A stretch of DNA of 64,000 bases, taken from assembly GCA_963678215.1 (NCBI GenBank), contig OY782758.1, positions 10,086 through 74,085 of the forward strand, given 5' to 3'. This DNA is from Sedimenticolaceae bacterium (lineage in GTDB: Bacteria; Pseudomonadota; Gammaproteobacteria; Chromatiales; Chromatiaceae). This document shows, one piece after another, positions 1 through 64,000 of the stretch. The first letter of the stretch is position 1. Each line of letters starts with the position of its first letter. Below the pieces are notes generated by a model. The model searched no databases, was not told the origin of the DNA, and saw only the letters and a list, made by a program, of their open reading frames with translations. The position numbers were made by a program, and so were the translations under genes.

Positions 1-350
1 GGTAGGACGGATTTGCGTGATACGGACGTCCAACAACCGAAGATGGCTGCCACGCCATGGTTGGAGACCAACTCACGCGTTTTTTCCGCGAATAAGGGCC
101 AGTTGGAGGCTGGATCAACCACCACAGGCTCCAGCTTTTTGCCCAGCAGGCCGCCTTTTTTATTTTGCTCCGCAATAAGCATCAACATGGTGTCTTTCAG
201 CGTCGTTTCAGAAATTGCCATGGTGCCGGACAGGGAATGCAGAATACCGACTTTGATGGTGTCAGTAGCCTGAACTGTGGTAGTGATTGTGACGGTTGAA
301 ATAACCGTCAGAACCAATGCCAATTTATCAATATGAGCTTTAAATTTCAC
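1..350 (-). CDS. urtA: UrtA/LivK-type ABC transporter periplasmic substrate-binding protein (N-terminal part; 3' end outside window)
   Basis: Minus-strand reading from GTG at 348-350, with AGGAG about 9 nt upstream. It gives a signal peptide [28 protein letters not shown] followed by [67 protein letters not shown]...[14 protein letters not shown]. The plus-strand ORF 13..273 is its shadow. Confidence 0.75.
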
Positions 351-707
351 AAGTGGACTCTCCTAAAGGGATATCGATAGATAGGTCGTCATGAGGCTGG
401 CGCATGCAATTTTGACGCCCTGCTGCTCGTGGTAGGCGTGAAACCGGTAGGGTTTAATTGGGTTATTGAACACCCTGTCAGTCTTATGGTCGCAGGTTTG
501 CGACGTATTAGTAAGCAGCATCCATGCCAATATGGATGCTGGTATTTGCGTTCAGCATATTGTACGGAGTGCGATGAGAGTCAGGCGCGGCTTAGAGAGT
601 ATCGTGCATCAAAATAAGGCGGATGGCCCTGCATAACGCACTAAAATCGCACAGTTATGTGTAAACCAATTGCCCCGCCTTTAGTTATCAATTAAGATAA
701 CCTACAT

Positions 708-1028
708 ATGAACTGGAAAATCACCTTCTACAATCAAAAAGTTAAAACAGAAACGCTGAATTTCCCTTCAGGTATTTTGGCTAATTTTTTGCACATTGGT
801 GAAATGATTGAAAAACTTGGCCCCAATCTGGGCAAGCCATACGTTGGTTATATTAGTTCAGGCCTCTATGAAATAAGGTCAAAAGGCAAAGAGGGTATTG
901 GTCGTTCTTTGTATTGCACAGTAAAAGAGCAAGAAGTCATCATTCTCCATTCATTTATCAAAAAAACACAAAAAACGCCGAAAAAAGCGCTTGATATTGC
1001 TAAAAGACGTATGAAAGAGGTTCAATAA
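708..1028 (+). CDS. Gp49-like (HigB-type, RelE/ParE superfamily) toxin
   Basis: 106 aa. It carries the family-typical segments GLYEIRSKGKEGIGRSLYC and VIILHSFIKKTQKTPKKALDIAKRRMKE. Its stop overlaps the start of the downstream HTH gene (ATAATG). Confidence 0.7.
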   Translation: MNWKITFYNQKVKTETLNFPSGILANFLHIGEMIEKLGPNLGKPYVGYISSGLYEIRSKGKEGIGRSLYCTVKEQEVIILHSFIKKTQKTPKKALDIAKRRMKEVQ

Positions 1029-1327
1029 TGAGTCGCCCTACTTTTTCAGATTTCAAACAGGAAGCCCTTGGAGAACTAGAAGTACGAGAAGAATATCTTG
1101 CATTAAGTGCAACTTATGATTTACGTAAAAAACTTATCGCACTACGTCAAAAAGCCGGGTTAACACAACAACAATTGGCCACTGTATTACACACTCAAAA
1201 AAGTAATATTTCCCGGCTTGAGAATGTTAATTCAGCAATATCGCCCAAGCTATCAACCATTGAGCAATATGCTCATGCGGTTGGTCATGAGGTGAAAATT
1301 GAATTTGTACCTAAAAATCACACATAA
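1028..1327 (+). CDS. XRE-family HTH antitoxin (HigA-like)
   Basis: 99 aa with the HTH segment LRQKAGLTQQQLATVLHTQKSNISRLEN. It is translationally coupled to the upstream toxin gene. Confidence 0.75.
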   Translation: MSRPTFSDFKQEALGELEVREEYLALSATYDLRKKLIALRQKAGLTQQQLATVLHTQKSNISRLENVNSAISPKLSTIEQYAHAVGHEVKIEFVPKNHT

Positions 1328-1371
1328 CACGGCGCTCCAGCGGACACCCAACACTCAGCCAGGCGTTAGCC
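1322..1371 (+). other. Degenerate attC-like recombination site (relic) closing a solitary higBA cassette
   Basis: CATAAC (1323-1328) overlaps the stop codon, followed by CTCCAGCGGACACCCAACACT and then GTTAGCC (1365-1371). The left arm CCAGCGGA(A/C)CCCCAACACT is nearly identical to the left arm of the attC at 36719-36833. The right arm appears to be deleted. Confidence 0.45.
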
Positions 1372-1469
1372 CACAAATACCCGATAGGATAAGACGTTTT
1401 GCGCAATCTTACTGGGAATGTAAAAGTGTAAAATCAACGAGGTAAAAAAACACCTTCAGGGGGAATCGC

Positions 1470-1997
1470 ATGAAAAATATAATGATGGTCTTGTTCTGCA
1501 CATGGTTTTTAATCGGCTCGGCGATGGCGGATGGCCATGGCGGGAAAGCACCAGCTCAGCTCACGAGTATGGATATGCGTCATATGGTTGAGCAAAGCAT
1601 CCAGCATTTCAAATTGGCGGAGGATGTGACCATTGATGATGCGATTGATTCCATGATGCTGCGTGCCAATGGTCTGAACTTTAAGCTAGTCGCCGATTTG
1701 CCTTTGTCAGAACAAGTGGAGGCGATGGGCGAGGAAGCCAACTATATGCGCATTCTGGCGTTTTGCGATGCGTTGATCGCCAAAAAAATGGTCGAATACA
1801 ATCTGATTTTTGCCGGTTTCTTACCCTGCCGCATTGCTGCACTTGAAGACAGTGATGGACAAGGCTGGTTAGTCACTATGAATATGGATATGATGCTGCA
1901 CGCGGTTGATTTGCCGGATGACCTCAAGCCATTGGCTCAACAAGTCCGTGACACTATTTACAGCATCATTGATGCTGGTGTGAATGGCGATTTGTAA
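1470..1997 (+). CDS. DUF302 domain protein with signal peptide
   Basis: 175 aa. N-terminal signal MKNIMMVLFCTWFLIGSAMA. DUF302-like core ILAFCDALIAKKMVEYNLIFAGFLPCRIAALEDSDGQGWLVTMN. Confidence 0.65.
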   Translation: MKNIMMVLFCTWFLIGSAMADGHGGKAPAQLTSMDMRHMVEQSIQHFKLAEDVTIDDAIDSMMLRANGLNFKLVADLPLSEQVEAMGEEANYMRILAFCDALIAKKMVEYNLIFAGFLPCRIAALEDSDGQGWLVTMNMDMMLHAVDLPDDLKPLAQQVRDTIYSIIDAGVNGDL

Positions 1998-2188
1998 ATC
2001 AATCCGTATTTATTGCGATAAAACAACTGGCCAGGCCTGTTAAGGAAGAGCCGTCCTGGATTTTTTCTATGGTTCTTTTTGCAGGTTCGCTAAGTCGCTG
2101 ATAAGCGGCATTGATTTAACGGGATGACGCTTATTTCAGATTTAGGATTGCTTAGCGGCTGCTCATACCAACATTACAGGTGGTTGAC

Positions 2189-2419
2189 ATGCCGGAGACT
2201 TTAGATCCGCTCTTGCTTAATCTGTTGTATACCTGCATGGGAGGCGCGCTGACGCTTTTGTTTATGTGGGTCGGGTGCAAAGTTTTCAGTCATATTGTGA
2301 ACTTCAGTATCCCGGTGAAGCTTGCAGAGGGAAACATGGCGGTTGGTTTGATGATTATGGGAATGTTTATCGGTATCGGCGTCGCTATGGGGCTGGTGAT
2401 CGGTATGGGTTTAAATTGA
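2189..2419 (+). CDS. Small membrane protein (DUF350-like)
   Basis: ATG at 2189 inside ORF 2180..2419. Two hydrophobic helices are present (GGALTLLFMWVGCKVF and AVGLMIMGMFIGIGVAMGLVIGMG). Confidence 0.5.
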   Translation: MPETLDPLLLNLLYTCMGGALTLLFMWVGCKVFSHIVNFSIPVKLAEGNMAVGLMIMGMFIGIGVAMGLVIGMGLN

Positions 2420-2425
2420 TTCATT

Positions 2426-2998
2426 ATGTGGCGATACGGCGGGTGGTTAATGGTATTACTGATACCAGCGTTGGTTTACGCTGGTACGGTAAAACATGTT
2501 AAGCATAAACATTGGACCAAGGAATATGACCACCACTTCCGTAAATACGCCAAGCACTATTTCGGTCCTCATGTTGATTGGCATTGGTTTAAAGCCCAGG
2601 CCATTGCCGAATCAGGCTTGAATCCCGATGCGATCAGTTCTGCTGGCGCAGTGGGCATCATGCAAATATTGCCAAGCACTTATCAGGATATTGCCAAGCA
2701 GAATCCCTTTTTAGCCGATATTAAGGAACCGCGTTGGAATATTGCCGCCGGCGTGTTTTATGACCGGTATCTGTATTTAAAATGGAAGCGTAAAAACAAT
2801 ATCCGCAATCAGGATCGTTTTAAATTCACTTTCGCCAGTTACAATGCGGGTTTTGGTGGGATATCGAAAGCTGTGAAGCGGGCTGAGCGTCGCCGTGGCA
2901 AGGTGGTGAATGATTGGGATCAGGTTGAGCCATTTGCGCCGAGAGAGACCCGTGGTTATGTTAAACGCATTGAGAAACTGATGCATCATGCGCGCTGA
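2426..2998 (+). CDS. Lytic transglycosylase (SLT domain)
   Basis: 190 aa with the SLT catalytic region AQAIAESGLNPDAISSAGAVGIMQILPSTYQDI and the downstream motif ASYNAGFGG. Confidence 0.8.
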   Translation: MWRYGGWLMVLLIPALVYAGTVKHVKHKHWTKEYDHHFRKYAKHYFGPHVDWHWFKAQAIAESGLNPDAISSAGAVGIMQILPSTYQDIAKQNPFLADIKEPRWNIAAGVFYDRYLYLKWKRKNNIRNQDRFKFTFASYNAGFGGISKAVKRAERRRGKVVNDWDQVEPFAPRETRGYVKRIEKLMHHAR

Positions 2999-3260
2999 TG
3001 CCCCACCGCTTGAAGCCGTCATCGAACTGTTCCAACAGGCTCCTCACTCAGCTCCGGCGCTTACGCTATACGCTTTGGTCAGTACGCTGGAGCTTCCCCA
3101 AAGCGGTTGTTTATTTAAATTGGATAAATTGCAGGATTTGGATCCTGCGCAGCGCCAATTAGCTTACCAGTTGATGGAAATGATGGTTGCTGGGGAAAAT
3201 CAAACGGAACAGTGGAAGACCGCCAAACGGCGGATGGATACATTGATACGCGCTGGTTGA
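2988..3260 (+). CDS. Hypothetical protein
   Basis: 90-aa ORF that overlaps the SLT gene stop by 11 nt on the same strand. No motif recognised. Confidence 0.35.
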   Translation: MRADAPPLEAVIELFQQAPHSAPALTLYALVSTLELPQSGCLFKLDKLQDLDPAQRQLAYQLMEMMVAGENQTEQWKTAKRRMDTLIRAG

Positions 3261-3402
3261 AGATGAGCGCATTGGGTAAATTTTCAAATAAATTCAGCCA
3301 TTGCGTCATAGTTTGTGAAGCCTTGCTGCATCGGGGCCTTAGCTGGAATTTATATCAACCCCATGATATTTTCAGCACATAATCTTTGCTATTCAGGCAG
3401 TC

Positions 3403-4563
3403 ATGAACAAGCTACTTTCCTTATTGCTGACTTTGTTATTCAGTTGGAATGCTGTTGCGAATAACGGACAAGTACAGGTAGAAGGAGCGCGCATCTGGCA
3501 GGCACCGGATCATACCCGGTTGGTTTTTGATATCAGCCGACCTGTTGACCATAATATTTTCAAGTTGAAGAAACCGGAGCGTCTGGTGATTGATTTCACC
3601 AATTGCGCCGTCACCCCCGGTTTCCAGGCAGATGATATCGCCAGCAAACACCTCAAAGGCATCCGCTATGCGTCACGCGCAGGCAATGATTTGCGCGTTG
3701 TGCTGGATCTGCGGCAAAGCATGCGCCCCAAAACTTTTGAGCTTAAGCCTAATGCGCATTATGGGCACCGATTGGTTGTCGATTTACATGATAACCCGTC
3801 AGGTCAACCGAAAATCGCTAAAAGTGTTAGTGACATAAAACATCGGCGTGATGTCGTGGTGGCGATTGACGCAGGGCATGGCGGAGAAGATCCGGGTGCT
3901 ATCGGCCCGACCACAGGTGCCAGAGAAAAGCGCATTACTTTGCAGATTGCGAAGCGCATTGAAAAATTAATCAATGCCCGGCCTGGCATGAGCGCGATAT
4001 TGACCCGTACTGGCGATTACTATGTCGGGCTGCGGAAGCGGATACAGATTGCGCGCAATCATAAAGCGGATTTATTCGTCTCAATTCATGCGGATGCTTT
4101 CCGGGATAAGTCGGTGCGGGGTGCTTCGGTTTATGTCTTGTCAAACCGGGGCGCATCCAGTGAAGCGGCGCGTTGGTTGGCCGAACGGGAAAACGCGGCG
4201 GATTTGGTGGGTGGAGTCAGTTTGGATGATAAAGACGATATGTTAGCGTCCGTGCTATTGGATTTATCTCAGGCCGCGACTCAAGAGGCCAGCTTGTCTG
4301 CGGCTGATCAGGTGTATCGCCATTTACGTAAAATCGGCAAAGTGCATGGTCGGCAACGTGTGCAGCGGGCTGGATTTCTGGTGCTTAAATCGCCGGATAT
4401 TCCATCTTTGCTGATTGAGACCGGGTTTATTTCAAACCCGACTGAAGAGCGAAAATTGCGTACCCCGCAATATCAGCAAAAGATGGCGGCGGCGATTCTG
4501 CAAGGCATAGAGCGATATTTCCGGGAGGCCCCGCCACCTGATACCTTGTTGGCGGAACGTTGA
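3403..4563 (+). CDS. N-acetylmuramoyl-L-alanine amidase (AMIN domain + amidase_3; AmiB/AmiC-like)
   Basis: 386 aa. Signal peptide MNKLLSLLLTLLFSWNAVA, AMIN-like N-terminal region (RLVFDISRPV...LVIDF), and amidase core VVVAIDAGHGGEDPGAIG...DLFVSIHADA...LIETGFISNPTEE. Confidence 0.85.
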   Translation: MNKLLSLLLTLLFSWNAVANNGQVQVEGARIWQAPDHTRLVFDISRPVDHNIFKLKKPERLVIDFTNCAVTPGFQADDIASKHLKGIRYASRAGNDLRVVLDLRQSMRPKTFELKPNAHYGHRLVVDLHDNPSGQPKIAKSVSDIKHRRDVVVAIDAGHGGEDPGAIGPTTGAREKRITLQIAKRIEKLINARPGMSAILTRTGDYYVGLRKRIQIARNHKADLFVSIHADAFRDKSVRGASVYVLSNRGASSEAARWLAERENAADLVGGVSLDDKDDMLASVLLDLSQAATQEASLSAADQVYRHLRKIGKVHGRQRVQRAGFLVLKSPDIPSLLIETGFISNPTEERKLRTPQYQQKMAAAILQGIERYFREAPPPDTLLAER

Positions 4564-4579
4564 TGTTTGCTCATCGGGG

Positions 4580-5347
4580 TCAGGGGTGGTGATCAAGGGC
4601 TGGCGGTTTTTGTCTTGTCCTGCCTTCCTGTTTCCCGGTTCTGGCGATTGCCCAGATTGCAATATATTTCACTCCGGCGCGGCGTAAGCAACTTGCCGCT
4701 GCGCGTGCTGTCGCACCAGTTGTCATCACATCATCAATCAAGGCTATCCGCTCGGGGATGTGTGTATAAGCGGGTTTGATCTGGAAAGCCTGTTGCACTT
4801 GTCGCTGTCGTTGTTTCCGATTCGCACTCCGTTGATCCGGGCCGGGTTGAACACGCAACAGCAAATCCATGTAGGCAGGAATCCGTGTGCGGCGATTCAC
4901 CCAATAAGCCAACTCCGCCGCTTGATTAAAGCCGCGGTGTTTGAGCCGACTGGGATGCAAGGGAATCGGCACCAGCGCATCAACGGTGGCTGCGCACTCA
5001 ACAATGTGCTGGGCTAAATAGCCCCCTAATAGCCGCCCCATGGATAAGTGATGTTGATATTTGAAGCGGCTGATCATCTCGTCAATGGGTGGCGCATAAC
5101 GGAATGGTGCTATGGCCTCATCAAACGCGGGTGGATCAACCAAACACTCGCCGCAAAGTGGGTTGGCGATATCTACATCCGCCAATGGCAAGGCGCAACG
5201 TTTGCAGGCCTGATCCAGGTGAGGTAAGTCTGCTTCGCAGATCTCACATAATGCCTCTTCCGTTGGTTTGTCACATAACGCGCAATAGGTTGGGCATATC
5301 GCGTTCTGTATAGTTTTTAGCCAATTGTTGACTTTATTGATATTCAT
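4580..5347 (-). CDS. comF: ComF family protein (phosphoribosyltransferase-like)
   Basis: 255 aa. N-terminal Cys clusters (CALCDK...CEICEADL...CKRC...CGEC) and the C-terminal PRTase motif IALIDDVMTTGATA. Confidence 0.8.
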   Translation of the reverse strand: MNINKVNNWLKTIQNAICPTYCALCDKPTEEALCEICEADLPHLDQACKRCALPLADVDIANPLCGECLVDPPAFDEAIAPFRYAPPIDEMISRFKYQHHLSMGRLLGGYLAQHIVECAATVDALVPIPLHPSRLKHRGFNQAAELAYWVNRRTRIPAYMDLLLRVQPGPDQRSANRKQRQRQVQQAFQIKPAYTHIPERIALIDDVMTTGATARAAASCLRRAGVKYIAIWAIARTGKQEGRTRQKPPALDHHP

Positions 5348-5410
5348 TGGTTGACAGGTGATAAACCACCCTTGAAGATAATGCGCTCTTGCAACAGGAT
5401 AAAAAGATCC

Positions 5411-5842
5411 ATGATGAGCGACTCAACTGAATCAGATATTTCCCAACCTCGTATTGTGTCCGCCAAATCAGCGCGTTTCGCTGCTATGCAGATGGATTTG
5501 GGCAACATGATCAGTATATTGCTGCCACCATTACCTGTACTTTGGTTTGGTGTTTCCATGTTGATTTACGCTTTGCATCGACATCACCCGGATGAAAAGG
5601 TGGGACGTTATACCCAGTGGGCCGCTTATCGTTTTTACGGCGTTATGGGACTGATTATCCCGGTTGGCACCTTCTTTCCCGGTAATGGCGTGATGCCCTG
5701 GTTGATCGCCTGGGGATTGGGGATCGTCATTATCGTGCCTTGGTCGATATGGTCCATCTTATCCATTTATCGGGATGTCTGGCAGGATATTGAACTGCCC
5801 ACAGAACAAACCACGCCATCGGGAGAATTCAGCAATGCCTGA
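5411..5842 (+). CDS. Hypothetical integral membrane protein
   Basis: Uses the internal ATG at 5411 of ORF 5351..5842. Several hydrophobic helices are present ([54 protein letters not shown]). Its last 8 nt (stop codon included) overlap the 5' end of bioB. Confidence 0.4.
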
Positions 5843-6824
5843 CGCTAACTTACGCCATGATTGGTCCCTGACTGAGATAGAAGAGTTGTTTGCCTTGCCT
5901 TTCAACGATTTACTGTATCGGGCGCAAACTGTGCATCGGGAGCATTTTGATCCCAATCAGATTCAAGTCAGCACCTTATTATCCATCAAAACCGGTGCCT
6001 GCCCGGAAGATTGTGGTTATTGCTCACAAAGCGCCAAACATCATACGGATTTGGAGCGCGAAAAGCTGTTGCCTCTGGATGAGGTTCTGGCAGCCGCTCA
6101 GCAAGCGAAAAATAAGGGTGCGACCCGTTTTTGCATGGGAGCTGCCTGGCGTAACCCCACGGACAAAAACCTCGACAAAGTGATTGATATGGTAGTCGCC
6201 GTGCGAGGTTTGGGCTTACAGACCTGCGTCACTTTGGGCATGTTGAACAAACCGCAAGCGCAGCGTTTGCGGGATGCCGGACTCGACTATTACAACCACA
6301 ATCTGGATACTTCGCCTGAGTTTTACGGCAATGTCATTGGCACGCGCACGTTTGATGATCGCCTGGAAACTTTGCAACATGTGCGCGATGCTGGCATCAA
6401 TGTTTGTTCAGGTGGCATTTTAGGCATGGGGGAAAAGCCGCGTGATCGCGCACGTCTACTACAGGAATTGGCGAATATGCCTGCACACCCTGAATCTGTG
6501 CCGATCAATTTGCTGGTGCAGATTGAAGGCACGCCGCTGTATGGCGCGGATAAACTGGATCCGTTGGAATTTGTGCGCACCATCGCTGTGACCCGCCTGC
6601 TCATGCCAAAAAGTTATGTGCGCTTATCCGCCGGGCGCACTGAGATGAGTGATGAATTGCAGGCTTTGTGTTTTATGGCTGGGGCGAATTCGATGTTCTA
6701 TGGTGAACGTTTATTAACCACTGACAATCCTGAAGCAGATCGAGACCAGCAACTTCTTGATCGGCTTGGCATCCACATGGAATCCAGCGGAGATGATCAT
6801 TCGCCAGTCTGCTGTGCGGCCTGA
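5835..6824 (+). CDS. bioB: Biotin synthase
   Basis: Start at ATG 5835 ([19 protein letters not shown]). Radical-SAM motif [11 protein letters not shown]. Downstream YNHNLDTS and GGILGMGE. Confidence 0.95.
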
Positions 6825-7978
6825 TGCCGATGGATTGGCATGGGCGGTTGGCGGAGCGCCGCGCCGCTGGACTTTACCGGCGACGCCGCACTGTATCTGA
6901 CGGCCAATCCGTCAGCCAGATTGTGGATGGACGGCGGTTGCTCACGTTTTGCAGCAATGACTATCTGGGTCTGTCTGCTGACCCGCGTTTGTCAGAAACG
7001 TTTCGCCAGGCCGCCAAACGCTATGGCGTTGGTAGTGGCGCAGCGCATTTGATTAATGGTCACAGTGTTGCGCATCATGCTTTAGAAGAGGCATTGGCTG
7101 ATTTTGTCGGTGCCGAGCGGGCCTTGTTGTTTTCCACCGGTTATATGGCGAATCTGGGCGTGCTTAGCGCCTTGCTCAAAGCGGGCGATACGGTGATTCA
7201 GGACAAGTTGAATCATGCCTCATTAATTGATGGTGCGCGTCTCAGCCAGGCCCGTTTAAAACGTTATCGGCATAATGATATGGCATCCTTGCAAAGGGCG
7301 TTGCGAAATGCGACTGGCGACATGCTCATTGCCAGCGATGGCGTATTCAGCATGGATGGCGACGTGGCACCGATCAGACAACTGCAAGACTTGGCCGAAC
7401 AAAACGATGCTCTGCTGATGATTGATGATGCGCATGGTTTTGGTGTATTGGGCGAACAGGGTCGGGGCAGCGTGAATGCCGCCGCCGCGCAGACGCCCAT
7501 CTATATGGCTACGCTGGGTAAAGCGATTGGCGTCGCGGGAGCTTTCGTTGCCGGTTCAGCGGATTTGATCGAAATACTGATTCAGGATGCGCGCAGCTAT
7601 GTTTATACGACGGCCATGCCTGCCGCGCTGGCGGAAGCAAGCTGTGCCAGCTTAAGCATCCTCAAACAAGAACAATGGCGACGTGATCATCTACAAGATT
7701 TGATCCAATATTTTCGCCAGGAAGCGGCTCGATTGGCATTAACGATAATGCCTTCCTCAACGCCTATTCAGCCGGTGTTGTTGGGCGAGGCTGAAACGGC
7801 TTTGGCCTGGAGCCAGGCACTCGAACAACAAGGTATTCTGGTGACGGCGATACGTCCGCCCACGGTGCCCAAAGGGCAAGCCCGCTTACGTATTACTTTC
7901 TCTGCCAACCATCAAACACATCATGTTGAACGCCTGTTGGCAGCTTTGGCGAATTGTCAGAAAACCTTGAGTCTCTGA
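6824..7978 (+). CDS. bioF: 8-amino-7-oxononanoate synthase
   Basis: 384 aa overlapping the bioB stop. PLP-dependent class-II aminotransferase features are present: FCSNDYLGL, DGVFSMDGD, DDAHGFGVLG and the lysine region TLGKA. Confidence 0.9.
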   Translation: MPMDWHGRLAERRAAGLYRRRRTVSDGQSVSQIVDGRRLLTFCSNDYLGLSADPRLSETFRQAAKRYGVGSGAAHLINGHSVAHHALEEALADFVGAERALLFSTGYMANLGVLSALLKAGDTVIQDKLNHASLIDGARLSQARLKRYRHNDMASLQRALRNATGDMLIASDGVFSMDGDVAPIRQLQDLAEQNDALLMIDDAHGFGVLGEQGRGSVNAAAAQTPIYMATLGKAIGVAGAFVAGSADLIEILIQDARSYVYTTAMPAALAEASCASLSILKQEQWRRDHLQDLIQYFRQEAARLALTIMPSSTPIQPVLLGEAETALAWSQALEQQGILVTAIRPPTVPKGQARLRITFSANHQTHHVERLLAALANCQKTLSL

Positions 7979-8163
7979 GATGTCTGGAAGGCACCGATGT
8001 GGCGCGATTCACTCAAAAACCGGGAAACTTTTGTGCTGATGACTTATGTACGCTTGGTTTCCCCCACCTTATTTGCCGCATAATAGGGGTTACAGTATTT
8101 TGTATCTTTAACTTGATGCCGATTAAAAGCGTCAATTTTAGTTTGGCAGACATAGAGGACTAA

Positions 8164-8946
8164 ATGTTAAAAGCCGGTATATTTTTAGATATGGAAAACC
8201 TGACGATCAATGGTGGTTGGGGGATGCGACTGGATGTCATCAAGGAGCTTGTCGAAGCGCAGAGTACGGTAGTGCTGCGCGCCAATGCTTATATGGCTGT
8301 GGATTCGGATCGGGAGAAATTCGATCTCGAATATCGGGATAAAGCGCGTAAATATCGCCAGCGCATCCGTGAATCGGGTTTTCATATTGTGGAAAAGGAA
8401 GTTAAGCGATATCGCAATGAAGATGGCTCCGAAACTGTCAAAGCCAATGCGGATCTGGATATGGCCGTTGACGCCATACTGCAAGCGGAAAATCTGGATT
8501 ACATTATGTTAGGCAGCGGGGATGGTGATTTCCTACGTTTGATCCGTGCTTTGCAAAGTAAAGGCAAACGGGTGGATGCCTTGGCGTTCCATAATGTCAG
8601 CAATGAGTTGAGACGGGAAGTGGACTATTACTTCCCGGGTTTGCTGGTTCCTGAAGTATTACCGATTAAGGATGATCTTGATCGCACCCGCTATCGGGGC
8701 GTTCTGGAGGCAGTGAAAGAGCGTGAAGGTTTTGGCTTCATCTCCATTCGTACAGGCTATAAGGTGACTGATATCGAATCAGGCATTTTTTGCCACATCT
8801 CTCAAGTGACTGAGCATGGTCTGCCTGTACGTAATGAACGCTTCTCTGAGTTGGAGAAACGCAGCGTGGCACTGGAGCTTAATCGGGTTGAATCGGAGCG
8901 TGGCATCCAGGCTGAGAATGTTGTGGTTTATACGGGCAATTCCTGA
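8164..8946 (+). CDS. NYN (LabA-like) nuclease domain protein with C-terminal cold-shock-like domain
   Basis: 260 aa. NYN motifs GIFLDMENL, NADLDMAVD and LGSGDGDF. The C-terminal GVLEAVKEREGFGFISI...GIFCHISQV resembles a CSD/S1-like fold. Confidence 0.7.
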   Translation: MLKAGIFLDMENLTINGGWGMRLDVIKELVEAQSTVVLRANAYMAVDSDREKFDLEYRDKARKYRQRIRESGFHIVEKEVKRYRNEDGSETVKANADLDMAVDAILQAENLDYIMLGSGDGDFLRLIRALQSKGKRVDALAFHNVSNELRREVDYYFPGLLVPEVLPIKDDLDRTRYRGVLEAVKEREGFGFISIRTGYKVTDIESGIFCHISQVTEHGLPVRNERFSELEKRSVALELNRVESERGIQAENVVVYTGNS

Positions 8947-9044
8947 TGGCCGATCCTGGCGCTGAATGACATATCAAGCGCGGAAAAACGGCGTTGTTTG
9001 ATTGCGTCATTCCCGCGTGGGTGGGAACCCAAAGATGTCAGCAA

Positions 9045-9476
9045 TCAGTGGCTGTCGATGGGTTGATAGCCTGTTGGCTTTGAGCCGGTCAAATCCCAGG
9101 AAAAAGTGCAATCCAGCTCAGACAATACCGCAACCAAGCCACCTTCGCCGTCTTCCAGAATGATTGACAATGGCGTCCGGCGTCCGAAGCGGCGATGCAT
9201 CTGTTTAATCCAACGACTGCTCATTTTCGGGTTAAGCGGGTAAGTGGTGCGTAATGCATCGGCGATGCGGAGCAAATAGCCTGCGCGCCTCAACGTATCC
9301 GGGGCATCCGGGAAGGTCTCTTCGCCTTCGCGGAATTTATGGAAAGCGCGCGCCCGGCAATTCGCCGGCAAACATAAAATCGTTTGCATTTCCTTAACGC
9401 TCAGCTCCCAGGCATCGAGCAGTTTCATGACTGCCAAGGTGATGTCTGTCAAGGCCAACTGTTTGTCATCGCTCAT
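9045..9476 (-). CDS. DUF2384 (Xre/MbcA/ParS-type) antitoxin-like protein, orphan
   Basis: 143 aa with the C-terminal segment SSRWIKQMHRRFGRRTPLSIILEDGEGGLVAVLSELD, typical of the toxin-binding domain of RES-toxin antitoxins. No RES ORF lies downstream. Confidence 0.6.
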   Translation of the reverse strand: MSDDKQLALTDITLAVMKLLDAWELSVKEMQTILCLPANCRARAFHKFREGEETFPDAPDTLRRAGYLLRIADALRTTYPLNPKMSSRWIKQMHRRFGRRTPLSIILEDGEGGLVAVLSELDCTFSWDLTGSKPTGYQPIDSH

Positions 9477-9596
9477 TCTAGATTACCTTGTGAGCTCCCT
9501 AACTGGGCGTTAAACGGGGCTGCACGTTTGACTTGATTGGCTGGGATTATAGCAATGGCGTCAGTGTTGCTTCGCTGGGAAAAACGGGGTTTCTTT

Positions 9597-10943
9597 TTAT
9601 TTCCCAATACAAAAACTCCCGAATATTTCGCCCAATAGGTCATCGGCATGAAATTCGCCAGTGACTTCTGCCAGCGTCATTTGCGCTTGGCGAAGGTCTT
9701 CCGCCAATAGTTCGCCTGCCAGACCATTGATCAGGGCTTTTTGGCCATTTAACAGATGGTTTAAGGTACGTTCTATGACATTCAGGTGGCGTCGCCGGGC
9801 GATAAAGCCGCCTTCGGTGGATGGGTTAAGCCCCATGCATTGTTTGAGGTGTTCGCGGAGCAGGTGAAGCCCCAGGTTTTGTTTTGCGCTGATGAACAAG
9901 GTTGTTCGATCAGCTTCTTGTTGAATGCGGATTGGCGCGCCGCTGAGGTCGGCTTTGTTGTGAATATAGCTGATTGGTGCGTCAGTGGGTATGGCGTCAA
10001 CTTCAGTGTCAATGGTGGATTGGTGATGGCGGCCATCGTATACCCAAAGGATTCGGTCCGCTTGCTGGATGGCTTCGTGCGTGCGTTTGATACCCAGTTG
10101 TTCTATAAGATCCTGGCTGGCGCGTAGTCCGGCTGTGTCGATGAGGTGCAGAGGCATGCCATCAATCTGAATGTGTTCATGTAAGGCGTCCCGTGTGGTG
10201 CCAGGGGTGTTGGTGACGATGGCGCTGTCGTTGTGGGTCAGCGCATTCAGCAGGCTGGATTTGCCCGCATTGGGTCGTCCGGCGATGACGATAGTCATGC
10301 CTTCGCGCATGACCCGGCCATGGTGCGCGCTTTGTTGTAATGCGGTGATTTCCTGAATCAGGTTATCCAGGCCTTGTTCGATGTGTCCGTCACTGAGAAA
10401 GTCAATTTCTTCTTCCGGGAAGTCAATCGCGGCTTCAACGTACATGCGCAATTGAATCAGTTTATCCAGCAGTTGTTGGATGCGGCGGGAAAATTCACCT
10501 TGCAAGGAGCGGATGGATAAGCGCGCCGCTGCCTGTGTCTCACTGTCAATCAGGTCGGCGATGGCTTCGGCCTGGGTTAAGTCCAGTTTGCCATTGAGGT
10601 AAGCGCGTTCACTGAATTCACCCGCTCTGGCGAGACGAGCACCCAGTTGCAGGCAGCGTTGTAGCAGCATATCCATGACGACCGGGCCACCATGGCCTTG
10701 CAGTTCGATAATGTCTTCGCCAGTAAAGGAGCGTGGCGCGGCAAAATACAGGATCACGCCTTCGTCGATGATGATGTCGTTTTCGTCATGAAAACGCGCT
10801 AAATGTGCTTGGCGTGGTTGCAGGTCAACCTGACTGATGGTTTGGCCAATCTGGTGGGCCATCGCCCCGGATAAACGTACAATGCCAATGCCGCCGCGTC
10901 CTGGCGGGGTGGCGATAGCGCAGATGGTGTCTTGGTCAATCAA
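9597..10943 (-). CDS. mnmE: tRNA modification GTPase MnmE
   Basis: 448 aa: DTICAIATPPGRGGIGIVRLSG, G1 motif GRPNAGKSSLLN, DTAG, and C-terminal FCIGK. Confidence 0.95.
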   Translation of the reverse strand: MIDQDTICAIATPPGRGGIGIVRLSGAMAHQIGQTISQVDLQPRQAHLARFHDENDIIIDEGVILYFAAPRSFTGEDIIELQGHGGPVVMDMLLQRCLQLGARLARAGEFSERAYLNGKLDLTQAEAIADLIDSETQAAARLSIRSLQGEFSRRIQQLLDKLIQLRMYVEAAIDFPEEEIDFLSDGHIEQGLDNLIQEITALQQSAHHGRVMREGMTIVIAGRPNAGKSSLLNALTHNDSAIVTNTPGTTRDALHEHIQIDGMPLHLIDTAGLRASQDLIEQLGIKRTHEAIQQADRILWVYDGRHHQSTIDTEVDAIPTDAPISYIHNKADLSGAPIRIQQEADRTTLFISAKQNLGLHLLREHLKQCMGLNPSTEGGFIARRRHLNVIERTLNHLLNGQKALINGLAGELLAEDLRQAQMTLAEVTGEFHADDLLGEIFGSFCIGK

Positions 10944-11389
10944 GTTGCGGGGATTCTTGCTTTCAAGCGGGCGTAGATGCTTTTCAAGGTGGGGTAGCTT
11001 TTTAGCGCGAGTTGAATGGTTTGTATGCGCTTGGCCGCATTGAGTGGATAGTCGTGGGCGATTGCATTGCGTACTTCGCGGAGTTCGTCCCAGGCGGTTG
11101 CGTGATCAATAATCTCCAGCTTCTCCAATAAATTCAGCACATCCAGCATGGGCGTTGATAAGGCGTCGATTTCTTTTAGCTCATACAAGATTTTTTTCAA
11201 TAATTTGGCGCCGATTTTGTCTTGCAGTTTACTGAAATTAAATAAAAAGCTATTGACTATCCGGGTGTTTCCATAATCAGCAAAGAAATCCTGATGAATA
11301 TCCGTTTCTGTTAAAAGTTGGTAATCCAGATCACAGTTGGAGAAAATTGCATCACAGGCCGCCAGTTGTTCTTTTATGCTTGGCGACAT
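10940..11389 (-). CDS. HEPN-like protein (Rx4H motif), partner of the upstream nucleotidyltransferase
   Basis: 149 aa with LREVRNAIAHDY (R-x4-H). It overlaps the upstream MNT gene by 16 nt and the mnmE start by 4 nt. Confidence 0.55.
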   Translation of the reverse strand: MSPSIKEQLAACDAIFSNCDLDYQLLTETDIHQDFFADYGNTRIVNSFLFNFSKLQDKIGAKLLKKILYELKEIDALSTPMLDVLNLLEKLEIIDHATAWDELREVRNAIAHDYPLNAAKRIQTIQLALKSYPTLKSIYARLKARIPAT

Positions 11390-11679
11390 AGCAAAACCCC
11401 ATATTGTTTGGCGATTTTATCAATCAGCCGGTTTTGTCCGGTATCCATCACGACATCAATTTTTTGTTGCCCGGTTTTTTGTTTGAGCTTTGCCAGGAAC
11501 TGAATTTTCTTTTGCATCAATGCTTGCGGCTTGGCGGGGATAATATACAAATCAATATCACCGCCTTTTTGAGTCTCATCGACCCGGCTGCCAAAAAGAT
11601 AAATCTCGCCATGCTCGAATACATCCACAAAACAGGCTTTTATCGCGTCCTGTTGAGCATCGGATAAGCGTATGCTCAT
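11374..11679 (-). CDS. Minimal nucleotidyltransferase (MNT-type antitoxin-like)
   Basis: Start chosen at ATG 11677-11679 (MSIRLSDAQQ...). The longer ORF start at 11715 would overlap yidC. NTase motif LFGSRVDETQKGGDIDLYI. Confidence 0.6.
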   Translation of the reverse strand: MSIRLSDAQQDAIKACFVDVFEHGEIYLFGSRVDETQKGGDIDLYIIPAKPQALMQKKIQFLAKLKQKTGQQKIDVVMDTGQNRLIDKIAKQYGVLLCRQA

Positions 11680-11698
11680 GGTTGCAGCCCTTTGTGCG

Positions 11699-13360
11699 CT
11701 AACTGGATTGCTCAACGCGCCGCGTAATCACCCATTGCTGCGTGATAGAGAGCAGGTTATTGATGACCCAGTAAAGCACCAGACCCGCTGGGAAGAAGGC
11801 GAACATCACGCTGAAGGCGAGGGGTAAATACAACATGATTTTGGCTTGCATGGGATCCGCGGGAGGCGGGTTGAGCTTTTGTTGCACGAACATGGAGACG
11901 CCCATGATCACGGGCAGGATAAAGTAAGGGTCTTTGATTGACAGGTCGTTTATCCACAGTATCCAAGGCGCCTGGCGCATTTCAACGCTTTCCAACAGCA
12001 CCCAGTATAGTGCGATGAAGAAAGGCATTTGTACCAGCATGGGCAAGCAGCCGCCCAGTGGGTTGATTTTCTCTTCTTTGTACATTTTCATCATGGCTTG
12101 TTGCATGCGTTGTTTGTCGTCGCCAAAACGGTCTTTAAGCGCTTGCATGCGTGGGGCTACTTTGCGCATATTCGCCATGGATTTGTAGCTGCTTTCTGAG
12201 AGTTTATAAAAGAGTAGTTTAATCAGAATGGTGAAGATGATGATGGTCCAGCCCCAGTTGCCGACATATTTGTTGATTTGTTCCAGGAACCAATGCATGG
12301 GTTTGGCGATCATTGCCAGCCAGCCGTAGTCCACTGTCAAATCCAGGCCTTCGGTAACGCTTTCCAGTTCAGTCCGTAATTTGGGGCCGATGAACAATGT
12401 GCCATCGAAAGTGGTTTGTTCGCCAGATTCAACGGTTCGGGCGGCGGTGTAAGCGCCAATGACTGAGCGTCCGGTGATGAGTTGTTTGCCATAAAAATGC
12501 TGGCTTTCACCGCGTGGTGGAATGAATGCACTGAGAAAATAGTGTTGAATCATGGCAATCCAGCCATCGGTGACGTCACGATCCAGTTCGCCATCCGCCA
12601 GATCGCCGAAATCGTATTTTTGGTATTTATCTTCAGGGCTGTAAATCACGCCGCCAGTGTAGGTGTACATGAAAAAGTTGCCGCTTTCCGTCGGCTCGCC
12701 ACGTTGGATTTGACGGTATTCGCGGCCTTTCCAGGTTTGTTCGGATTGGTTGTTGACTTGGTGTTCCAATTGGATGGAATGTTTTCCCCGGGTGAATGTA
12801 TAGCGCTTGGTGACCGCCAAGCCGTCCTCTGAGTGCCAAGTCAGTTCAACGATCAGATTGTCGTCATGTTCGCCCATCTGATAATGCGATTTCGCCGCTT
12901 TGAAGATCGCTTGGTGAGTGGGAGTGCGGTTTTTATCGGCACCTAATAAGCCGCTTTGCGTGATGAAATAGTTGCTGGGACGTTGACTGAGCAGATGGAA
13001 TTTAATGTCTGGGGTATCCACGGAAACTGGATATTGCACCAGTTTGGCGTCAACGACCGAGCCGCCTCGGGTGTCAATATGTAAATCCAGCGTGTCGGTG
13101 GTCACGCGAATCAAGCGGGACTGGGTATTGTTATCCAGGGCATCGTCAGCGACGGGCGATGTGGTCAGCACCGGTGAATCAATGCTGGCGTGAAGCGGCG
13201 CATCCGGCATGGTCTCATCCGCATTGAGCTTGATATCTTGCTGCGCTGATTCACTGCTTAGCCGTGATTGCGGGATAACGTAATCCTTCTGCCAAGCTTC
13301 CCACAGTAACAGGGAAATAAAGGCCAGGGCCAGAATCAAAAACAGGCGTACGTTATCCAT
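11699..13360 (-). CDS. yidC: Membrane protein insertase YidC
   Basis: 553 aa. N-terminal TM helix, large periplasmic domain, and conserved C-terminal core NWGWTIIIFTILIKLLFYKLS...INPLGGCLPMLVQMPFFIALY. Confidence 0.95.
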   Translation of the reverse strand: MDNVRLFLILALAFISLLLWEAWQKDYVIPQSRLSSESAQQDIKLNADETMPDAPLHASIDSPVLTTSPVADDALDNNTQSRLIRVTTDTLDLHIDTRGGSVVDAKLVQYPVSVDTPDIKFHLLSQRPSNYFITQSGLLGADKNRTPTHQAIFKAAKSHYQMGEHDDNLIVELTWHSEDGLAVTKRYTFTRGKHSIQLEHQVNNQSEQTWKGREYRQIQRGEPTESGNFFMYTYTGGVIYSPEDKYQKYDFGDLADGELDRDVTDGWIAMIQHYFLSAFIPPRGESQHFYGKQLITGRSVIGAYTAARTVESGEQTTFDGTLFIGPKLRTELESVTEGLDLTVDYGWLAMIAKPMHWFLEQINKYVGNWGWTIIIFTILIKLLFYKLSESSYKSMANMRKVAPRMQALKDRFGDDKQRMQQAMMKMYKEEKINPLGGCLPMLVQMPFFIALYWVLLESVEMRQAPWILWINDLSIKDPYFILPVIMGVSMFVQQKLNPPPADPMQAKIMLYLPLAFSVMFAFFPAGLVLYWVINNLLSITQQWVITRRVEQSS

Positions 13361-13431
13361 GGTGAAGACTCATCGAGATTGGTGGGGGAGTGTCATGCAG
13401 TGCGCAAGTGTAAGCCGCCAATCGGCGTCTG

Positions 13432-13803
13432 TCATGCGCTCATCTGTTGCTGGAGTTTCTGGAAATGCTTGTCGAGTGAGTGGCGCAGACGCTTGCATGA
13501 TTGTTCTTTCGCTTTGGCGCGTGCCATCACGACATAGTCAATCCCTGAAATGGTGGGGGCGACATGCAAGCGGAAATATTCTCTGGTCAACCGTTTGATG
13601 CGGTTGCGATCCACGGCGCGCTTGAGTTGTTTACGCGCAATGGCCAAGCCAAGACGGGCCGGTCCATCTGCTGCTGATGCGCGGGCGAATACGGTGAACC
13701 AGGCGTCCGATGACTTCCGGGGTTGCGCAAATACCCGTTTGAATTCCAGTTCTTTGAGCAGTCGGTAATCACGCGGAAATGATTGCGACAGGGCTTTGTT
13801 CAA
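13432..13803 (-). CDS. rnpA: Ribonuclease P protein component
   Basis: 123 aa with the basic RNase P protein pattern (FPRDYRLLKELEFKRVF...LGLAIARKQLKRAVDRNRIKRLTRE). TTG start lies 3 nt after the rpmH stop. Confidence 0.85.
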   Translation of the reverse strand: MNKALSQSFPRDYRLLKELEFKRVFAQPRKSSDAWFTVFARASAADGPARLGLAIARKQLKRAVDRNRIKRLTREYFRLHVAPTISGIDYVVMARAKAKEQSCKRLRHSLDKHFQKLQQQMSA

Positions 13804-13806
13804 TGC

Positions 13807-13956
13807 CTATCTGACATTAACCGCCGGAGTTAAACGTTTGCGCCCTTTGGCACGGCGTGCATTGATGACTTTGCGACCACCAATGGTTGACATACGCGCG
13901 CGGAAGCCGTGGGTGCGGGCGCGTTTTAAGTTACTGGGTTGGAAAGTGCGTTTCAT
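13807..13956 (-). CDS. rpmH: 50S ribosomal protein L34
   Basis: Not in the ORF track because it is under 60 aa. Minus-strand ATG at 13954-13956 gives [49 protein letters not shown], with the stop at 13807-13809. Confidence 0.9.
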
Positions 13957-14109
13957 GATGAATTCCTGAGCTTTGCGCCGAAGTCATGGCGCAATCAAGG
14001 CATATGGAAAAGCGAGGGATCATATTTGAGTGGGTTTGACTTGTCAAAGCATGGTTCATCTGAAATGCAATAACCGCTCAGATTCTGGATAAAATGGGCG
14101 CTTACGGCT

Positions 14110-14271
14110 GGGGCTGTTCTCAATCACCGTTCACAGCGACCTTGCGGCTCTTTGCCGCGCTGACTGCGTTACAATTCGTCACAATAGAGCCACTATTCTT
14201 TCCTCATTGCGCCCTGTCAGCACGAAAAATAGTACGCAATCTCGTTTGTTCAGGTAATTGAGAACAGCCCC
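14110..14271. mobile_element. MITE-like element (162 bp) with 19-bp terminal inverted repeats
   Basis: GGGGCTGTTCTCAATCACC at 14110-14128 and its near-perfect complement GGTAATTGAGAACAGCCCC at 14253-14271 (1 mismatch). The interior is non-coding and partly self-complementary. A solo copy of the terminal 11-mer GAGAACAGCCC occurs at 25893-25903. Confidence 0.5.
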
Positions 14272-14318
14272 TATTGCCTGACAGGTGATAAAAATTTTAG
14301 TTTCCACTGGAATCTTCG

Positions 14319-16073
14319 ATGATGAGCAATTTACCTGAATTGACCGTAAAGGATATTCAAGCTTGGTGCCCCGGTGCTCATTATGAGCGTGGGTTGAACT
14401 ATTACAAGCAAGGTCTGATTATCAATCCGGTGCGGCGGGGCGAGCGTTTAGAGGCACGTTGTCATGGTTCTATGTCGCACCCTTATCAACTATGGGTGAC
14501 ATTGAATAGCGCTGGCATACAAGATGCCGGCTGCTCTTGTCCGGTGGGATCAGGGTGTAAGCATATTGCTGCTTTGTTGCTGACTTTTATGCGGGATCCG
14601 GAACGGTTTCATACGACGCAAACGCTGGATGAATTGTTGCAGCAGCGTGACAAGCGCGAATTAATGGTCTTGATCAAAGCGATGATCGCGCGCGAACCTG
14701 ATTTGGAAGCCTTGTTGGCGTTACCGTTGCCTGGAATCAAAACGCAAAAAACGCTTGATCCTGAACCCATCCGGCGGCAATTACGCCTGGCTTTTGATGG
14801 TGCTTTCGAATGGGGCGGCAGTTTCGAGGTGGCGGCTGAATTATCATCAACTCTTGATATGGCGGAACCTTTCGCAGAGACGGGCGATTGGCTCAACGTC
14901 AAAATGATTTGTCAGCTCGTGTTGGAGGAGGGATTAGCCAACTACGAATATGTCGGGCATGACGAAGGCGAGGTCGTTGGTGAAATCAATCGCGCTGCGA
15001 ACCGGCTGGCCGACTGTTTGCCGGCTTTTGCCGATGATGCTGAAACCCGCATGGAGGTTATGCGCGCGTTATTCAGTCTGGTGCGTTGGGACAATGAGAT
15101 GGGGGGCTATGGCGCAGCGGAAGGCATTACTGATGTGCTGCTCAGCGAGACCGATGCGGATGAGCAACAGCAACTGCGAGAGTGGATTATGCAGGAACTC
15201 ACGAAAACAGATGCACTGAACGAATTTTCTCGTCAATGGCGGCGGGAAAGTTGGGGAAGCTTATTGTTGCCATTGATTGATGATGCCGCCTTTGACGATT
15301 TCTTGCCGCAGGCTCGTTCGTTGGGTTTGCATCGCAACCTGTTTAGTCAGTTCGTCCAACTGGGACGAATTGATGAGGCGGTAAGGATCACGTTGGAAGA
15401 TACGGATGCATCGGATTACAGTTTGTTGCAGGCTGCGCAACGGTTGGAGGAGGCCGGGCATCTTAAACAAGCGACCAACATGGTGGAGACCCGGGCAGCA
15501 CAGATAACGGATGAACGTTTGTTGCTTTGGTTGGCTGAAAAGCGAGAACAGGCGGGTAATATCCATGGGGCGATGAAGTTGCATCAGCGTTGCTGGAATG
15601 ACAGCCCTTCATTGCCTGGTTATCAGACATTGGAGCGTCTGGCTGGCAAGCTGGGTGAATGGGAGATATTACGTGCCAAGCTGATATCCGGTCTGGCAGC
15701 GTCAAATCGTGATACTCAGGTATTGGCGCGCATCCATTTATATGAGAAAGCCTGGCAATCAACTTGGGATGTGGTTGGGACAAAAGCCTCAGGTTTTTGG
15801 CTTGGGGGCATTCGGGATGAGGTTGCGCAAGCCACTGAGCAGCATTGTCCGGAGCAGGCGGTCGCGCATTATTTACAAAGCGCGAAGCAATTGATTGAAC
15901 GACGTGGGCGCAAAAATTATGCGGCAGCAGCGCGTTACCTGAAAAGCGTAAAGAAAATCCTGAACCGTACGTCGCAAAAAGATGCCTGGCGACAAGCTAT
16001 CGACCCGATACGGCAGAGTTATTCTAATCTGCCTGCGCTACGGGATGAGTTGAGTAAAGCGGGGTTGGATTAG
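14319..16073 (+). CDS. SWIM zinc-finger protein with helical-repeat C-terminal region
   Basis: 584 aa. SWIM signature CSCPVGSGCKHIAALLL near the N-terminus. The remainder is alpha-helical and repeat-like. Confidence 0.7.
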   Translation: MMSNLPELTVKDIQAWCPGAHYERGLNYYKQGLIINPVRRGERLEARCHGSMSHPYQLWVTLNSAGIQDAGCSCPVGSGCKHIAALLLTFMRDPERFHTTQTLDELLQQRDKRELMVLIKAMIAREPDLEALLALPLPGIKTQKTLDPEPIRRQLRLAFDGAFEWGGSFEVAAELSSTLDMAEPFAETGDWLNVKMICQLVLEEGLANYEYVGHDEGEVVGEINRAANRLADCLPAFADDAETRMEVMRALFSLVRWDNEMGGYGAAEGITDVLLSETDADEQQQLREWIMQELTKTDALNEFSRQWRRESWGSLLLPLIDDAAFDDFLPQARSLGLHRNLFSQFVQLGRIDEAVRITLEDTDASDYSLLQAAQRLEEAGHLKQATNMVETRAAQITDERLLLWLAEKREQAGNIHGAMKLHQRCWNDSPSLPGYQTLERLAGKLGEWEILRAKLISGLAASNRDTQVLARIHLYEKAWQSTWDVVGTKASGFWLGGIRDEVAQATEQHCPEQAVAHYLQSAKQLIERRGRKNYAAAARYLKSVKKILNRTSQKDAWRQAIDPIRQSYSNLPALRDELSKAGLD

Positions 16074-16075
16074 TT

Positions 16076-16807
16076 GTGCGTGAACGTCGCATTTTTCACC
16101 CTGAAAGACTGAATGCTCATACTGAGGTGACATTAAGTGATCAGGCCGTCCGGCATGTGATTCAGGTATTGCGTTTGCAAGTGGGTGATAGGATCACGTT
16201 GTTCGACGGCGGTGGGCTGGATTATATGGCGGCGGTATTGTTGATCAGCCGTAAAAATGGCGTACGCGTGAAAGTGGGTCAGGTTTTGCGTAAAGAGCCT
16301 GCGGCCCAGCTTCAAGTGCATTTGGCGATTGGTGTGTCCCGTGGTGAGCGTATGGATTTTAGTCTTCAGAAGTCGGTTGAACTGGGCGTCGGGCGGATCA
16401 CCCCATTATTGACTGAACGCACCTTGGTACGGTTGAAAGGTGAGAAGCGGCAGGCCCGTCTGACGCACTGGCGGGGTGTTATCCAGCATGCTTGTGAGCA
16501 GTGCGGACGTAGTTATTTGCCTGCATTACATCCGATGCAGTCTTTTGAGGAGTTCGTCACCCGGTTCTCTGGGCAAGGGATTTTGTTGGATCATCGCGCC
16601 GAATCCGGGTTAGGCCAGTTGACTCGCCCTGAAGGGGAGTTGACTTTGTTGGTCGGTCCGGAAGGCGGATTGGCACCGCAAGAGCGGGATCAGGCGATAC
16701 GGCAGGGTTTGACCGGTGTCCGGCTTGGGCCACGTATTCTGCGGACGGAAACCGCTCCGCTGGCGGCGTTGGCGTCAATGCAAATGTTATGGGGTGATTT
16801 CCGCTAG
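16076..16807 (+). CDS. rsmE: 16S rRNA (uracil1498-N3)-methyltransferase
   Basis: 243 aa. PUA-like N-terminal region (HVIQVLRLQVGDRITLFDG) and SPOUT C-terminal region LLVGPEGGLAPQE...GPRILRTETAPLAAL. Confidence 0.85.
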   Translation: MRERRIFHPERLNAHTEVTLSDQAVRHVIQVLRLQVGDRITLFDGGGLDYMAAVLLISRKNGVRVKVGQVLRKEPAAQLQVHLAIGVSRGERMDFSLQKSVELGVGRITPLLTERTLVRLKGEKRQARLTHWRGVIQHACEQCGRSYLPALHPMQSFEEFVTRFSGQGILLDHRAESGLGQLTRPEGELTLLVGPEGGLAPQERDQAIRQGLTGVRLGPRILRTETAPLAALASMQMLWGDFR

Positions 16808-16852
16808 ATAGCGTTGTCAAGCGGCTGTGCTTGCGCGCATGACAACGCTATC
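16807..16852. terminator. Hairpin between convergent rsmE and rimI (candidate bidirectional terminator)
   Basis: Perfect 13-bp inverted repeat GATAGCGTTGTCA (16807-16819) / TGACAACGCTATC (16840-16852) with a 20-nt loop. There is no strong T-tract, so its function is uncertain. Confidence 0.4.
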
Positions 16853-16862
16853 CAGTGAAGAC

Positions 16863-17333
16863 TCATCCCATTGGCTTGGCCAGTATCAAGGCGTCTTCGC
16901 GGCCATTCGGTCCATCAGGATAATAACCCCGGCGTTGGCCGGTCTCACAAAATCCAGCCGATTCATAGAGGTTAATGGCCGGTTGGTTGCTGATGCGAAC
17001 TTCCAAAAACACGGTGTCGATCTGAAATGAACGGGCGAGATGCAGCATATGGCGTAGCAGATAACGGCCAAATCCGTTGCCTTGCCAGTCCGGTGCAACG
17101 CATAAATTCAACAGGTCCGCTTGGTTAGCGCCATGCGCCAGCACGGCATGTCCGATGGGTTGCTCGTTCAGCGCCAGCGTTTGGCAGCAATACCCGACCT
17201 TCAGGCAATCCTGAAAAATTTGCTGGCTCCAAGGGTGTGTATAAGCGGCCTGTTCGTTGCGGATGATTGTCGGCAGATCAATTTCGCACATTTTACGCAG
17301 GGATGTCATCGGGTCTGGAGCGGCTTGACTCAT
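16863..17333 (-). CDS. rimI: Ribosomal-protein-alanine N-acetyltransferase (GNAT)
   Basis: 156 aa with the GNAT acetyl-CoA motif VAPDWQGNGFGRYLLRHML and LEVRISNQPAINLYESAGF. Confidence 0.8.
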   Translation of the reverse strand: MSQAAPDPMTSLRKMCEIDLPTIIRNEQAAYTHPWSQQIFQDCLKVGYCCQTLALNEQPIGHAVLAHGANQADLLNLCVAPDWQGNGFGRYLLRHMLHLARSFQIDTVFLEVRISNQPAINLYESAGFCETGQRRGYYPDGPNGREDALILAKPMG

Positions 17334-17635
17334 TGGCTTCCTTTATCGGCGTATAGCAATCCGCCGCTGCAAGATGGTTGTCTTTTCGGTACAGTGGCGC
17401 GCAATGTTTCCATCACGTTGCTGTATCGCCGGGTTTGGATGTTTCGCGGATTTTATCTGTTGGCGCAATGTTTTTCCGGCGCAAAAAGTCAGGTCAAGGT
17501 GAAAACATGGGGGCTTGGTTCACCATTGGGAGCAGCATATTTTTCAATCCGGTGCTTTGTCAGGGTGAAGATGGCTCGCGCGAAGCGCCGGTATTTATTT
17601 CGTTTGACATCGGTTTTTACCGGTGAGGAGTGAGC

Positions 17636-18325
17636 ATGGCTGATTTTATGATTGCGCCTTCGATTCTTGCGGCGGATTTCGCCAAAATCGGTGAGGAATG
17701 CGCCAATGTGCTGGCGTCTGGTACGGATATGATCCATTTTGATGTGATGGATAATCATTATGTGCCGAATCTGACGATTGGCCCGTTGGTATGCGAAGCG
17801 CTGCGCCAATATGGCATTACCGCACCCATTGATGTGCATTTGATGGTCAGCCCGGTGGATCGGATTGTCGGTGATTTCGCAGCGGCGGGCGCGAGCTATA
17901 TCACATTCCACCCAGAAGCCTCTGAACATATTGATCGTACTTTGCAGTTGATTAAAAGCGAGGGTTGCCAGGCGGGCCTGGTTTTCAATCCAGCAACGCC
18001 TTTGTCTTATCTCGATTATGTCATGGACAAAATAGACATGGTCTTGTTGATGTCTGTGAATCCGGGTTTCGGCGGTCAAAGCTTTATTCCATCAGCCTTG
18101 GACAAGTTGAAACAGGTACGCGAAATGATTGATGCGGCTGGCCGGGATATCCGTTTGGAAATTGATGGCGGTGTCAAAGTGGAGAATATTGGTGAAATCG
18201 CGGCGGCTGGCGCGGATACGTTTGTTTCCGGCTCCGGTATCTTTGGTAAAGGCGATGCTAACGATCCTCATCGTTATGACACCATTGTCGGTCAAATGCG
18301 CGAGAAACTGGCTGCGGCATGTTAA
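17636..18325 (+). CDS. rpe: Ribulose-phosphate 3-epimerase
   Basis: ATG at 17636, 5 nt after GAGGAG. Motifs [40 protein letters not shown] and DGG. Confidence 0.9.
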
Positions 18326-18999
18326 ACACGCCTGAGATGGTCCTGATTGACGTGGATGGCACGCTGGTTGACAGCGTGCCCGACTTGGCTTTTTGTGTTG
18401 ATGAACTGATGCGGCGTTTGGGACGCCCGCCGCACGGCGAAGCCAAGGTGCGCGATTGGGTGGGTAACGGGGTTGAACGGTTATGCCGCCGGGCTTTGGT
18501 GGGGCAATTGGATGGTGAACCGCCGGAAGAGGATTTCGCCAAAGCTTACCCGATGTTCCTTGAACTTTATGCCGAGAACACCTCCAAGCGCTCAACCCTT
18601 TACCCGGGAGTCCGCGAAGGTCTGGATTATCTGCAGTCTGCTGGTTATTTGTTGGGTTGTGTGACCAACAAGGCAGAGCGGTTCACCAAGCCGCTGCTGC
18701 AAGATCTGGGGATTTATGATGCATTCGGCATTGTGATATCGGGCGATACCTTGCCGGTTAAAAAACCCGATCCACGTCCCTTGCTGCATGCCGCTGAGCA
18801 TTTTAGCGTCCGCGCAGACCAATCTTTGATGTTAGGCGATTCCAAAAGCGATGTGACGGCGGCGCGCGCTGCTGGATTCCAGATTGTTTGCATGAGCTAT
18901 GGTTACAATCACGGCGAGGATATCCGGATCTATGAGCCGGATTTGGTGATTGATTCGATGGTCGAATTGCGGATGCATTTAGATCATCCGAAGCATTAA
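18319..18999 (+). CDS. gph: Phosphoglycolate phosphatase (HAD family)
   Basis: 226 aa. HAD motif [13 protein letters not shown], motif II CVTNK, motif [13 protein letters not shown]. It overlaps the rpe stop. Confidence 0.85.
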
Positions 19000-19088
19000 C
19001 AACATAGCCCTCTGCAGAGAGTCGCTTGTTCCAGTGGCAACTATTGCATCGTATTGCAACGCTATGCCGTTATTGGACAAATGACGCG

Positions 19089-20390
19089 CTACGGCTGATC
19101 AAGCATCTCCTGCAACGCGTGGGCGTATAAAGACAGGGCGTTAATTTGTTGGTTGAGTTTGTCCAAGGCTCGTTGGGCGGCTGGGTGATTCTTTTGTTGC
19201 TGTTGATCTTCAATGTATAGGCTTCTTGCTAACAGCGGCGAAAGGCTGATGGCGTAATTCTCCAGCGCTTTTCCCAGTTCCCTTATGGTGCGGTTCAGGC
19301 GGCTTTTCTTATCCAGTTTTTGGATGGCCTGGTTGAGATTGGCCGCCTGGGTGCGGAATTTCCTGAAGCGTTGCAATAGGGTGTCTATGGGTTCGCGTTG
19401 CGTGGTCAGATAAGTTTGCAAGGTGGATCTTTGCTGTTCGATTTGCGGGGCATCCGGGTAGAGTCGGCTGAGTGTTTCAAGCAGTTGTTCGGCCTGAACG
19501 ATGTTGCCGGTTTTGTGTGCTTGCAAGTGACGTTGGATGGCTTCTGAGTAAAGCGCAATGACTTGTTCTTTGGCTTGTTGCAGATGTGGCGTCTGATAGG
19601 TTTGTCGTATCGTCTGAACGTCCTGCGCATTCAGGATTTGGGGTTGGGTGGTTTGCGGTGCTATCTGGTCAAGCGGATGGCGCACCAGTTCCCGTGAATT
19701 GGAGGTGGTTGGGGATTCATCCGGCCCAATAGGGTTGACCGACCAGATCAACAATTCGCCGATAAGCACCACCACCAATGTGGAAATCAATGCGACACCG
19801 AGCGGGAGTGATGATTTCTTCGGGCTGGGTGGTTCAGCATCGAATTTCTCTTCTTCTGGTGCCGGATCGTCTGGCGGCGTCAGTTTACTCTCGATTTGTT
19901 GCGTAATCGCGTGTTGCAGCGTTTGCAGGTTGAATACGTCTTTTGGGATCTTTCGCGTCAGCAGGTAGCAGGCGCGCTCGCATCGATATAACAAACTTAA
20001 ATCCGCCTGGACCGGCTGGTCGGGAGGGATTTGCTCATTGACCCGACTGGCCATCCAGTTCAGCGCATTCGCCGCTGCCTGGGGTGCGTTTTTCCGGCCT
20101 CCGGTCTGTTGATGAAGAGCGACCAGAGTGATTTCCAGGCCGTTCGCCAGACCTTTGACGCCTTCGGTTTTCGCCAATGCTGTGGCGTAATAGATGGCGG
20201 CCAGTAGATTAAAGCCGGCTTCGCGCTCCAGTTGTTTGGCGTGTTGTTTGATTTTGTCCCAATCGGGGAGGCCCATCCGGTTGTTGATCTGATGACGTAT
20301 TGCCTGATAGTGGTCGTTGTCTTCAATTTGTTCCGGATCTGACGTCAGGCGCAAGTTATGGGACGCTGCATAAAAGCTTTCTTCTCTCAT
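19089..20390 (-). CDS. VasL-like T6SS-associated membrane protein (ImpA_N-like N-terminus, single TM)
   Basis: 433 aa immediately downstream of tssM, matching the position of vasL in the Vibrio cholerae vasJ-vasK-vasL order. The N-terminal region resembles an ImpA_N-type domain (DWDKIKQHAKQLEREAGFNLLAAIYYATAL). Central TM helix LPLGVALISTLVVVLIGELLIW. Confidence 0.45.
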   Translation of the reverse strand: MREESFYAASHNLRLTSDPEQIEDNDHYQAIRHQINNRMGLPDWDKIKQHAKQLEREAGFNLLAAIYYATALAKTEGVKGLANGLEITLVALHQQTGGRKNAPQAAANALNWMASRVNEQIPPDQPVQADLSLLYRCERACYLLTRKIPKDVFNLQTLQHAITQQIESKLTPPDDPAPEEEKFDAEPPSPKKSSLPLGVALISTLVVVLIGELLIWSVNPIGPDESPTTSNSRELVRHPLDQIAPQTTQPQILNAQDVQTIRQTYQTPHLQQAKEQVIALYSEAIQRHLQAHKTGNIVQAEQLLETLSRLYPDAPQIEQQRSTLQTYLTTQREPIDTLLQRFRKFRTQAANLNQAIQKLDKKSRLNRTIRELGKALENYAISLSPLLARSLYIEDQQQQKNHPAAQRALDKLNQQINALSLYAHALQEMLDQP

Positions 20391-20399
20391 AGCGTGGCC

Positions 20400-23300
20400 T
20401 TATCGGGTTGCGATAGTGGTGCCTTTGGCTGGCGTATATCGCTTCTTTAACAAAGTACGCGGCAGAGAGAAATTCTTGAAAAGCTGTCGAAGCAGAGGGC
20501 TGTTGCTTTTTTCTGAATGAATGCGGTAGCGCATCCGCCCTTTCCCTAATTGGAAGGTGATATCCAGCATATTATTGTCTGCGCCATTGATTTCCGCCTG
20601 ATCCAGTAAACGGAACCATGACCATGGTCCCTGGTGACGGAGAATCTGGCTGCGTCCCAGGCGACTGATCAGGGTTATTTTACTTTCCGCGCCTTTGCGC
20701 AGCGTGTTGGGCCAGATTAATTGGCTGGCGTGGGAGGGGCCATGATTATAGGAAATCAGTTGTCCGTCAATGTTGAGTACACTGCGCCGCTGGTTGGAGG
20801 ATAGGGCAAGCGGCTCCAGATTGAAGTTGATATTAAGCGCGCCGCGTGGATCGAAGAAACCGTCTTGTATGTCCCAGGCGGCTTTAAGCTGGTTCAACAT
20901 GTCAGTGTCCACCAGATAGTCTTCCGCTTCTTCGGAATACAAGGCACTCAGGTTATCTTCCAGGAACACTTTCAGGTACTTGGTGTAGAACTCACTAAGT
21001 GTGCCTTGTTGGCCGAAGAATTGTTCAAAGTCTTCCAGTGAGGCATCTATCTTGGCGGTCGGATTGAAAGGATAACGTTGGGCGAAACGCTCCTGGTAGA
21101 ACTGGTAGATCTCCTCATCCCATTTCTTTTCCAAGGCTTGCAGGGCTTTGACCAGCAAGACTTTCCAGGATTCCTGCGCGACGGTTTGTATTTGCGCAGA
21201 GAGAGGTTCCGGCAGGCCCGCAGCGACCCGTTCAAGCGCATAGATGGGGTCGGTGCCATCCAGTTGGAAACGGTTGCGCGCGGCTTTTAATGCGGCTCGA
21301 CCGCGATCCGGCGCATTCTGGATGCCAGCGATATAGTCATAGGTGGCGGTCAATGTTTGCATCAAGACTTCGTAATAAGGTGTTTCCTTGTCGCCTTTTT
21401 CGAGCAGGCTGAGCAGCCCTTTGAAGTTACGCAATATGCGTTTGGCCTCACGCCGGTTGGCGTCGTCAGCCAACAGTTTTTTCTCTGCTTCAATGTCCAG
21501 TGCCGGATAGATTTCGGCGTTTTGTTTAACGGCCTCAATCAAGCGGCGTAAGGGATCGGTTGGCCCAGTCAGTTTCTCCAGTACCTCGGATGCGTCACCG
21601 ATATGGTTAAAGTGTTTGACTTTTAACAGGCCTAAGGTGCGTTTCCAGGTGTCCAGATAGTCGTTGATATACAGTGAGCGGATGGCGTCTGAGAGTTGTT
21701 TTTTGTCTTCTTCACTGTATTTGACGGTATCACGTTCGCCCAGCACCCATTGGTCGATCACGGCGAGATCAATTACATTCTGATTTTCTTCGACGAAATA
21801 ATCTTTATAGGCTGATGCGGTGAAAATGGGCTGGATGGCGAATTCATCCGGTTGTTTGGGGTGATGCTGGTAGATGGTGTTGAAGGCTTCACCCATATGC
21901 TGGCGAATATCGACACCGCGATTTAATTCAATTTCCGAGCGTTGTTTGATGATTTGGTAGACCCGTTGCGGGGCGGGTAATTCGCCCAGTTCATTTTGGG
22001 CCTGGCGAACTTCCTCAGCATATTCGGGCAGATCGGATTCGACGTAATCCATGGCGTAGTCAAGATGCATCAACAATTGACGCTGGATGTCGCTTTGGCC
22101 TTCAAAGTATCGGTGCCACTTGGTTTCCATCCAGTTCAACACGATATGTTTGTGGCGGTTGCTTTGGTCTTCAATCATCCGGTATACGCGCAATGCGGAG
22201 AGCTTCTCACTGCTGCCGGGGGTGGCTTGGTTGATTTCTTCAATCAGGCCAGTACCCAGGGCGCGTAAATATCGGGACGATAGCAGGTTCAAATAGGTAT
22301 CTTCGACTTTCGGGCCAATGACGTGGCCTTGATACAGGCCCATGTCGGCGAGTAAAAACCATTGATCACGATACTGGCCGTAGGCCGAGGTGGCGGTGCG
22401 AATGTGGTTAAGCGGCTCCAACAGGTTTCGGCCAGTGACATCAATGCTTTCATCAATGGTGCTTTGCATGAACGCCTTGCTTTGTTCGAGCACCACCTGT
22501 GAGGCGTGAATATTTTTTTCATAATAAAAATGCCAGCCACCAACGACCAATATGCCGCCTAATCCGGCGACCGTGCTGGCCAGAACGAAAATGCGCCGTT
22601 TGTTGCGCGCCACACGCATATTGTCACCAGCAAGCCCGGCTTCCGGGTAGATCACTTGCTGGAACAGCGATTTGGAAAAGTAAGTGATGGAGCGTTGGAT
22701 GGATTTGGCGGCTTCGATCCGGGCAGGCAGGTTGAATGAGGCCGCCGAGGCCTGGACATAAGTATTTTGCGGTATGCCTTGCTGGTAAACCGAAGTGAGA
22801 TACAGGCCCCGCACCAGCGCCGCTGTGGCGTAACGGTCACTTTCCAGTATGTCGGACAGAAATTCGAGCAAGGTTTCTTTAATACCGGCCAGTTGTCGGC
22901 TGAAGGAGAACAAGGCATGGCGTGCCTTTTGGCTGTGCGTATTGGCTAAAGCATCAAAAATGGTGTCATTCAGATTTTGCAGGAAAGTGTCGTAATGTTG
23001 CTCCAGTTCTTCCAGCCAGTGGTCAGCATCGCGCAGGGAATCCATGGAGAAAGTGAAGCCGAAGGTTTCTTCGCGGGCTGAGCGCGGCAGGTTGTAGAAA
23101 AAATCGTCGAAGCCTTCAAGCAGGTCAAATTTGGTCAATACGATATAGACTGGCAGGCGGGTGCCCAGGGTTTCAATCAGGTCGCGCAATTTCACCCGCA
23201 ATAATTCTGCATAATGTTTGCGGTCGCTGACGCGCATCACCAGAATGGAAGGCAGATCAATGGTCAGCACAATGCCATTCAAGGGGCGACGACTGCGTTT

Positions 23301-23993
23301 GGTTTCCAGCCAGTGTATACAGTGCTCCCACACGCGTTGCGGGAAATTTTCATAGGTTTCATAGCCTGATGGTGTCTGATCGCTGATCAGTTCGCCGTCC
23401 GGGTCAATGATCACGGCGTCATTACTGATCCACCAGTCAATTTTGTAGGGCAGCTCCACCTGTTTGCGCTTTTTTTTGCTGCGGCTGTAGGTGCTTTGAG
23501 TGAAGTTTTGATCAGAGCGGTTGATCAGGCTGGTTTTGCCGGAGTTTTCCGCGCCGACCACCATATACCAGGGGAGTTTGTAGAGAAAATCCCGGGTACC
23601 GATGGTCTCCCGCATTTCCTTGAGGTTCTGGTTGAATTGGTTATCCAGTTCCTCCAGAAAAGGCATGACCGGGTCGCGTTCGTCGCGTTCCTGTTTCGCG
23701 CGCTCCTGTTCGATCTTTCTCAGTTTGCGTCGGGTATGGGCCGCGATGATCACGGTGAGCAATAAAAAGGCACCAAGCGTGATCAGACTTCTGACCAGAA
23801 TAGGCTCAAGGGGATATCCTCCGCTTATCTGCCATTTTGGCCCCAGCCACCACAGCAGCGTCAGACCAATCAACAGACCTAGGATGAATAAAACAGTCGC
23901 TGAGTTTTTGACATGCACGAACAGTGGTTTGATCCAGCCGAAGAGCTTACTGAGAAAACCGACGTTCGTCACAGAACTTGTATTTAAAGCCAT
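20400..23993 (-). CDS. tssM: Type VI secretion system membrane subunit TssM (IcmF family)
   Basis: 1197 aa. N-terminal TM helices, Walker A VVGAENSGKTSLINRS, a third TM helix around residue 470, and a long periplasmic IcmF-type C-terminal region. Confidence 0.9.
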   Translation of the reverse strand: MALNTSSVTNVGFLSKLFGWIKPLFVHVKNSATVLFILGLLIGLTLLWWLGPKWQISGGYPLEPILVRSLITLGAFLLLTVIIAAHTRRKLRKIEQERAKQERDERDPVMPFLEELDNQFNQNLKEMRETIGTRDFLYKLPWYMVVGAENSGKTSLINRSDQNFTQSTYSRSKKKRKQVELPYKIDWWISNDAVIIDPDGELISDQTPSGYETYENFPQRVWEHCIHWLETKRSRRPLNGIVLTIDLPSILVMRVSDRKHYAELLRVKLRDLIETLGTRLPVYIVLTKFDLLEGFDDFFYNLPRSAREETFGFTFSMDSLRDADHWLEELEQHYDTFLQNLNDTIFDALANTHSQKARHALFSFSRQLAGIKETLLEFLSDILESDRYATAALVRGLYLTSVYQQGIPQNTYVQASAASFNLPARIEAAKSIQRSITYFSKSLFQQVIYPEAGLAGDNMRVARNKRRIFVLASTVAGLGGILVVGGWHFYYEKNIHASQVVLEQSKAFMQSTIDESIDVTGRNLLEPLNHIRTATSAYGQYRDQWFLLADMGLYQGHVIGPKVEDTYLNLLSSRYLRALGTGLIEEINQATPGSSEKLSALRVYRMIEDQSNRHKHIVLNWMETKWHRYFEGQSDIQRQLLMHLDYAMDYVESDLPEYAEEVRQAQNELGELPAPQRVYQIIKQRSEIELNRGVDIRQHMGEAFNTIYQHHPKQPDEFAIQPIFTASAYKDYFVEENQNVIDLAVIDQWVLGERDTVKYSEEDKKQLSDAIRSLYINDYLDTWKRTLGLLKVKHFNHIGDASEVLEKLTGPTDPLRRLIEAVKQNAEIYPALDIEAEKKLLADDANRREAKRILRNFKGLLSLLEKGDKETPYYEVLMQTLTATYDYIAGIQNAPDRGRAALKAARNRFQLDGTDPIYALERVAAGLPEPLSAQIQTVAQESWKVLLVKALQALEKKWDEEIYQFYQERFAQRYPFNPTAKIDASLEDFEQFFGQQGTLSEFYTKYLKVFLEDNLSALYSEEAEDYLVDTDMLNQLKAAWDIQDGFFDPRGALNINFNLEPLALSSNQRRSVLNIDGQLISYNHGPSHASQLIWPNTLRKGAESKITLISRLGRSQILRHQGPWSWFRLLDQAEINGADNNMLDITFQLGKGRMRYRIHSEKSNSPLLRQLFKNFSLPRTLLKKRYTPAKGTTIATR

Positions 23994-25421
23994 TTATCGT
24001 TCTCCTAGGATGGATTGCACGCTTTGCAGATAGTCTGGTTCCCATTCGCTAACCGATAAGGTTTTCATGTGCTCCGGGACAGCAGTCAGGAGGTCTTTGC
24101 CGACTTGTTGCAGGCCAGCCGCTTGCAATTGTTCAGCCGCTAATAATTTCAAATAATGTTGTTGACGCAAATTGCCCGCATTCCGTTGTTGTTGTTCGAC
24201 TTGCTCCAGTACAGCGCTAATGCCTTGGTTTTCGCGCAGTTCATGCCAGGTTGCTTGCAGGGCTGACCATTCCACATCCAGCGGGCTGGGGTTGTGGGGG
24301 GAATCTGGTGCCTGGATGAGCTGTAATACTTCGTTAAGGTAAGGTTCATCCAAATAAGGTAAACCACCGTCAAATTTGGCCTGGGTTAAAGCTGGCAAAC
24401 GTTCCAATAACGCCAGAATCATGCGCAGGATAGCCTGAGCGGCGGATGGATAACCTAAGAATTGGGTGGTCACCGCTGTATGTAAGGAGCCTGTCAGCCA
24501 GAATGGACTGGCGGTGACGCTTTTTTCAATGTTGCGTAATAACTCAAGGCTGTATTTTCCTGAGTTCATTTGATCGACATATCCATTGATAAGGTCAACT
24601 GGCGGGGGTGCCAGTTCACTTTCGCCATGCGCATTGAGAGGGGGAGTGGATTGCAGGCCGGACCAGAGCGCATAGCGTCGGATTTGATAGCCCAATGGGT
24701 CAGAGGTATCTTGTTGGTTGATAAGGTCGCCCAGGCTCAGCAAAAGTCGTTTTATTTGACGTTCATCGCCGAGATCGGCCAATTTCGGCGGTGTCTGGTC
24801 GGTGGAATTCGTCTCGCTGGATGTCGTAAGTGGCTGTCCTGCGGTGGTATGGGTACTTGCCGATGTTTCTTGAGCGGGTTTAATCGCTTTCAAGCGGCCC
24901 GTCAGTTTTTTCAATCCCGGGGTGAAGGCTTTTTGTTGGGCTTGTTGTTGGAGCGCTGTACAGGCTTCCTCCAGTGCTTCGTAGTGGCCGGCTGTTAAGG
25001 TGTTCGTATCACCCAGGATACGAGCCGCTCCCTGATCGATTCTGAACAGAATTTGCTCGACCAGTTTTTTACGATATGGCGTATGCGCCTCGCCAGGTCT
25101 TGGGTGGCCGTCAATCCAATATTGCGTAATGAAGCCGTTTAACAGTTGCAGGCTGTCCAGCAGGCTGGCGATGTCGCGTTTATTTAGCCAGCAAGTGATC
25201 AGGTGCAGCAGTACGCGATAATGTTTGCATTGGCTGCGTAATATCTGAGTGCATAAGGCTTCGACTTTAGACCAATCAATGCTGTTCTGGTGTAGTGAAC
25301 CATATTTCAGCATGATTTCTTCGAGTTCTTCCAGCAGTGCGTCGTCTTCTTCGCAAATGCCTGTGGGACGCCCTGCGTCAATTGGCGCAAGTAATGTTTC
25401 AAGCATGTTAGTCCTTGTCAA
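23994..25421 (-). CDS. tssA: Type VI secretion system protein TssA (ImpA N-terminal domain)
   Basis: 475 aa with an ImpA_N-type N-terminus: LLAPIDAGRPTGICEEDDALLEELEEI...IDWSKVEALCTQILRSQCKHYRVLLHLI. Its stop abuts the tssM start. Confidence 0.75.
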   Translation of the reverse strand: MTRTNMLETLLAPIDAGRPTGICEEDDALLEELEEIMLKYGSLHQNSIDWSKVEALCTQILRSQCKHYRVLLHLITCWLNKRDIASLLDSLQLLNGFITQYWIDGHPRPGEAHTPYRKKLVEQILFRIDQGAARILGDTNTLTAGHYEALEEACTALQQQAQQKAFTPGLKKLTGRLKAIKPAQETSASTHTTAGQPLTTSSETNSTDQTPPKLADLGDERQIKRLLLSLGDLINQQDTSDPLGYQIRRYALWSGLQSTPPLNAHGESELAPPPVDLINGYVDQMNSGKYSLELLRNIEKSVTASPFWLTGSLHTAVTTQFLGYPSAAQAILRMILALLERLPALTQAKFDGGLPYLDEPYLNEVLQLIQAPDSPHNPSPLDVEWSALQATWHELRENQGISAVLEQVEQQQRNAGNLRQQHYLKLLAAEQLQAAGLQQVGKDLLTAVPEHMKTLSVSEWEPDYLQSVQSILGER

Positions 25422-26160
25422 GAAAGTATGGATTGGCTGAGGTTCTTAACAGGCGGTTGAGGGCCGGATTTTCCAGCGGCATTTCACCCAGGCGCATTGT
25501 AAACAGGAAATACCTATATTTCCTAAGTATTTTTGTGCGGAGCCTTTAGTGATTGAAGCGTGTGTTTTGGAGGAAATGAGCCAGATGATCTGCTATGCGC
25601 GACAAAATGTGTAGATGTTGCTGATGCGGAATAATCTGGCATCCGGTTATGCTGATTTATCCGTTGAATTTCGAAAGACAGGTTTGGTCTCACTTATGCC
25701 AAAGCCTGTTTACAGATGCCTCAATTCTTCCATTGACACGCGTCGGTCAAACCGACCACAGTTTGCTGCGTATGCGCGCTGCCGCAGAAAAATATACCAT
25801 CCGGCAGAATAATCGCCATTACCGCATCGCGCTGTTTGGCGTTGCCTTCCGCGTAGTTTTTACCTAATTTGCCTGAATTCAGGTTGATCTTAGAGAACAG
25901 CCCTTAAAATTGAATCGGTCAATCATCATGTTCAGTACGCGCCATCTCCGCGAGATTGTCTCAGAGATTTCAGGATGAATCACATAATGCGCTTTGCAGC
26001 GCATTTGTTGCTGGCAGATTCAATTTGCAAGTGCAACGCATAGTCTTCAGTAGTCACTATGGTCTGTCATCACGCTTTGGCGCAAGCGGAATTGATCACC
26101 CGGTATCATCAGCGCCAAGCTACTTGAGCATTGCCCTGATGACCTGCGCATGCGCTTGAG

Positions 26161-26470
26161 TCCTGAAGCGCTTTATCAATGGATTTACGACGACGCCAAA
26201 GACGGTGGCACTTGGCATGAACATCTTTGGTGTAGACGCCACAAACCCCGTCCACATTGGCGTTATCGTGTTTGCCTGGGCGTGAGGATTTGGCGACGCA
26301 TACGGATCGTAAGAGCCGACTGCTGACCCTTATTCACCTTGGCAACGTGGCACGAATGAACAAATCAATGGCTTATTGCGGTGTTACTTCCCCAAGGAAA
26401 CGGGTTGTCCGGTATCGGATTGGGCACTGGATGACGTGGTATTGAATATTCAGAAGAGACTCATGCGGAA
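26161..26470 (+). pseudogene. IS30-family transposase relic (internally deleted, frameshifted)
   Basis: Fragments LSPEALYQWIYDDAKDGG, DRKSRLLTLI and, in another frame, [23 protein letters not shown]...LDDVVLNIQKRL match conserved IS30 InsI blocks ([34 protein letters not shown]). They are not in one frame and large parts are missing. Confidence 0.6.
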
Positions 26471-26605
26471 CAAAAGGAGAACAATTAGAAAGGACTCGCG
26501 CGCGGTTAATTGGATGCCAACTTGCAGGAAAAAAGAGGTTTTCTTATGAGAAACAAACGGTTAAATGAAAAATTTGGAAAAATTCCCGCAGAATTAGCAG
26601 GAAAC

Positions 26606-26655
26606 CTTGTAATCTTGTTTTGTGGGACGAAGTCCCTCAAAACAGGCTGTTAGCA
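26606..26655 (+). other. attC-like site preceding the first intact cassette
   Basis: CTTGTAATCTTGTTTTGTGGGAC GAA GTCCCTCAAAACAGGCT GTTAGCA. The arms TGTTTTGTGGGAC / GTCCCTCAAAACA pair with one mismatch. The R' core GTTAGCA is at 26649-26655. The R'' is degenerate (TGTAAT). Confidence 0.45.
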
Positions 26656-26684
26656 TTTTCCAATAGTCAGTCGATATAAATAAG

Positions 26685-27365
26685 ATGAAAATCGAATACG
26701 ACATTGCTATTTCATTTGCAGGTGAACAAAGGCCTATAGCAAAAAGAATTAATGATGTATTGAAGGAAAATGGGATTTCTACATTTTATGATGAAGATAA
26801 AATAGTCGAATTATGGGGAAAAAATCTAGCGGAGCACTTGCCCACAATTTATTCCGAAACAGCTCGTTTTGTTTTATTGATATTATCTGAGGAGTATTTA
26901 AATAAAGTATGGACCAAGGTAGAAAGGCGTGCTGCCATTTCTAGAATGATAAGAAGCAGCAATGAATATGTTCTTATCTATAAGGTAGGTGATGTGTGTA
27001 TGGAAAATGCTCCTGGCCTTAGTCGTGATACCGCGTATATTTCAGACTCACTTAAAAATCCAGAAGAAGTTGCATTATTAATTATGAAAAAGCTTGGACT
27101 TAGCTACTCATTGGAGGAACTCAAAAGCGTAATCCCAGATATAGCTAACAAGAGATTGCTTGTAGAGTCAAATGAGAAACAATTTCAAGACGGGTTTGTT
27201 CCATACATTACACTAAGAAACGAAGTATATCAACACTGCCGAGGGGTGGATTTGAAGATAATTGAAAAAATACTATATGATTTTCTGAATAGCCAAGTTA
27301 ACAGAGGCTTGTACGAATACTATGGTGGCGCTGTTTCTGGTTATCGCATCCCGAATAAAAGCTAA
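26685..27365 (+). CDS. TIR-domain protein (cassette 1)
   Basis: 226 aa with the bacterial TIR pattern YDIAISFAGEQRPIAKRINDVLKENGISTFYDED...FVLLILSEEYLNKVWTKVERRAA. The Glu in W-x3-E is the candidate catalytic residue. The C-terminal ~90 aa are unassigned. Confidence 0.7.
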   Translation: MKIEYDIAISFAGEQRPIAKRINDVLKENGISTFYDEDKIVELWGKNLAEHLPTIYSETARFVLLILSEEYLNKVWTKVERRAAISRMIRSSNEYVLIYKVGDVCMENAPGLSRDTAYISDSLKNPEEVALLIMKKLGLSYSLEELKSVIPDIANKRLLVESNEKQFQDGFVPYITLRNEVYQHCRGVDLKIIEKILYDFLNSQVNRGLYEYYGGAVSGYRIPNKS

Positions 27366-27417
27366 CAATTAAAATACACCCGACCTCCTTCGTCGGCGGG
27401 TGATTTAAGCGTTAGAG
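27361..27417 (+). other. attC site 1
   Basis: GCTAAC (27361) overlaps the stop; arms CACCCGAC / GTCGGCGGGTG; GTTAGAG at 27411-27417. Confidence 0.65.
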
Positions 27418-27427
27418 GTAAAAGAAG

Positions 27428-27877
27428 TTGAGGTATGAATGGTCAAAACTGAATAAGCAGCAAAAAGGAACTTATGGTGAATATTTGGCTAAAATGGAAT
27501 TTACTATGTATGGTTTGTCAGTTTTCACGGCAGAAGTAGATGATAGGGGAATTGACTTCGTGATACGTAATAACAATGGGAATCACTTTGATGTTCAAGT
27601 TAAAACTATTACAGGCAAAAATTACACATACATATCGGAGTCAAAGTTCAATAAGAACCTTTTAGTTTGTTTGTTAATTTTAAAAGAACACATGGAACCA
27701 TCTATGTTCTTAATTAAAGGCTCAGACTGGCATAGTGATGATTCAGGTCTGTTAAATTACAAACATTACCCAAGTTCAAAGGAAGCAGAATACGGCATCA
27801 ACATTACAAAAAGCAGGCTTAATCACTTACAAAAGTATGAATTTAAGAATGTTGTGTCATCAATTTCAGGCCTCTAA
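27428..27877 (+). CDS. Small PD-(D/E)xK-type nuclease-like protein (cassette 2)
   Basis: 149 aa with TTG start. The pattern GTYGEYLAKMEF...EVDDRGIDFVI...FDVQVKT fits E...D...(D/E)xK, a Hjc/DUF4365-like arrangement. Confidence 0.5.
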   Translation: MRYEWSKLNKQQKGTYGEYLAKMEFTMYGLSVFTAEVDDRGIDFVIRNNNGNHFDVQVKTITGKNYTYISESKFNKNLLVCLLILKEHMEPSMFLIKGSDWHSDDSGLLNYKHYPSSKEAEYGINITKSRLNHLQKYEFKNVVSSISGL

Positions 27878-27949
27878 CAATCACATTAAATACGCTCCCT
27901 CCGGTCGCCGGATGCTCGCAAGCTCGCACCGTTTATGTGGGCGTTAGCC
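27872..27949 (+). other. attC site 2
   Basis: TCTAAC at 27873-27878 overlaps the stop; inner CCGGTCGCCGG region; GTTAGCC at 27943-27949. Confidence 0.6.
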
Positions 27950-27959
27950 TCAGGAAAGA

Positions 27960-28769
27960 ATGGACAGAATACCACCTTTTGATGCACAACACTTAAAAGC
28001 TGTCTGCCGAGTCCTAGCGGATACAGAACGAGGATTAAGTGGAAGCGAGATAGAATATCTATTGCAAGATTGTAATATGCAAGATGTTGCGCCGACTATG
28101 ACGAAATGGAAAAGGCTATTCAATGCTATGGTAGAAGCTCAAAATACGCATCAGGTTGGAAATCACCTAATCATGTTTGTAAATCGAGCCATGAATCCCG
28201 TTTCATACTCTAGCAGTAAAGCAGCCTTTGATTGGCGAAGAAGTGAATTGAATGTTGTATTAGCATTTTCCGGTTACTCTGTGCGTGAAGACGGAAAGGT
28301 TGCTCGTTCAGCAAAGGAATCAACTATTTCTGGTGCACGGGCTAAAGCTAACGCACTCAAGCATGCACTAGAAGAACGAAACGCTCATCAGCAAGTTTTC
28401 ACATATTGTAGGGCTGAACTTGTAGATCAAAATTACTTTCATGCTGTACTTGAGGCCATTAAAGGCATAGCAGAGCGTATTCGTTCAATCTCTGGACTTT
28501 CTACCGATGGTGCAGAATTGGTAAACACCGCTTTCTCGGTAAAAGCTCCGCTGATTTCAATAAATCCTCTATCCACAGAAACAGAAATAAGTGAGCAAAA
28601 AGGATTTAGTAATATTCTTGTCGGCCTTTTTGGCGCAGTACGAAACCCAACAGCACATGCACCAAAGACCATGTGGGAGATCACTGAGCAAGATGCATTG
28701 GATGTTCTATCAATGGTTTCATATATTCACCGAAAACTTGATAAAGCAAAGGCTAACAAGGCAAATTAA
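27960..28769 (+). CDS. TIGR02391-like protein with C-terminal HEPN-type Rx4H motif (cassette 3)
   Basis: 269 aa. C-terminal FHAVLEAIKGIAERIR...GFSNILVGLFGAVRNPTAHAPK...DALDVLSMVSYIHRKLD matches my recollection of the TIGR02391 family. RNPTAH is the R-x4-H motif. Confidence 0.6.
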   Translation: MDRIPPFDAQHLKAVCRVLADTERGLSGSEIEYLLQDCNMQDVAPTMTKWKRLFNAMVEAQNTHQVGNHLIMFVNRAMNPVSYSSSKAAFDWRRSELNVVLAFSGYSVREDGKVARSAKESTISGARAKANALKHALEERNAHQQVFTYCRAELVDQNYFHAVLEAIKGIAERIRSISGLSTDGAELVNTAFSVKAPLISINPLSTETEISEQKGFSNILVGLFGAVRNPTAHAPKTMWEITEQDALDVLSMVSYIHRKLDKAKANKAN

Positions 28770-28826
28770 CACGGACCTCAAAAGCTGCTTCGCAGCTGTT
28801 GAGGCCGGTTATTTGCGGCGTTATGT
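28751..28826 (+). other. attC site 3
   Basis: GCTAACAAGGCAAATTAACACGGACCTCAAAAGCTGC TTC GCAGCTGTTGAGGCCGG...GCGGC GTTATGT (28820-28826). The left end overlaps the last codons of the ORF. Confidence 0.65.
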
Positions 28827-28860
28827 TTAAAAAATGAAGCCATATACTAAGGAGCAAATT

Positions 28861-29328
28861 ATGAAAAAAACATCAAGTTTAGTTTTAATATTCGTTTTTA
28901 TGGTAGGTTGCTCATCTACTTCATCTATAAACACAAATACGCCAACCGCTAGTACAACCAAAGAGCAGCTTAAACCCACTCCGTCAAAGAAAGTAATTCA
29001 AAATAAAAAAGTTGTGGGACAAAAGGAAAATATTAAACCTTTATACCCAAGCAGCAACTCCACAAAAAGTTTAACTAGTTCTTCTGCAAGCTCTAAATAT
29101 ACAGCCAAAAGAATTTATACTTGCTCCGAGTTAAATAAATCAAATGCCTATTCTTTATTGAAATCAGGTCATTCTTGCCTAGATAGAGATGGTGACGGAC
29201 ATCCTTGCGAATGGGGCAAGAAAAAAATAAAAACATATGCTCCATCGTATAAGAGCAATTGTCACTACGTTGGAGGGTATTATCGGAAAGGCGGAACTTA
29301 TGTTCGTGGTCACATGAGATGCAGATAA
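28861..29328 (+). CDS. Lipoprotein with Excalibur-like calcium-binding motif (cassette 4)
   Basis: ATG at 28861 after AAGGAG. Lipobox LIFVFMVGCSS, a Ser/Thr/Lys-rich linker, and C-terminal CSELNKSNAYSLLKSGHSCLDRDGDGHPCEW (DxDxDGxxCE). Confidence 0.6.
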   Translation: MKKTSSLVLIFVFMVGCSSTSSINTNTPTASTTKEQLKPTPSKKVIQNKKVVGQKENIKPLYPSSNSTKSLTSSSASSKYTAKRIYTCSELNKSNAYSLLKSGHSCLDRDGDGHPCEWGKKKIKTYAPSYKSNCHYVGGYYRKGGTYVRGHMRCR

Positions 29329-29330
29329 AA

Positions 29331-29463
29331 ACATAACAAGTACATCAACTGCGGACTTGCCTACTCAGTGGTTTAATTTCAATTTTGTGGTTTCAGCCAG
29401 TTTTACTGTAAATTTAAGTTCAGTGACTTCGTTTCCGGCAAGCCCGTTATGTAGGCGTTAGCA
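29331..29463 (+). other. attC site 4 (long, ~133 bp)
   Basis: CATAAC at 29332-29337; arms CTGCGGACTTGCC / GGCAAGCCCG; GTTAGCA at 29457-29463. Confidence 0.55.
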
Positions 29464-29514
29464 ATCTAGGTAGTTTATTCGTAGAAATCCAAAATATTTA
29501 TCAAAGGAAGTGTT

Positions 29515-30435
29515 ATGACAGGGTTTAATAATCAAACCTACAGTACCTTAGTAGAAGATTTACTGAATGACACATTTTACATTGGCGAGCGTTCTCCCAG
29601 AGGGACAATTGCGACTATAAGGCAGTACGCAGAGGTCATTGTAAGAAAGATACTAAATTTTTCTAATGAAGAGTACGTTACCCTTGGTAATAAGAAAATA
29701 ATAGAGGCATTAAATTGTGCCAGCAATAACAGCAGTTTACTATTAGATGCCCTAAAGAAAATTACCGATATTGGCAACAAATGTACGCATACGCAGAGAA
29801 TCGAGCAGGTAACAGATCAAGAGGTAGAAAGTACTCTAGAGAGCTTGTTTGATTTATATGCTTATCTCTTTGTTAACTACTTTGGAAAGTATAGATTTGG
29901 AGAAAATGAAGAAATTCAATCATCATTTTCAATTTTGCCACCGATTATAAGATATATAGCTCTTTCTTCCCTTTATGACCTAGATACTGAAAACGTTGCG
30001 ATTATTGATAAACTATCTCTCGCCATTTTAAAGGCATTTGATGAGCAGAAGGCAATAGGTTGGTTGAACGAAAGAAAGGATGAGTTGAAGAGTATGTCAT
30101 CAGTTACTCCAGAAGCAGAGTCCGATCTAAAGGAAAGACTTGGGGCGGCTACAACAAGTATTATCGTCAACCAAGCTCCGAATATGTATGACTTATGCAT
30201 AGATAGAGTTAAGACTGTGAATGTCAAAATACAAGAAAAAGGGCGTCTATACGATGATTTTGAAAGTGCTATAGAGTTATATAAAAAGGAAGGTGTTGTT
30301 TCAGGTGAGAGCGATGCTGTATCAGAGTTTAACGACTTGATGGATTTTGTCTATCTAGGAAGGAAGGCTAGAGAAAATGAAAAGCTTAAAAATAAAGATG
30401 CATATCTTATAATGGATAACTTGTTTTTCCAGTAA
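29515..30435 (+). CDS. DUF4145-like N-terminal domain protein (cassette 5)
   Basis: 306 aa. The N-terminal IATIRQYAEVIVRKILN...LGNKKIIEAL...LLLDALKKITDIGNKCTH resembles DUF4145, a helical HEPN-related module seen fused to restriction/Abi proteins. The rest is unassigned. Confidence 0.45.
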   Translation: MTGFNNQTYSTLVEDLLNDTFYIGERSPRGTIATIRQYAEVIVRKILNFSNEEYVTLGNKKIIEALNCASNNSSLLLDALKKITDIGNKCTHTQRIEQVTDQEVESTLESLFDLYAYLFVNYFGKYRFGENEEIQSSFSILPPIIRYIALSSLYDLDTENVAIIDKLSLAILKAFDEQKAIGWLNERKDELKSMSSVTPEAESDLKERLGAATTSIIVNQAPNMYDLCIDRVKTVNVKIQEKGRLYDDFESAIELYKKEGVVSGESDAVSEFNDLMDFVYLGRKARENEKLKNKDAYLIMDNLFFQ

Positions 30436-30437
30436 AT

Positions 30438-30485
30438 TGCTAACAAAGCGTTGCACCGGACGAGCCGGTGAACGCGGCGTTATGT
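30438..30485 (+). other. attC site 5 (short)
   Basis: GCTAAC (30439-30444) AAAGCGTT GCACCGG ACGAG CCGGTGAACGCGGC GTTATGT (30479-30485). Confidence 0.6.
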
Positions 30486-30520
30486 TTTTAATTGGAACTT
30501 GAATATGTGGAGGATTAAGT

Positions 30521-30883
30521 ATGCATTGGGAATATAGTCAATCTACGGGAAATATGAAATTTAAAGGAATGAAAGTTGCAAAAGGCTACTCTGGCTATGG
30601 CAATGGAAAAGATAAACCCATGATGGAGCATGTCATAAATATTGGCCCAATACCAAAGGGGGAATATGAAATTCAAGCTCCTAGAACTAGTGCAAAAACC
30701 GGCCCGTATGTTTTACCTTTAATACCAGTTAGGCACAATGCACGTGGAAGAACTAATTTTCAAATTCATGGAGATTCTATAGATAAGCCAGGAACGGCAT
30801 CAAATGGTTGCATAATACTAAATCGTTCTATTAGGGAAAAAATATGGCGAAGTGGCATCAGAAAGCTAATTGTAATCAATTAA
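30521..30883 (+). CDS. DUF2778 / Tlde1-like L,D-transpeptidase-fold toxin (candidate T6SS effector; cassette 6, gene 1)
   Basis: 120 aa: GYSGYGNGKDKP...NIGPIPKGEYEI...FQIHGDSIDKPGTASNGCIIL. The H...S-x-G-C catalytic-type motif and the GPIPxGxY segment are characteristic of DUF2778. Confidence 0.6.
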   Translation: MHWEYSQSTGNMKFKGMKVAKGYSGYGNGKDKPMMEHVINIGPIPKGEYEIQAPRTSAKTGPYVLPLIPVRHNARGRTNFQIHGDSIDKPGTASNGCIILNRSIREKIWRSGIRKLIVIN

Positions 30884-30898
30884 GATCTGGTATGTAAA

Positions 30899-31390
30899 AT
30901 GAAAATATCTATCTATACCTTTGTTGTATTCTTTATAGTCGGTTGTACTTTTGGAAGTGAAGGTTCTGAGAAAATAATTAAACGTCTAGAATCAGAAGGA
31001 AAGCCATATTTTGTTCACCTTGTTACTACACAAAAGTATGATCAATTACTAGATAAAATAGAAAATGGAGATGATTATTTAATTCGGGCTTCATCCGTAT
31101 TAACTCAATGGGTAGATGCTTCTACCTCATTATCTTTAAGGTTCTCATTATCGAGAGCAATGACGAAAAATCCTGGTGCGGTTATGAGTCTTGTTCCCAA
31201 TTTTTTTTCAATTCCTGAATTATGTACAATCCCTTACATTGAACCGCCCATTGATCTTGCAATAAAACACATTAATGACTCCATTTCTGCTTTGTCGAGT
31301 TATAGCAACTCTAACGGATCTTACATTAAGTGTATAAATATATATAAAGAAATTAGTAAAAACATAACAAAAAGCTCAAGCGGACGCTGA
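30899..31390 (+). CDS. Lipoprotein, candidate cognate immunity protein (cassette 6, gene 2)
   Basis: 163 aa with lipobox FFIVGCTF. It lies 15 nt downstream of the toxin gene with no attC between them. Confidence 0.45.
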   Translation: MKISIYTFVVFFIVGCTFGSEGSEKIIKRLESEGKPYFVHLVTTQKYDQLLDKIENGDDYLIRASSVLTQWVDASTSLSLRFSLSRAMTKNPGAVMSLVPNFFSIPELCTIPYIEPPIDLAIKHINDSISALSSYSNSNGSYIKCINIYKEISKNITKSSSGR

Positions 31391-31419
31391 AAACCGCTCC
31401 GCTTAGCTTGACGTTAGAT
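31372..31419 (+). other. attC site 6
   Basis: CATAAC (31373-31378) lies inside the ORF end; arms AAGCGGAC / CTCCGCTT; GTTAGAT at 31413-31419. Confidence 0.55.
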
Positions 31420-31428
31420 TCGGAAATT

Positions 31429-32091
31429 ATGATGTACAACCCTATAAGCAAACAACCAAGCCCATTTGTTTACATTATTGACTCACCTTCGCCACAAGAT
31501 TTGTTTGAAGGGTATACTATCGGAATGGCTCTACGAGATGCACTGCGGTCTATTCGCATCCCGCATTTCTATACGCTTGCAGTGAATAGAGAAGCATTGA
31601 ATACAGCGATGAGCGGAAAATTACAAGACTGCATTAATCAAATGCAGCCATATGCTTTAGCAACGGATGCGGTACCGCTTATTCATCTATGTATGCATGG
31701 TGCAAATACGGAAATCTCTTTAACCGACGGTTCGTTTATTACTTGGCAAGAACTAAGGCAGTTGTTAATTTCTCATAATCAAATTAAAGGTTACGACCCA
31801 TTCGTATGCATGGCTTCATGCAATGGAATAGAGGCATCATCCATGGCACATGCATATGACAGTGTGTTTAGCTATCTAATTGGAAACACAGGGCCTGTTT
31901 ATCAATCAGATTTAACTATCGCTTACCTTGCTTTTTACAATCAAATATTCGTAAAGAATGCCACTGTTGATCTAGCTGTATCAAAGATGAAAGTGGCGAC
32001 TGGCGATGAAAATTTTTACTACGCTAGTGGCCAAGTAATCAAACAACAGCGGTTCAATGAACTTTCAAATGGCTGGCAAAATAGAATCTAA
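31429..32091 (+). CDS. Minimal CHAT/caspase-like protein (His-Cys dyad; cassette 7)
   Basis: ATG at 31429. The track ORF start at 31408 lies inside attC 6. PLIHLCMHGANTEISLTDGSFITWQELRQLL...DPFVCMASCNGIEAS matches the caspase-hemoglobinase fold pattern (H-G, then hydrophobic strand, then S/A-C-x-G). Confidence 0.5.
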   Translation: MMYNPISKQPSPFVYIIDSPSPQDLFEGYTIGMALRDALRSIRIPHFYTLAVNREALNTAMSGKLQDCINQMQPYALATDAVPLIHLCMHGANTEISLTDGSFITWQELRQLLISHNQIKGYDPFVCMASCNGIEASSMAHAYDSVFSYLIGNTGPVYQSDLTIAYLAFYNQIFVKNATVDLAVSKMKVATGDENFYYASGQVIKQQRFNELSNGWQNRI

Positions 32092-32178
32092 CAAGCGCAT
32101 AAACTCGGACGTCAAAAAGCTGCGCCGCTCGTTCCTCGCTCTGCAGCTTTTTGCCTCCGGTTATGCTTGGCGTTAGCC
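32086..32178 (+). other. attC site 7
   Basis: TCTAAC at 32087-32092 overlaps the stop; arms CGGACGTCAAAAAGCTGCG / CTGCAGCTTTTTGCCTCCGG; GTTAGCC at 32172-32178. Confidence 0.65.
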
Positions 32179-32193
32179 GTCGAAGGAGAGTAG

Positions 32194-32472
32194 ATGCCTT
32201 ATCTAAGGTTTTATCGAAGAATTCCTATAATACCTGGATTGTTGTATCTGAACTTATCAAAAGGCGGTGTTTCCATCTCTATTGGTAAGCGCGGGTGGAC
32301 AGTTACCTTCGGAAAACATGGTGTTCGCTTTACAGCGGGTTTGCCCGGAACAGATTTGTTTGTTACGGAACATGTAAATTACGAAAAAATCAACGTTAAG
32401 GAGCGTGAAAAAGAGGCTCCAAGCATTGAACAATTTATAGGAGAACGTGATGGCACGAAAGAAGAAAGATGA
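32194..32472 (+). CDS. DUF4236 domain protein (cassette 8, gene 1)
   Basis: 92 aa. YLNLSKGGVSISIGKRGWTVTFGKHGVRFTAGLPGT matches the DUF4236 repeat pattern. Confidence 0.6.
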   Translation: MPYLRFYRRIPIIPGLLYLNLSKGGVSISIGKRGWTVTFGKHGVRFTAGLPGTDLFVTEHVNYEKINVKEREKEAPSIEQFIGERDGTKEER

Positions 32473-33196
32473 TGCAGGTGGGGTAATTATTCTAATAATT
32501 ATAGTGGTTTTGGTTGTAATAGCTCTCGCTACGCCAGTAGTAATCGTTATCGGGTATTTGTACAACAAAATCAAAGAAAGCGAAGTAAGAAAACATTTAA
32601 CAGGTACTATGACTGGTTTTTGGATTGAAGATAATGAAAAACGTGATTTCAAAGAAAAAGTCTATCAATTATCACAGGTAGAGAAAATAATACAACAGGC
32701 CAATAATAAAGGTGAGCAGGCAGGGATAAGCAGAAACCAAGATGGTACATTTTCCGCCAGAAGTAAACTTGGAAAAGAATTAAAAGGAACAATAAGTAAA
32801 CATGAACCAATAAAAGCCAATCTTATTGGATACTTGCAAGAATTGCAGAGTCTTCCAATTTCACGTTGGGAAGACTTCAATAATTATGTAAGAAATGGCA
32901 AGTCCTTTCTTTTGTCGCTTTGCAGTTGGGTTGCCGCACTGGTGTATTATTCAATAACACTTGGGAAGCAGACCATATCTGAAGCAATTATGCCATATTA
33001 CGCATTAGCAACTAATTTTTTCCGAGATGAAGGCAACAAACTGCCGATGGTAGATGGTGACTTAAAAATGGTAGCAATAGCCACAGTTGCAGCAATTGCC
33101 TCATATTTTTTGTTTCGTGTCATTTTTGCCAATGCTGCTACAAAATATTCTCCAAAGCCTGGGGTTGTAACGCTTGAAAATATTGATACATATTGA
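32450..33196 (+). CDS. Membrane protein (cassette 8, gene 2)
   Basis: ATG at 32450, 6 nt after AGGAG, overlapping gene 1 by 23 nt. N-terminal TM helix VIILIIIVVLVVIALATPVVIVIGYL and two C-terminal helices (FLLSLCSWVAALVYYSI, MVAIATVAAIASYFLFRVIF). Confidence 0.5.
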   Translation: MARKKKDDAGGVIILIIIVVLVVIALATPVVIVIGYLYNKIKESEVRKHLTGTMTGFWIEDNEKRDFKEKVYQLSQVEKIIQQANNKGEQAGISRNQDGTFSARSKLGKELKGTISKHEPIKANLIGYLQELQSLPISRWEDFNNYVRNGKSFLLSLCSWVAALVYYSITLGKQTISEAIMPYYALATNFFRDEGNKLPMVDGDLKMVAIATVAAIASYFLFRVIFANAATKYSPKPGVVTLENIDTY

Positions 33197-33202
33197 CGAA
33201 AC

Positions 33203-33274
33203 GGCTAACAAGGCATTCCACCGGACGGCAATTCCGCTACGCTCCATTGCCGCCGGTGAGCTTGGTCGTTATAG
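33203..33274 (+). other. attC site 8
   Basis: GCTAAC (33204-33209) AAGGCATTCCACCGGACGGCAAT...CATTGCCGCCGGTGAGCTTGGTC GTTATAG (33268-33274). Confidence 0.65.
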
Positions 33275-33357
33275 GGCTTATTGATGGTTTAAAGGCCTAC
33301 TAAACGTTGAACCTTTAAAAGAATGGCTTTAAATATTCACAGTAAAAAGGGTGAAAA

Positions 33358-34752
33358 ATGGAAGCAGAGATAGCAAGTACTTCAAGTATTTCACCAAAAT
33401 CATTTCTAAAAGCTAGAAGACCAGAGCGTTTTTCCGATTCAATAACAAAGGATGTAGGTAAACTAGATCGTTCTGTTTTGGAATTTCAGTTGTCTACGCT
33501 TAATAGAAGAAATATGGAGTTGGCATTCGAAGATTTCGCTAAAAGACTCTGTGAAAAAGTCATTTGTCCAAATCTGCTAGAGCAAACAGGTCCGGTTGCG
33601 GGTGGTGATGGAAAGGTAGATACACAAACCTTTCCCGTATCAGAGCAATCTAAAGTTCTTTGGTATATTGGAGTTGATGAAAATTCCAACAACGAACGAT
33701 GGGCTTTTGCAGTAAGCACACAAGAAGATTGGAAAGCTAAGTGCAGGAAAGATGTTCGAAAAATAAAAGCCACTGACCGAGATTACAAAAAAGCATTTTG
33801 TGTAACAAATATGTATGCAAAAGCTAATCAGCGAAGTGAGTTGGAAGACTCGTTAAGGGAAGAAACTGGAATTGATGTAAGAATTTTAGATATCTCTTGG
33901 ATACTAGATCAAATCTTTTCCAATGGCTACGAACAATTGGCGATTGATTGTTTGTCGATTGACATAGACTGGCGCCGAGAAATAGAAATCGGAGTTAATG
34001 ACTACGCTAGAAATGTAAGGCTAAATGAGCTCGAAGAATTAATAAAAAATGAAATAGACACTAGTAAAGTGCTCCCTCACCAATTGGATTGGTTATTAGA
34101 GGTCGCGGTATTGTCAAAGGAACTCGAAAAGCCCTCAATTGAAACACAGGGTCTTTTTCTAAGAGCTATTAAAGCGGCTGAAAAATTTGGCACTAATTCC
34201 CATCGATTTAATGCTCATTATCAGTATGCTTGGGCTGCCTATTGGTGGTTTGAAGACATTGCTATATTTGGCGAACAGCTATCGTTATGTTTGCAGATAG
34301 CGAAAGGAATTGAGCAATCGGCTCAATGGGGAGATACAGTATCGCTTCTTGGTCTCTATTCGAGCTACTATCGAGGTAGTGAAGGTGAAAGTGATTTGGA
34401 TATCGAATCGCTTCTGTTAGAGGCAAACGGCGAACTCAATAAGCTTGCAAAAAAGGATGAACGACCCAGTAATTCTCTGATGTCTCGGATCTATATTGAA
34501 TTGTTAAATTTGCATTCCATCAAGAATATAGACCAAGCTTCAGCCATATTTTCATCAATGCACGAAATTATGAAAGAAGGTGAGAAGTTAGTAGGCTTCT
34601 CATTTAATGAAGTATCCGATTTGGTTACCGAGTTGGATAGTTTGTTTGGTGAATTAGAAAGTTATGAAAATTTACTTGACTATATTACAGAGTGCACTTC
34701 ACGTCGTGAGGGCGAGGTTAGGGCCAATGTCATTAACTTAAGGGATAAGTGA
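33358..34752 (+). CDS. Hypothetical 460-aa-class protein, 3' end disrupted by IS insertion (cassette 9)
   Basis: The native reading frame runs to about 34724. The last 8-9 codons and the stop are supplied by the IS inverted repeat. The N-terminal region FEDFAKRLCEKVICPNLLEQTGPVAGGDGKVD...WAFAVSTQEDWK weakly resembles Mrr-type restriction-endonuclease cores. The C-terminal half is helical and repeat-like. Confidence 0.45.
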   Translation: MEAEIASTSSISPKSFLKARRPERFSDSITKDVGKLDRSVLEFQLSTLNRRNMELAFEDFAKRLCEKVICPNLLEQTGPVAGGDGKVDTQTFPVSEQSKVLWYIGVDENSNNERWAFAVSTQEDWKAKCRKDVRKIKATDRDYKKAFCVTNMYAKANQRSELEDSLREETGIDVRILDISWILDQIFSNGYEQLAIDCLSIDIDWRREIEIGVNDYARNVRLNELEELIKNEIDTSKVLPHQLDWLLEVAVLSKELEKPSIETQGLFLRAIKAAEKFGTNSHRFNAHYQYAWAAYWWFEDIAIFGEQLSLCLQIAKGIEQSAQWGDTVSLLGLYSSYYRGSEGESDLDIESLLLEANGELNKLAKKDERPSNSLMSRIYIELLNLHSIKNIDQASAIFSSMHEIMKEGEKLVGFSFNEVSDLVTELDSLFGELESYENLLDYITECTSRREGEVRANVINLRDK

Positions 34753-36164
34753 TTGCGTACGCTTATAGTTTGGTCGGAAAGCGGGGACCGCAACCTTTTT
34801 CAAATGCCTCGGGAAAGACCGACCGGGCCTGACGGGTTCGACCGCATTGACCATGCGTTGCAACAAGCACTGACATAAGTCGAGCACAGCATCAGAGCAT
34901 AACACGCGCATCAGGTTATTCTTCATCGCCGATAAGGCATTGGCCCAGTTGATTTGGTATCGATAATGCCTTTTTCGGTAACGCTCATCGGCCAACCACT
35001 GGGCAATGAACACAAAAATTGCGGTCAGGTTCTGCGCCAGGATTTTGGCCTGAAAATCCTGTAAGACGACCTGGGGCGAACGACCTGAGACATTCTCCAC
35101 CTCCAGGCGTAATTTGCTCCGCTTATACTGCTCCTCAATGCCCCAACGTAAGGCATACAACTTGGCAAACAACCGAGTGGGGTAGGTTTTCTCGTCCAGT
35201 AATGAGGTAGCCAAAACTTCAATCTCTCCAGACTTCAGTTCCACCCGGATTAAGCGTACCAGGATGGGCTTTGTTGGCAAATGAAAGTCTTTACACTGGC
35301 GGGCATTCTGGGCATTGGGTGTCAGCGACACGAGAGTGCTTTTTTGTCCTGATGCCACAAAGGCTTTCACTTCAGCATGGAAGTCCAGGCGTACCCGCGC
35401 ACAAAAGCCCCGTTGTTGCACGCAATGGAAAACAAACAGCCAGAACGCCGCATAGCCCCGGTCATACAAGAAAAGATCATCTGGACGGGACTCCAGGACA
35501 TACTCACTGGCAAAAGTGCGTTCACCCTCCGCATAGGGAGCCAAGTCGGCTTGAATCACCCGATCATTGAGCACATCATACAGCGTAGACCAGCGGGCCA
35601 AAGGGACGCCATCGCCTTTGCGGTGACCAAAATGTGCGGCAATCTGAGGGGTAGAGGGCAACCGGGCAGTAGAACCATCCACGGCCAAGACACGCAAACC
35701 TTGCCAACGTCGTTCACCGAGTTGTTGGGAAGCCAGATCAACCAGACGGTCATTGAGCCAAACCAAGGCGTGTGGGTTGAGTTTTTGACGTGCTCGACAC
35801 AAAGCGGCGGGGGTGACTGGCTTCACGTTGGGTTGTGCTTCCTGTAACACCTCAAAAGCCTGATCCAGCTCATTGCGCAGGGTGCCTTTACGGAAATTGA
35901 GGCGTAGAGGGACTAAGCGGGATAGCGGTAAATCGCGTTGGCGGGAAAAATCACCGACCTGAGTGCGGGCTTGTTGGAGAAAGTCGTCTGAGCGAATAAC
36001 ATCCTTTATAGGGTCATAGATGTTTCTAAATAATGCGCTGAATCTGGGCAAGATCGGTTGTCGGGACTGGGGCTGAAAGGGACATGAAATGCTCCTGAGT
36101 AAACGATGAACTGGTAAAATACCTTACACTATTCAGGCACTTAGTGCTTAAGTTAATGACATTG
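34725..36164 (-). mobile_element. IS4-family insertion sequence (1440 bp) with about 27-bp imperfect terminal inverted repeats
   Basis: IRL CAATGTCATTAACTTAAGGGATAAGTG (34725-) and the complement of IRR CAATGTCATTAACTTAAGCACTAAGTG (-36164). The first 18 bp are identical. GC content is visibly higher than in the flanking cassettes. No direct target duplication was recognised. Confidence 0.8.
34738..36051 (-). CDS. IS4-family DDE transposase
   Basis: 437 aa with DDE blocks VLAVDGS, LFLYDRGY and YALRWGIEEQYKRSK (Y-x2-R-x3-E-x6-K). Confidence 0.85.
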   Translation of the reverse strand: MPRFSALFRNIYDPIKDVIRSDDFLQQARTQVGDFSRQRDLPLSRLVPLRLNFRKGTLRNELDQAFEVLQEAQPNVKPVTPAALCRARQKLNPHALVWLNDRLVDLASQQLGERRWQGLRVLAVDGSTARLPSTPQIAAHFGHRKGDGVPLARWSTLYDVLNDRVIQADLAPYAEGERTFASEYVLESRPDDLFLYDRGYAAFWLFVFHCVQQRGFCARVRLDFHAEVKAFVASGQKSTLVSLTPNAQNARQCKDFHLPTKPILVRLIRVELKSGEIEVLATSLLDEKTYPTRLFAKLYALRWGIEEQYKRSKLRLEVENVSGRSPQVVLQDFQAKILAQNLTAIFVFIAQWLADERYRKRHYRYQINWANALSAMKNNLMRVLCSDAVLDLCQCLLQRMVNAVEPVRPGRSFPRHLKKVAVPAFRPNYKRTQSLIP

Positions 36165-36217
36165 CCCCTAGACCCAGCGTACCATCTTGAAATTCCTCAA
36201 CCACAACGGAGGTAGTT

Positions 36218-36718
36218 TTGCTTGGATTAAAAGTTCGTACATTTTGGCAGATTGTTATATTCAGTTTTGTGGCGTCTAGTTCAGCATACGCCACTGAAAA
36301 CTGTATTTTTAGCAAGGAAAATATTTCCCAAAAGCAATATTCGGATAACCCTGCTATTGAGGTTTTCCAATGGTTCCCCAAAAGTAATGAAGTTAAAGGG
36401 GTTCTATCTAACGGCCATTTATTTTCTGTGAAACACTGGGCATGCCATCACTACGGAAAGCAGGCCATTATGCTTATAGGGCCGCAAATAGCATCCATTC
36501 CGCGTGAACTTAACAAGCATATTCTGCAACTGGGCAAAGTAGCCCTTAGCAAGACCGAATTTATGTTGCTAACGAATAACATAGCAAATAAGCCATTTAA
36601 GCTAGCAGATTCCCCCATAACATTGCGTATTAAATCTAAAACCTTTGATGACTTCTATGTACAGACAAATATTATAGGGGAGGTAATATTGATTGAGATT
36701 AGACTATATAAATCATAG
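36218..36718 (+). CDS. Secreted hypothetical protein
   Basis: 166 aa. TTG start 7 nt after GGAGG and signal peptide FWQIVIFSFVASSSAYA. No motif recognised. Confidence 0.45.
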   Translation: MLGLKVRTFWQIVIFSFVASSSAYATENCIFSKENISQKQYSDNPAIEVFQWFPKSNEVKGVLSNGHLFSVKHWACHHYGKQAIMLIGPQIASIPRELNKHILQLGKVALSKTEFMLLTNNIANKPFKLADSPITLRIKSKTFDDFYVQTNIIGEVILIEIRLYKS

Positions 36719-36833
36719 CGCTTAACAAAACATTCCAGCGGAACCCCAACACTGCGCGGCTTTTTGCGCATGGCTTCGCCATTGTCGCGCAAACGCTGCT
36801 CCGCGTTGGGTTCCGCTGAGTTTGGCGTTATCG
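36719..36833 (+). other. attC site 9
   Basis: GCTTAAC (36720-36726) AAAACATTCCAGCGGAACCCCAACACTGCGCGG...CCGCGTTGGGTTCCGCTGAGTTTGGC GTTATCG (36827-36833). Long complementary arms. Confidence 0.65.
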
Positions 36834-37061
36834 CGCTGGGCAAAGCCCAGCGTATTCTTGCAGGGTGAAAGCAAAGTGGCATAAATCCAAATTCACCCCT
36901 TTAGGTGGTACGAAAATACTTGACCACTACAGTGATGGTTCGCGCGAAAGTGAGTACAACCGGGGAACCGGATGCGGGAAAACTGCACGTCAGGGTCTGT
37001 GCGGGGGGCGTCCGGTAACGGGCGTTCCTACCGCGAGAGGTGAAAAAGAAAGAGTAGATAT

Positions 37062-37319
37062 ATGCCAATAATAAGCAGATTTCTTGGAATAATCATAGCC
37101 ATGTATTGGGATGATCATTCTCCTCCACACTTTCATGCAAAGTATGCAGAGTATGAAATAACCATAAATATTCACACCGGTGTAGTAGAGGGAAAATTCC
37201 CAAAACGAGCACTCAAGCATGTTCTCGAATGGTATGAATTACACAAAGATGAATTAATTGAAAACTGGGAGCTATGTCAGAATAATGAAGCACCAAGACC
37301 CATAGAACCACTGGAGTGA
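37062..37319 (+). CDS. DUF4160 domain protein (cassette 10, gene 1)
   Basis: 85 aa. ISRFLGIIIAMYWDDHSPPHFHAKY is the DUF4160 signature. Confidence 0.75.
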   Translation: MPIISRFLGIIIAMYWDDHSPPHFHAKYAEYEITINIHTGVVEGKFPKRALKHVLEWYELHKDELIENWELCQNNEAPRPIEPLE

Positions 37320-37324
37320 TAATT

Positions 37325-37612
37325 ATGTTTCTTCATGTTACAAACGCAAAATATCTAGAAGATTATAAGGTAGAAGTATCATTTAACAATGGCCGGAAAG
37401 GTGTGGCTGATTTAATCGATGCTTTAAAAGGTCCAGTATTTAGCCTATTGAAAAATAAATCAGAATTTTCTAGATTCATAGTTGATAAAGAGCTTGAAAC
37501 AATTGTTTGGCCCAATGGGGCTGATCTAGCTCCTGAATATATATTTTTTCAAGCATTTAAAAACGAACCTGAACTTCAGGCACAATTCAAACAATGGGGT
37601 TATATCACCTAA
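37325..37612 (+). CDS. DUF2442 domain protein (cassette 10, gene 2)
   Basis: ATG at 37325. VTNAKYLEDYKVEVSFNNGRKGVADL...ETIVWPNGADLAPEYI fits DUF2442, the usual partner of DUF4160. Confidence 0.7.
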   Translation: MFLHVTNAKYLEDYKVEVSFNNGRKGVADLIDALKGPVFSLLKNKSEFSRFIVDKELETIVWPNGADLAPEYIFFQAFKNEPELQAQFKQWGYIT

Positions 37613-37615
37613 AAA

Positions 37616-37646
37616 TTGCTTAAATCTGACGCATTTGGCGTTATGT
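37616..37646 (+). other. Truncated attC-like remnant
   Basis: GCTTAAATCTGACGCATTTGGC GTTATGT (37640-37646) is directly followed by GTAACAATCAGCCGCGCAC, an R''-like left arm. It is too short for a complete site and looks like fused halves. Confidence 0.3.
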
Positions 37647-37671
37647 GTAACAATCAGCCGCGCACATAAAT

Positions 37672-37725
37672 TTCCAATCAATTTGCAGTAATTCTATACT
37701 CTCAGCAAACCCATCGTACTGAGAG
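37672..37725 (+). promoter_or_regulatory. Candidate sigma70 promoter plus operator-like inverted repeat upstream of the RHH gene
   Basis: TTCCAA (37672-37677), 17-nt spacer, TATACT (37695-37700). The 7-bp inverted repeat CTCTCAG (37699-37705) / CTGAGAG (37719-37725) lies between the -10 box and the RBS GAGGTG. Confidence 0.35.
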
Positions 37726-37732
37726 GTGTAAA

Positions 37733-37954
37733 ATGCCCAGGCTTACTGTTGATCTATCCTCCGAAATTGACTCCCGCCTTACTTCCATTGCCCAGAGGCA
37801 AGGTATCTCCAAAGCCGAAGCCATGCGACGAGCATTCGCATTACTGTCAGTCGCAGACCAAGAAACCGCCAAAGGGAATTCTTTGGGCATTGTGCGTGAA
37901 GATCCCAATGGACATGAACTTATAGCTCTTGGCCGTGTTGTGGGGCTTCAATGA
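37733..37954 (+). CDS. Ribbon-helix-helix (CopG/MetJ-type) protein, antitoxin-like (cassette 11, gene 1)
   Basis: 73 aa. The N-terminal PRLTVDLSSEIDSRLTSIAQRQGISKAEAMRRAF is a typical RHH beta-alpha-alpha segment. Confidence 0.65.
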   Translation: MPRLTVDLSSEIDSRLTSIAQRQGISKAEAMRRAFALLSVADQETAKGNSLGIVREDPNGHELIALGRVVGLQ

Positions 37955-38208
37955 ACAGTGAGGAAAACATTGATCTGAAATCGGTCTTCTCTGAAGAGAG
38001 CCGTGTCAGCATTGATGAAAGTGATCGCTTAAAATTCGCGAAGCAAGTGCTATTTTAGCTGGGGTTTATTTGTATTGCGGTATTTATCGGCTATGCGGTG
38101 TTTCCAGAAAACGCAGCATTAGCAGCTATATTTGAGTTGGTTAAAATCGGGGCATTACTGTTGGTCACCTTGGTGATTTTCTTTTACTTTCCCAATTCAA
38201 GCAAGTAA
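37951..38208 (+). pseudogene. Small membrane-protein gene interrupted by an in-frame amber codon (cassette 11, gene 2)
   Basis: ATG at 37951 overlaps the RHH stop (ATGA). It reads 35 codons (MNSEENIDLKSVFSEESRVSIDESDRLKFAKQVLF), then TAG at 38056-38058, then 49 more in-frame codons encoding two hydrophobic segments (LGFICIAVFIGYAVF...IGALLLVTLVIFFYF), with the stop at 38206-38208. Confidence 0.5.
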
Positions 38209-38284
38209 CACATAATCAACCATTCAACCAGGAGTGCCTTCGTCACTTACGCTCTTCAGCCGCCCTGTTAATGGGGCGTTAGCG
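38203..38284 (+). other. attC site 11
   Basis: AGTAAC (38204-38209) overlaps the stop; GTTAGCG at 38278-38284; partially complementary arms (CCATTCAACCAGG / CCCTGTTAATGG). Confidence 0.5.
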
Positions 38285-38318
38285 CCAAAAATATCATTTC
38301 CAACGTTGTGTTGGAACT

Positions 38319-38603
38319 TTGCTAAGTGATTCAGAAAAACAAAGTTTAATCAATTATTTAGCGAAACACCCGCAAACAGGTGCCATCATGCAGGGTACTG
38401 GCGGCATCCGAAAACTCCGTTGGGCTTCTGGCAGCAAAGGAAAAAGTGGTGGTGTTCGAGTGATTTACTACCACTACCATGAAATGGTTCGACTATTTTT
38501 GCTTTCCATTTTTGGTAAAAGTGAAAAGGCTAATTTATCTAAAGCAGAAAGGAACGAACTTGCCAAATTCACTCAATTACTTGTGAAACACTATGGTGAA
38601 TAA
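38319..38603 (+). CDS. higB: HigB-2-like (RelE/ParE superfamily) toxin, apparently N-terminally shortened (cassette 12, gene 1)
   Basis: LSDSEKQSLINYLAKHPQTGAIMQGTGGIRKLRWASGSKGKSGGVRVIYYHY...LFLLSIFGKSEKANLSKAERNEL parallels Vibrio cholerae HigB-2 as I recall it (LSDEEYRLFQ...GDVIQGTGGLRKIRVASKGKGKRGGSRIIYYF). The frame opens right after the attC core and has only a TTG start. Confidence 0.6.
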   Translation: MLSDSEKQSLINYLAKHPQTGAIMQGTGGIRKLRWASGSKGKSGGVRVIYYHYHEMVRLFLLSIFGKSEKANLSKAERNELAKFTQLLVKHYGE

Positions 38604-38605
38604 AG

Positions 38606-38893
38606 ATGTCGGAATTTTTCAACAGTATTAAACAAGGCTTGGAAGAAGCTATTGATTACTCAAAAGGCAGATGTCCTAAAGCTGTTGTACATAAATTTTC
38701 CCCCATTGATGTAAAGAATATTCGTGCAAAAATGGGGATGAATCAAAATGAATTTGCATCCGCTTTTGGCATTAGTGTTAGTACATTGAGGCATTGGGAG
38801 CGTGGGGATCGTTCTCCGCAGGGGCCAGCTTTAGTGTTGCTCAATGTCGTTGCAAAAGAACCCCATGCTGTACTTAAAGTATTGGCAAGTTAA
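38606..38893 (+). CDS. higA: HigA-2-like XRE HTH antitoxin (cassette 12, gene 2)
   Basis: 95 aa. IRAKMGMNQNEFASAFGISVSTLRHWERGDRSPQGPALVLLNVVAKEPHAV. Confidence 0.7.
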   Translation: MSEFFNSIKQGLEEAIDYSKGRCPKAVVHKFSPIDVKNIRAKMGMNQNEFASAFGISVSTLRHWERGDRSPQGPALVLLNVVAKEPHAVLKVLAS

Positions 38894-38896
38894 TTG

Positions 38897-38967
38897 CGCT
38901 AACAAGTTGCTCCACCGGAAAAAATACTCGCTTCGCTCGCATTTTTCCGCTGGGTCAGGTGTTAAAT
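38897..38967 (+). other. attC site 12
   Basis: GCTAAC (38898-38903) AAGTTGCTCCACCGGAAAAAAT...CATTTTTCCGCTGGGTCAGGT GTTAAAT (38961-38967). Confidence 0.65.
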
Positions 38968-38987
38968 TTACTCGGAGAATTTATTCT

Positions 38988-39191
38988 ATGCCCTATGTGA
39001 ATATAAAAATTACCAATGAAGGTGTTTCAAAGGAACAAAAAACTCAATTGGTTGCGGGTGTGACCGAGCTACTTCAGCGGGTTCTAAATAAGAATTCTGC
39101 AACAACTGTTGTGGTGATTGACGAAGTGGAAACTGATAATTGGGGTATCGGTGGTGAGCTGGTTACCGAAAGAAGAAAGCGGGGGGCTTAA
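38988..39191 (+). CDS. 4-oxalocrotonate tautomerase family protein (cassette 13)
   Basis: ATG at 38988 gives MPYVNIKITNEGVSKEQKTQLVAGVTELLQRVLNK, with the Pro-1 signature after Met removal. 67 aa. The longer track ORF start at 38844 lies inside higA. Confidence 0.7.
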   Translation: MPYVNIKITNEGVSKEQKTQLVAGVTELLQRVLNKNSATTVVVIDEVETDNWGIGGELVTERRKRGA

Positions 39192-39250
39192 AAGGTGAGG
39201 GCAGCGGTTTCTGTTGCGGAGTGATGTTTCCCAAGGCTGTGTCGGGTCGT

Positions 39251-39432
39251 TCAATTATTGTACCGCCATAGCCATTCGGTCGCTGTCTGCTGGGCATGAG
39301 CGATGGATTCAGAGATGTGTTCGCCCAGCCACTGCGGATAGTTTTTCGTCCAGTCGCTTACCGGCTTCCCGTGTGTTGATGTATTTGATGATGTTGTTGT
39401 GCTCGTTGACGAATTTGGCAGCGGATTGAATC
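39251..39432 (-). pseudogene. IS3-family (IS2-group-like) transposase OrfB C-terminal relic
   Basis: Minus-strand fragments ...GKPVSDWTKNYPQWLGEHISESIAHAQQTATEWLWRYNN* resemble the conserved OrfB end (PGKP...ATEWLWTYNNERPH). The relic is frameshifted, internally deleted and truncated. Confidence 0.5.
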
Positions 39433-39553
39433 ATAACGATCAGTTATTCCCGGAGAATTCCGCTGCCCTTGATCGTTCAATGCACTTGGCTTTTATGGCG
39501 AAAGAATTTAAGCGCGATTGCTCTGGGAGTTGGCGCTATCGCGCTGCATTTGC

Positions 39554-40678
39554 TCAACTTTGTTGGTTCATTGCCACATCCGCTGGTGAGTAGGCATAGC
39601 CTAAAGCTTCAGCGACAGGTTGGCAGGTGACTTTTCCGGCGTAGACATTGAGTCCGTTACGCAGATGTGGGTTATCAGTTAAAGCTTGTCGCCAGCCTTT
39701 ATCCGCGATTTCCAAAGCGTAGGGCAGGGTGGCATTGTTCAGCGCATAGGTTGATGTCCGCGCCACGGCCCCTGGCATATTGGCGACGCAATAATGCACG
39801 ATGCCATCCACGATATAAGTCGGCTCAGCATGCGTGGTGGGTTTGGATGTCACGAAACAACCACCTTGGTCAATTGCCACATCGACTAGCACAGCGCCGG
39901 GTTGCATGTCAGCGAGCATGGCTTTTGAGATCAGTTTGGGAGCAGCGGCACCTGGAATCAACACGGCACCGACAATCAGATCGGCTTCCGTGATCAGTTG
40001 ATTCAGCAAGGCTTCGGTCGAATAGAGTACGTTGGCGCTGGCACCAAAATAGTTGGACAGGCGTTCCAGCGTGGCTGGATTACGGTCCAGAATCGTCACG
40101 TCGGCTTGCATGCCGACTGCCATTTGCGCGGCGTTAAAACCTACCACGCCGCCGCCGATGATGACGACTTTGGCCGGTTGCACGCCTGGCACGCCGCCGA
40201 TCAGCACGCCCAGGCCACCATGCACTTTTTCCAAGACATTAGCACCGGCCTGGATTGACAGGCGTCCGGCCACCTGGCTCATGGGTTTCAGTAAGGGTAA
40301 TCCGCCTTGTGCGTCGGTAATGGTTTCATAGGCGATGCCTACAGCCCCGGATGCTAACAGGTCGCGTGTTTGCTCAGGATCCGGCGCAAGGTGCAAATAG
40401 GTATACAGGATTTGTCCATCACGCAACATTTGGCGTTCGATGGCTTGTGGTTCTTTCACTTTGATGATCATGTCCGCCGTATTGAACACCTGTTGCGCGT
40501 CATCCGCGATTGTCGCGCCAACGGCTTGATACATGGCGTCCGTTGCGCCGATGCCTGCGCCAGCACCGGTTTGCAGCAGGACTTCATGGCCGTGTTTGAT
40601 CATTTCTCCCGCGCTTTCCGGCGTCAGGCCGACACGGTATTCATGGTTTTTGATTTCTGTGGGTACGCCAATCAACAT
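39554..40678 (-). CDS. ald: Alanine dehydrogenase
   Basis: 374 aa. MLIGVPTEIKNHEYRVGLTPES and the Rossmann motif VVIIGGGVVGFNAA. Confidence 0.9.
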   Translation of the reverse strand: MLIGVPTEIKNHEYRVGLTPESAGEMIKHGHEVLLQTGAGAGIGATDAMYQAVGATIADDAQQVFNTADMIIKVKEPQAIERQMLRDGQILYTYLHLAPDPEQTRDLLASGAVGIAYETITDAQGGLPLLKPMSQVAGRLSIQAGANVLEKVHGGLGVLIGGVPGVQPAKVVIIGGGVVGFNAAQMAVGMQADVTILDRNPATLERLSNYFGASANVLYSTEALLNQLITEADLIVGAVLIPGAAAPKLISKAMLADMQPGAVLVDVAIDQGGCFVTSKPTTHAEPTYIVDGIVHYCVANMPGAVARTSTYALNNATLPYALEIADKGWRQALTDNPHLRNGLNVYAGKVTCQPVAEALGYAYSPADVAMNQQS

Positions 40679-40697
40679 CGGTTTGTCCTCGAAAAAG

Positions 40698-41726
40698 TTA
40701 CTGCAGGATCTTTTCCACTAAGTCAACCGCGCGTCGCCAGCGCGGGTGCGCTTCCAGTTGCGCACGATTTAACGACCAGGGGTGTGCATATAGGCGGGTG
40801 AGTTTGGCATGGCTGATTGGTGGGTTGTCCAGACTGTCCAAAATCTGATCCGCCGCGTTGGGATTATTGCACACTAGAATGCTGTCGCAACCGGCTTGCA
40901 GAGCGGCTTTAGCGCGTGCGCCATGATCGCCTTCCGTGATCGTGGCGTCCATGTTGAGGTCATCACTGAAGATCACTCCTTGGAAACCGAGTTGTCGTCG
41001 TAATAGCGTCTGCAACCAGAATGGCGAGAAACCCGCGAGTTGCGTATCGCATTGTGGGTAGACAATGTGCGCTGGCATGATCGCATCTAATCCGTCATTG
41101 ATGAGATATTGGAAGGGTTGGATATCCAGTAGGATCGTCGCCAATTCCCGTTCATCAATGGGTTGGTCGGTATGTGAGTCGGCAGCGACGGCGCCATGGC
41201 CGGGAAAATGCTTGCCGACGCTGGCCATGCCAGCTTGGTGTGCGCCCAGCATCCAGGCATGTGCCAGTTCGCTGACTTGCTGTGGCGTCTGGCCAAAGGC
41301 GCGATCACCAATCACCTGACTGATGCCATAATCAATGTCCAGCACAGGCGCAAAGCTTAAATCCACGCCGACGCAGCGTAATTCAGCGGCCATCAGCCAG
41401 CTGATTTCGCGGCTGGCTGCTTGGGCTTGTGAAAGGCTCTGGTGGTAATGGCGCAGGATTTTTGCCGCAGCGGGCAGGCGAGTGAACGCTTGGCGGAAAC
41501 GTTGTACGCGTCCGCCTTCCTGGTCGATAGTGATTAGTAAGGGGGGATCGCGTAATGCGCGAATCTGTTGTATCAGGCGCTGAATTTGATCATAGGAGTC
41601 ATAGTTGCGGGTGAATAAAATCACACCGCCGACAGCCGGGTGTTGCAGGCGTTGAATGTCATCTGGGGTGAGTTCCAGTCCTATGATGTCCAGTATGACT
41701 GGCCCAAGCGTTGGATTGGCGTTCAT
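40698..41726 (-). CDS. nagZ: Beta-N-acetylhexosaminidase
   Basis: 342 aa. GH3 motifs ITIDQEGGRVQR, KHFPGHG and FSDDLNM. Confidence 0.9.
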   Translation of the reverse strand: MNANPTLGPVILDIIGLELTPDDIQRLQHPAVGGVILFTRNYDSYDQIQRLIQQIRALRDPPLLITIDQEGGRVQRFRQAFTRLPAAAKILRHYHQSLSQAQAASREISWLMAAELRCVGVDLSFAPVLDIDYGISQVIGDRAFGQTPQQVSELAHAWMLGAHQAGMASVGKHFPGHGAVAADSHTDQPIDERELATILLDIQPFQYLINDGLDAIMPAHIVYPQCDTQLAGFSPFWLQTLLRRQLGFQGVIFSDDLNMDATITEGDHGARAKAALQAGCDSILVCNNPNAADQILDSLDNPPISHAKLTRLYAHPWSLNRAQLEAHPRWRRAVDLVEKILQ

Positions 41727-41747
41727 TGGTGTGGGGCAGGCGGAGGT

Positions 41748-42644
41748 TCAGGTGGCATCGTTGGTCGTCGTTTCGGCGTGCGTATCAGGTGGCTGAATGG
41801 CGGTGTATAAAGCGGAGTAATCGGCGTTGGCGAACCCGCTATTGATTGTTTTGGCGACGATCTCTTTGATGCTGGTGACGGTGGAACCATCAAGATGCTG
41901 TTCCGTCATGGAAGACAGGAATAAATCCAAATCTTTGAGTAAGTGTTTGGTGGTGAAATTGGGTTGAGTGAAGTCGTTGCTCAACATGCGTGGGAGTTTT
42001 TTGTCATAGGTGGGCGCGTAGAGGGCGCTTTCACGCACAATCGTCATGAAGGATGCAATATCGACGTTATTGCCTTGGATATAGGCCAGAGAGGTGGAGA
42101 AAGCCGTTGTGAGTGCGCCGATCAGATGGTTCATCGCCAGTTTGACGGCGGCGGCATGACCGACTTCGCCCAGATAAACCGGGTTTGGGCCTAAGCTGGT
42201 CAAAAAGTCATGCCAGATCTCGTATTGTGGGCGACTGGCACCGACCATCAAAATCAAGCGGGCCGATTGGGCTTCAGGAATACTGCCCAATACCGGGCAT
42301 TCGAGATAATCACAGGCGATTTTTTCGCAATCCGCTGCCAGTTGCTGGCTTTGTTCGGGTGAGATCGTCGCCATTTGAATCAAGGTTTTGCCGGCCAGTA
42401 CGCGTGGTTCAGTCTGGCGAAAGAGGACATCCTGAATCGCCGTATCATCAGTGAGCAGGGTGAGGATGCACTGGGCGTTTTCCATGGCGTTCGCGGGAGT
42501 GGTCGAGGTGTTGATGCCTTGGCGGGCCAGAGCGGTGAGTTTTTCAGCCGAGCGATTGTAAGCGGATACGGTATGGCCGGTTTGTTTTAAGGTCATGGCG
42601 ATGGCCGATCCCATCAAGCCAGTTCCCAGGATAGCGACATGCAT
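41748..42644 (-). CDS. NAD(P)-dependent beta-hydroxyacid dehydrogenase family oxidoreductase
   Basis: 298 aa. N-terminal VAILGTGLMGSAIA Rossmann motif and a 6PGDH-type NAD-binding pattern. Confidence 0.75.
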   Translation of the reverse strand: MHVAILGTGLMGSAIAMTLKQTGHTVSAYNRSAEKLTALARQGINTSTTPANAMENAQCILTLLTDDTAIQDVLFRQTEPRVLAGKTLIQMATISPEQSQQLAADCEKIACDYLECPVLGSIPEAQSARLILMVGASRPQYEIWHDFLTSLGPNPVYLGEVGHAAAVKLAMNHLIGALTTAFSTSLAYIQGNNVDIASFMTIVRESALYAPTYDKKLPRMLSNDFTQPNFTTKHLLKDLDLFLSSMTEQHLDGSTVTSIKEIVAKTINSGFANADYSALYTAIQPPDTHAETTTNDAT

Positions 42645-42656
42645 GACGGGTTGCCT

Positions 42657-43730
42657 TTATAGCGCTGCGCACACGGCGTCGCCCATCTCGGCGCAACTCA
42701 CTTCAGTCATGCCGACAGACAGAATGTCCGGTGTGCGCAGGCCGTCGTCCAGGACCTGATTGACGGCGGTTCCAATACGATCCGCCTGGGCAGGTTCATG
42801 CAGGCTGTGACGTAACATCATGGCGACGGATAGGATGGCAGCCAGTGGGTTGGCGATATTTTGTCCGGCGATATCCGGCGCTGAACCATGGATGGGTTCG
42901 TACAACCCCTGGCCTTTTTCATTGAGCGAGGCGGAGCCTAACATGCCGATGGAGCCAGTGAGCATGGCGGCGCAATCTGACAGAATGTCGCCAAACATGT
43001 TGGTTGTGACCATGACATCAAATTGCTTGGGCCATTTGACCAATTGCATGGCGGCGTTATCCACATACAGGTGGCTGAGCTGAATGTCAGGATATTCGTG
43101 CTGCACAATGCGGGTTGCGACTTCACGCCACAGTTCAGTGCATTCCAGTACGTTGGCTTTGTCCACTGAGCACAGGCGTTTATCGCGTTGCATGGCAATA
43201 TCACAGGCCACGCGCATGATGCGTTCGATCTCATGCTCGGCGTAGACTAAGGTATTGAATCCTTCGCGTTCGCCGTCCGCCAATGTGCGGATGCCGCGTG
43301 GTTGGCCGAAATAAATGCCCCCTGTCAACTCGCGCACAATCATGATGTCCAGCCCGGCGACCACTTCCGGTTTTAAGGTTGAGGCGGCGGCCAGTTGGGG
43401 TGCTAGCACCGCTGGGCGTAAATTAGCGAATAAGCCAAGTTCTGAGCGTAAAGCGAGCAGTCCTTTTTCGGGACGCATTGAGATGTCCAGTGACTCCCAT
43501 TGCGGACCGCCGACGGCGCCTAACAGAGTGGCGTCGGTTTCACGCGCCATTTCCAGCGTGGTTGGTGGTAATGGAGTGCCTGTCGCTTCATAAGCGGCAC
43601 CGCCGACCAGTCCTTCATCCAACGCAATATCCAGGCCCTCGCCTGCCAGTTTATCCAATACTTTGGCAGCTTCAGTAATGATTTCAGGGCCTATGCCGTC
43701 GCCCGGCAAAATGAGTATGCGTTTGGTCAC
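42657..43730 (-). CDS. leuB: 3-isopropylmalate dehydrogenase
   Basis: 357 aa. [33 protein letters not shown], and the SAPDIAG region. Confidence 0.95.
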
Positions 43731-43903
43731 TGACTGGGATCCTCGTTTGTTGATCGCCGTTTGTCGGGTTGAGGCGGGTATGCGCGTTTAGCCGACAGTC
43801 GATCATGATTTTTAGAAAGGACGCAGTATAACCAACTCCGGTTAATATCTGAATTCGGGCATAATGGCGACCTGTGTTATCCGGTTTTTTGTGGATTTAT
43901 TCT

Positions 43904-45064
43904 GTGCGACGTATTCAATTGCCAGAGCGACCCGATTGGCGCGAACATGCCGAGCGTGAGGGGTTTCATTTTCATACGTTCGATGATGGGCCTTATTGGT
44001 ATGAGAAGGCGGCCTATCAGTTCAGCCTTCGTCAAATTGAGGTGGACTTGGAGGATGTCACGGATGAGCTGTACGCTATGTGCCTGGATTTTGTGGATCA
44101 AGCGGTTCGGGATGAGAAAATCCTGCGTGATTTACGCATTCCTGAGTTTGCCTGGCCGATGATTCAGGATAGTTGGCGGCGTAACGAAGGCAGTTTGTAT
44201 GGCCGGATGGATTTTTGTTATGACGGCGCAGGCCCCGCCAAATTGCTGGAATTCAACGCGGATACGCCAACCAGTATTTATGAGGCGGCCTATTTTCAAT
44301 GGGGTTGGCTGGAAGACGCCATGCGACTGGGTTTGATTCCGCCGGACAGTGATCAATACAATGCCATGCATGAAAAGCTTGTCGAAGCTTTTGCGCGTTT
44401 GCCCATTGTCAGCCCGCTGCATCTGGCCAGTTGCCAAGGTAGTGAGGAGGATCGGGCCACGGTTGAATATCTGCAAGATTGTGCGAACCAAGCGGGCTAT
44501 GAAACCAAGTTCCTCTATATAGAGGATATCGGAGCGGACATTCAGGGTCAGTTTAATGATCTGGAAGATCAGCCGATTCGTTGGTTATTCAAGCTGTATC
44601 CCTGGGAATGGTTGATGCGTGAGGAATATGCCGAGCATCTGGTGGGTTGTGATACGAATTTTATTGAACCAGCATGGAAGGCTGTGTTGTCGAATAAAGC
44701 CATGCTGGTTTACTTGTGGCGACGACATCCGGGGCATCCGAATTTGTTGCCGGCTTTTTTTGCCGAAGATCCGGCAGCTCGGGAATTGATGGGTAATTAT
44801 GCGCGCAAGCCGATTTATGCCCGAGAAGGCGCCAATATCAGTTTGTTCCAACAGGGTCGGGAGCCAGTTGAGTTACCCGGCAGTTATGGCGAGGAAGGGT
44901 ATATTCACCAGGCATTGGCCCCACTGCCGCAATTTGATGGCAATTACACGGTGATTGGCAGTTGGGTGATTAATGGCGAAGCTTGCGGGATGGGCATTCG
45001 TGAGGATGATGGGCCAATCACGACGGATGATGCGCGTTTTGTGCCGCATTTCATTGCCGATTGA
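43904..45064 (+). CDS. Glutathionylspermidine synthase-like ATP-grasp family protein (YgiC/YjfC type)
   Basis: GTG at 43904 gives VRRIQLPERPDWREHAEREGFHFHT..., paralleling the YgiC N-terminus ([20 protein letters not shown]). LLEFNADTPTSIYEAAYFQWGWLED is also present. Confidence 0.75.
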   Translation: MRRIQLPERPDWREHAEREGFHFHTFDDGPYWYEKAAYQFSLRQIEVDLEDVTDELYAMCLDFVDQAVRDEKILRDLRIPEFAWPMIQDSWRRNEGSLYGRMDFCYDGAGPAKLLEFNADTPTSIYEAAYFQWGWLEDAMRLGLIPPDSDQYNAMHEKLVEAFARLPIVSPLHLASCQGSEEDRATVEYLQDCANQAGYETKFLYIEDIGADIQGQFNDLEDQPIRWLFKLYPWEWLMREEYAEHLVGCDTNFIEPAWKAVLSNKAMLVYLWRRHPGHPNLLPAFFAEDPAARELMGNYARKPIYAREGANISLFQQGREPVELPGSYGEEGYIHQALAPLPQFDGNYTVIGSWVINGEACGMGIREDDGPITTDDARFVPHFIAD

Positions 45065-45070
45065 GACACC

Positions 45071-46036
45071 TTAATAAAACTGATGCAAGTCCATGCCCCG
45101 GTATAAGTCAGCGACGGCTTCCGCATAGCCATTGAACAGCAAAGTGTCTTGTTTGCGGGCGAAAAAGCTGTCGCCCAGCATGCGGTGTTGTTTCTGGCTC
45201 CAGCGAGGGTGATCAACCTGTGGATTGACATTGGCGTAAAAACCATATTCATCTGGTGCCATTTGCTGCCAGGTGGTTCCAGGCATTTTATCCGTAAAGC
45301 GGATATGCACAATGGATTTGATGCTTTTAAAGCCGTATTTCCAGGGTACGACCAAACGTAATGGCGCGCCATTTTGGTTGGGCAATTCCGTGCCATACAC
45401 GCCGGTTGCCAACATGGTCAGCGGATGCATGGCTTCATCCATGCGCAGCCCTTCACGGTATGGCCAATCCAGTACGCTGCGTTTTTGACCTGGCATCTGT
45501 TCAGGGTCAAAAAGCGTTTCAAAAGCAACATATTTGGCTTTGGAGGTTGGTTTAAACCGCTTTAACAAGGCCATCAGGGAAAAGCCGTCCCAGGGCACAT
45601 TCATCGCCCAGGCTTCCACGCACCGGAATCGGTAGATGCGCTCCTCTTGGGGGATATGGTGCAAAATATCTTCAATACCGATTTCTCCTGGTGCCTCGCA
45701 TTCACCATCCACTTTAACCACCCAGGGACGTGTTTGCAGTGTGTGTGCATATCGAAATGGGTCGCGTTTGCCTGTGCCGAATTCATAGAAATTGTTATAA
45801 CGGGTGATGTTTTCGTAAGCTGTGAGTGTCAATCCATCGCCATGCGGCGTATCAATCCGGTTTGGTATGAGTGTGCCATCTCCTTGCGGTTTGACTAAAG
45901 CATGGGCGAGGTTCGTGCTGAGTCCTATGCCGGTTGCCATTGCCGCCTTGAGGAGTTGGCGACGTTGGGCGAATGTTTCCGGTTGGGTGATAGCTGATGG
46001 CTGAATGGGGTGGCTAGGTCGGCGGCGAATCAGCAT
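45071..46036 (-). CDS. msrP: Protein-methionine-sulfoxide reductase catalytic subunit MsrP (YedY)
   Basis: 321 aa. Tat signal RRQLLKAAMATGIGL and a molybdopterin oxidoreductase core (YNNFYEFG, RCVEAWAMNVPWDGF). Confidence 0.85.
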   Translation of the reverse strand: MLIRRRPSHPIQPSAITQPETFAQRRQLLKAAMATGIGLSTNLAHALVKPQGDGTLIPNRIDTPHGDGLTLTAYENITRYNNFYEFGTGKRDPFRYAHTLQTRPWVVKVDGECEAPGEIGIEDILHHIPQEERIYRFRCVEAWAMNVPWDGFSLMALLKRFKPTSKAKYVAFETLFDPEQMPGQKRSVLDWPYREGLRMDEAMHPLTMLATGVYGTELPNQNGAPLRLVVPWKYGFKSIKSIVHIRFTDKMPGTTWQQMAPDEYGFYANVNPQVDHPRWSQKQHRMLGDSFFARKQDTLLFNGYAEAVADLYRGMDLHQFY

Positions 46037-47379
46037 GTGGATTCCTGATCATTGGTGGCGAAGCGGGTTTTCGATTCTGACGGATTTTGTGAGTTCGGGT
46101 TCGCTAAATCTTTAAACAAAATTTGTGAATTACGCTGATAGTTGTACAAAGATTTTTTGTTGGCGGGTAATGCTTCAACGGTGCCTTTACGAAAACCGCG
46201 TTCACGGAACCAGTCAGCGGTTTGAGTGGTGAGTACAAGCAGTCTGTTTTTGTGCTGTGTTTGCGCCAGTTGGGTGATATGTTTCAGTAACATATCGCCG
46301 CGACGGCCACCGCGGTAGTGCGGGTGAACGACAAAGCAGGCAAGTTCTCCGAGCTGGGGGTTGTCGGTGTCATACAGGGCGGTGCAGGCGATGATTTGCT
46401 GGTCGCGGGTGATGATATGAAAATTACCGATCTCCAATTCCAGTTGCTCACGAGACCGCTTGATCAGCATTCCGGTATTTTCCAGTGGGCGAATCAGGTT
46501 GAGGATGCCGCTGATATCCTCAATGTCGGCTTTGCGCAAGGATTCAAATTGTTCAGCCGCGATCATCGTACCCACGCCGTCGCGGGTGTATAACTCCAGT
46601 AGCAAAGCACCGTCAATGTCAGCATCCAGCAGATGGATGCGGTCAACGCCAGTTTCCAATGCACTGATCAGCGGCGTCAATAAGGCGATTTGTGACGCAT
46701 GTGTTTTGGCCTCGTCCAAGGTGAGTTCACGCGGTAAGTTCAGCGGTTGATGGCTGAGAAACATCAACTTATCGGCTTTGAGGGATTTGGCGGCGGCGAT
46801 CGCCACTTCTTCGTAATGCAAGTTATAGGTTTCACCCGTAGGTGAGTAGCCGATGGGAGACAGTAGAACGATATTGTGTCTATCCAGTTGTTGTTGAATG
46901 TTTTGATGGTGTATCCGACGCACCCGACCGGTATATCCATAATCAATACCGGCATGGATGCCGAAGGGGCGTGCTGTAATGAAGTTGCCGGATATGACGC
47001 TCAGGCTGTCAGTGGAGATCGTGGGTTGATTCAGCGCATAGGCTAACAGGCTCTCAATGCGGATGCCGAGAAAGCCAACAGCTTCTTGAGCGGCCAGTAA
47101 TGCCTTGTGGTCCGTGATCCGGATGCCGTCGTGCAGATGAATTGGCGTATTCTTTTGCCGTAAACGCTCATCAATCTGTGGTCGGGTGCCGTGGACCAGG
47201 ACTAGCTTTACGCCCAGGCTGGAAATGATGGCGAGATCCTGGATGATTTGGTGGAAAAGGCTGGCGGTAATGATTTCGCCAGCGAAAGCCACGATGAAAG
47301 TTTTGCCACGGTGATGATGGATATAGGGTGCGGCTTCGCGCAGAAATGTGGTGTTGCGTTGCGTTGAGTCGTGTTTCAT
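46030..47379 (-). CDS. argA: Amino-acid N-acetyltransferase (N-acetylglutamate synthase)
   Basis: Start taken at MKHDSTQRNTTFLREAAPYIHHHRGKTFIVAFAGE; the track ORF begins 15 codons earlier. It has an AAK domain plus a GNAT C-terminal region (ELACFVVHPHYRGGRRGDMLL) and a ~25-aa C-terminal extension relative to E. coli ArgA. Confidence 0.85.
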   Translation of the reverse strand: MKHDSTQRNTTFLREAAPYIHHHRGKTFIVAFAGEIITASLFHQIIQDLAIISSLGVKLVLVHGTRPQIDERLRQKNTPIHLHDGIRITDHKALLAAQEAVGFLGIRIESLLAYALNQPTISTDSLSVISGNFITARPFGIHAGIDYGYTGRVRRIHHQNIQQQLDRHNIVLLSPIGYSPTGETYNLHYEEVAIAAAKSLKADKLMFLSHQPLNLPRELTLDEAKTHASQIALLTPLISALETGVDRIHLLDADIDGALLLELYTRDGVGTMIAAEQFESLRKADIEDISGILNLIRPLENTGMLIKRSREQLELEIGNFHIITRDQQIIACTALYDTDNPQLGELACFVVHPHYRGGRRGDMLLKHITQLAQTQHKNRLLVLTTQTADWFRERGFRKGTVEALPANKKSLYNYQRNSQILFKDLANPNSQNPSESKTRFATNDQESTC

Positions 47380-47685
47380 TGGAGGTTCATCAAACCACAT
47401 TGTGAGATGTGGAGATAGATTCAAGTTGTGTCGTCAAACAGTGGAGTTTGATAACTGTTGGCTTCTGCGATTGGACAAAAAATGTTCATTTCTGTCCAAT
47501 AAATTGCGCTTCTTTGCTCAATGCCTATGTATAAGTTGTTCGTCCTTGCTTTTGCGATGATCCTCACTAAGGCGCTAAATTCCAATAGGATTGCCCTGGT
47601 AGTCACGGCTTCCGGCTGATTGCATTAGCCATTATTAATATGGATAATAGCTCGGATCTATCCTGAGCATTTGAAAATTCTGGAA

Positions 47686-48846
47686 ATGGCAATGCGAATA
47701 GTTCTGGTTGCATGTATTTTTGCTGTGCTGGCGGCTCCGCTTCATGCAAGCGTGGCTTCGGCCCAAATAGCCCACACAGGGGATATCTTTACGGTTGATG
47801 TTTCCACTGAGCAGCCGGCCATTGTTGTCGGAGGTACGGTGGTTCCCTTTCGGGCAGTGACCTTGTCCGCTCAACTGCCTGGCCGGGTGAAATTGATCGC
47901 AGGCATTGCAGGCGATCATTTTGATCAAGGCACAACACTCGTTGCGTTGGATGAGGATGAATTGCTTGCCCGACGTTCGGCGGCGCAGGCTCAGTTAAAT
48001 GCGGCGGAAGCTGAGTTACGCAATGCAGGGGTGCAGTATTCCCGGGAGTTGTGGTCTCCGCAAACCAAAGTCGCGCCAGGCGGTATGGGGATGCCGAACA
48101 TGTTCGATCAAATGTTCTCCCGTCCAGCGGAGGATTTTTTTGGTGGACGGGATCGTGATGCTGAACGTAGCGCGGATTTGTATGCGTCAAGCACGCGTAT
48201 TGAGCAAGCGCGTAGCGCAATCGTGCGTACGCAGTCCGAGATCCAGGCGATTGATGCAAAATTGAGGGACGCGAAAAGCCTTGCCCCTTTTGCTGGTGTG
48301 GTGATGCAGAAGTTTGTGGAAAAGGGAGATACGGTTCAACCTGGGCAACCACTTGTTAAGTTCGCTGATTTGACGTGGTTGCAGATTGAGGTTGACGTGC
48401 CGGCGCGTTTGGCGCAGGGCTTGGAGCCGTTGATGGTGTTGCCTGCTGCTGCGATTTTTGATGATCATCCTGAACCAGCGGATGTGCGGGTTGCGCAGAT
48501 TTATCCCATGGCGGATGTGCAGCGGCATACGATTAAAGTGAAGTTTGATATTCCACGCGGGGTATCCAAGCCAGGTATGTACGCCAAAGTGCAGATTCCT
48601 GACGTGACCATGTCGGCGGATGTCCGCCGCTTGCCTGCTATCCCCAGCACTGCCATTCGCTATCGTGGCAGTCTGCCAGTCGTCTATATCAGGAATGCCC
48701 GGGGTCAACCTGAGCTGCGCATGATCCGTGAAGGGAAACGTTTGTCCAATGGCATGACGACAGTGTTGTCCGGCATTGCTGAAGGCGATCAGGTGTATGC
48801 GAATCCGGGGCCGAACATAATGAATGTGACTGTTAGCGCGCAATGA
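47686..48846 (+). CDS. Efflux RND periplasmic adaptor (HlyD/MFP family)
   Basis: Signal-like N-terminus MAMRIVLVACIFAVLAAPLHA. Lipoyl/hairpin features (LVALDEDELLARRSAAQAQLNAAEAEL), a beta-barrel region (APFAGVVMQKFVEKGDTVQPGQPLV), and a downstream RND gene. Confidence 0.8.
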   Translation: MAMRIVLVACIFAVLAAPLHASVASAQIAHTGDIFTVDVSTEQPAIVVGGTVVPFRAVTLSAQLPGRVKLIAGIAGDHFDQGTTLVALDEDELLARRSAAQAQLNAAEAELRNAGVQYSRELWSPQTKVAPGGMGMPNMFDQMFSRPAEDFFGGRDRDAERSADLYASSTRIEQARSAIVRTQSEIQAIDAKLRDAKSLAPFAGVVMQKFVEKGDTVQPGQPLVKFADLTWLQIEVDVPARLAQGLEPLMVLPAAAIFDDHPEPADVRVAQIYPMADVQRHTIKVKFDIPRGVSKPGMYAKVQIPDVTMSADVRRLPAIPSTAIRYRGSLPVVYIRNARGQPELRMIREGKRLSNGMTTVLSGIAEGDQVYANPGPNIMNVTVSAQ

Positions 48847-48873
48847 TGTGACCGAATAGGCGAAATATTCAGC

Positions 48874-51800
48874 ATGATAGACATGAATCAGTCTGACAAG
48901 AATCAACCCTCTGACGCTCAGGTCGGGCAGGAAAATTTGGGCGTTGCGGGTAATGTGGCGCGTTTTTTCATTAAATCCCCGTTGTCGCCGTTGCTCTATA
49001 TTGCAATGCTGGCTTTGGGGATTTTGGGATTGCTGATTACCCCGCGTCAGGAAGACCCGCAAATTTCCGTGCCGATGGTTGATCTGTTTGTCCAATACCC
49101 AGGGGCTGACGTACAGCAGGTCGAAGCGCTGGCGGTGCAGCCGTTGGAGCGGCTGATGTTTGAGATTGATGGCGTTGAACATGTGTATTCCGCCGTTGAA
49201 CGTGGCCAAGGCGTCGTTACCATACAATTTGAAGTCGGCGAACAGATGGAGCCGTCCTTGGTCAAGGTCAACGATAAGTTGGCTTCAAACCGTGATCGCA
49301 TACCGAATGGTGTGTTGCCGCCTTTGGTGAAGGCGAAAGGCATTGATGATGTTCCCGTGGTGACGATTACTTTATGGTCAGAGAAGGACTATAACGGTGA
49401 TGGCGTGCCGGATGTGGATGATTCGCAATTACGCCGTTTGGCGCAGTCTCTTTTGCAACATATTAAAGAGATTCCGGAAACGGGGAACAGTTTTGTATCC
49501 GGTGGACGTGCCGAGCAAGTGATTGTTGAAATTTATCCTGAACGTCTGGCTGGATTTGGCTTGAGCGTCGGACAAGTAGCGCAAACCATCCGTGCCGCAA
49601 ACGCCGAGCAACAGATGGGCGGAATCGAGTCTGGCGGTTCCCATATGGTCGTCGTATCCGGTTCTTTTTTGCAAACGGTTGAAGATATCCAGCAGTTGCA
49701 GGTCGGTGATCATAATGGCGTGCCTGTTTATGTGCATGATGTGGCGGAAGTGCGTCAAGGGCCGGAGGATGCCAAGCAGGCTGTGGCTTATTACTCGGGC
49801 GCGGCGAGCGGCGATTTGGACAAAGCGGTGGCGGTGCCTGCGGTTACGATCGCTGTGGCGAAAAAGAAAGGCACGAATGGCGTACAGGTATCTCAAGATA
49901 TCATCAAGCGGGTCAATAGCTTGAAAGGACGCTTGATCCCGGATGATGTGCAGATCAGCATCACACGGGATTATGGTAAAAGCGCGGATCAGAAAGTGAA
50001 TGATCTGATCAAGAAGTTGTTTATTGCGACTGGCTTCGTTTTTCTCTTGGTTTGGCTGGCTTTCCGCGCTTTAAAGCCGGCGGTGGTTGTGCTGCTGGTG
50101 ATCCCTGTCGTGTTGTTGTTCACGATTTTGTGTGCTTGGTTGCTGGGCTTTACGATTGACCGGGTGTCTCTGTTCGCTTTGATTTTCTCGATTGGCATTC
50201 TGGTGGATGACGCTATTGTCGTCGTCGAGAATATTTATCGGCGCTGGCTGGAAAATGGCGAGACGGGTTATGCGACGGCGATTGACGCTGTGCGTGAAGT
50301 GGGTAATCCGACCATCCTGGCAACTTTCACGGTGATTGGCGCGCTGCTGCCGATGGGTTTTGTCAGCGGCATGATGGGTCCCTACATGTTGCCGATACCG
50401 GTATTGGGTTCCGTGGCGATGGGCATTTCGTTGTTCGCCGCTTTCGTCTTCACCCCTTGGCTGGCGATTCATGGTTGGTTCCGACCAACGATGAAATACC
50501 TGGAAACGGCGGAAAAACGCGAACATCAGGAAGCCGAATGGTTGGATGGCTTGTATCGCCGTATTTTGGTGCCGATGATTCGCAGCAAGGCGAAGGCGCG
50601 GACGTTCAAGCTGATCATGTGGGGCGCACTTATCGTGATGTGCTCTTTTTTCTATTTCAAGTGGGTCGCAGTCAAAATGCTGCCGCTTGATAACAAACCT
50701 GAATTCGCCGTGGTCATTGATATGCCGGAAGGCACAGCGTTGCCGGTTACCGGCAATATCGCTCATCAGGTGGCCGATAAATTACGCCGCATGCCGGAAG
50801 TGGTGGACGTGCAGATTTATGTGGGTACGGCGCGCCCCTTCGATTTCAATGGCATGGTGAGGCACTACTATCTGCGCAACCAACCTTGGCAGGCTGAAGT
50901 TCAGGTGCAATTGGTTGATAAGGGTAAGCGTAAACGGTCGAGCCATAAAATCGCGGTTGATGCCAGAGAACAGATTGGCCATTTGGTTGGCGATACCGGG
51001 ATGAGGTTCTCCGTGGTGGAGATGCCGCCGGGGCCGCCTGTATTGCAGTCTGTGGTGGCTGAGGTGTATGGCCCGGATGCGGATACCCGCCGTACAGTGG
51101 CGAGTGATTTAACCGAGGTTTTCGCCCAAACGGATAGCTTGCGTGATGTGGATAACTATATGCGCGAGCCGCATGAATATTGGCATTTTGAAATTGACTA
51201 CCAAAAGGCACAACGTCGAGGCATTTCCGTTGAAGCGATCAACCGGGAACTCGCCATGGCGTTGGGTGGTTATGTGCTAGGTGATGTCAAGCAGCGCGCC
51301 GGTCACGAGCCGATCAATATCGTGGTGCAAATTCCGTTGGCGGAACGTTCCAATATATCGCGTCTGGGCGATATATTAGTCACCTCAAGCAGTGGCGTAG
51401 GCGTGCCATTACGTGAGTTGGGTCGTTTTGAGCGCCGTCAGGAATCTCCTGTCGTTTATCATAAGGACTTGCGCCCGGTTGAATATGTTGTGGCGGATGT
51501 CGGTGGTGATTTGGCCGCCCCGGTTTACGGTATGTTACAGGTGCAGGAGAAGTTGCTGGAGAGAGGTTGCGAGACGCCGGATGGCAATACCTTGTGTGAC
51601 AATATCTCCTGGGCAGGTCCGCCGCCGGATGATAATCAATCAGCTTTTGAATGGGCAGGTGAGTGGACCGTCACCTATGAGACATTCCGTGATATGGGAA
51701 TGGCTTTTGGTGCAGCGTTGATTTTGATTTATATTCTGGTGGTTTGGGAATTTGGCAATTTCCGTATTCCTGCCCTGATCATGGCGCCGATACCTTTGAC

Positions 51801-52809
51801 TCTTTTAGGTATTATTCCTGCCCATATGTTGTTTTTCCAGGTAGGTTGGGGCGGTGAGTTTACCGCGACTTCAATGATTGGCTGGATTGCTCTGGCAGGT
51901 ATTATCGTGCGTAACTCAATCCTGCTGGTGGATTTCTCCGTACATGAAATCCAGCACGGTTCAACAGTGGTTGAGGCTGTTTTACGCGCTTGTAAGACGC
52001 GGACGCGTCCGATTCTGATTACTGCACTGGCGTTAGTTTGCGGTTCTTCTGTCATTTTCTTTGATCCGATTTTCCAGGGCATGGCGATTTCTCTGGCTTC
52101 TGGCGTACTGGTTTCAACGATTTTGACCTTGATCGTGATCCCGTTGGGATGCGTGAGCGCCGCCAAATCGTTGTGTGAAGTGGCGGGTGTGGATTGTAGT
52201 GGTCGCTTACCTGGAGATTCTGATATACAGGGTTATGTGGCTCCTCAGCGGAGTGGCGAATCGATAGATTCTGCGCATCAACAACCTTTATGGGTGCGTG
52301 TGTGGGGCGCGGTAGCCACTGGACTGATTACACTGTTCATGTTGCTTCAGGGTATTACTGGACAATTAAAATCTTTGTTCAAGCGTCAGCAGGTGGGTTT
52401 GTCAGATTCTCGTTCCGAGAAATCTTCCCCGGCTGGGCATCAGGCGGGTTCTGATCGCCAAAAAAATGATGCGACAGAAGGGGCGTCGAAACAGGCTGAA
52501 CCGGAAAAACCCCGGGAGCCAGCGGGTGATACGTCTGCTGATATGGATAATGCTGTTTTAGCACCACCGCGAAACGCGGGAAAACAGACGGGTTCTGATC
52601 AACCAGTGTCTGATAATAAGGTTGTTGCGAAAAAACGTGGCGTTGGCAAAAAGGCGGGCGCGACTCCAAAAGTAGCGGTTCAGCAAGGCGTGACGAATAA
52701 AGTCACGGCCAAGTTGGCTCCTAAAAAAGAATCTGATAAGGATTCTGAAACGAATTTATCTACAAGAAAATCTGTCCGGATAAAACAGAACCCTTCCGAT
52801 GAGAGTTAA
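48874..52809 (+). CDS. RND efflux permease (AcrB/AcrD/AcrF superfamily) with a ~230-aa C-terminal extension
   Basis: 1311 aa. RND hallmarks FIKSPLSPLLYIAMLALGILGL, ALIFSIGILVDDAIVVVENIYR and IALAGIIVRNSILLVDF. After residue ~1085 there is an extra hydrophobic helix and a Lys/Ala/Pro/Ser-rich tail. Confidence 0.85.
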   Translation: MIDMNQSDKNQPSDAQVGQENLGVAGNVARFFIKSPLSPLLYIAMLALGILGLLITPRQEDPQISVPMVDLFVQYPGADVQQVEALAVQPLERLMFEIDGVEHVYSAVERGQGVVTIQFEVGEQMEPSLVKVNDKLASNRDRIPNGVLPPLVKAKGIDDVPVVTITLWSEKDYNGDGVPDVDDSQLRRLAQSLLQHIKEIPETGNSFVSGGRAEQVIVEIYPERLAGFGLSVGQVAQTIRAANAEQQMGGIESGGSHMVVVSGSFLQTVEDIQQLQVGDHNGVPVYVHDVAEVRQGPEDAKQAVAYYSGAASGDLDKAVAVPAVTIAVAKKKGTNGVQVSQDIIKRVNSLKGRLIPDDVQISITRDYGKSADQKVNDLIKKLFIATGFVFLLVWLAFRALKPAVVVLLVIPVVLLFTILCAWLLGFTIDRVSLFALIFSIGILVDDAIVVVENIYRRWLENGETGYATAIDAVREVGNPTILATFTVIGALLPMGFVSGMMGPYMLPIPVLGSVAMGISLFAAFVFTPWLAIHGWFRPTMKYLETAEKREHQEAEWLDGLYRRILVPMIRSKAKARTFKLIMWGALIVMCSFFYFKWVAVKMLPLDNKPEFAVVIDMPEGTALPVTGNIAHQVADKLRRMPEVVDVQIYVGTARPFDFNGMVRHYYLRNQPWQAEVQVQLVDKGKRKRSSHKIAVDAREQIGHLVGDTGMRFSVVEMPPGPPVLQSVVAEVYGPDADTRRTVASDLTEVFAQTDSLRDVDNYMREPHEYWHFEIDYQKAQRRGISVEAINRELAMALGGYVLGDVKQRAGHEPINIVVQIPLAERSNISRLGDILVTSSSGVGVPLRELGRFERRQESPVVYHKDLRPVEYVVADVGGDLAAPVYGMLQVQEKLLERGCETPDGNTLCDNISWAGPPPDDNQSAFEWAGEWTVTYETFRDMGMAFGAALILIYILVVWEFGNFRIPALIMAPIPLTLLGIIPAHMLFFQVGWGGEFTATSMIGWIALAGIIVRNSILLVDFSVHEIQHGSTVVEAVLRACKTRTRPILITALALVCGSSVIFFDPIFQGMAISLASGVLVSTILTLIVIPLGCVSAAKSLCEVAGVDCSGRLPGDSDIQGYVAPQRSGESIDSAHQQPLWVRVWGAVATGLITLFMLLQGITGQLKSLFKRQQVGLSDSRSEKSSPAGHQAGSDRQKNDATEGASKQAEPEKPREPAGDTSADMDNAVLAPPRNAGKQTGSDQPVSDNKVVAKKRGVGKKAGATPKVAVQQGVTNKVTAKLAPKKESDKDSETNLSTRKSVRIKQNPSDES

Positions 52810-53356
52810 ACCGAGCAATTGGATTGCCAGTTTAGCTTAGTTGTTTGGCCGGAGACTGGCGTTTTCCCAAAGCGTTTCATCTTCGGTCCGGGAGAGGACT
52901 CAATGGTTCTCTCTTCTTATTTGCTGTTGGGTGTTTAGCGAGTATTGTCATGAGAGCGGGCACAGGCGGTTTGTGCATGGAATTGGCTGAGAAAGCGCAA
53001 TTTACTGAGTGTAAATGAGCATTCTGAATCCAGTTTTAGGGGTGAAGTGACAAAGTGTAGCCTCTTGACGATACTATCCAGTGCTTTGTCATGATTGGAT
53101 TGACGGAGTACGCTAACCCATCACTGAGTAATTGTCGCAAGCGCAGTGGAATATTTTTGGATTAAGCTGAGGTCTGTTGGCCTGGTGTTTAGCGATCAAT
53201 CGTAAATATCCTGCTGTTCGTGGAATGATCAACTGCGCTTAAGTGTTTTTGCTGTGTAGACCTGTCTGCGTTGAGCTGGGGTTGTCTCTGTTGGCCGGAA
53301 TGGTCTATGCGGTTTCAATCAGATTGGATCTGAATAAAACATGTTTGGTGAATAGC

Positions 53357-53836
53357 ATGAGTGAGAATCAAGAGTTGCAAGTGAAAGAGTTAAGTGAAAG
53401 CCCACAAGACGGTTATTCGCGTTTGTCCGAAGTTTTTGAGGCGAGCGCGCGTCGATGGGAGTTAATCATTTATCCATCATTGGTCATGTTCATTGTGTTG
53501 GCAGCGTATGGTTTCTATTTGATTTTTAATTTACAGCGGGATGTGCATCAACTGGCGATCAGCGTCGATACCAATATGACTTCCTTGGCTGGCAATATGC
53601 AGATTGTTTCTGAAAACATGCAGCAGATGACGAATAGCGTTAGAGTGATGACGACGAATCTGGATTCGATTGATCGTCAGGTTGCTAATCTGGAGCCGAT
53701 TCGTATGAATATGAATTCAATGGATCATGCCGTACGTTCAATGAGCCGGGCGACCCACTCTATCAATCATGCCACCCAAGGCATGAATCATAGCATCCGG
53801 CCCATGTCTTTTATGAACAATTTTTTACCCTGGTAG
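53357..53836 (+). CDS. Hypothetical membrane-anchored protein with Met/Asn/His-rich repeats
   Basis: ATG at 53357 (MSENQELQ...). One TM helix (LIIYPSLVMFIVLAAYGFYLIF), then repeats such as TNMTSLAGNMQIVSENMQQMTNSVRVMTTNL and MNSMDHAVRSMSRATHSINHATQGMNHSIRPMSFM. Confidence 0.45.
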   Translation: MSENQELQVKELSESPQDGYSRLSEVFEASARRWELIIYPSLVMFIVLAAYGFYLIFNLQRDVHQLAISVDTNMTSLAGNMQIVSENMQQMTNSVRVMTTNLDSIDRQVANLEPIRMNMNSMDHAVRSMSRATHSINHATQGMNHSIRPMSFMNNFLPW

Positions 53837-53890
53837 TGGGTCGTTGGCATTATTCTGAATAATGGTTTATTCAATTAACGGAGAGTAAAA

Positions 53891-54295
53891 ATGGCTGAAC
53901 TTTTTTCTGCGGAATGGATGAATGCTTTAAGGGACGAATGGAATGCTGACCCGGAAGTGAAAGATAAACTTGCGGCGATCGGCTTCAATTCTGTGATCAC
54001 CTGTGGTTTTAAAGGTGAAGACAAGCCGCGTGGCGTTTTTGTCGTGGAGAATGGCGAATGCGTACGTGCAGGCGATTATGATGGCACTACGCCAGACTGG
54101 GATATGCGCGCTGACCGTAAGCAATGGTTAAAATGGTGTGAGAATGGCATTGGCATGACGGGTCTTGGCGCTGCGTTTGCGATGGGCAAATTAAAATTCC
54201 TGTCTGGTGATTTCGCCGCTATGATTAAAGATCCGCGCATGGCAGGCCCTTTCGTGAAAAGTTTTGGGTTGATGCAGAAACTCGATACTGAATAA
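53891..54295 (+). CDS. SCP2 sterol-carrier-like domain protein
   Basis: 134 aa. The N-terminal LFSAEWMNALRDEWNADPEV and the C-terminal MGKLKFLSGDFAAMIKDPRMAGPF are typical of SCP2-fold proteins. Confidence 0.6.
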   Translation: MAELFSAEWMNALRDEWNADPEVKDKLAAIGFNSVITCGFKGEDKPRGVFVVENGECVRAGDYDGTTPDWDMRADRKQWLKWCENGIGMTGLGAAFAMGKLKFLSGDFAAMIKDPRMAGPFVKSFGLMQKLDTE

Positions 54296-54316
54296 TTGAG
54301 TCTGTGATTGTGCATC

Positions 54317-54343
54317 AACAGGCCGGGCTTTGCCCGGCCTGTT
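54317..54343 (+). terminator. Rho-independent terminator after the SCP2 gene
   Basis: AACAGGCCGGGC TTT GCCCGGCCTGTT is a perfect GC-rich stem, followed by the T-rich CGTTATTGTT. Confidence 0.7.
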
Positions 54344-54383
54344 CGTTATTGTTCTGGAGTTTGTTTTGTCGCATCAAAACACC

Positions 54384-55766
54384 ATGACGCAAACCGAGCG
54401 TCGCACTGCGCTTGGACTTGCCGGCGTTTATGGTTCCCGCATGTTGGGTTTGTTTCTTATTCTGCCGGTTTTTGCATTATTTGCTGAAGATATGCCAGGG
54501 GCTACGCCTTTGTTGGCTGGCCTTGCGGTCGGTATTTATGGCCTGACTCAGGCGTTGTTGCAAATTCCTTTTGGTCTGTTGTCTGATCGAATCGGACGCA
54601 AGCCTGTGATTTTCGCTGGATTAGTGTTGTTTATATTGGGCAGCGTGGTTGCTGCGCTTGCCGACGATATTGTGTGGATAATTATTGGCCGTGCTTTACA
54701 GGGTAGCGGTGCCATAGCAGCGGCTTTAATGGCGCTTGCCGCAGATTTGACCCGTGAAGAGCAGCGCACCAAAATCATGGCCACGATCGGCATGACGATT
54801 GGTGCTTCATTCATGTTGGCGATGATAGCTGGCCCCTTGCTAAGCGCCTGGGTCGGGGTGCAAGGGATCTTTTGGTTGACTGGGTTATTGGCGCTGTTGG
54901 GGATTGCGACCATTGGTTTGGTAGTGCCGACGCCTGTGGTCAGTAAAGTACATCGAGACGCTGAACCTGTGCCAGTGATGTTCCGTCGGGTATTGGCCCA
55001 AACCGATTTATTGCGTTTGGATTACGGTATTTTTTCTTTGCATCTGATATTGACGGCATTATTTTTAGGCGTGCCGCTGGCGTTGCGTGACAGTGGGTTG
55101 GCCGCTGTTGATCATACCTGGGTATATCTGCCTTTAATGCTGCTTTCGATTGTCGGCATGGTGCCGTTGGTGATTCTGGCGGAAAAACGTCGCCAAATGA
55201 AAACGGTTTTTCTTGGTGCGGTCGCCATGTTGGGGCTGGCGCAAGTTTTCTTATGGCGAACATTCGATCTTCATTTAGGGCTTTTGCTGCTGGGTATTGG
55301 CGTGTTTTTCACAGCATTTAATTTGCTGGAAGCGCTGTTACCGTCGTTAGTGTCAAAAACAGCACCTGCCGATGCCAAAGGCACGGCGATGGGAGTTTAT
55401 TCAACTTCGCAATTCGCTGGGGCATTTGTCGGTGGCGTGCTTGGCGGCTGGGTCCATCAATACTATGGTTTATCCGCGATATTTCTACTAGGCGCTGCGG
55501 TTAGCCTGATTTGGTTTGTGCTGGCCTGGGGCATGCGTAAGCCAGGCCGACATACCAGCCGTATGTTGCGATGCGATATTATTAGTCAACAGCAGGCTGA
55601 AAGCCTTGCTTATGAATTGCGCCAACGAAAAGGTGTTCTTGAAGCGGTGGTCGTTGGTGAAGAAGGTCTGGCTTATCTTAAGATTGATCAAGACCAATTT
55701 GATCCAGCGAATTGGATTCCGTTCACGGAAGAATGCCTTTTGAAAGTCAGAGCAGGGAATGTTTAA
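54384..55766 (+). CDS. MFS transporter with an extra cytoplasmic C-terminal domain
   Basis: ATG at 54384, after the terminator. MFS motif GLLSDRIGRKPVI and 12 predicted hydrophobic helices. The ~80-aa soluble tail (RMLRCDIISQQQAESLAYELRQRKGVLEAVVVGEEGLAYLKID) is unassigned. Confidence 0.75.
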   Translation: MTQTERRTALGLAGVYGSRMLGLFLILPVFALFAEDMPGATPLLAGLAVGIYGLTQALLQIPFGLLSDRIGRKPVIFAGLVLFILGSVVAALADDIVWIIIGRALQGSGAIAAALMALAADLTREEQRTKIMATIGMTIGASFMLAMIAGPLLSAWVGVQGIFWLTGLLALLGIATIGLVVPTPVVSKVHRDAEPVPVMFRRVLAQTDLLRLDYGIFSLHLILTALFLGVPLALRDSGLAAVDHTWVYLPLMLLSIVGMVPLVILAEKRRQMKTVFLGAVAMLGLAQVFLWRTFDLHLGLLLLGIGVFFTAFNLLEALLPSLVSKTAPADAKGTAMGVYSTSQFAGAFVGGVLGGWVHQYYGLSAIFLLGAAVSLIWFVLAWGMRKPGRHTSRMLRCDIISQQQAESLAYELRQRKGVLEAVVVGEEGLAYLKIDQDQFDPANWIPFTEECLLKVRAGNV

Positions 55767-56069
55767 CCGGATATTCTTTCAATTGAAGTTGGGTTACCGG
55801 CTGTTTGTGGGGAGAGCGTAGAATTGATGGGGTTTCCTGGAGAACAGCCTGAACCGTTCTTACCCATGGGGCATGCCCATTCTCGCTTCGCAAGATTTGA
55901 AATTTCCGTTTTTGTCGGCATTCCGCCAGACTTTTAAGCAATCTTCGGCGAGTTGATGCAGGACGCAATGTACAAAGTGGTTGGCTGGAATGTGGGTCTC
56001 AGAAGGAGTGACTGGATGCAGGTTATGGTGCATCAGGATTGCGCCCATAACCTGCTGACCACTGCTTTG

Positions 56070-56675
56070 TTATTGCAGGCCTTGGATGTATTCCGAAACC
56101 GCTTTCATTTCAGCATCGCTCATTTTTCTTGCGATTACACGCATCATGGAGCCGGCATCGTTGGCTCGCGTGCCTTTAGCAAATTGCTGTAGTTGGGATG
56201 CTGTGTAGGTGGCGTGTTGTCCGCTCAATTGGGGGAAGTTGGCCTGAGGGTTGCCTGCTCCGGTTGGAGAGTGGCAAGCCGCGCAAGCGGAGACGCCCGT
56301 CGTGGCGTTGCCGCTACGGTAGATCATTTGTCCAAGTGCCAATTGATCTTCCGCCGTGGTTCCTTTGGAACCCGTTTGACTGGCGTAATAGGCTGCTAAG
56401 TCGCGCATGTCTTTTTTGCTGAGAGCGGCGACCATGCCTACCATTGTCGGATCAACGCGTTTTCCGGTTTTGAAGTCCATCAACTGCTTATACAGATAAC
56501 CTTCGTGCTGTCCGGCGATCTTAGGAAAGTTGGGTGCGGCACTGTTGCCGTCCATACCATGACAGGCGACGCATGTGGCGGATATTGCTTTGCCGGCTGC
56601 AGCATCGCCTGCAGCGTATAGCGGAGCTGATAAAACCAGCGCAGAGAAGGATAAGGTTAATAGGATTTTTTTCAT
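56070..56675 (-). CDS. Cytochrome c4 (dihaem)
   Basis: 201 aa with a signal peptide and two CxxCH motifs (CVACHG, CAACHS), each followed by a distal Met region. Confidence 0.85.
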   Translation of the reverse strand: MKKILLTLSFSALVLSAPLYAAGDAAAGKAISATCVACHGMDGNSAAPNFPKIAGQHEGYLYKQLMDFKTGKRVDPTMVGMVAALSKKDMRDLAAYYASQTGSKGTTAEDQLALGQMIYRSGNATTGVSACAACHSPTGAGNPQANFPQLSGQHATYTASQLQQFAKGTRANDAGSMMRVIARKMSDAEMKAVSEYIQGLQ

Positions 56676-56978
56676 AAGCGTTCCCCGACGGTGCTGAAAT
56701 CCGGTGATAGTAAATCGCGCTGGATTATAAGTAAACTCTGATTGAATAGCGCGTAAAAATACCTAATGCTTTCATTGAAATGGTATTGCAACCTGTTTTG
56801 TAGGTATTTTCCGGGAGTAGCGCAACTTGTCGTTGGTGGATAAAAGGGTTTCTGGATAGTGTGTCTAGCGGACAATTGGGAGTTCTGATCATAGCCCCTG
56901 AAATTGGATAAGGCGCTCATGCTGGCGTTTATCGGGTTAGGGACTGTTGATTGGCGCATCATCAACAGGCTTATTCAG

Positions 56979-57293
56979 TCATTTCAGGGTGGCGATATAA
57001 GCCGCAATGTTATTGATATCCATATCGGTCAGGCCTGCCGTCATAGCTCTCATGGTGACGTTATTGCGTTCACCGGATTTGTATCCGCGCAGCTTGCCAG
57101 CAATATCCACAGCACTTTGTCCAGCCAGTTTTGGGTAGCCCAGCATGGGGTTGCCCAAGCCAGTTGGTCCATGGCAACCGCCGCAAACAGCATATTTCGC
57201 TTTACCGGCCGCTGCATCACCTGCTAGCGCAACGCTTGATAGGGTTGTGAATAAGCTGACGATAGCGATGGCGATTAATTTTTTTTTCATCAT
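56979..57293 (-). CDS. Monohaem class I c-type cytochrome (c5/c552-like)
   Basis: 104 aa with a signal peptide, a single CGGCHG motif and a downstream Met (MRAM). Confidence 0.8.
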   Translation of the reverse strand: MMKKKLIAIAIVSLFTTLSSVALAGDAAAGKAKYAVCGGCHGPTGLGNPMLGYPKLAGQSAVDIAGKLRGYKSGERNNVTMRAMTAGLTDMDINNIAAYIATLK

Positions 57294-57635
57294 TGAGTGT
57301 CTCCATTGGAACTGGCATGAAATACCCGCGATCGGGCTAAAGGCGCGAGTGTGGTTTTTGGGAAAATGGCAAAATTGTTGGAAAAAATCGGTGTGGTCGA
57401 ATTGTTTTGATTCATGAATGGGCTTGGCTGGTTGCTAATCGATAACAGCGGCAAACTCTGATGCCAATCAATATCGTGACTTTAATCACTTCCCGGGTTG
57501 ATATTTATTTTATGCCTAACTTTAACTGAACGCCGCCTGCTTGCGCCAGCATGAGATACCGGATATTTCAAGTGTTATTTACCGGTTCTCGATAATGTCG
57601 TGATGAGAGCGAGTGCCGCCGCTTGACGATACTAC

Positions 57636-58526
57636 CTAACGGGTGCGTAATTTTTGTCCCTGACTAAAGCGCCAAGTACGGGTGATATCCAGCACATCAA
57701 CCTGTTCCCGCAGATTTGGCGGGAAGGCCGCGAAGGGTGCAGCCAGTCGTACAATGCGTATGGCCGCGTCATCCAATATTTTGTGTTTGGAAGTGCGTAC
57801 TAACCGAACGTTTTGTAAAGAACCATCAGCGCGAATGGCGACATGCAGTAATAGATCGCCATACAACTTTTTACGTCGCGCCTCATCCGGGTAATGCAAA
57901 TTGCCGATCCGTTCAATTTTTTTACGCCAGGCATCCAGATAATTGGCATACAGGTATTCCTGCGTACTGGCGTTAATCGCCTTACGCCGTGGTTGTCTGG
58001 CGGCGGGCAGGTTACGATTATCCAGTTCAGCGGTTAATTGGTCGATTTCTTTTTGCGTACTGGCGAAAATTTGCGCCCAATCATCTTGTTGTCGCGCTGT
58101 GACGTCAGTTTCGGTGTTGACCATTTGGTATTGCGCGGATTGGTATTGCGTGATTACCGTCGGTTGTTTTTTGGGTTGTGGCTGACTTACTCCACTCGGT
58201 TTTAATTCAGGCGCGATTTGTGGTTTGGGCGTGGCTGACAAGTTGCCTAACGGGCTGCTTGGACGTGACTTATTGACTTCATCGCCACCGCCTTGCTGAG
58301 TGATTTGAGCGAGAAAATCCGGGTTGTCATTTTTTTGCGTCGATTGAACGTTTGGGGCAAGCGTGATATCCAGCGTACGTTCAGGAATTGGTGTGTTTTT
58401 AGGATCAATATCAAAGCTGATGGCCAAAATGAGGAAGGCATGCAAGCCAAATGCCACCAACAGCGTGGTTATGATGGCATCATGAGTGTGCAGTGGAGAA
58501 GGCGCTGACATAGGGTTTTGATTCAT
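57636..58526 (-). CDS. TonB-family energy transducer
   Basis: 296 aa. N-terminal TM helix IITTLLVAFGLHAFLILAI, a Pro/Gln-rich linker, and a TonB_C-like end YPDEARRKKLYGDLLLHVAIRADGSLQNVRLVRTSKHKILDDAAIRIV. Confidence 0.75.
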   Translation of the reverse strand: MNQNPMSAPSPLHTHDAIITTLLVAFGLHAFLILAISFDIDPKNTPIPERTLDITLAPNVQSTQKNDNPDFLAQITQQGGGDEVNKSRPSSPLGNLSATPKPQIAPELKPSGVSQPQPKKQPTVITQYQSAQYQMVNTETDVTARQQDDWAQIFASTQKEIDQLTAELDNRNLPAARQPRRKAINASTQEYLYANYLDAWRKKIERIGNLHYPDEARRKKLYGDLLLHVAIRADGSLQNVRLVRTSKHKILDDAAIRIVRLAAPFAAFPPNLREQVDVLDITRTWRFSQGQKLRTR

Positions 58527-58576
58527 GATCTGACGGAACCGCCTGTGAAGTCATTCTGTTTTTTCGGAGCCATGGT

Positions 58577-59572
58577 ATGGATATTGATCAACTCAAACAA
58601 CATTTGCGTAACGCCAATATGCCGGTTTGGGCGGATTGCGTCGAAAAGCAGGTAGCACAATGTCTGGTCGATAAACCGCACGGCGATTTATCCCGTTGGC
58701 GCGCCGTGGTTGAAGCGTTGCCGCGCTTGCCTTATGCAGAGCGCCGGATTGACCAGGATTTGATTCAGGTCGGGTTGGATGCTGACATCACGCCAGAACA
58801 ACGCCAACATTTAATGCAATTACTACAGCAGCTTCGACCCTGGCGTAAAGGGCCTTATCGGTTGCATGGCGTGATGGTTGATACAGAATGGCGCTCTGAT
58901 TGGAAATGGGAGCGGATCGCGCCTCACATTGATGTATTGCAGGGACGTACGGTCTTGGATGTCGGCTGCGGTAATGGCTACCACTGCTGGCGTATGGCGG
59001 GCGCAGGCGCTGAACTGGTGATTGGCATTGATCCAATGGCCTTTTTTTATATGCAATTTCAAACGGTGCGCCACTTACTGACCGCTGGCGACCAGACTGA
59101 TTTACTGGCGCAAAAAGTCTGGCATTTGCCGATTGGCGTACAGGACTTGCCAGCCGGGTTACGCGCTTTTGATACAGTGTTCTCAATGGGAGTGTTATAC
59201 CATCGCCGCTCCCCGCTGGATCATCTCATGACTTTATATCATGCGCTCAAGTCAGGTGGGCAATTGGTGCTTGAAACCCTGGTGATTGAAGGTGACGCTC
59301 AGCAGACTCTGATGCCGCAAGGCCGGTACGCCAAAATGCGTAATGTCTGGTTTATTCCGAGTATTCAGGCGTTGGAAAACTGGTTGAGGCGATGCGGTTT
59401 TGTGGATGTGAAAACGGTAGATGTCAACTTAACCTCGACGGAAGAGCAACGCACCACCGAGTGGATGCCTTTTGAATCGCTGGCAGATTTTCTAGATCCT
59501 CAACATCCGAACCTGACAATCGAAGGTTATCCTGCACCACGCAGAGCGATTGTTTTAGCAAGAACACGATAG
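58577..59572 (+). CDS. cmoB: tRNA U34 carboxymethyltransferase
   Basis: 331 aa. PWRKGPY, the SAM motif VLDVGCGNGYH and GVLYHRRSP. Confidence 0.9.
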   Translation: MDIDQLKQHLRNANMPVWADCVEKQVAQCLVDKPHGDLSRWRAVVEALPRLPYAERRIDQDLIQVGLDADITPEQRQHLMQLLQQLRPWRKGPYRLHGVMVDTEWRSDWKWERIAPHIDVLQGRTVLDVGCGNGYHCWRMAGAGAELVIGIDPMAFFYMQFQTVRHLLTAGDQTDLLAQKVWHLPIGVQDLPAGLRAFDTVFSMGVLYHRRSPLDHLMTLYHALKSGGQLVLETLVIEGDAQQTLMPQGRYAKMRNVWFIPSIQALENWLRRCGFVDVKTVDVNLTSTEEQRTTEWMPFESLADFLDPQHPNLTIEGYPAPRRAIVLARTR

Positions 59573-59707
59573 CGTATTAGGGAGACTTTTTAGCGTTGTA
59601 TCCCAGGGTGCCGCCTATCAAGGTGTTCGAGTCAGACATCTGCGCGAACCTCGCCATCCTGACGGAGTGGGCGGATGCCGCTCAGCATGACGTTATGCCT
59701 AGAAAAG

Positions 59708-59998
59708 TCAGAGTGTCTTTTTTAAGTCGCGGTAAAAGTTTTCGTGTGAGCACAACGCCATGAATTCCAATACCACAGAACCTTCTTCATATGAGTAGCC
59801 AAGCAGCATGAGTTGTTTAGCCATTTTAAATTTGTATACCCTTAAAAAGGCTAAATCGCCTTTTTTGGGATGGCCTACTAATGGGTGTTCCATTAAATCC
59901 CTAACAGCACCGTCTAAATCTTGCTTTTGGTTTTTATGCAGCTTCTTTACGGCCTTTTTAAAGGTTGGCGTTTGCAGTATTGTGGTGACTCTAGCCAA
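59708..59998 (-). CDS. RelE/ParE-family toxin-like protein
   Basis: PTFKKAVKKLHKNQKQDLDGAVRDLMEHPLVGHPKKGDLAFLRVYKFKMAKQLMLLGYSY fits the RelE/ParE beta-sheet pattern. The start is uncertain. The TTG at 59996-59998 overlaps the antitoxin stop and gives 96 aa. The track ORF start at 60061 would overlap the antitoxin by 71 nt. Confidence 0.55.
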   Translation of the reverse strand: MARVTTILQTPTFKKAVKKLHKNQKQDLDGAVRDLMEHPLVGHPKKGDLAFLRVYKFKMAKQLMLLGYSYEEGSVVLEFMALCSHENFYRDLKKTL

Positions 59999-60212
59999 AG
60001 CTGTAAGGCTCCAGCTTTCCGGCTTCTTTTTCTGCTTTTGCAATAATCGCTTGTTTAACAAACTTGTAGGGTAAATCTGGGTTGTCTTCCATCATTTCAC
60101 CAATTTTTGCCCAATGCTCAATTTGTTTCGGGGGCGTCCGGTTAAGTGCTTTCGCCATTATGGCGGCTTTATCGACCAGATTTTGGTCAAGCCTTATACT
60201 TGCTGTTGCCAT
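59991..60212 (-). CDS. ParD-like antitoxin
   Basis: ATG at 60210-60212 gives MATASIRLDQNLVDKAAIMAKALNRTPPKQIEHWAKIGEMMEDNPDLPY, matching the ParD-like antitoxin family pattern. Confidence 0.6.
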   Translation of the reverse strand: MATASIRLDQNLVDKAAIMAKALNRTPPKQIEHWAKIGEMMEDNPDLPYKFVKQAIIAKAEKEAGKLEPYSFG

Positions 60213-60434
60213 TTCAATCACCTTGTGTAAACTTGTTTGATATGTGGTAAGTTGCTTCAAATGTAGTATTTTGCGAATAACAAGTCAATTCACTACGCAC
60301 GTTTCGCGTGTCAGACGCTCGTACCTCCGCTGCTTATTGTCGTCCGTTCACTGTGTCCACCTCTGTCATCGTTCGTAAAGGTTACTGGGTAAGCTTGGCG
60401 CCAAGCATCGTGGAAGGGAAAAGGTTTTCCAATA

Positions 60435-61697
60435 TCAACGGATCCATGCGTTGATGGTTTTAATGACATAATCCATCGGCAGTCTTTCCTGCTCCAGCCT
60501 CGTATTAACGTATTTTTTTGATCGCAGGCTTCTCAACAAATCCAATTCGTCTTCAGTCAAAGCGACCGGTTCTTTAGCGACTGAGTCAGGTTCGGCGACC
60601 ATTCGTTCCTGATAGTTTTCAACCGTTCTGGCGTCCATCATTAAAGGTGTGATGGTGCTGAGCTTGCTACGGGCATCACTGAGTATGGCCAGGCCCTCTG
60701 AATCAATATCTCCCCAGTAACCGACACGCTTGGCGGCGAGCCAGGTTGCTGTCATCCATGCGATGTTTTTCCCGCCGCCGGATATGGCGATCGTGTCAGT
60801 CATGTGATTCAGCGCCAGGCATGATTGCTCATTTTCAATGATCAGAATGTTTCTCGCAGGCAGCGCAAACTTGCGTAAGGTTTCCGAAGACAAGCGAAGT
60901 AGGGGGATGCCCCCCAAGGCGGCTTGAGTTTGTTCACATAGCGGTTTAATAAGCAGCCAGTCCTTTGGTTTGCCCTGACAATCCAGCCAATTCAGCAGGC
61001 CCATATCTTTGACCGCCTCATCAATTAATGCGGCGACGATGGATTCAATCATGCGCAAGTGGTTTTCAATGAACTTGGTATCGACAAATGTGACCGGCAG
61101 TGCTCTCAAATAACCGCCATTACCCATGCCTTGCGTTAACTGAGGGATGAGTTTGACCAACAGGCCCAGATCTGAACGATCAAATTTATTCAACGTTTCA
61201 AGGTGGTCAATCAAGGCCGAGAATAAAGCGCTTTTCTTTTGCTGATCGGCAGGTGCCTCACTTTGCCAAAGCGGGGCCAAGGCATTGAGCAGATGCGTTA
61301 TTTTAGATTGCCACGCATTGAGTTCACGCGTTTCATGCTCGCCAAGTAAACCGGCGAAAGCGCCTACGTCAGGCAGCACCAATTTGGTTGGGATCGATTG
61401 TTCAGCGAGCGCGCGGAAACGGCGGTTTTCCCAATATACTTCACCAGCGCGCCGATTTTCATCAGCGGAAAATGCTTTCCATGAGGACACAAATATTTGG
61501 AAATGGCGAATATCAACGAGCGCCGCATTCCCCCTTGGCGGTTTCAATGAAATGTGCAATGGAAAGGCGGATTCGTCTTTGAGCAGGCGTTTCAGCTTGC
61601 CTGGCTGACGCCATTGTTTTCGCTTTGAGGCGATGATGTCTTCTGGTAGCAGTCCCCAGGGTGGTTTGTTGGACGTTGCGTTATGTTCAGGCGTCAT
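60435..61697 (-). CDS. jetD: Wadjet system protein JetD (DUF3322 + Toprim-like DUF2220)
   Basis: 420 aa. The C-terminal ILIIENEQSCLAL...AISGGGKNIAWM...VGYWGDIDSEGLAIL is the Toprim-type E...DxD arrangement typical of JetD/MksG. It overlaps the upstream SMC-like gene by 11 nt. Confidence 0.75.
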   Translation of the reverse strand: MTPEHNATSNKPPWGLLPEDIIASKRKQWRQPGKLKRLLKDESAFPLHISLKPPRGNAALVDIRHFQIFVSSWKAFSADENRRAGEVYWENRRFRALAEQSIPTKLVLPDVGAFAGLLGEHETRELNAWQSKITHLLNALAPLWQSEAPADQQKKSALFSALIDHLETLNKFDRSDLGLLVKLIPQLTQGMGNGGYLRALPVTFVDTKFIENHLRMIESIVAALIDEAVKDMGLLNWLDCQGKPKDWLLIKPLCEQTQAALGGIPLLRLSSETLRKFALPARNILIIENEQSCLALNHMTDTIAISGGGKNIAWMTATWLAAKRVGYWGDIDSEGLAILSDARSKLSTITPLMMDARTVENYQERMVAEPDSVAKEPVALTEDELDLLRSLRSKKYVNTRLEQERLPMDYVIKTINAWIR

Positions 61698-64000
61698 TGA
61701 GTGAAAGCGGTTGATGGGTCGCGGATGCTACTTGGCGCAACTCGATCTCATCCGGCAGAGCTGATTGGTGTTGTTCGGCCATGCGTCGATCGATTTCTTC
61801 CCAGGTCACTTCGCATAAATGGCTTTCATGCAACTCAGGATCACGTTCGGCAATCAGCAAGGATCTGGCGGACTCTCTGGCGAGGTTGAGATTTTTATAG
61901 GGCGTAATCAGGTTCACATGGATATGCAAGGCTTTAAACACCCGAAGCACCCGACGGCTCACCGCCTCAGCCGTATTTGAAAAGGCCTCATCCAGAAAAA
62001 CGGTGCAATAAATGGGCTGTTCATAACCCTCAGGCGTCAAGACATAGGCCAGACTGGCGGCGACAATGACGCCGGCGAAAGATTCTTTTTCGCCCCCGGA
62101 TTTGCCGCTGCTGGATTCCAGCACATCTCTGATCTCCAGGGTGTCCGAATCAATTTCTTCAGCGTAAAAGGACATTTGATACCTTGGATCCAATAACCGC
62201 AGGCTTTCCATCGTATGGGACGTACCGGACGCGCTGGCTTTTTCCAACACCTCAACGACTTCGGTGAGCACCTTGAAGCGACCTTCATGATCATCGCTCG
62301 TGGCTTGGCTGAGCGCATTTTTGAGTTTGCGTTCAAAATCCTGCACATGCGGATATTTTTCACGTTTTGAACCGAGCTTCAAATGACTGCCTTGCTTGAA
62401 TTCCGTCCGGTTTAATACCTGATTAATGATTCCGATGCGCTCAAGAATGTCTTCTCGTTCAGATTCCAGATGCGTTTTGATACGGGCCAGGGATTGGGTC
62501 GCATGATTATTCAGACGCTCCTTGAATTGATCAATCAGTTCCGGCAGACCTTCTGTTTCGAGGTACTCATAATGCGCCAGATAATCCTGCAAGCCTTCCA
62601 GGCCGGTTGGCCAATCAGCGGTGATTGGCCGCCATTGATCTTTTCCCCGGAATGAAGCCATAACGCCATTTGCCACATTCTCGTCCTTATTTTTCGAGGC
62701 GCGTACTTTCTCCAACTCCCGGTCCAATGCTTTTTCAAATTCCGCTTGCCGTTGCGCATTATCCAGCGTGACTTCGCCAACGCGCTGCGTGAGCAGGGTT
62801 CGGACATCATCCGTCATGCCGGGCGCGGCCAATGCTTGAGATTTGGTGAATTGTTGATGGGCATTTTCCCGCTCTTTTTCCAGCGCCCCTTGCTGTACCA
62901 GAAGTCGTTCTTTGTTTTTTTGAACGGTTTGCAAATGAGTCTTGGCGGCTTGCCAGTGCTCCAGCGCCAATGCCAGATCGCCGCCTGATGCTTCAAGTCT
63001 GGCCAAATCCGCTTTCACGGCATCCAAACGGTTTCGCCAATAAGGCGCATTAATTTGCTCCCAGGCATAGGCGCTCAGTCTTTCCCACCGTTTGGCTTTT
63101 TCCGCTATGTTGTTAAGGAATTCTCTGGCTTCCATGGCCTTGGCCTGGAGTTCTGAATCGTGAAGTTCAGCCGCTTTTTTGTCGGCATTTAACAGCCCCA
63201 AACGGGATTTATTAGAAAAGCCCAGGCTCCAGCTTCTACGGTCATCAACCCGCTTTTGGTCTTTTTTCTCAAACCGGCCTCGCTCTTTATGCACAAGACC
63301 TTCTTTCGTCATCGAAAAGGGCGTGGCATCCAATTCGTCCGTCCCGGATACACATTGCAAATCAAATTTATTCAGATGATGTTTTAACCAGTCGCGGTAA
63401 GGGTGTGCTTTCCACACCAGCTTGCGCAGAAACCCTTTATCGTTGAACGGCACATAATCTTGATGGGGCTGATGCGAACGGTCATGCTGCATGACGACCT
63501 GAGCGCGCACATGCAAACCGGTGTGCCTGACATTGAGCCAGCGGGTCACCATGGAATAGCTTTTTTGTGGCGTTAACAGCGTGGTTTTCAACCCGCCCAG
63601 CGCGCGTTCAATGGCGCCTTGCCAGGGCTTTTCTTCATCTTTAACGTCCAGCAACTCACCGATAAATGCCAGTTCATCCCCGGATAATCCCAGCGAATCA
63701 ATCATGTCATCCCGAAGTTGCTGGTAGCGGACATCAATGTTTGAATCTGGCCGCGCCTCGATTTCCCGGATTTCGTCCTCAATATTCTTCAGCTTTTGCT
63801 GATGCTGACTTAACTGAGCGGCGGCTTCGGCAAAAGCGTCCTGGCTTTGCTTTTTGTCTTCTTCAATATCAGCGGTTTTTTCAGCCGCGTTCTGCTGGTT
63901 GGTTGAGAATGTGTCTTCATTCAACTCAGCGCTCAATTCCAGGCTTCGACAGTCATCTTGATAGTTTGAGGAAGCTTGAATGACATCATTCAGCTTTTCC
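61687..64000 (-). CDS. jetC: Wadjet system SMC-like ATPase JetC (C-terminal ~770 aa; 5' end outside window)
   Basis: The frame stays open to the window edge, so the track start at 63936 is internal. It has long coiled-coil segments, the signature-like SSSGKSGGEKESFAGVIVAASLAYVL and Walker B TVFLDEAFS. Confidence 0.75.
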   Translation of the reverse strand, partial: EKLNDVIQASSNYQDDCRSLELSAELNEDTFSTNQQNAAEKTADIEEDKKQSQDAFAEAAAQLSQHQQKLKNIEDEIREIEARPDSNIDVRYQQLRDDMIDSLGLSGDELAFIGELLDVKDEEKPWQGAIERALGGLKTTLLTPQKSYSMVTRWLNVRHTGLHVRAQVVMQHDRSHQPHQDYVPFNDKGFLRKLVWKAHPYRDWLKHHLNKFDLQCVSGTDELDATPFSMTKEGLVHKERGRFEKKDQKRVDDRRSWSLGFSNKSRLGLLNADKKAAELHDSELQAKAMEAREFLNNIAEKAKRWERLSAYAWEQINAPYWRNRLDAVKADLARLEASGGDLALALEHWQAAKTHLQTVQKNKERLLVQQGALEKERENAHQQFTKSQALAAPGMTDDVRTLLTQRVGEVTLDNAQRQAEFEKALDRELEKVRASKNKDENVANGVMASFRGKDQWRPITADWPTGLEGLQDYLAHYEYLETEGLPELIDQFKERLNNHATQSLARIKTHLESEREDILERIGIINQVLNRTEFKQGSHLKLGSKREKYPHVQDFERKLKNALSQATSDDHEGRFKVLTEVVEVLEKASASGTSHTMESLRLLDPRYQMSFYAEEIDSDTLEIRDVLESSSGKSGGEKESFAGVIVAASLAYVLTPEGYEQPIYCTVFLDEAFSNTAEAVSRRVLRVFKALHIHVNLITPYKNLNLARESARSLLIAERDPELHESHLCEVTWEEIDRRMAEQHQSALPDEIELRQVASATHQPLSLNDA

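Follow-up and report, generated by a model that had tools for sequence, protein, structure and literature searches.

An ordinary CALIN amid dead insertion sequences in a wrecked restriction-modification operon

Introduction

Within a 64-kb stretch of DNA, referred to here as the window, a visibly AT-rich run at 26.6-39.2 kb carries small genes separated by imperfect palindromes, and it raises the question of whether these palindromes are the attC sites of an integron and, if so, how cassettes came to stand there with no integrase beside them. Arrays of this kind are known as CALINs, and their definition and typical features were given together with IntegronFinder (Cury et al. 2016, PMC4889954). 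The initial annotation, made from the letters alone, read the run as such an array, bracketed by debris of insertion sequences (IS). This interpretation proved essentially right, and all of its testable elements held: the run is very probably a fragment of an integron cassette array without its own integrase, i.e. a CALIN. It is a real but ordinary one, of a known type, lying amid dead insertion sequences within a wrecked restriction-modification (R-M) operon.

Results

Extent and content of the array

The run comprises about 14 co-oriented cassettes with 13 attC sites between them, ten well formed and three degenerate (Table 1), which agrees with the estimate of about 13 sites. The size range first given for the palindromes, 48-133 bp, is exactly that of the ten well-formed sites, but the whole set, degenerate sites included, spans 30-133 nt. 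The GC profile bears out the contrast in composition: 1-kb values are 0.36-0.44 across 26-39 kb and about 0.51 in both flanks, individual cassettes have 0.35-0.45, and the single exception within the array (0.53 at 35-36 kb) is an inserted IS. As described, every cassette ORF is on the + strand and the gaps are short; the sole large ORF on the - strand encodes the IS4-family transposase (34738-36051).

The right end had been placed at 39253. Since 39195-39330 is IS3-family transposase debris and no method used here detected an attC behind the tautomerase gene of cassette 12, the array stops at about 39194. The block around the Tlde1 gene contains an attC (31362-31419) that the ORF map hides, so it represents two cassettes rather than one.

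The cargo consists mostly of conflict genes: a TIR/ThsB-like protein, a PD-lambda-3_B/HEPN protein, a Tlde1 effector accompanied by a lipoprotein that is its putative immunity protein, and what its structural model indicates is a stand-alone caspase-fold protease. It also includes two to three toxin-antitoxin modules and several proteins without assigned function.

Table 1. Features of the array and its borders (window coordinates; CM, class 1 covariance model described in the text; junction, bases obeying the junction rule described in the text)
Feature	Position	Strand	Content	Evidence
hsdM fragment	25835-26019	-		tblastn, sister-strain HsdM aa 84-161, E=1e-10; blastn 81-82% identity to hsdM
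IS30-family transposase relic	26036-26480	+	frameshifted	NCBIfam NF033563, six-frame translations, E=1.8e-10 and 1.5e-3
Leftmost cassette remnant	26481-26655	+	degenerate attC0 26600-26655 (R'' decayed), R' GTTAGCA	hairpin and R' box; R' agrees with R'' of next cassette at 6/7 bases
Cassette 1	26650-27417	+	TIR-domain protein 26685-27365; attC1 27360-27417	Pfam TIR_2 E=1.4e-13; PADLOC PDC-S66 and ThsB; attC1 CM E=5.2e-5, grammar-scan match
Cassette 2	27412-27949	+	149-aa protein 27428-27877; attC2 27872-27949	phrog_5018 E=4e-11; attC2 junction 7/7, fold, CM coordinates exact but weak (E=3.1)
Cassette 3	27944-28826	+	PD-Lambda-3_B / Hypoth_Ymh (HEPN-like) protein 27960-28769; attC3 28751-28826	PADLOC PD-Lambda-3_B E=1.8e-132, full length; Pfam Hypoth_Ymh; attC3 grammar-scan match, junction 7/7
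Cassette 4	28821-29463	+	lipoprotein 28834-29328; attC4 29331-29463 (133 nt)	lipobox in translation; weak Excalibur match; attC4 junction 7/7, fold
Cassette 5	29458-30485	+	306-aa protein 29515-30435; attC5 30438-30485 (48 nt)	no family match in Pfam, PADLOC and a further family search; attC5 CM E=5.7e-3, grammar-scan match, junction 7/7
Cassette 5b	30480-31419	+	Tlde1-domain protein 30521-30883; lipoprotein 30899-31390; attC5b 31362-31419	Pfam Tlde1_dom E=5e-16; lipobox in second protein; attC5b CM E=2.9e-5, grammar score 9, junction 7/7
Cassette 6	31414-32178	+	predicted stand-alone caspase/CHAT-fold protein 31429-32091; attC6 32086-32178	AF2 pLDDT 92.9; Foldseek matches SAVED-CHAT, legumain, caspases; His and Cys invariant; attC6 grammar-scan match
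Cassette 7	32173-33274	+	DUF4236 protein 32194-32472; membrane protein 32447-33196; attC7 33203-33274	Pfam DUF4236; attC7 CM E=3.7e-4, junction 7/7
Cassette 8, truncated	33269-34723	+	first ~453 codons of ~1,088-aa gene	remainder of gene and its attC deleted
IS4-family insertion sequence	34719-36170	-	33-nt inverted repeats; GC 0.53	NF033592 E=5.6e-53; DDE_Tnp_1
Cassette 8', 5'-truncated	36171-36833	+	secreted 166-aa protein 36218-36718; attC8 36720-36833 (114 nt)	attC8 CM 23.5 bits, grammar-scan match, fold -32.8 kcal/mol
Cassette 9	36828-37646	+	DhiT/DhiA (DUF4160/DUF2442) toxin-antitoxin pair 37062-37612; attC remnant 37617-37646	Pfam match; NCBIfam toxin_DhiT E=1.9e-21; attC reduced to R' half
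Cassette 10	37641-38284	+	RHH protein 37733-37954; non-coding remainder; degenerate attC10 38203-38284	Pfam RHH_1; R' GTTAGCG matches R'' of next cassette at 7/7; attC10 fold poor
Cassette 11	38279-38967	+	RelE/HigB-like toxin 38319-38603; HTH antitoxin 38606-38893; attC11 38897-38967	Pfam RelE and HTH_3; attC11 CM E=0.013
Cassette 12	38962-39194	+	4-oxalocrotonate tautomerase family protein 38988-39191; attC lost	TIGR00013 E=1.1e-27, full length; gene adjoins IS3 relic
IS3-family transposase relic	39195-39330	-	C-terminal part	six-frame reading; tblastn, 60-64% identity to matches in 590 plasmid records (lowest E 5e-11), named IS3 family transposase wherever annotated
hsdR fragment	39342-39452	-		tblastn, sister-strain HsdR aa 858-894, E=2e-8; blastn 79% identity

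Sequence and structure of the attC sites

The R''-L''...L'-R' organization proposed for these sites is backed by sequence, structure, polarity, a covariance model, homology to a known attC and a junction signature. Their ends had been described as RYYYAAC...GTTRRRY; as a strict regular expression this matches few sites, whereas TAAC...GTTA is near-invariant. All five R' variants listed at the time (GTTAGAG, GTTAGCC, GTTATGT, GTTATAG and GTTAAAT) are present, the recurrent CGGAC occurs in six sites, and the overlap of R'' with the stop codon, said to be usual, is seen in several cassettes. The motif CTAACAA has eight copies in the 64 kb, all of them on the + strand and inside 27.1-38.9 kb. Otherwise the sites vary widely in sequence; their median identity is 53%.

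In bottom-strand folds the R boxes pair into a stem, which a short unpaired spacer separates from the L stem, and the loop is variable. A structural grammar scan returned six matches, all on the + strand and all in the array, where shuffled sequences lead one to expect 0.02; in these matches, which have the correct polarity, single-base bulges are confined to the R''-L'' arm, and the scan found none of opposite bulge polarity. The L-box stem covaries, with 87.5% of cells paired versus 72% when shuffled and 26-44% when slid, and compensatory changes in seven of nine L-box pairs, in an alignment that was hand-anchored to the structure and is thereby biased toward it.

We further used a covariance model trained solely on six class 1 attC sites from plasmids, which makes it narrow (aadA-type). 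Its top six matches in the window coincide exactly with mapped sites and all lie on the + strand; five of them have E-values from 2.9e-5 to 0.013, the best match outside the array has E=2.4, and across 1.37 Mb including 81 related loci, array sites alone fall below E=1. For comparison, the estX attC, a genuine site withheld from the model, scores 15.9 bits, below five window sites. The model is weak on attC2 and attC3 and gives no score for attC4 and attC6; these four are supported by their folds and the junction rule, attC3 and attC6 also by the grammar scan. Finally, attC11 is 85.9% identical to the attC of the estX cassette (E=9e-12; 561 plasmid records).

Junction signature and recurrence of cassettes

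The integron integrase cuts the folded attC bottom strand between the G and the TT of the R' box. Of the 12 junctions in the array, 8 have an R'' complementary to the preceding R' at all seven bases, and one further has six of seven; a perfect match of R'' to its own R' occurs in none of the 12. Four junctions break the rule, which reference class 1 arrays obey, and the pattern was reached by 1 in 200,000 permutations. Such a signature is what IntI crossover at G|TT leaves behind.

Two of the cassettes recur as cassettes of unrelated arrays elsewhere. The 1,088-aa gene is present in several metagenome arrays, where homology starts exactly at G|TTATAG and the sequence upstream is unrelated. The full-length metagenome cassettes end in the R'' box CTATAAC, which is predicted for, and absent from, the window copy, and blastn homology to them is limited to window positions 33268-34723. 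A homologue of the cassette 8' protein beside the 1,088-aa gene was found at none of 27 loci. Likewise, Xanthomonas campestris carries the caspase-fold gene as a cassette, and so does a Methylomonas array, where an IntI1-like fragment (48% identity over 110 aa) lies about 1 kb away; both of these cassettes follow the junction rule.

Integrase search and history of the locus

The reported lack of an integrase gene beside the array extends to the entire 64-kb window, in which neither an intact nor a decayed intI was found. The best E-value for IntI1 against all six-frame segments (tblastn; phmmer --max) was 0.19, and NCBIfam models applied to the six frames of 25.4-26.7 kb recovered IS30 only and no tyrosine recombinase. 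The gene is thus absent within 25 kb on either side of the array.

To the left, the initial annotation had seen an IS30 relic and unassignable fragments; the relic stands, but the fragments can be assigned, as they are a remnant of hsdM. The IS3-family relic claimed for the right side is also there. Outside the two relics, one on each side, sit the hsdM and hsdR fragments. Both remnants are small, 77 aa for hsdM and 37 aa for hsdR, and share only about 80% DNA identity with the sister-strain genes. The sister-strain contig, with flanks 97-98% identical to ours, has hsdR-hsdS-AAA_13-zeta-hsdM between ald and tssA, and its Type I R-M operon is intact where the window has the array, which replaces this content. 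Given the intact operon, this locus did not serve the lineage as an ancestral integron platform, and since the array is missing from so close a strain, it is not fixed in the lineage either. Moreover, as remnants of hsdM and hsdR flank the array, any integron came after the R-M operon.

Discussion

Origin and present state

An integron integrase gathered the cassettes singly, and most junctions still record this history. The array now lies in the interval between ald and the T6SS gene tssA, which varies from strain to strain, surrounded by what is left of the Type I R-M operon. It has been cut at its left end by an IS30 element and at its right end by an IS3 element, both now dead. An IS4-family element interrupts it, and an associated deletion removed the greater part of one large cassette along with its attC. 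The arrival route, current inactivity and expression of the array are inferred. Without an adjacent intI, attI or Pc promoter, it would be a passive store that does not shuffle itself, but its nine to ten structurally intact attC sites could be substrates for an IntI acting in trans, whether encoded at another place in the genome or brought in by a mobile integron. Toxin-antitoxin cassettes typically have their own promoters. Those in the array (DhiT/DhiA and RelE-like/HTH) are probably expressed and may help to keep the segment, while the others might be expressed only via internal promoters or read-through.

It is conceivable, with a likelihood somewhat short of even, that the array is instead a piece split off by IS-mediated breakage from an active integron, and that an IntI elsewhere in the genome still shuffles it in trans, in which case it would not be dead. 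About half of all CALINs are in IntI-encoding genomes, where adjacent IS elements are commoner (PMC4889954), and the intact attC sites together with eight unmutated junctions argue that the array was active, or arrived, not long ago. Decay is evident, however, in its right third: attC9 and attC10 are degenerate, one attC is deleted and an IS remains uncorrected within a cassette.

Rather unlikely, in our view, is decay in situ, whereby an intI-attI platform once lay immediately to the left and was removed by an IS30-associated deletion, leaving the stump of a resident rather than a transplanted integron. The IS30 relic lies exactly where intI and attI would be expected, the truncated leftmost cassette implies that sequence was lost on this side, and integrase loss is among the CALIN origins listed by Cury et al. 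2016 (PMC4889954). Yet no fragment of an intI pseudogene was found in the window by tblastn, phmmer or NCBIfam, in the sister strain this site is taken up by the R-M operon and shows neither integron nor attC traces, the flanking hsdM and hsdR remnants mean that the integron would postdate this operon, and truncation affects both ends of the array, not the integrase end alone.

We consider it very improbable that the array was founded on the spot when a trans-acting IntI inserted one cassette into a secondary site of the genome, with the others added later by attC x attC recombination. A preprint reports integrase-mediated cassette insertion outside att sites (bioRxiv 10.1101/2022.09.11.507474), but here both ends are cut inside cassettes by IS relics, a clean secondary-site junction is absent, and such events are not known to leave anything near fourteen cassettes with heterogeneous attC sites. 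That the palindromes, though imperfect and located 3' of ORFs, are ordinary REP elements or intrinsic terminators resembling attC is refuted, with hardly any residual likelihood, by their confinement to the array (neither the 51 kb of flanking sequence nor 1.3 Mb from related loci contains one), the lack of T runs behind them (one terminator-like match on the + strand overlaps a site), a heterogeneity too great for REP families, the G|TT signature and the homology of one site to the estX attC.

Comparison with known systems

Read as a CALIN, the array has what others have: at least two clustered attC sites, co-oriented cassettes, neither intI nor a recognizable intI pseudogene nearby, an adjacent IS, and cassettes that mostly lack an assigned function. 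Of known CALINs, 38% adjoin IS elements and 6.6% exceed 10 attC (PMC4889954), so with 13 sites ours is larger than most. Its insertion context is also unusually legible, with the pre-insertion R-M operon preserved in a sister strain and gene remnants on both sides.

Like sedentary chromosomal integrons, such as the Vibrio superintegron, the array is chromosomal, has more than 10 cassettes and includes toxin-antitoxin and defence-type cassettes. Judging from GC skew, its attC bottom strand would lie on the leading-strand template, as in 25 of 30 such integrons (PMC5371416). Unlike them, it has no integrase and is absent from the sister strain. The VCRs of the Vibrio superintegron are a homogeneous attC family, from which the varied sites described here clearly differ. 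In the manner of defence islands or variable hotspots, the ald-tssA interval holds either Type I R-M, AAA_13 and zeta genes or a defence/toxin array, depending on the strain; the cargo of the array, however, consists of integron cassettes with attC sites and not of free-standing operons.

Class 1 plasmid arrays have attC sites that those of the array match column by column (R'', a 5-nt spacer, L'' bulged 3 bp into the stem, L', spacer and R'), in addition to the identical junction rule and the estX homologue. By contrast, the array has no intI1, attI1, Pc, 3' conserved segment or resistance genes, and its L'-R' spacer is mostly 5 nt long, versus 6 nt in aadA-type sites.

The array and its boundaries

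The array at 26.6-39.2 kb carries 13 attC sites, of which ten are well formed (48-133 nt) and three (attC0, attC9 and attC10) degenerate. The initial annotation had described about 13 such sites in an AT-rich stretch of plus-strand ORFs, with IS debris at both ends and no intI on either side, and had interpreted the whole as an integrase-less array; apart from small corrections, our results agree with this description. In the window profile, the GC content per kilobase is 0.36-0.44 at 26-39 kb compared with ~0.51 on either side, and the sole GC-rich kilobase inside the array (35-36 kb) owes its composition to an inserted IS. Every cassette-sized ORF in the ORF map lies on the plus strand, and the sites in the inter-ORF gaps open with ..TAACAA.. 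and close with ..GGCGTTAG/T... All eight copies of the heptamer CTAACAA found in the 64 kb are on the plus strand, within 27.1-38.9 kb.

Both array ends are truncated. The left end is a cassette remnant, with the decayed attC0, that lies against the IS30 relic; at the right end, the tautomerase gene is complete but meets IS3 debris without an attC, and the array therefore ends at ~39194. The end previously placed at 39253, together with a last attC there, falls within IS3 transposase coding debris and is not upheld.

Features of the array and its edges, in order of position
Feature	Position	Remarks
hsdM fragment	25835-26019	just inside left edge of variable segment
IS30 relic	~26036-26480	inside of hsdM fragment; NCBIfam
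attC0	26600-26655	degenerate
TIR protein		cassette 1; ThsB-like
attC1	27360-27417	well formed
phrog_5018 protein	27428-27877	149 aa
attC2	27872-27949	well formed
PD-Lambda-3_B/Hypoth_Ymh	27960-28769	full length; E=1.8e-132
attC3	28751-28826	well formed
Lipoprotein		cassette 4
attC4	29331-29463	well formed
Protein of 306 aa		cassette 5; no assigned function
attC5	30438-30485	well formed
Tlde1-domain protein and lipoprotein	30521-31390	one integron cassette
attC5b	31362-31419	well formed
220-aa protein	31429-32091	cassette 6
attC6	32086-32178	well formed
DUF4236 and membrane protein		cassette 7
attC7	33203-33274	well formed
IS4-family element	34719-36170	in cassette 8; 33-nt inverted repeats
Secreted protein		cassette 8'; 166 aa
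attC8	36720-36833	well formed
DhiT/DhiA		cassette 9
attC9	37617-37646	degenerate
RHH protein		cassette 10
attC10	38203-38284	degenerate
RelE-like toxin and HTH antitoxin		cassette 11
attC11	38897-38967	well formed
Tautomerase	38988-39191	cassette 12
IS3-family relic	39195-39330	inside of hsdR fragment
hsdR fragment	39342-39452	just inside right edge of variable segment

Integrase search and classification

A tblastn search of the window with IntI1 from R100 gave no credible match (best E=0.19), phmmer --max against 826 six-frame segments of the window reached the same best E of 0.19, and NCBIfam detected IS30 alone (E=1.8e-10) and no integrase in the six frames of 25.4-26.7 kb. There is no local integrase, and Pc and attI, the latter a site without a general sequence model, appear to be absent too. 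CALINs are defined by at least two attC sites without intI nearby (Cury et al. 2016, PMC4889954), the distances being 4 kb for intI and 10 kb for an intI pseudogene. Here, 13 sites follow one another at gaps below 4 kb, the largest of which (3.4 kb, 33274 to 36720) is due to the IS insertion, and intI is missing across the whole 64 kb; the array is therefore a CALIN, and its size places it among the larger ~7% (PMC4889954).

Some of its features recall sedentary chromosomal integrons. In 25 of 30 of these, the attC bottom strand lies on the leading-strand template, an orientation linked to low excision (PMC5371416), and the GC skew, positive throughout the window, suggests the same orientation here. 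However, sedentary chromosomal integrons have a homogeneous attC family and occur in all strains of a species, whereas the sites of this array share a median identity of 0.53 (range 0.33-0.74) and the array is missing from a 97-98% identical sister strain. Nor is this a complete integron, as there is no intI and the array opens on the left with a truncated cassette that keeps a remnant of its attC and lies against the IS30 relic.

Among other fetched loci, L103 contains an IntI1-like sequence (6361-7338; 30% identity over 263 aa) beside an attC of 38.9 bits. Another, in L116 (8616-8936), lies beside attC hits and matches the first 110 aa only, at 48% identity; it is possibly a truncated intI.

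The palindromes are attC sites

Five independent lines identify the palindromes as attC sites: covariance model, structure, junctions, homology and recurring cassettes. The R' box reads GTTA in all 13 sites and the R'' box TAAC in 11. While these cores agree with the box pattern of the initial annotation, its strict form (RYYYAAC...GTTRRRY), used as a regular expression, gives eight hits dispersed over the window. In an anchored alignment of ten window and six class 1 reference sites, the invariant columns are A5, A6, C7, A8, A9, G42, T43 and T44 (base and column).

The bottom strand of an attC site is expected to form an imperfect hairpin of roughly 57-141 nt that has a variable terminal loop, extrahelical bases along the R''-L'' arm and, at its centre, an unpaired spacer. 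When the bottom strands are folded with DNA parameters, a short unpaired spacer separates the R-box stem from an L-box stem that carries single-base bulges and is closed by a variable loop; the extrahelical bases and the spacer, which had been anticipated, are found in ten sites, the other three being the degenerate ones. The bulge is at alignment column 16 in most sites. In the 48-column alignment of the ten window and six reference sites, 87.5% of the cells are paired, compared with 72% after shuffling (0 of 500 shuffles reach the observed value) and 26-44% with slid partners, and both partners have changed in seven of nine L-box pairs, in an alignment that is hand-fitted to structure. Folds, conserved boxes and the covarying L stem thus bear out the proposed R''-L''...L'-R' organization. 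A grammar scan that ignores loop length and permits bulges on the R''-L'' arm only returned six hits, all in the array on the plus strand, where shuffles lead one to expect 0.02; the same scan found no sites with bulges of opposite polarity.

As a substitute for the IntegronFinder attC model, we built a covariance model (R1) from six attC sites of class 1 arrays only. With filters off over the whole window, its six top hits are mapped sites at their exact boundaries, all on the plus strand; five have E-values of 2.9e-5 to 0.013, while no hit beyond the array does better than E=2.4. The expectation that an attC model would detect the array at the mapped coordinates is thereby confirmed for these five sites (E<=0.013). 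For calibration, the estX attC, absent from the training set, scores 15.9 bits, lower than five window sites, and the OXA-10 attC escapes R1 entirely. Over 1.37 Mb, including 81 loci of related genomes, R1 gives E<1 at array sites only, attC8 reaching 23.5 bits with default filters.

Two other readings had been named at the outset. REP elements would be dispersed, but in R1 and grammar scans of the flanks and 1.3 Mb of related loci, the sites are confined to the array. Intrinsic terminators are excluded because the sites have no 3' T runs; a single plus-strand terminator-like hit overlaps a site. Rfam has no family in the window at gathering thresholds.

Other search strategies were discarded. 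A lax complementarity expression matches everywhere in the window (128 hits per strand), and an ungapped inverted-repeat finder misses the attC sites because of their bulges. A second model (R2), built from the trimmed R- and L-box bases of 16 sites, detects short sites only, since long loop insertions are penalized, and is no more sensitive than R1. An alignment made from R1 hits (A3) was left out of model building because minus-strand hits of the palindromic reference sites were mixed in.

At the sequence level, attC11 and the estX-cassette attC share 85.9% identity over 64 nt (E=9e-12; 561 plasmid records), and the aadA1 attC recurs verbatim in thousands of plasmids. The likeness of attC11 to the estX (sat-like) attC of clinical class 1 integrons hints at an environmental source pool of this cassette, and through it the array connects a sulfur-oxidizer-like gammaproteobacterium of the environment with the pool of clinical cassettes. 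Plasmids of Saccharobesus, Pseudoalteromonas and Vibrio also have sites that match attC11; the context of the Saccharobesus match (H9) is uninformative. The L'-R' spacer measures 5 nt in most window sites and in the estX attC, and 6 nt in aadA-type, cmlA1 and OXA-10 sites of the anchored alignment, a difference that may mark separate attC lineages or integrase preferences.

Cassette junctions record integrase action and erosion

IntI cuts R' between G and TT, which assigns the last six R' bases to the following cassette, whose R'' they should complement. In 8 of the 12 junctions, all seven bases of R'' are complementary to the preceding R', and in one more, six are. As a control, R'' never pairs perfectly with its own R' (0/12), and one of 200,000 permutations does as well as the observed junctions. 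Reference class 1 arrays follow the identical rule, and homologous cassettes in other arrays uphold the G|TT boundaries. This signature shows that the cassettes were assembled by IntI-type recombination.

The junctions at attC8, attC9 and attC10 fail. At attC8, the cause lies in the preceding gene: the ORF at 33358-34723 has relatives in 27 metagenome loci, and in six of these, five close ones at 92-93% and another at 72% identity, the gene has a length of ~1,088 aa (L088:6001-9267; L087, L089-L091, L095). Its product, full length included, has no Pfam domain. In marine and sediment metagenomes, the gene is carried as a cassette of unusual size (~3.4 kb); distant homologues (58-60% identity) lie outside cassettes. 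In four of the six loci, unrelated attC sequence upstream gives way to homology right at G|TTATAG, and in five, the 3' attC has the R'' box CTATAAC (L087 has a degenerate CTATAGC). By the junction rule, CTATAAC is just what the window's copy should have, but the window lacks it. One locus pairs GTTATAA with TTATAAC, a compensatory change.

The window copy is cut at about codon 453 by the IS4-family element and a deletion. The remaining 1.9 kb has no match after this element, and the 166-aa ORF was never found beside the gene in the 27 loci; we therefore conclude that a deletion beside the IS took away the 3' part of the gene, together with its attC and the beginning of the following cassette, which accounts for the failed junction at attC8. 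A two-gene cassette of 464-aa and 166-aa ORFs can likewise be rejected, as the first is the truncated gene and the second never its neighbour elsewhere. The other two failures, at attC9 and attC10, fall on degenerate sites, and erosion is under way in the right third of the array.

Cassette cargo

The 220-aa protein of cassette 6 matches nothing in Pfam, NCBIfam or PADLOC. Its AF2 model (pLDDT 92.9) most resembles the SAVED-CHAT filament 8tl0 among PDB structures, followed by legumain and caspases, and its family has an invariant His (..CMHG..) and Cys (..ASCNG..). With high confidence, we predict from this model a stand-alone caspase/CHAT-type protease fold. Its members are spread widely among integron-rich genera (Vibrio, Xanthomonas, Aeromonas, Acinetobacter and Methylomonas), and at least two other arrays carry the gene as a cassette: the Xanthomonas campestris copy has strong attC hits on both sides, the Methylomonas copy is likewise accompanied by attC hits, with an IntI1-like fragment (48% identity over 110 aa) ~1 kb away, and both keep the junction rule.

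PD-lambda-3 is an abortive-infection system (PMC13190303). Its B component forms a cassette here, but the PD-Lambda-3_A partner was not detected, and the neighbouring cassette protein (27428-27877) does not match it; judging from sequence, B may either work alone or have its partner missing. The Tlde1/lipoprotein cassette lies ~5 kb from tssA and tssM, which belong to the T6SS genes at 19089-25421. We take Tlde1 to be a family of T6SS L,D-transpeptidase effectors, and the lipoprotein could be its immunity protein; our literature search found no clear description of T6SS effector-immunity pairs as integron cassettes. Four cassette proteins had no match among PDB sequences.

The cargo mix fits published accounts in which anti-phage systems and TA modules are stored in chromosomal integron cassettes (bioRxiv 10.1101/2024.07.02.601686; PMC13108822). 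The array would now store its cassettes passively; an IntI acting in trans could still use the intact attC sites. The TA cassettes, probably with their own promoters, would favour retention of the segment. A promoter scan gave 32 hits against 33.4 expected, hence no enrichment.

A strain-variable interval and the arrival of the array

Integrons are common in Gammaproteobacteria. The relatives of LeuB belong to Sedimenticolaceae/Chromatiales-like gammaproteobacterial MAGs (82-84% identity), without synteny past leuB; the host is placed with them, and an alphaproteobacterial host, also considered, is rejected. A TssA search of genome contigs found no related loci, and exact-protein look-ups of TssA, Ald, the TIR protein and protein P0121 gave no record. 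A sister strain was reached via a 99% identical alanine dehydrogenase: its 74-kb JGI contig (L001) is 97-98% identical on both flanks, has no R1 attC hits, and carries hsdR-hsdS-AAA_13-zeta-hsdM in place of the cassettes between ald and tssA (window 25674-39483, L001 11249-18956). In so similar a strain, the interval is occupied by a Type I R-M operon that encloses AAA_13 and zeta-toxin genes; the interval is therefore a defence hotspot that varies between strains, beside the T6SS cluster. The array clearly arrived later than the R-M operon.

It may have come in as a block bounded by IS elements; alternatively, a complete integron may have arrived first and had its intI removed later by a deletion associated with IS30. 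A broader reading, which we consider possible but doubtful, is that IS-mediated transposition or recombination transferred the block into the hotspot, displacing the Type I R-M operon, rather than that an integron decayed in place; that cassette arrays circulate independently of integrases as exchangeable defence-island cargo; and that several unannotated cassettes are new single-gene conflict systems. If this block transfer took place, the candidates would be the 220-aa caspase/CHAT-fold protease, the 306-aa protein and the 1,088-aa family.

Catalogues of CALINs date back to 2016, and the role of integron cassettes as anti-phage stores is already recognized. The importance of the array is therefore modest: it is a natural before-and-after case, in which a near-identical strain keeps the displaced R-M operon and gene remnants and dead IS elements mark both edges, lending direct support to IS-mediated rearrangements as creators of CALINs. 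The internal IS and its deletion illustrate how arrays erode once they are without a maintaining integrase. Its main value is that the history of its insertion can still be read and that it offers a few compact candidates for conflict genes, namely the TIR-only protein, the lone PD-lambda-3_B, the minimal caspase-fold protease and the Tlde1 and lipoprotein pair near the T6SS cluster.

The strains also differ outside this segment: 676 bp (41876-42551) are missing in the sister strain, an internal deletion of an NAD_binding_2 gene at 41748-42644 that is 3-hydroxyisobutyrate dehydrogenase-like.

Follow-up and report, generated by a model that had tools for sequence, protein, structure and literature searches.

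The 64-kb window analyzed here (the whole stretch of DNA, 64,000 nucleotides) contains an integron cassette array which abuts the T6SS genes tssA and tssM and includes a Tlde1-type effector cassette. GC content is 36–42% from 26.6 to about 39 kb as opposed to about 50% in the flanks, and most ORFs of the array are separated by an imperfect palindrome that starts xxxTAACAA and ends GGCGTTA(G/T). The first cassette carries a gene for a 226-aa protein with an N-terminal TIR domain. The features of this cassette and its surroundings, with the basis on which each was delimited, are as follows.

25422..26469, + strand: gene-debris zone separating tssA (T6SS) from the integron platform, holding short broken ORFs only
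26470..26655, + strand: attI-type platform remnant with the core GTTAGCA at 26649-26655 (blastn, eight-copy alignment)
26650..27411, + strand: TIR gene cassette, delimited by its two crossover points, 762 bp, 36.4% GC
26685-27365, + strand: TIR ORF, 226 aa
26685..27095, + strand: TIR domain, residues 1-137 (Pfam TIR_2, AbTir/BtTir alignments, AF2 model)
27096..27365, + strand: C-terminal part, residues 138-226 and the stop codon (stand-alone AF2 model)
27360..27417, + strand: attC of the TIR cassette, 58 nt (attC model R2)
27428..27949, + strand: mini-nuclease cassette with a 149-aa PD-(D/E)xK-like ORF at 27428-27877 and an attC at 27872-27949 (genome-wide attC model search)
27960..28826, + strand: HEPN/Ymh cassette with a 269-aa ORF at 27960-28769 and an attC at 28751-28826 (PADLOC, Pfam, attC model)

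The TIR cassette starts with a 35-nt leader, holds a single ORF and ends in an attC of its own. Neither a partner ORF within the cassette nor any further ORF of at least 40 aa inside the TIR ORF was found on either strand, and the proposal of the sequence-only reading that the gene sits alone on an integron cassette is borne out. The GC content of the cassette is 36.4% compared with 49.6% for the genome, which fits acquisition from elsewhere.

To identify attC sites we used two covariance models. Model R1 was built from nine sites in the window and located 26 sites elsewhere in the genome, and model R2 was built from those 26 sites outside the window only. R2 recovered the attC of the TIR cassette with 37.5 bits (E 5.2e-7), with the R'' box AGCTAAC at 27360-27366, which includes the TAA stop codon, and the R' box GTTAGAG at 27411-27417. 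When the bottom strand is folded as a single strand, this site forms an R box, an unpaired spacer and a bulged L box. Across the 26 R2 sites, ten of the 11 L-box pairs vary on both sides, and 86.8% of the cells in paired positions can pair, compared with 29–40% when the pairing is slid. A regex-based attC finder and counts of the GCGTTAK motif were uninformative. Additionally, the adjacent nuclease cassette has a 99.8% identical copy, encoding an identical protein, in the array linked to the intact intI of this genome (C1:2159213-2158672). The match between the two copies spans 27409 to 27950 and is cut exactly at the R' cores, indicating that the crossover point at the TIR attC has been used in this lineage. 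The downstream attC of the TIR cassette is therefore genuine.

The sequence-only reading had placed attC sites on both sides of the gene. While the downstream site stands, the upstream one does not: neither R1 nor R2 detected a site in 26450-26700, and a blastn search showed an attI-type region there instead. Positions 26470-26654 recur at seven other places in the genome with about 81–96% identity. One of these copies (C1:2164166-2163983) is placed immediately between the intact intI and the first cassette of that array, and another adjoins an intI pseudogene. The eight copies share their sequence as far as ...CAGGCTGTTA and are wholly divergent beyond it. In the eight-copy alignment the conserved end falls at GGCTGTTA, after which the sequences are unrelated, and the shared stretch ends ...TCAAAACAGGCTGTTA. 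Because all eight copies are conserved to the core and then diverge, we interpret the upstream boundary as an attI-type site rather than the attC of a cassette, with an inferred crossover between G26649 and T26650. Seven of the eight copies are followed downstream, on the cassette strand, by an attC detected with the models; for the copy that adjoins the intI pseudogene, no such site was listed nearby.

No intI is present in the 64-kb window, and thus no integron integrase lies beside the array. In total the genome holds eight copies of the platform and one intact intI (TIGR02249, 433.7 bits), a 340-aa ORF at C1:2164152-2165174 which is about 353 kb from the array if the single contig represents a circular chromosome. 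At the TIR platform intI is replaced by the debris at 25.4–26.47 kb, next to tssA and tssM. About 550 nt of this debris are repeated with 88% identity beside another attI copy (C1:2345302-2345849), and parts of it recur at C1:231151. By eye the debris resembled the C-terminus of an IS30-type transposase, but this stays a visual impression, as the fragments gave no HMM or NCBIfam match and the genome has no intact copy. In this platform, which has lost its integrase, the TIR gene occupies the first cassette. Promoter scans of the retained attI region and the 35-nt leader found no sigma-70-like promoter; if the cassette promoter was located in the lost intI, the gene may not be expressed.

The N-terminal part of the protein had been described from the sequence alone as a bacterial TIR domain, and both profile searches and structure prediction agree. 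Residues 7-120 match Pfam TIR_2 (E 1.4e-13; 51.8 bits against a cut-off of 28), and Pfam TIR is also above its curated cut-off (23.4 against 21.3 bits). An AF2 model of the whole protein has a mean pLDDT of 78.9, with most of the TIR part at ~84–95, and displays a flavodoxin-like TIR fold. The best Foldseek match of this model in the PDB is the active filament of AbTir (7uxu; TMt 0.85, rmsd 2.2 Å), and of the 54 PDB fold matches at E≤1e-3, all 50 of the 50 listed are TIR domains. Similarly, a search of PDB sequences using phmmer and a family profile ranked AbTir and BtTir at the top (profile E 1.7e-9 to 6e-9), followed by plant TIRs such as Roq1, L6 and RUN1.

The AbTir-type active site is complete in the TIR protein, comprising E80, W76, K74, T77, G45 and L48. 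In the alignment, E80 corresponds to AbTir E208, W76 to W204, K74 to K202, T77 to T205 and G45 to G174, and the segment KVW76TKVE80 lies over KDW204TNYE208. E80 also occupies the position of SARM1 E642, the helix alpha-C glutamate. Thus the W-x3-E glutamate pointed out in the sequence-only reading is present in a proper alignment; E80 is invariant among 137–148 family representatives, and W76 is retained in at least 90% of 137. Previous work on AbTir demonstrated that the E208A mutant is inactive, that cyclization requires W204, that T205A lowers NADase activity, that K202 touches the diphosphate of a bound NAD+ mimic, and that activity requires G174 in the BB loop; every cyclase-type TIR has an aromatic residue where AbTir has W204 (Manik et al., doi 10.1101/2022.05.07.491051). 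Judged by these alignments, the N-terminal part belongs to the AbTir/plant-TIR sequence type and retains every residue known to be important for NAD+ cleavage and ADPR cyclization. W76 makes cyclization possible for this protein, and we take it to indicate only that.

The protein is not a recognized member of any named defense system. As the sequence-only reading suggested, we ran PADLOC, which returned matches at the domain level only (PDC-S66, E 3e-13; ThsB1, E 3.6e-7; RT-TIR) and no match to a validated single-gene system. The NCBIfam retron-TIR model NF042941 gave E 2.6e-15, but its score of 56.2 bits is far below the cut-off of 600, and it was matched at profile positions 339-462 only. 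No library entry matched the TIR domain better than PDC-S66 and retron-TIR (RT-TIR_XII / NF042941), and in both of these longer proteins the match is limited to the TIR part. A retron-TIR assignment was rejected on the score and the lack of a reverse transcriptase. Taken together, the Pfam, PADLOC and NCBIfam results indicate that the TIR N-terminus is real and that the protein is recognized as a member of no named system; by the tests reported here it is not a component of Thoeris, retron-TIR, CBASS or PD-lambda-3.

The remaining ~90 residues had been left without a family, and a Pfam search of residues 138-226 was indeed empty, with no match even at E 1. The only sequence relative of this part is the corresponding part of P0002, a 230-aa metagenome protein which is 35% identical over the tail and 55% identical overall, making it the single full-length relative of the TIR protein. 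A word search limited to the tail recovered the query alone, a metagenome scan with the C-terminal alignment gave no match, and BLASTP of the C-terminus against the proteins P0063, P0013 and P0054 found nothing significant.

To obtain structural information, the tail was modeled alone with AF2 (pLDDT 81.4, pTM 0.75). The model is laid out as a long helix (about residues 143-163), a short strand, two helices and a beta hairpin. Foldseek on the modeled C-terminal region, which had been proposed as a check, gave a mixed answer: the top matches in the PDB and a viral library were winged-helix domains throughout, but none reached E 1e-3. These include cullin WHB, CAP/CRP, E2F-DP, LmrR, Fur and linker histone domains, at TM 0.5–0.63 and a probability of up to 0.99, with all E-values weak (best 0.058 in the PDB and 0.013 in the viral library). 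Based on these weak fold matches and the two-sequence alignment with P0002, we describe the tail as winged-helix-like and do not claim DNA binding. The tail is near neutral, with a pI of 6.8 (4.9 in P0002), and so its charge does not suggest DNA binding.

An exhaustive HMMER search against 1.84 billion representatives produced 5,526 hits, 3,538 of them below 1e-10, and every one of the 5,526 is confined to residues 1 to about 140. The TIR subfamily has a distinct BB-loop motif, ELWGK(N/D)L. A Pfam domain survey of 137 representatives found the TIR module fused at either end to many unrelated domains, such as WD40, Sel1, HEAT, CHAT, AbiJ_NTD3, AAA and cold-shock, as is typical when one effector is combined with exchangeable sensors. 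P0002 and P0004, a TIR-cold-shock-domain protein, are the closest relatives whose surroundings were checked; both are single genes between attC-like palindromes with unrelated neighbors, and on the contig of P0002 model R2 detected one attC. Close relatives of the full protein were found neither in 100 genomes of the same family, nor among GTDB species representatives, nor in a metagenome contig collection, where a scan with the full-length pair returned relatives at the level of the TIR domain only. The absence of close whole-protein relatives from these collections suggests that the TIR cassette is a rare import.

The sequence-only reading also raised the possibility that the TIR protein co-operates with the nuclease and HEPN cassettes that follow it. 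The mini-nuclease has weak matches to DUF4365 and PDC-M02A, while the HEPN protein is a full-length PD-Lambda-3_B homologue (PADLOC, E 1.8e-132 over positions 1-266 of 270), also matches Pfam Hypoth_Ymh (E 1.4e-42) and is unique in the genome. A genome-wide search for PD-Lambda-3_A did not match the 149-aa nuclease, and a PD-lambda-3 link through that protein was set aside. We found no support for a three-gene block. Each gene has its own attC, and the nuclease cassette occurs elsewhere with other neighbors, namely a cassette encoding a 322-aa protein and a small two-gene PIN-domain cassette (VapC-like, by eye). Moreover, the closest TIR homologue, P0002, has unrelated neighbors. If the nuclease and HEPN protein pair at all, it would be with each other, in a PD-lambda-3-like arrangement, and not with the TIR protein.

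A role in defense is the most reasonable reading of the cassette, and we consider it somewhat more probable than otherwise that its product is an NADase acting on its own as both sensor and effector, with a logic analogous to that of SpbK. We favor a one-protein NADase because of the promiscuous fusions of the TIR module, the need of TIR NADases for self-association, the SpbK precedent and the treatment of stand-alone TIRs as effectors. The two-subunit active site of TIR NADases forms through self-association (PMC12847820; doi 10.1101/2022.05.07.491051). In SpbK, a non-TIR domain docks on a phage protein, thereby clustering and activating the TIR domains (PMC12847820), and a systematic survey of Thoeris treats stand-alone TIR proteins as NAD+-depleting effectors (Yirmiya et al., doi 10.64898/2025.12.03.692087). 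Integron cassettes are also an established home of small defense systems (Kieffer 2025, Darracq 2025, Getz 2025). In the proposed mechanism, the long helix and the winged-helix-like domain would hold the TIR domains apart in the resting state. Upon phage infection, the C-terminal domain would bind a phage-derived ligand, either protein or nucleic acid, and the molecules would cluster, allowing the TIR domains to stack head to tail and create a composite active site from two TIRs. NAD+ would then be cleaved to ADPR and/or a cyclic ADPR isomer, and the infected cell would run out of NAD+ before the phage matures, resulting in abortive infection. A partner gene would not be required.

Three other explanations deserve consideration. 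The protein could be a ThsB-like signal generator whose cyclic ADPR isomer activates an effector on another cassette or elsewhere in the genome, with the HEPN protein, the mini-nuclease and a 227-aa caspase-fold-like cassette protein at 31408-32091 (the last as part of a split type IV Thoeris) as candidate effectors. Consistent with this idea, all cyclase-type TIRs have an aromatic residue at the position of W76, the domain-level matches from PADLOC include ThsB1, and the type IV Thoeris TIR is likewise short with its catalytic glutamate at 79, near E80. In addition, two nuclease-type proteins are encoded directly downstream, and the 227-aa protein weakly matches a clan-CD protease family (Peptidase_C13, E 0.037). 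However, in every Thoeris type described (I-XI) the TIR gene forms a two-gene operon with an adjacent effector gene, which may be SIR2-SLOG, Macro, caspase-like or another (doi 10.64898/2025.12.03.692087), whereas at least one complete attC separates the TIR gene from every candidate partner here. The nuclease cassette moves independently, and the TIR relatives have other neighbors. The caspase-like gene is 4 kb and four cassettes away, and a split type IV Thoeris was rejected since its product matches neither Peptidase_C14 nor any PADLOC or NCBIfam model; the sole Peptidase_C14 of the genome is in a 1023-aa ORF at 1.31 Mb, about 1.3 Mb away. Lastly, the genome has no SIR2_2 and thus no ThsA of that type. 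We therefore regard signal generation as unlikely, and the specific version in which the cyclic ADPR product of the TIR-wHTH protein acts in trans on the 31408-32091 protein, the HEPN protein or the nuclease as more doubtful still. If it did hold true, integron arrays would build immune circuits from separately mobile one-gene parts rather than by importing operons.

Alternatively, the gene may be stored and essentially silent cargo in an orphaned array, a reservoir for recombination by a distant IntI. Many cassettes of integron arrays are unexpressed. At this platform intI is replaced by debris, no promoter-like site was found upstream, and only one intact intI serves as counterpart to eight platform copies. 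Conversely, the ORF is intact with all catalytic residues kept, the gene is in the first position, which is normally the best expressed, and read-through or an unrecognized promoter in the conserved 185-nt attI region could drive its expression. We judge silence to be improbable, albeit a real prospect, and because it concerns expression rather than function it is compatible with the self-contained NADase. Finally, an offensive or host-directed factor, either a T6SS-delivered toxin or a Tcp/BtpA-like modulator of eukaryotic immunity, is brought to mind by the adjacent tssA and tssM, by the Tlde1-type cassette and by the presence of AbTir and BtpA/TcpB from pathogens among the nearest solved TIR domains. 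Yet the protein has no PAAR, MIX, Rhs, VgrG-adaptor or signal sequence, its cassette contains no immunity gene, and its N-terminal TIR followed by a winged-helix-like domain differs from the N-terminal coiled coil and C-terminal TIR of Tcp proteins. The T6SS adjacency stems from the debris junction and not from an operon, and we consider this explanation very improbable.

Among characterized proteins, AbTir and BtTir (7uwg, 7uxu, 8g83, 7uxr) are the closest solved relatives by both sequence and fold, and share with the TIR protein the catalytic Glu, the cyclization Trp, K202, T205 and the BB-loop Gly. Nevertheless, AbTir is only about 21% identical, is not carried on a cassette, and places a coiled coil N-terminal to its TIR domain, whereas the TIR domain here comes first, ahead of a helix and the winged-helix-like domain; the ELWGK(N/D)L motif further sets the subfamily apart. 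SpbK, from ICEBs1 of Bacillus subtilis, would share the logic proposed here, in which one protein uses a non-TIR sensor to cluster TIR domains for NAD+ cleavage (PMC12847820). It differs in that its sensing domain is N-terminal, its carrier is an ICE and its trigger is the portal protein YonE, while the putative sensor here is a C-terminal tail on an integron cassette, and no sequence relationship between the two was detected, SpbK being absent from the PDB sequence matches of the TIR protein at E≤1. Thoeris ThsB and the TIR of type IV TIR-caspase systems resemble the TIR protein in their short TIR and a Glu near position 80, but they have an adjacent effector gene, which the TIR cassette lacks as its next genes lie behind attC sites, and the ThsB match is at the domain level only. 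The phage-defense cassettes of integrons, of which roughly 60 systems were tested, are likewise small, mostly single-gene, equipped with their own attC and found in chromosomal arrays (Kieffer 2025, Darracq 2025, Getz 2025); unlike those, the platform here has lost its integrase. With the PD-Lambda-3_B cassette, the TIR array includes a homologue of one component from a validated defense system.

If the TIR protein works alone, it would join the one-gene defenses as a very compact sensor-effector of 226 aa with a nearly orphan sensing domain, and would offer a handle on the way in which so small a non-TIR domain controls TIR assembly. Current understanding is not overturned by such a protein, as it would be a familiar kind of system with a nearly orphan tail, and cassette-borne defense genes are already established. 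Genes that combine a TIR with a variable domain are a recurrent cargo of integron cassettes. The locus also illustrates that a cassette array can outlast its integrase behind an attI site. The integrase-less array is presumably served in trans by the one intact IntI of the genome, and the attI and attC flanking the intact intI are of the same type as those at the TIR array.

The attI-type region, the intI-proximal recombination site that ends in the core GTTAGCA directly upstream of the TIR cassette, occurs in eight copies in the 2.48-Mb genome. On the whole genome contig (C1) these copies lie at the following positions.

C1:36555-36740 (window 26470-26655), attI-type copy
C1:230683-230795, attI-type copy
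C1:1289174-1289274, attI-type copy
C1:1322966-1323148, attI-type copy
C1:1506163-1506367, attI-type copy
C1:2163983-2164166, attI-type copy
C1:2345793-2345903, attI-type copy
C1:2370439-2370620, attI-type copy

Downstream attC sites on the cassette strand were detected by model for seven of the eight, and none of the model matches listed lies near the copy at C1:2370439-2370620. Because four copies (those of the window, C1:2345793, C1:230683 and C1:1506163) share the same left-side debris, the integron platform seems to have been duplicated together with this adjoining material. In the window (26583-26603), a hairpin, TCCCGCAGAATTAGC(A/G)GGA, has a T-run behind it on the minus strand. It is kept in all other attI copies as well, ∼50 nt upstream of the core, and reads as a terminator-like site oriented to the (lost) intI side. 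The genome contains a single intact integrase gene.

C1:2164152-2165174, intact intI
C1:2369912-2370277, intI pseudogene
C1:2086571, further intI fragment

The cassette of the 149-aa nuclease is present twice, at window 27409-27950 and at C1:2159213-2158672, with 99.8% identity, and the duplicated stretch extends from the R' core of one attC site to that of another. This is direct evidence for recent IntI-type movement of the cassette between the intI-linked array and the orphan array of the window.

The same PD-(D/E)xK-like protein is encoded directly 5' of a full-length PD-Lambda-3_B homologue (window 27428-28769), and the PD-lambda-3 domains in a review table include a PD-(D/E)xK nuclease domain (PMC10952713). 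The PD-Lambda-3_A model of PADLOC is of similar size, with 159 positions. The two genes could be a PD-lambda-3-like system divided between two cassettes. However, this A model did not match the 149-aa protein (E>1) and the nuclease gene is also found without the B gene.

Seven TIR_2 matches were found in the whole genome. Additionally, an array following another attI copy (locus L093, C1:1504627-1506126) carries these genes in order.

ThsB-like TIR protein, 160 aa
155-aa protein, resembling SLATT-type membrane proteins (by eye only)
second TIR protein, 182 aa

Thus, at least two arrays of this genome are headed by TIR genes. On metagenome contigs (loci L011 and L012), a TIR protein from the subfamily of the window cassette, P0004 (226 aa), is fused to a cold-shock domain. 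Its gene has attC-like sites on its flanks, making it a cassette-borne example of the same TIR module with a different, nucleic-acid-binding tail.

Further along the window array, both covariance models matched an attC outside the training set (31362-31419), with scores of 36.1 and 47.6 bits. This site shares sequence with the 3' end of ORF 30899-31390 and is the closing site of the Tlde1-plus-lipoprotein cassette. The array is interrupted by a transposase gene, whose 3' end overlaps the end of a 464-aa ORF (33358-34752) by 15 nt.

34738-36051 (-), IS4-family transposase (NF033592, E 5.6e-53; GC 53%)

Follow-up and report, generated by a model that had tools for sequence, protein, structure and literature searches.

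We found that positions 30481-31413 of the window (the whole 64-kb stretch of DNA analysed here) form one mobile cassette in which the gene of a minimal Tlde1-like peptidase is followed by that of a lipoprotein. We read this unit, with a probability of roughly 0.6, as an integron cassette coding for a toxin-immunity pair, and we refer to the two products below as the toxin and the lipoprotein. Without an export signal, the toxin would stay harmless in the cytoplasm of its producer. Once in a periplasm it would attack the peptide stems of peptidoglycan, perhaps by trimming or exchanging the terminal D-Ala in the manner of Tlde1a, or else by cutting L,D-type links. The lipoprotein would be exported and lipid-anchored, probably in the outer membrane, so as to face the periplasm and there bind and block toxin arriving from sister cells. 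The most likely route of delivery would be a type VI secretion system (T6SS), with the toxin as cargo within the Hcp tube. The pair passes between genomes as a single unit by attC recombination. The features on which the argument draws are as follows.

19089-20390, minus strand: tagA/vasL-like gene (Pfam), outside the cassette
20400-23993, minus strand: tssM (Pfam), outside the cassette
23994-25421, minus strand: tssA (Pfam), outside the cassette
27358-38970, plus strand: cassette array with 11 attC sites in one orientation (covariance model)
30436-30488, plus strand: attC of the preceding cassette (fold scan; covariance model 50.8 bits, a site within the training set)
30481-31413, plus strand: mobile unit of ~933 bp (0.93 kb), a single integron cassette with two genes and one attC (span of homology with contig L001)
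30509-30514, plus strand: Shine-Dalgarno-like GGAGGA, 6 nt 5' of the toxin ATG (sequence)
30521-30883, plus strand: 120-aa cysteine peptidase of L,D-transpeptidase fold, a minimal relative of Tlde1, no signal peptide (PF10908, phrog_24118, AF2, Foldseek)
30899-31390, plus strand: 163-aa lipoprotein, the candidate immunity protein (sequence, AF2, family homology)
31360-31422, plus strand: the cassette's own attC (fold scan; covariance model 59.6 bits, a site within the training set)
34719-36170, strand not given: IS element inserted in the array

The initial annotation had described a 120-aa ORF with the segment GPIPKGEYEI and an H...SxGC arrangement, had assigned it to DUF2778/Tlde1, and had named Pfam similarity as a check. 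The ORF, which ends with a stop codon at 30881-30883, does read ...GPIPKGEYEI...FQIHGDSIDKPGTASNGCIIL..., and the family assignment was borne out. Pfam PF10908 (Tlde1_dom), for which the cut-off is 30.1 bits, matched with a score of 59.6 bits (E 5e-16), far beyond chance, with toxin residues 20-115 aligned on profile positions 3-111 of 120. The AF2 model (pLDDT 97.3) has an L,D-transpeptidase-type fold, and its top Foldseek match in the PDB was Tlde1a (7uo8_A; TM 0.70 (TMq), TMt 0.51, E 8e-4, probability 1.00, alignment of 165 columns); next came Bd1075 and Pgp2, both L,D-carboxypeptidases, and YkuD-type Ldt enzymes. In sequence searches of the PDB neither the toxin itself nor a profile of 44 sequences led to Tlde1a, and the sole outcome was a weak YkuD match (4lpq, E 0.21). 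The link between the toxin and Tlde1a rests on the Pfam match together with the fold. The candidate catalytic residues are His83 (nt 30767-30769) and Cys97 (nt 30809-30811), within the motif H83-x10-S94-N95-G96-C97. Across 44 homologs H83 and C97 were invariant and S94 and G96 were conserved in at least 90%, in agreement with the arrangement first described, while Asn95 occupies the place that H129, the second His of the motif, has in Tlde1a, a position that varies across the clade. The N-terminus of the protein is hydrophilic. Exact-sequence look-ups of the window toxin, the lipoprotein and P0022 returned no gene on record. That the toxin is a peptidoglycan-active enzyme of the L,D-peptidase fold we regard as highly likely.

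One of the known systems closest in kind is Tlde1a/Tldi1a of Salmonella Typhimurium SPI-6 (PDB 7UMA, 7UO3, 7UO8), with which the window pair shares the Pfam family (PF10908/DUF2778) and the fold. Common to both are a Cys nucleophile in (S/T)xGC, a preceding conserved His and Arg (R77 here, R115 in Tlde1a), and a single-domain enzyme without signal peptide that is small enough for Hcp carriage, next to a small gene for a periplasm-targeted protein. The window toxin, however, has 120 aa where Tlde1a has about 173-174, and some 45-50 Tlde1a residues have no counterpart when the two structures are aligned; to judge from length, these are presumably the capping subdomain. The loop from His to Cys is four residues longer than in Tlde1a, and the two conserved disulfides of Tlde1a are not possible in the window toxin, since it has a single Cys. 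Asn95 stands where Tlde1a has His129, a residue whose replacement in the H129A variant left exchange activity in place and lowered carboxypeptidase and crosslinking activities (PMC9638812). The partners differ as well: Tlde1a has an upstream DUF2195 gene, whereas the window toxin has a downstream lipoprotein gene of an unannotated helical family, and the window pair lies outside any T6SS cluster, unlike Tlde1a/Tldi1a.

The gap between the toxin and lipoprotein genes is exactly 15 nt, the next ATG being at 30899, and the lipoprotein starts MKISIYTFVVFFIVGC, with a lipobox IVGC (nt 30935-30946) that ends in Cys16 and is followed by Thr at +2, so that the spacing and lipobox given in the initial annotation were both correct. 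Its AF2 model (pLDDT 87.6) has only helices in the mature part, and Cys109 and Cys145 are conserved. Searches of Pfam, NCBIfam, PHROG and PADLOC gave no match to it, and Foldseek found no matching fold in the PDB. By Pfam it stands outside the DUF2195/Tldi1 family, and of ten partner proteins from other loci none matched a Pfam model, which means that none of these is DUF2195/Tldi1. The lipoprotein belongs instead to an unannotated family with 387 representative clusters, here called F1.

The two genes recur together well beyond the window. The closest homologs of the toxin and the closest homologs of the lipoprotein were found on shared contigs. Genomes were scanned for toxin relatives with 13 closer sequences as the query. 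Of 52 bacterial loci, 32 encode a protein with a signal peptide or lipobox directly 3' of the toxin gene. When the search was started from the lipoprotein, a toxin gene (one of them frameshifted) lay immediately upstream in six of the eight metagenome loci with enough upstream DNA, and the other two were intact orphan lipoprotein genes. In different phyla, and among relatives whose toxins range in identity from 96% to 44%, toxin and partner follow each other in the same order with a gap of 10-20 nt, and F1 members sat directly downstream of related toxin genes, including Hcp-linked ones. The proposal that the lipoprotein is the cognate periplasmic partner of the toxin thus gained from its co-occurrence with the toxin gene and from the membership in F1 of the partners of Hcp-linked modules; we hold it to be very probable, and an immunity function of the lipoprotein to be probable. 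The presence of F1 beside related toxins, the orphan F1 genes and the absence of F1 from phage copies support an effector-immunity pair. The separate idea that toxin phylogeny follows the partner families was rejected, since a rough NJ tree of the toxins does not track these families and is not congruent with them.

The 5' boundary of the cassette is the 3' core GTTATGT (30479-30485) of the preceding attC, so that the cassette starts at TT, 30480/30481. Its 3' boundary is the core GTTAGAT (31413-31419) of the attC at 31360-31422, the 5' arm of which codes for the last nine codons of the lipoprotein (NITKSSSGR, then stop). A covariance model scan of 30488-31360 found no attC inside the pair, nor any attC trace in the 15-nt spacer. 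The boundaries were confirmed independently by L001, a contig of another genome that has ~96% nucleotide identity to the window cassette from core to core, between flanks that are unrelated on both sides. The alignment starts TTATGTTTTTAATTGG, just past the G of the GTT core at 30479-30485, and it stops at ...GCTTGACGTTA, with homology ending at CGTTA. Since homology between L001 and the window runs exactly between the GTT cores, both genes are mobilised together, within one cassette. The same attC trails homologous cassettes in L001, L008/L113, L009, L102, L104, L105 and L112, and in L008, L009, L104 and L105 the same cassette and attC stand in different genomic contexts (at least four other contexts). 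The unit thus has the single 3' attC of an integron cassette, with none inside, and the L001 comparison gives movement at the G/TT core. The covariance scan and the L001 boundaries agree with the earlier statement that no attC separates the genes and that they travel together, and the toxin and lipoprotein genes almost certainly constitute a single mobile cassette.

For the detection of attC sites, a fold-based TAAC...GTTA scan was run before any model, and a covariance model was then built from the window sites. Its structure was taken from folds of the individual sequences, as RNAalifold gave no base pairs. The model recovered two sites outside its training set (36718-36836 and 29329-29466), and outside the array it gave one weak match in 64 kb (59611, E 0.17). 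It is specific to the window's type of attC, and its negatives in other taxa are uninformative (a Photobacterium array scores weakly). A generic AAC...GTT hairpin scan was non-discriminating at 50% GC, with 88 matches across the window, and a strict RYYYAAC/GTTRRRY scan of the window found none because these sites read xxxTAAC.

The array that holds the cassette has a GC content of 37-42%, against ~50% in its flanks; tssA adjoins it on the left, and on the right it is followed by housekeeping genes. Between tssA and the array (25422-26690, 1.27 kb) Pfam gave no match in any of the six frames, whether to an integron integrase or to anything else, and all ORFs are shorter than 90 aa. Because no integrase was detectable beside it, the array counts as a CALIN, a cluster of attC sites without integrase, and not as a complete integron. 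The description as an integron cassette therefore stands for the unit itself, which has attC borders, and has to be amended for its surroundings, where the window has no integrase and the array is a CALIN. As in the two-gene cassettes of sedentary chromosomal integrons, the genes are co-oriented, share one attC and are poor in promoters, and the array is likewise long, same-stranded and low in GC, with recombination at the G/TT core. The toxin ATG follows the cassette boundary after only 40 nt. A promoter scan did not rise above its shuffled controls (12 sites against 8.6 +/- 3.2) and gave no site at 30481-30521, and the cassette has no internal promoter. Expression of the pair in this integrase-less array, which we infer, is uncertain, since the cassette brings no promoter and neither an integrase nor a Pc is present nearby.

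The same species also carries a paralogous cassette whose lipoprotein gene is broken by a deletion and whose toxin ORF is kept, so that strict selection does not maintain the pair everywhere. A HigBA cassette adjoins this paralogous copy.

The initial annotation had drawn attention to tssA and tssM about 5 kb from the pair. The distance is right, at 5.1 kb from the end of tssA (25421) to the toxin gene, and the T6SS genes of the window are limited to the tagA/vasL-like gene, tssM and tssA (19089-25421). The proximity itself is no argument. A related strain has a type I restriction-modification island in this slot between ald and tssA, which makes closeness to tssA/tssM uninformative, and none of the other loci examined had TssM or TssA nearby. 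To judge from these sequences, the position of the cassette beside tssA/tssM is coincidental. The notion that the array had truncated a T6SS cluster was rejected, as in the related strain the tssA edge is the same but borders a different island.

A link to the T6SS comes from related loci, besides the presence of tssA, tssM and tagA in the genome itself. An hcp gene lay directly upstream of the toxin gene in 3 of 58 related genome loci and a fusion to Rhs was present in one of the 58, so that a direct T6SS link was found in only four of them, far below the 43-77% T6SS vicinity of the named Tlde1 families (bioRxiv 10.1101/2020.02.18.954545). In L046 and L047 (Geobacter) and in L053 (Photorhabdus) a PF05638 Hcp gene directly precedes the toxin gene, and all three loci use the window's partner family F1, to which the partners were assigned by hhalign (96.4%, E 1.4e-9) in L046/L047 and by a BLAST chain in L053. 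L055 codes for an Rhs-Tlde1_dom fusion and then a lipoprotein. The toxins of these 'orphan Hcp' modules (Photorhabdus luminescens L053, Geobacteraceae L046/L047) belong to the same clade as the window toxin, at 44-45% identity, and the modules share the F1 partner, gene order and spacing with the window pair. They have their own hcp upstream and no attC, whereas the window cassette is bounded by attC and has no hcp. Neither hcp nor vgrG, PAAR or an adaptor gene was found in or beside the window cassette. The initial annotation had noted the absence of PAAR, VgrG and adaptor genes; the absence is real but not unusual, since Hcp is believed to be the carrier of small effectors of the Tlde1 type (bioRxiv 10.1101/2020.02.18.954545). 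We favour an Hcp-borne route because the protein is small and bare, because toxin and F1 genes follow hcp in Photorhabdus and Geobacter, and because the domain also occurs at the C-terminus of an Rhs protein. Delivery of the toxin by the T6SS is plausible, with the chances for and against it about even.

The same type of enzyme is also found in phages. The profile phrog_24118 matches the toxin over its full length (E 2e-40), and 34 IMG/VR viral contigs (420 kb) carry toxin homologs with 35-57% identity, of which the best (57%) are as close to the toxin as many bacterial ones. The phrog_24118 proteins, among them an uncultured Caudovirales 'Tlde1 domain-containing protein' and gp086c of Yersinia phage fHe-Yen9-02, are annotated in PHROG as 'unknown function'. 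They fall into the same 120-aa clade, and their predicted structures superpose on that of the window toxin with a TM of 0.96. The phage copies follow a holin gene (phrog_3427) or precede Rz-like spanin genes (phrog_8821, phrog_214), and phrog_24118 enzymes thus occupy the endolysin slot of phage lysis cassettes. In the rough tree a jumbo-phage clade is the sister of the window clade plus its F2-partnered relatives. Since members of this 120-aa clade also lie in phage lysis cassettes, being a T6SS effector is not the sole role of this type of protein.

These relatives open another reading of the window pair, in which the toxin would be a captured phage lysis enzyme and no T6SS weapon, held in check by the lipoprotein as a periplasmic brake. 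Uses proposed for such an enzyme are controlled autolysis, release of vesicles or proteins, wall remodelling, and an anti-phage premature lysis that follows the action of a phage holin. In favour of this reading, neighbouring cassettes are defence-like (TIR/ThsB-like, PD-Lambda-3_B). We consider the reading unlikely. The neighbours of the window cassette are other cassettes, and neither it nor they contain holin, spanin or further phage genes; the window toxin has no phage endolysin setting. The partner families F1, F2 and F3 were present with most bacterial copies but in none of the 34 viral loci with a toxin homolog. Phage copies stand in lysis cassettes or among jumbo-phage genes, never with a periplasmic partner, whereas the window copy has both a partner and an attC cassette. 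Moreover, the window's partner family recurs in modules of hcp, toxin and partner, and the orphan partner genes fit a defence against foreign toxin rather than a brake on an enzyme of the cell's own. PADLOC returned nothing for either protein.

Integrons call to mind a further possibility. RelE/ParE and HigBA cassettes are common in chromosomal integrons, and the two-gene cassettes of sedentary chromosomal integrons are typically toxin-antitoxin pairs. The window cassette has two genes, shares its array with RelE-like and DUF2442 cassettes, and has a paralogous copy beside a HigBA cassette, so that it might be an addiction module of this kind that stabilises the array. The predicted compartments make this very improbable. 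Whereas both partners of a type II toxin-antitoxin system are cytoplasmic, the lipoprotein has a signal peptide, a lipobox and, in Cys109 and Cys145, a probable disulfide, and the toxin has no signal peptide; with the two divided between periplasm and cytoplasm, neutralisation would not take place in the cytoplasm. The substrate, mature peptidoglycan, also lies outside the cytoplasm, and the paralogous copy has lost its partner and kept its toxin ORF, a loss to which a true addiction module would be intolerant. In this split, in its interbacterial logic and in an array without integrase, the window pair is unlike the toxin-antitoxin cassettes of sedentary integrons. That two unrelated genes share the cassette by chance, for example after the loss of an attC between them, is hardly credible: the lipoprotein is without annotated relatives, but the conserved order and narrow gap, the recovery of the toxin by the reciprocal search from the lipoprotein and the clean 15-nt spacer all speak against it.

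The reading as a T6SS-delivered toxin-immunity cassette would add to the ways in which such weapons travel. T6SS effector-immunity modules spread by homologous replacement, on islands and on prophage-like elements. Full-text literature searches turned up no description of an effector-immunity pair in the form of an attC cassette, and for the arrays of Vibrio cholerae it has been stated that there is no evidence for integrase-type insertion of effector-immunity modules (PMC5361080). If the reading is true, integron cassettes would be a fast, site-specific exchange route for interbacterial toxins and their immunity genes, and the pair would define an immunity family not described before, together with an L,D-peptidase scaffold of minimal size. 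As this scaffold is presumably without the capping subdomain, which is thought important for exchange by Tlde1a, it would test which parts of the fold toxicity needs. More tentatively, integrons, including integrase-less attC arrays, might shuttle weapon-and-shield units among very different bacteria, with one enzyme exchanged directly among phage lysis cassettes, T6SS arsenals tied to Hcp or Rhs, and integron cassettes. With the same reserve, one may picture the unit as a Tlde1-like peptidase joined to F1 (about 390 clusters, no Pfam model), some of whose pairs have decayed and left orphan immunity genes behind. The observation of the endolysin slot in phages, for its part, would give a testable function to phrog_24118. 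One distant member of F1 was located on a 710-bp contig.

Between 26.6 and 39 kb the GC content is 37-42%, against about 50% in the flanks, and the short same-strand ORFs have imperfect hairpins between them (xxxTAAC...GTTAxxx). Nine such hairpins came out of a fold-based scan, and a covariance model built from them placed 11 attC sites, all on the plus strand, between 27358 and 38970, with two of the 11 recovered from outside its training set. Elsewhere in the 64 kb the model gave one weak match only. The toxin and lipoprotein genes lie together between two of these sites.

Features of the gene pair and its array (window positions)
30436-30488, plus strand: attC on the 5' side of the pair (fold scan and covariance model)
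30521-30883, plus strand: toxin ORF, 120 aa, GGAGGA upstream
30899-31390, plus strand: lipoprotein ORF, 163 aa, N-terminus MKISIYTFVVFFIVGC
31360-31422, plus strand: attC on the 3' side of the pair (fold scan and covariance model)
34719-36170: intact insertion sequence interrupting the array, DDE_Tnp_1 transposase at 34738-36051, 33-nt inverted repeats

The initial annotation had described a 120-aa ORF followed 15 nt later by a lipoprotein with an IVGC lipobox, and re-reading the sequence bore this out. The toxin ORF contains GPIPKGEYEI and FQIHGDSIDKPGTASNGCIIL. Its start codon is fixed because the N-terminal M-x-W-x-Y-x-Q-S-T-G is conserved across all homologs, and this N-terminus is hydrophilic and without a signal peptide. 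The lipoprotein begins with a positive n-region and a hydrophobic core, followed by the lipobox with Thr at +2.

It had also been proposed that both genes move as one integron cassette. The covariance model detected no attC between the two genes over the interval from 30436-30488 to 31360-31422; its scores for the two flanking sites are partly circular because both belonged to the training set. In L001, a contig from another sample, queC is followed immediately by a pair 96% identical to this one. Aligned with the window, it matches from exactly TTATGTTTTTAATTGG, just past the G of the GTT core, through to ...GCTTGACGTTA, and the flanks are unrelated, so that homology runs exactly from core to core. 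At the sequence level, this comparison is independent proof of the cassette boundaries. Diverged two-gene copies with the same attC occur alone between unrelated genes on a 386-kb contig (L008/L113), within another array (L009) and on four short metagenome contigs (L104, L105, L109 and L112). From the flanking sites and these comparisons, the pair travels as a single attC cassette some 933 bp long, and single-cassette mobility is well supported. The 5' arm of the downstream attC (31362-31390) encodes the last nine codons of the lipoprotein, NITKSSSGR, and then the stop. Since the ORF ends inside attC and many homologs retain the ...SSGR tail, the lipoprotein C-terminus is coupled to the recombination site. 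No paper in the searchable literature was found to describe an attC cassette carrying a T6SS-type effector-immunity pair, and one paper states a lack of evidence for integrase-mediated insertion of effector-immunity modules (PMC5361080).

The proposed assignment of the toxin to DUF2778/Tlde1 is well supported. Its match to Pfam Tlde1_dom scores 59.6 bits (cut-off 30.1). Of 285 homologs, 120 were listed; their lengths run from 109 to 175 aa, mostly 118-135 aa, and PF10908 is present in every one of these. The expected H...SxGC arrangement is likewise present: H83 and C97 are invariant in 44 homologs, as are Y23, G25, G42, P43, P45, G61, R77, F80, G84, D85, R105 and S111, while conservation is at least 90% at S94 and G96. 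AlphaFold models the toxin with very high confidence (pLDDT 97.3), and the PDB structure closest to this model is Tlde1a (7uo8_A, TM 0.70), with the L,D-carboxypeptidases Bd1075 and Pgp2 and a number of L,D-transpeptidases next and nothing meaningful beyond these in the PDB search. By position, R77...H83...S94-N95-G96-C97 corresponds to the Tlde1a motif residues R115, H121, S128, H129, G130 and C131 (PMC9638812), with Asn in place of H129 and a His-Cys loop four residues longer. The toxin has a single cysteine and therefore cannot form the two disulfides of Tlde1a; it is also shorter by about 50 residues, the absent part being most simply the capping subdomain. Sequence searches from the toxin did not reach Tlde1a. 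The toxin thus belongs to the Pfam family, within which it represents a distinct, minimal clade.

The lipoprotein has no match in Pfam, NCBIfam, PHROGs or PADLOC, and its confident, all-helical model (pLDDT 87.6) has no relative in the PDB. A word-indexed search gave 27 relatives, several on contigs equal in size to those of the closest toxin homologs, and a full HMM search gave 387 representative clusters, of which 101 score E <= 1e-10; some have a length of about 300 aa and contain two tandem copies. In 32 of 52 bacterial toxin-homolog loci, the product of the next gene, spaced by 0-20 nt or overlapping, has a signal peptide or lipobox. These partners sort into a few families. That of the window (F1, 11 loci) includes partners of toxins just 44-53% identical to ours, from Pseudoalteromonas (hhalign 98.9%, E 2e-17), Noviherbaspirillum (97.0%), Geobacteraceae (96.4%, E 1.4e-9) and Photorhabdus, the last joined through a BLAST chain with a direct hhalign value of only 32%. 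Viewed from the lipoprotein side, a toxin gene lies directly upstream in six of the eight metagenome loci with enough upstream DNA, in one case frameshifted. The other two (L106 1033-1524; L107 863-1354) are intact F1 genes from a high-GC organism. A solute symporter gene, not a toxin gene, lies immediately upstream of them, and they resemble the orphan immunity genes of T6SS loci. None of the partner families was found in 34 viral loci carrying a toxin homolog. Periplasmic location, tight linkage across deep divergence, orphans and absence from phages form the pattern that an immunity protein would show if its target is a periplasm-acting toxin delivered from cell to cell. As a predicted cognate periplasmic partner of the toxin the lipoprotein is well supported, and an immunity function is strongly suggested by this gene-neighborhood pattern.

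A second, commoner partner family (F2; 113-134 aa, signal peptide or lipobox, no Pfam model) has the motif C..W(A/P)(T/S)(S/N)MA(F/Y)V.LKN. Its genes immediately follow the toxin homolog (L007, L012-L016, L018, L025, L028, L036, L037, L041, L042, L044, L050) and come from Vibrio, Photobacterium, Thaumasiovibrio, Ketobacter, Paraburkholderia and others.

The evidence for T6SS delivery is divided. In its favor, an Hcp (PF05638) gene lies directly upstream of the toxin in three loci, Photorhabdus luminescens and two Geobacteraceae, all with an F1 partner, and at one further locus an Rhs protein ends in the domain, with a lipoprotein encoded next. The toxin is a bare 13-kDa domain without a translocation or receptor-binding part, which would fit the Hcp-lumen cargo proposed for Tlde1 (bioRxiv 10.1101/2020.02.18.954545), and the host has tssA, tssM and a tagA-like gene. 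Against it, only 4 of 58 genome loci show an Hcp or Rhs link, compared with a T6SS vicinity of 43-77% within the published Tlde1 families (bioRxiv 10.1101/2020.02.18.954545); neither TssM nor TssA was found near the toxin at other loci, and the T6SS genes within the window number three. The 5-kb distance to tssA/tssM, pointed out initially, is not evidence. A closely related strain, whose housekeeping proteins fall into the same 90%-identity clusters, carries a type I restriction-modification and zeta-toxin island in the same ald-tssA slot. The slot is a variable island hotspot that chances to border tssA, and the T6SS proximity of the cassette is coincidental. We put T6SS delivery, the best candidate route for the putative effector, at about even odds. 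In the slot comparison, window 25422-39560 (the attC array) stands opposite L101 11126-19395 (type I restriction-modification, AAA_13 and zeta-toxin genes), and tssA is the first T6SS gene at the slot edge in both. The Rhs-repeat protein, from a Woeseiaceae MAG (L055 86-1766), ends in Tlde1_dom (34.9 bits) next to a 205-aa lipoprotein and is a polymorphic-toxin version of the domain.

Phages carry the same type of enzyme. The toxin matches phrog_24118 ('unknown function') over its full length (E 2e-40), and predicted phage structures superpose on its model at TM 0.96. Homologs with 35-57% identity occur on 34 IMG/VR contigs, jumbo phages included, in many of which a holin (phrog_3427) immediately precedes the gene or Rz-like spanins (phrog_8821, phrog_214) immediately follow it. 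Brevundimonas and Caulobacter prophages show the same endolysin position, which clade members occupy at L088 2580-3373, L067 8001-8952, L032 10001-10836 and L017 9394-10972; in Burkholderia phage JC1 a DUF2778 gene is located elsewhere (PMC9144972). The gene position suggests that the phrog_24118 clade may be an L,D-transpeptidase-fold endolysin family. From these settings, the enzyme is therefore a general wall-cutting module of phages, Hcp- and Rhs-linked toxin systems and an integron cassette. Plain trimming of terminal D-Ala would not lyse a cell, and for this reason this clade may cleave a different bond from Tlde1a.

The window is part of a 2,481,312-bp contig of an uncultured gammaproteobacterium, whose MnmE is at most 68% identical to any outside its own species cluster; among named relatives, Sedimenticola and Candidatus Thiodiazotropha come closest, at 58-61%. 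Within the cassette there is a good ribosome-binding site but no promoter, and no Pc lies nearby. A second, 67%-identical cassette occupies a different site in the same species (L102 10001-11522). An internal deletion divides its F1 lipoprotein gene into ORFs 10378-10596 and 10563-10736; an attC (10706-10768) and a HigBA cassette come next. Its toxin is altered at conserved positions; in P0022, the copy that the window's own genome carries, the residue beside the catalytic Cys is changed (G96D). The second cassette looks like a decaying pair, and cassettes of this kind evidently decay.

The array that holds the cassette is an integrase-less attC cluster and not a complete integron. With cassettes on the plus strand, intI is expected at the left. 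There, the 1.27 kb from tssA to the first cassette has no ORF of 90 aa or more and no Pfam match in any frame, and holds transposase debris only; to the right lie housekeeping genes and pieces of IS elements. Transposase fragments of IS30-like and IS3-like type at the two array ends (26150-26326; about 39200-39440, minus strand) may be the reason for the absent integrase. The intact insertion sequence lies at the end of a 464-aa ORF (33358-34752). The first cassette encodes a TIR-domain protein (26685-27365; Pfam TIR_2, PADLOC PDC-S66/ThsB-like). A near full-length PD-Lambda-3_B homolog (27960-28769; PADLOC E 1.8e-132) has its own cassette, parted by attC 27870-27952 from one with a weak DUF4365 match (27428-27877), and a two-gene defence system may thus be split across two cassettes (27428-28769). 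Farther along, the cassettes resemble typical array cargo: at 37063-37612 a DUF2442 protein and a small ORF upstream of it, at 37734-38603 a RelE-like toxin (38319-38603), also with a small ORF upstream, and at 38989-39191 a 4-oxalocrotonate-tautomerase-like ORF with an apparently frameshifted start.
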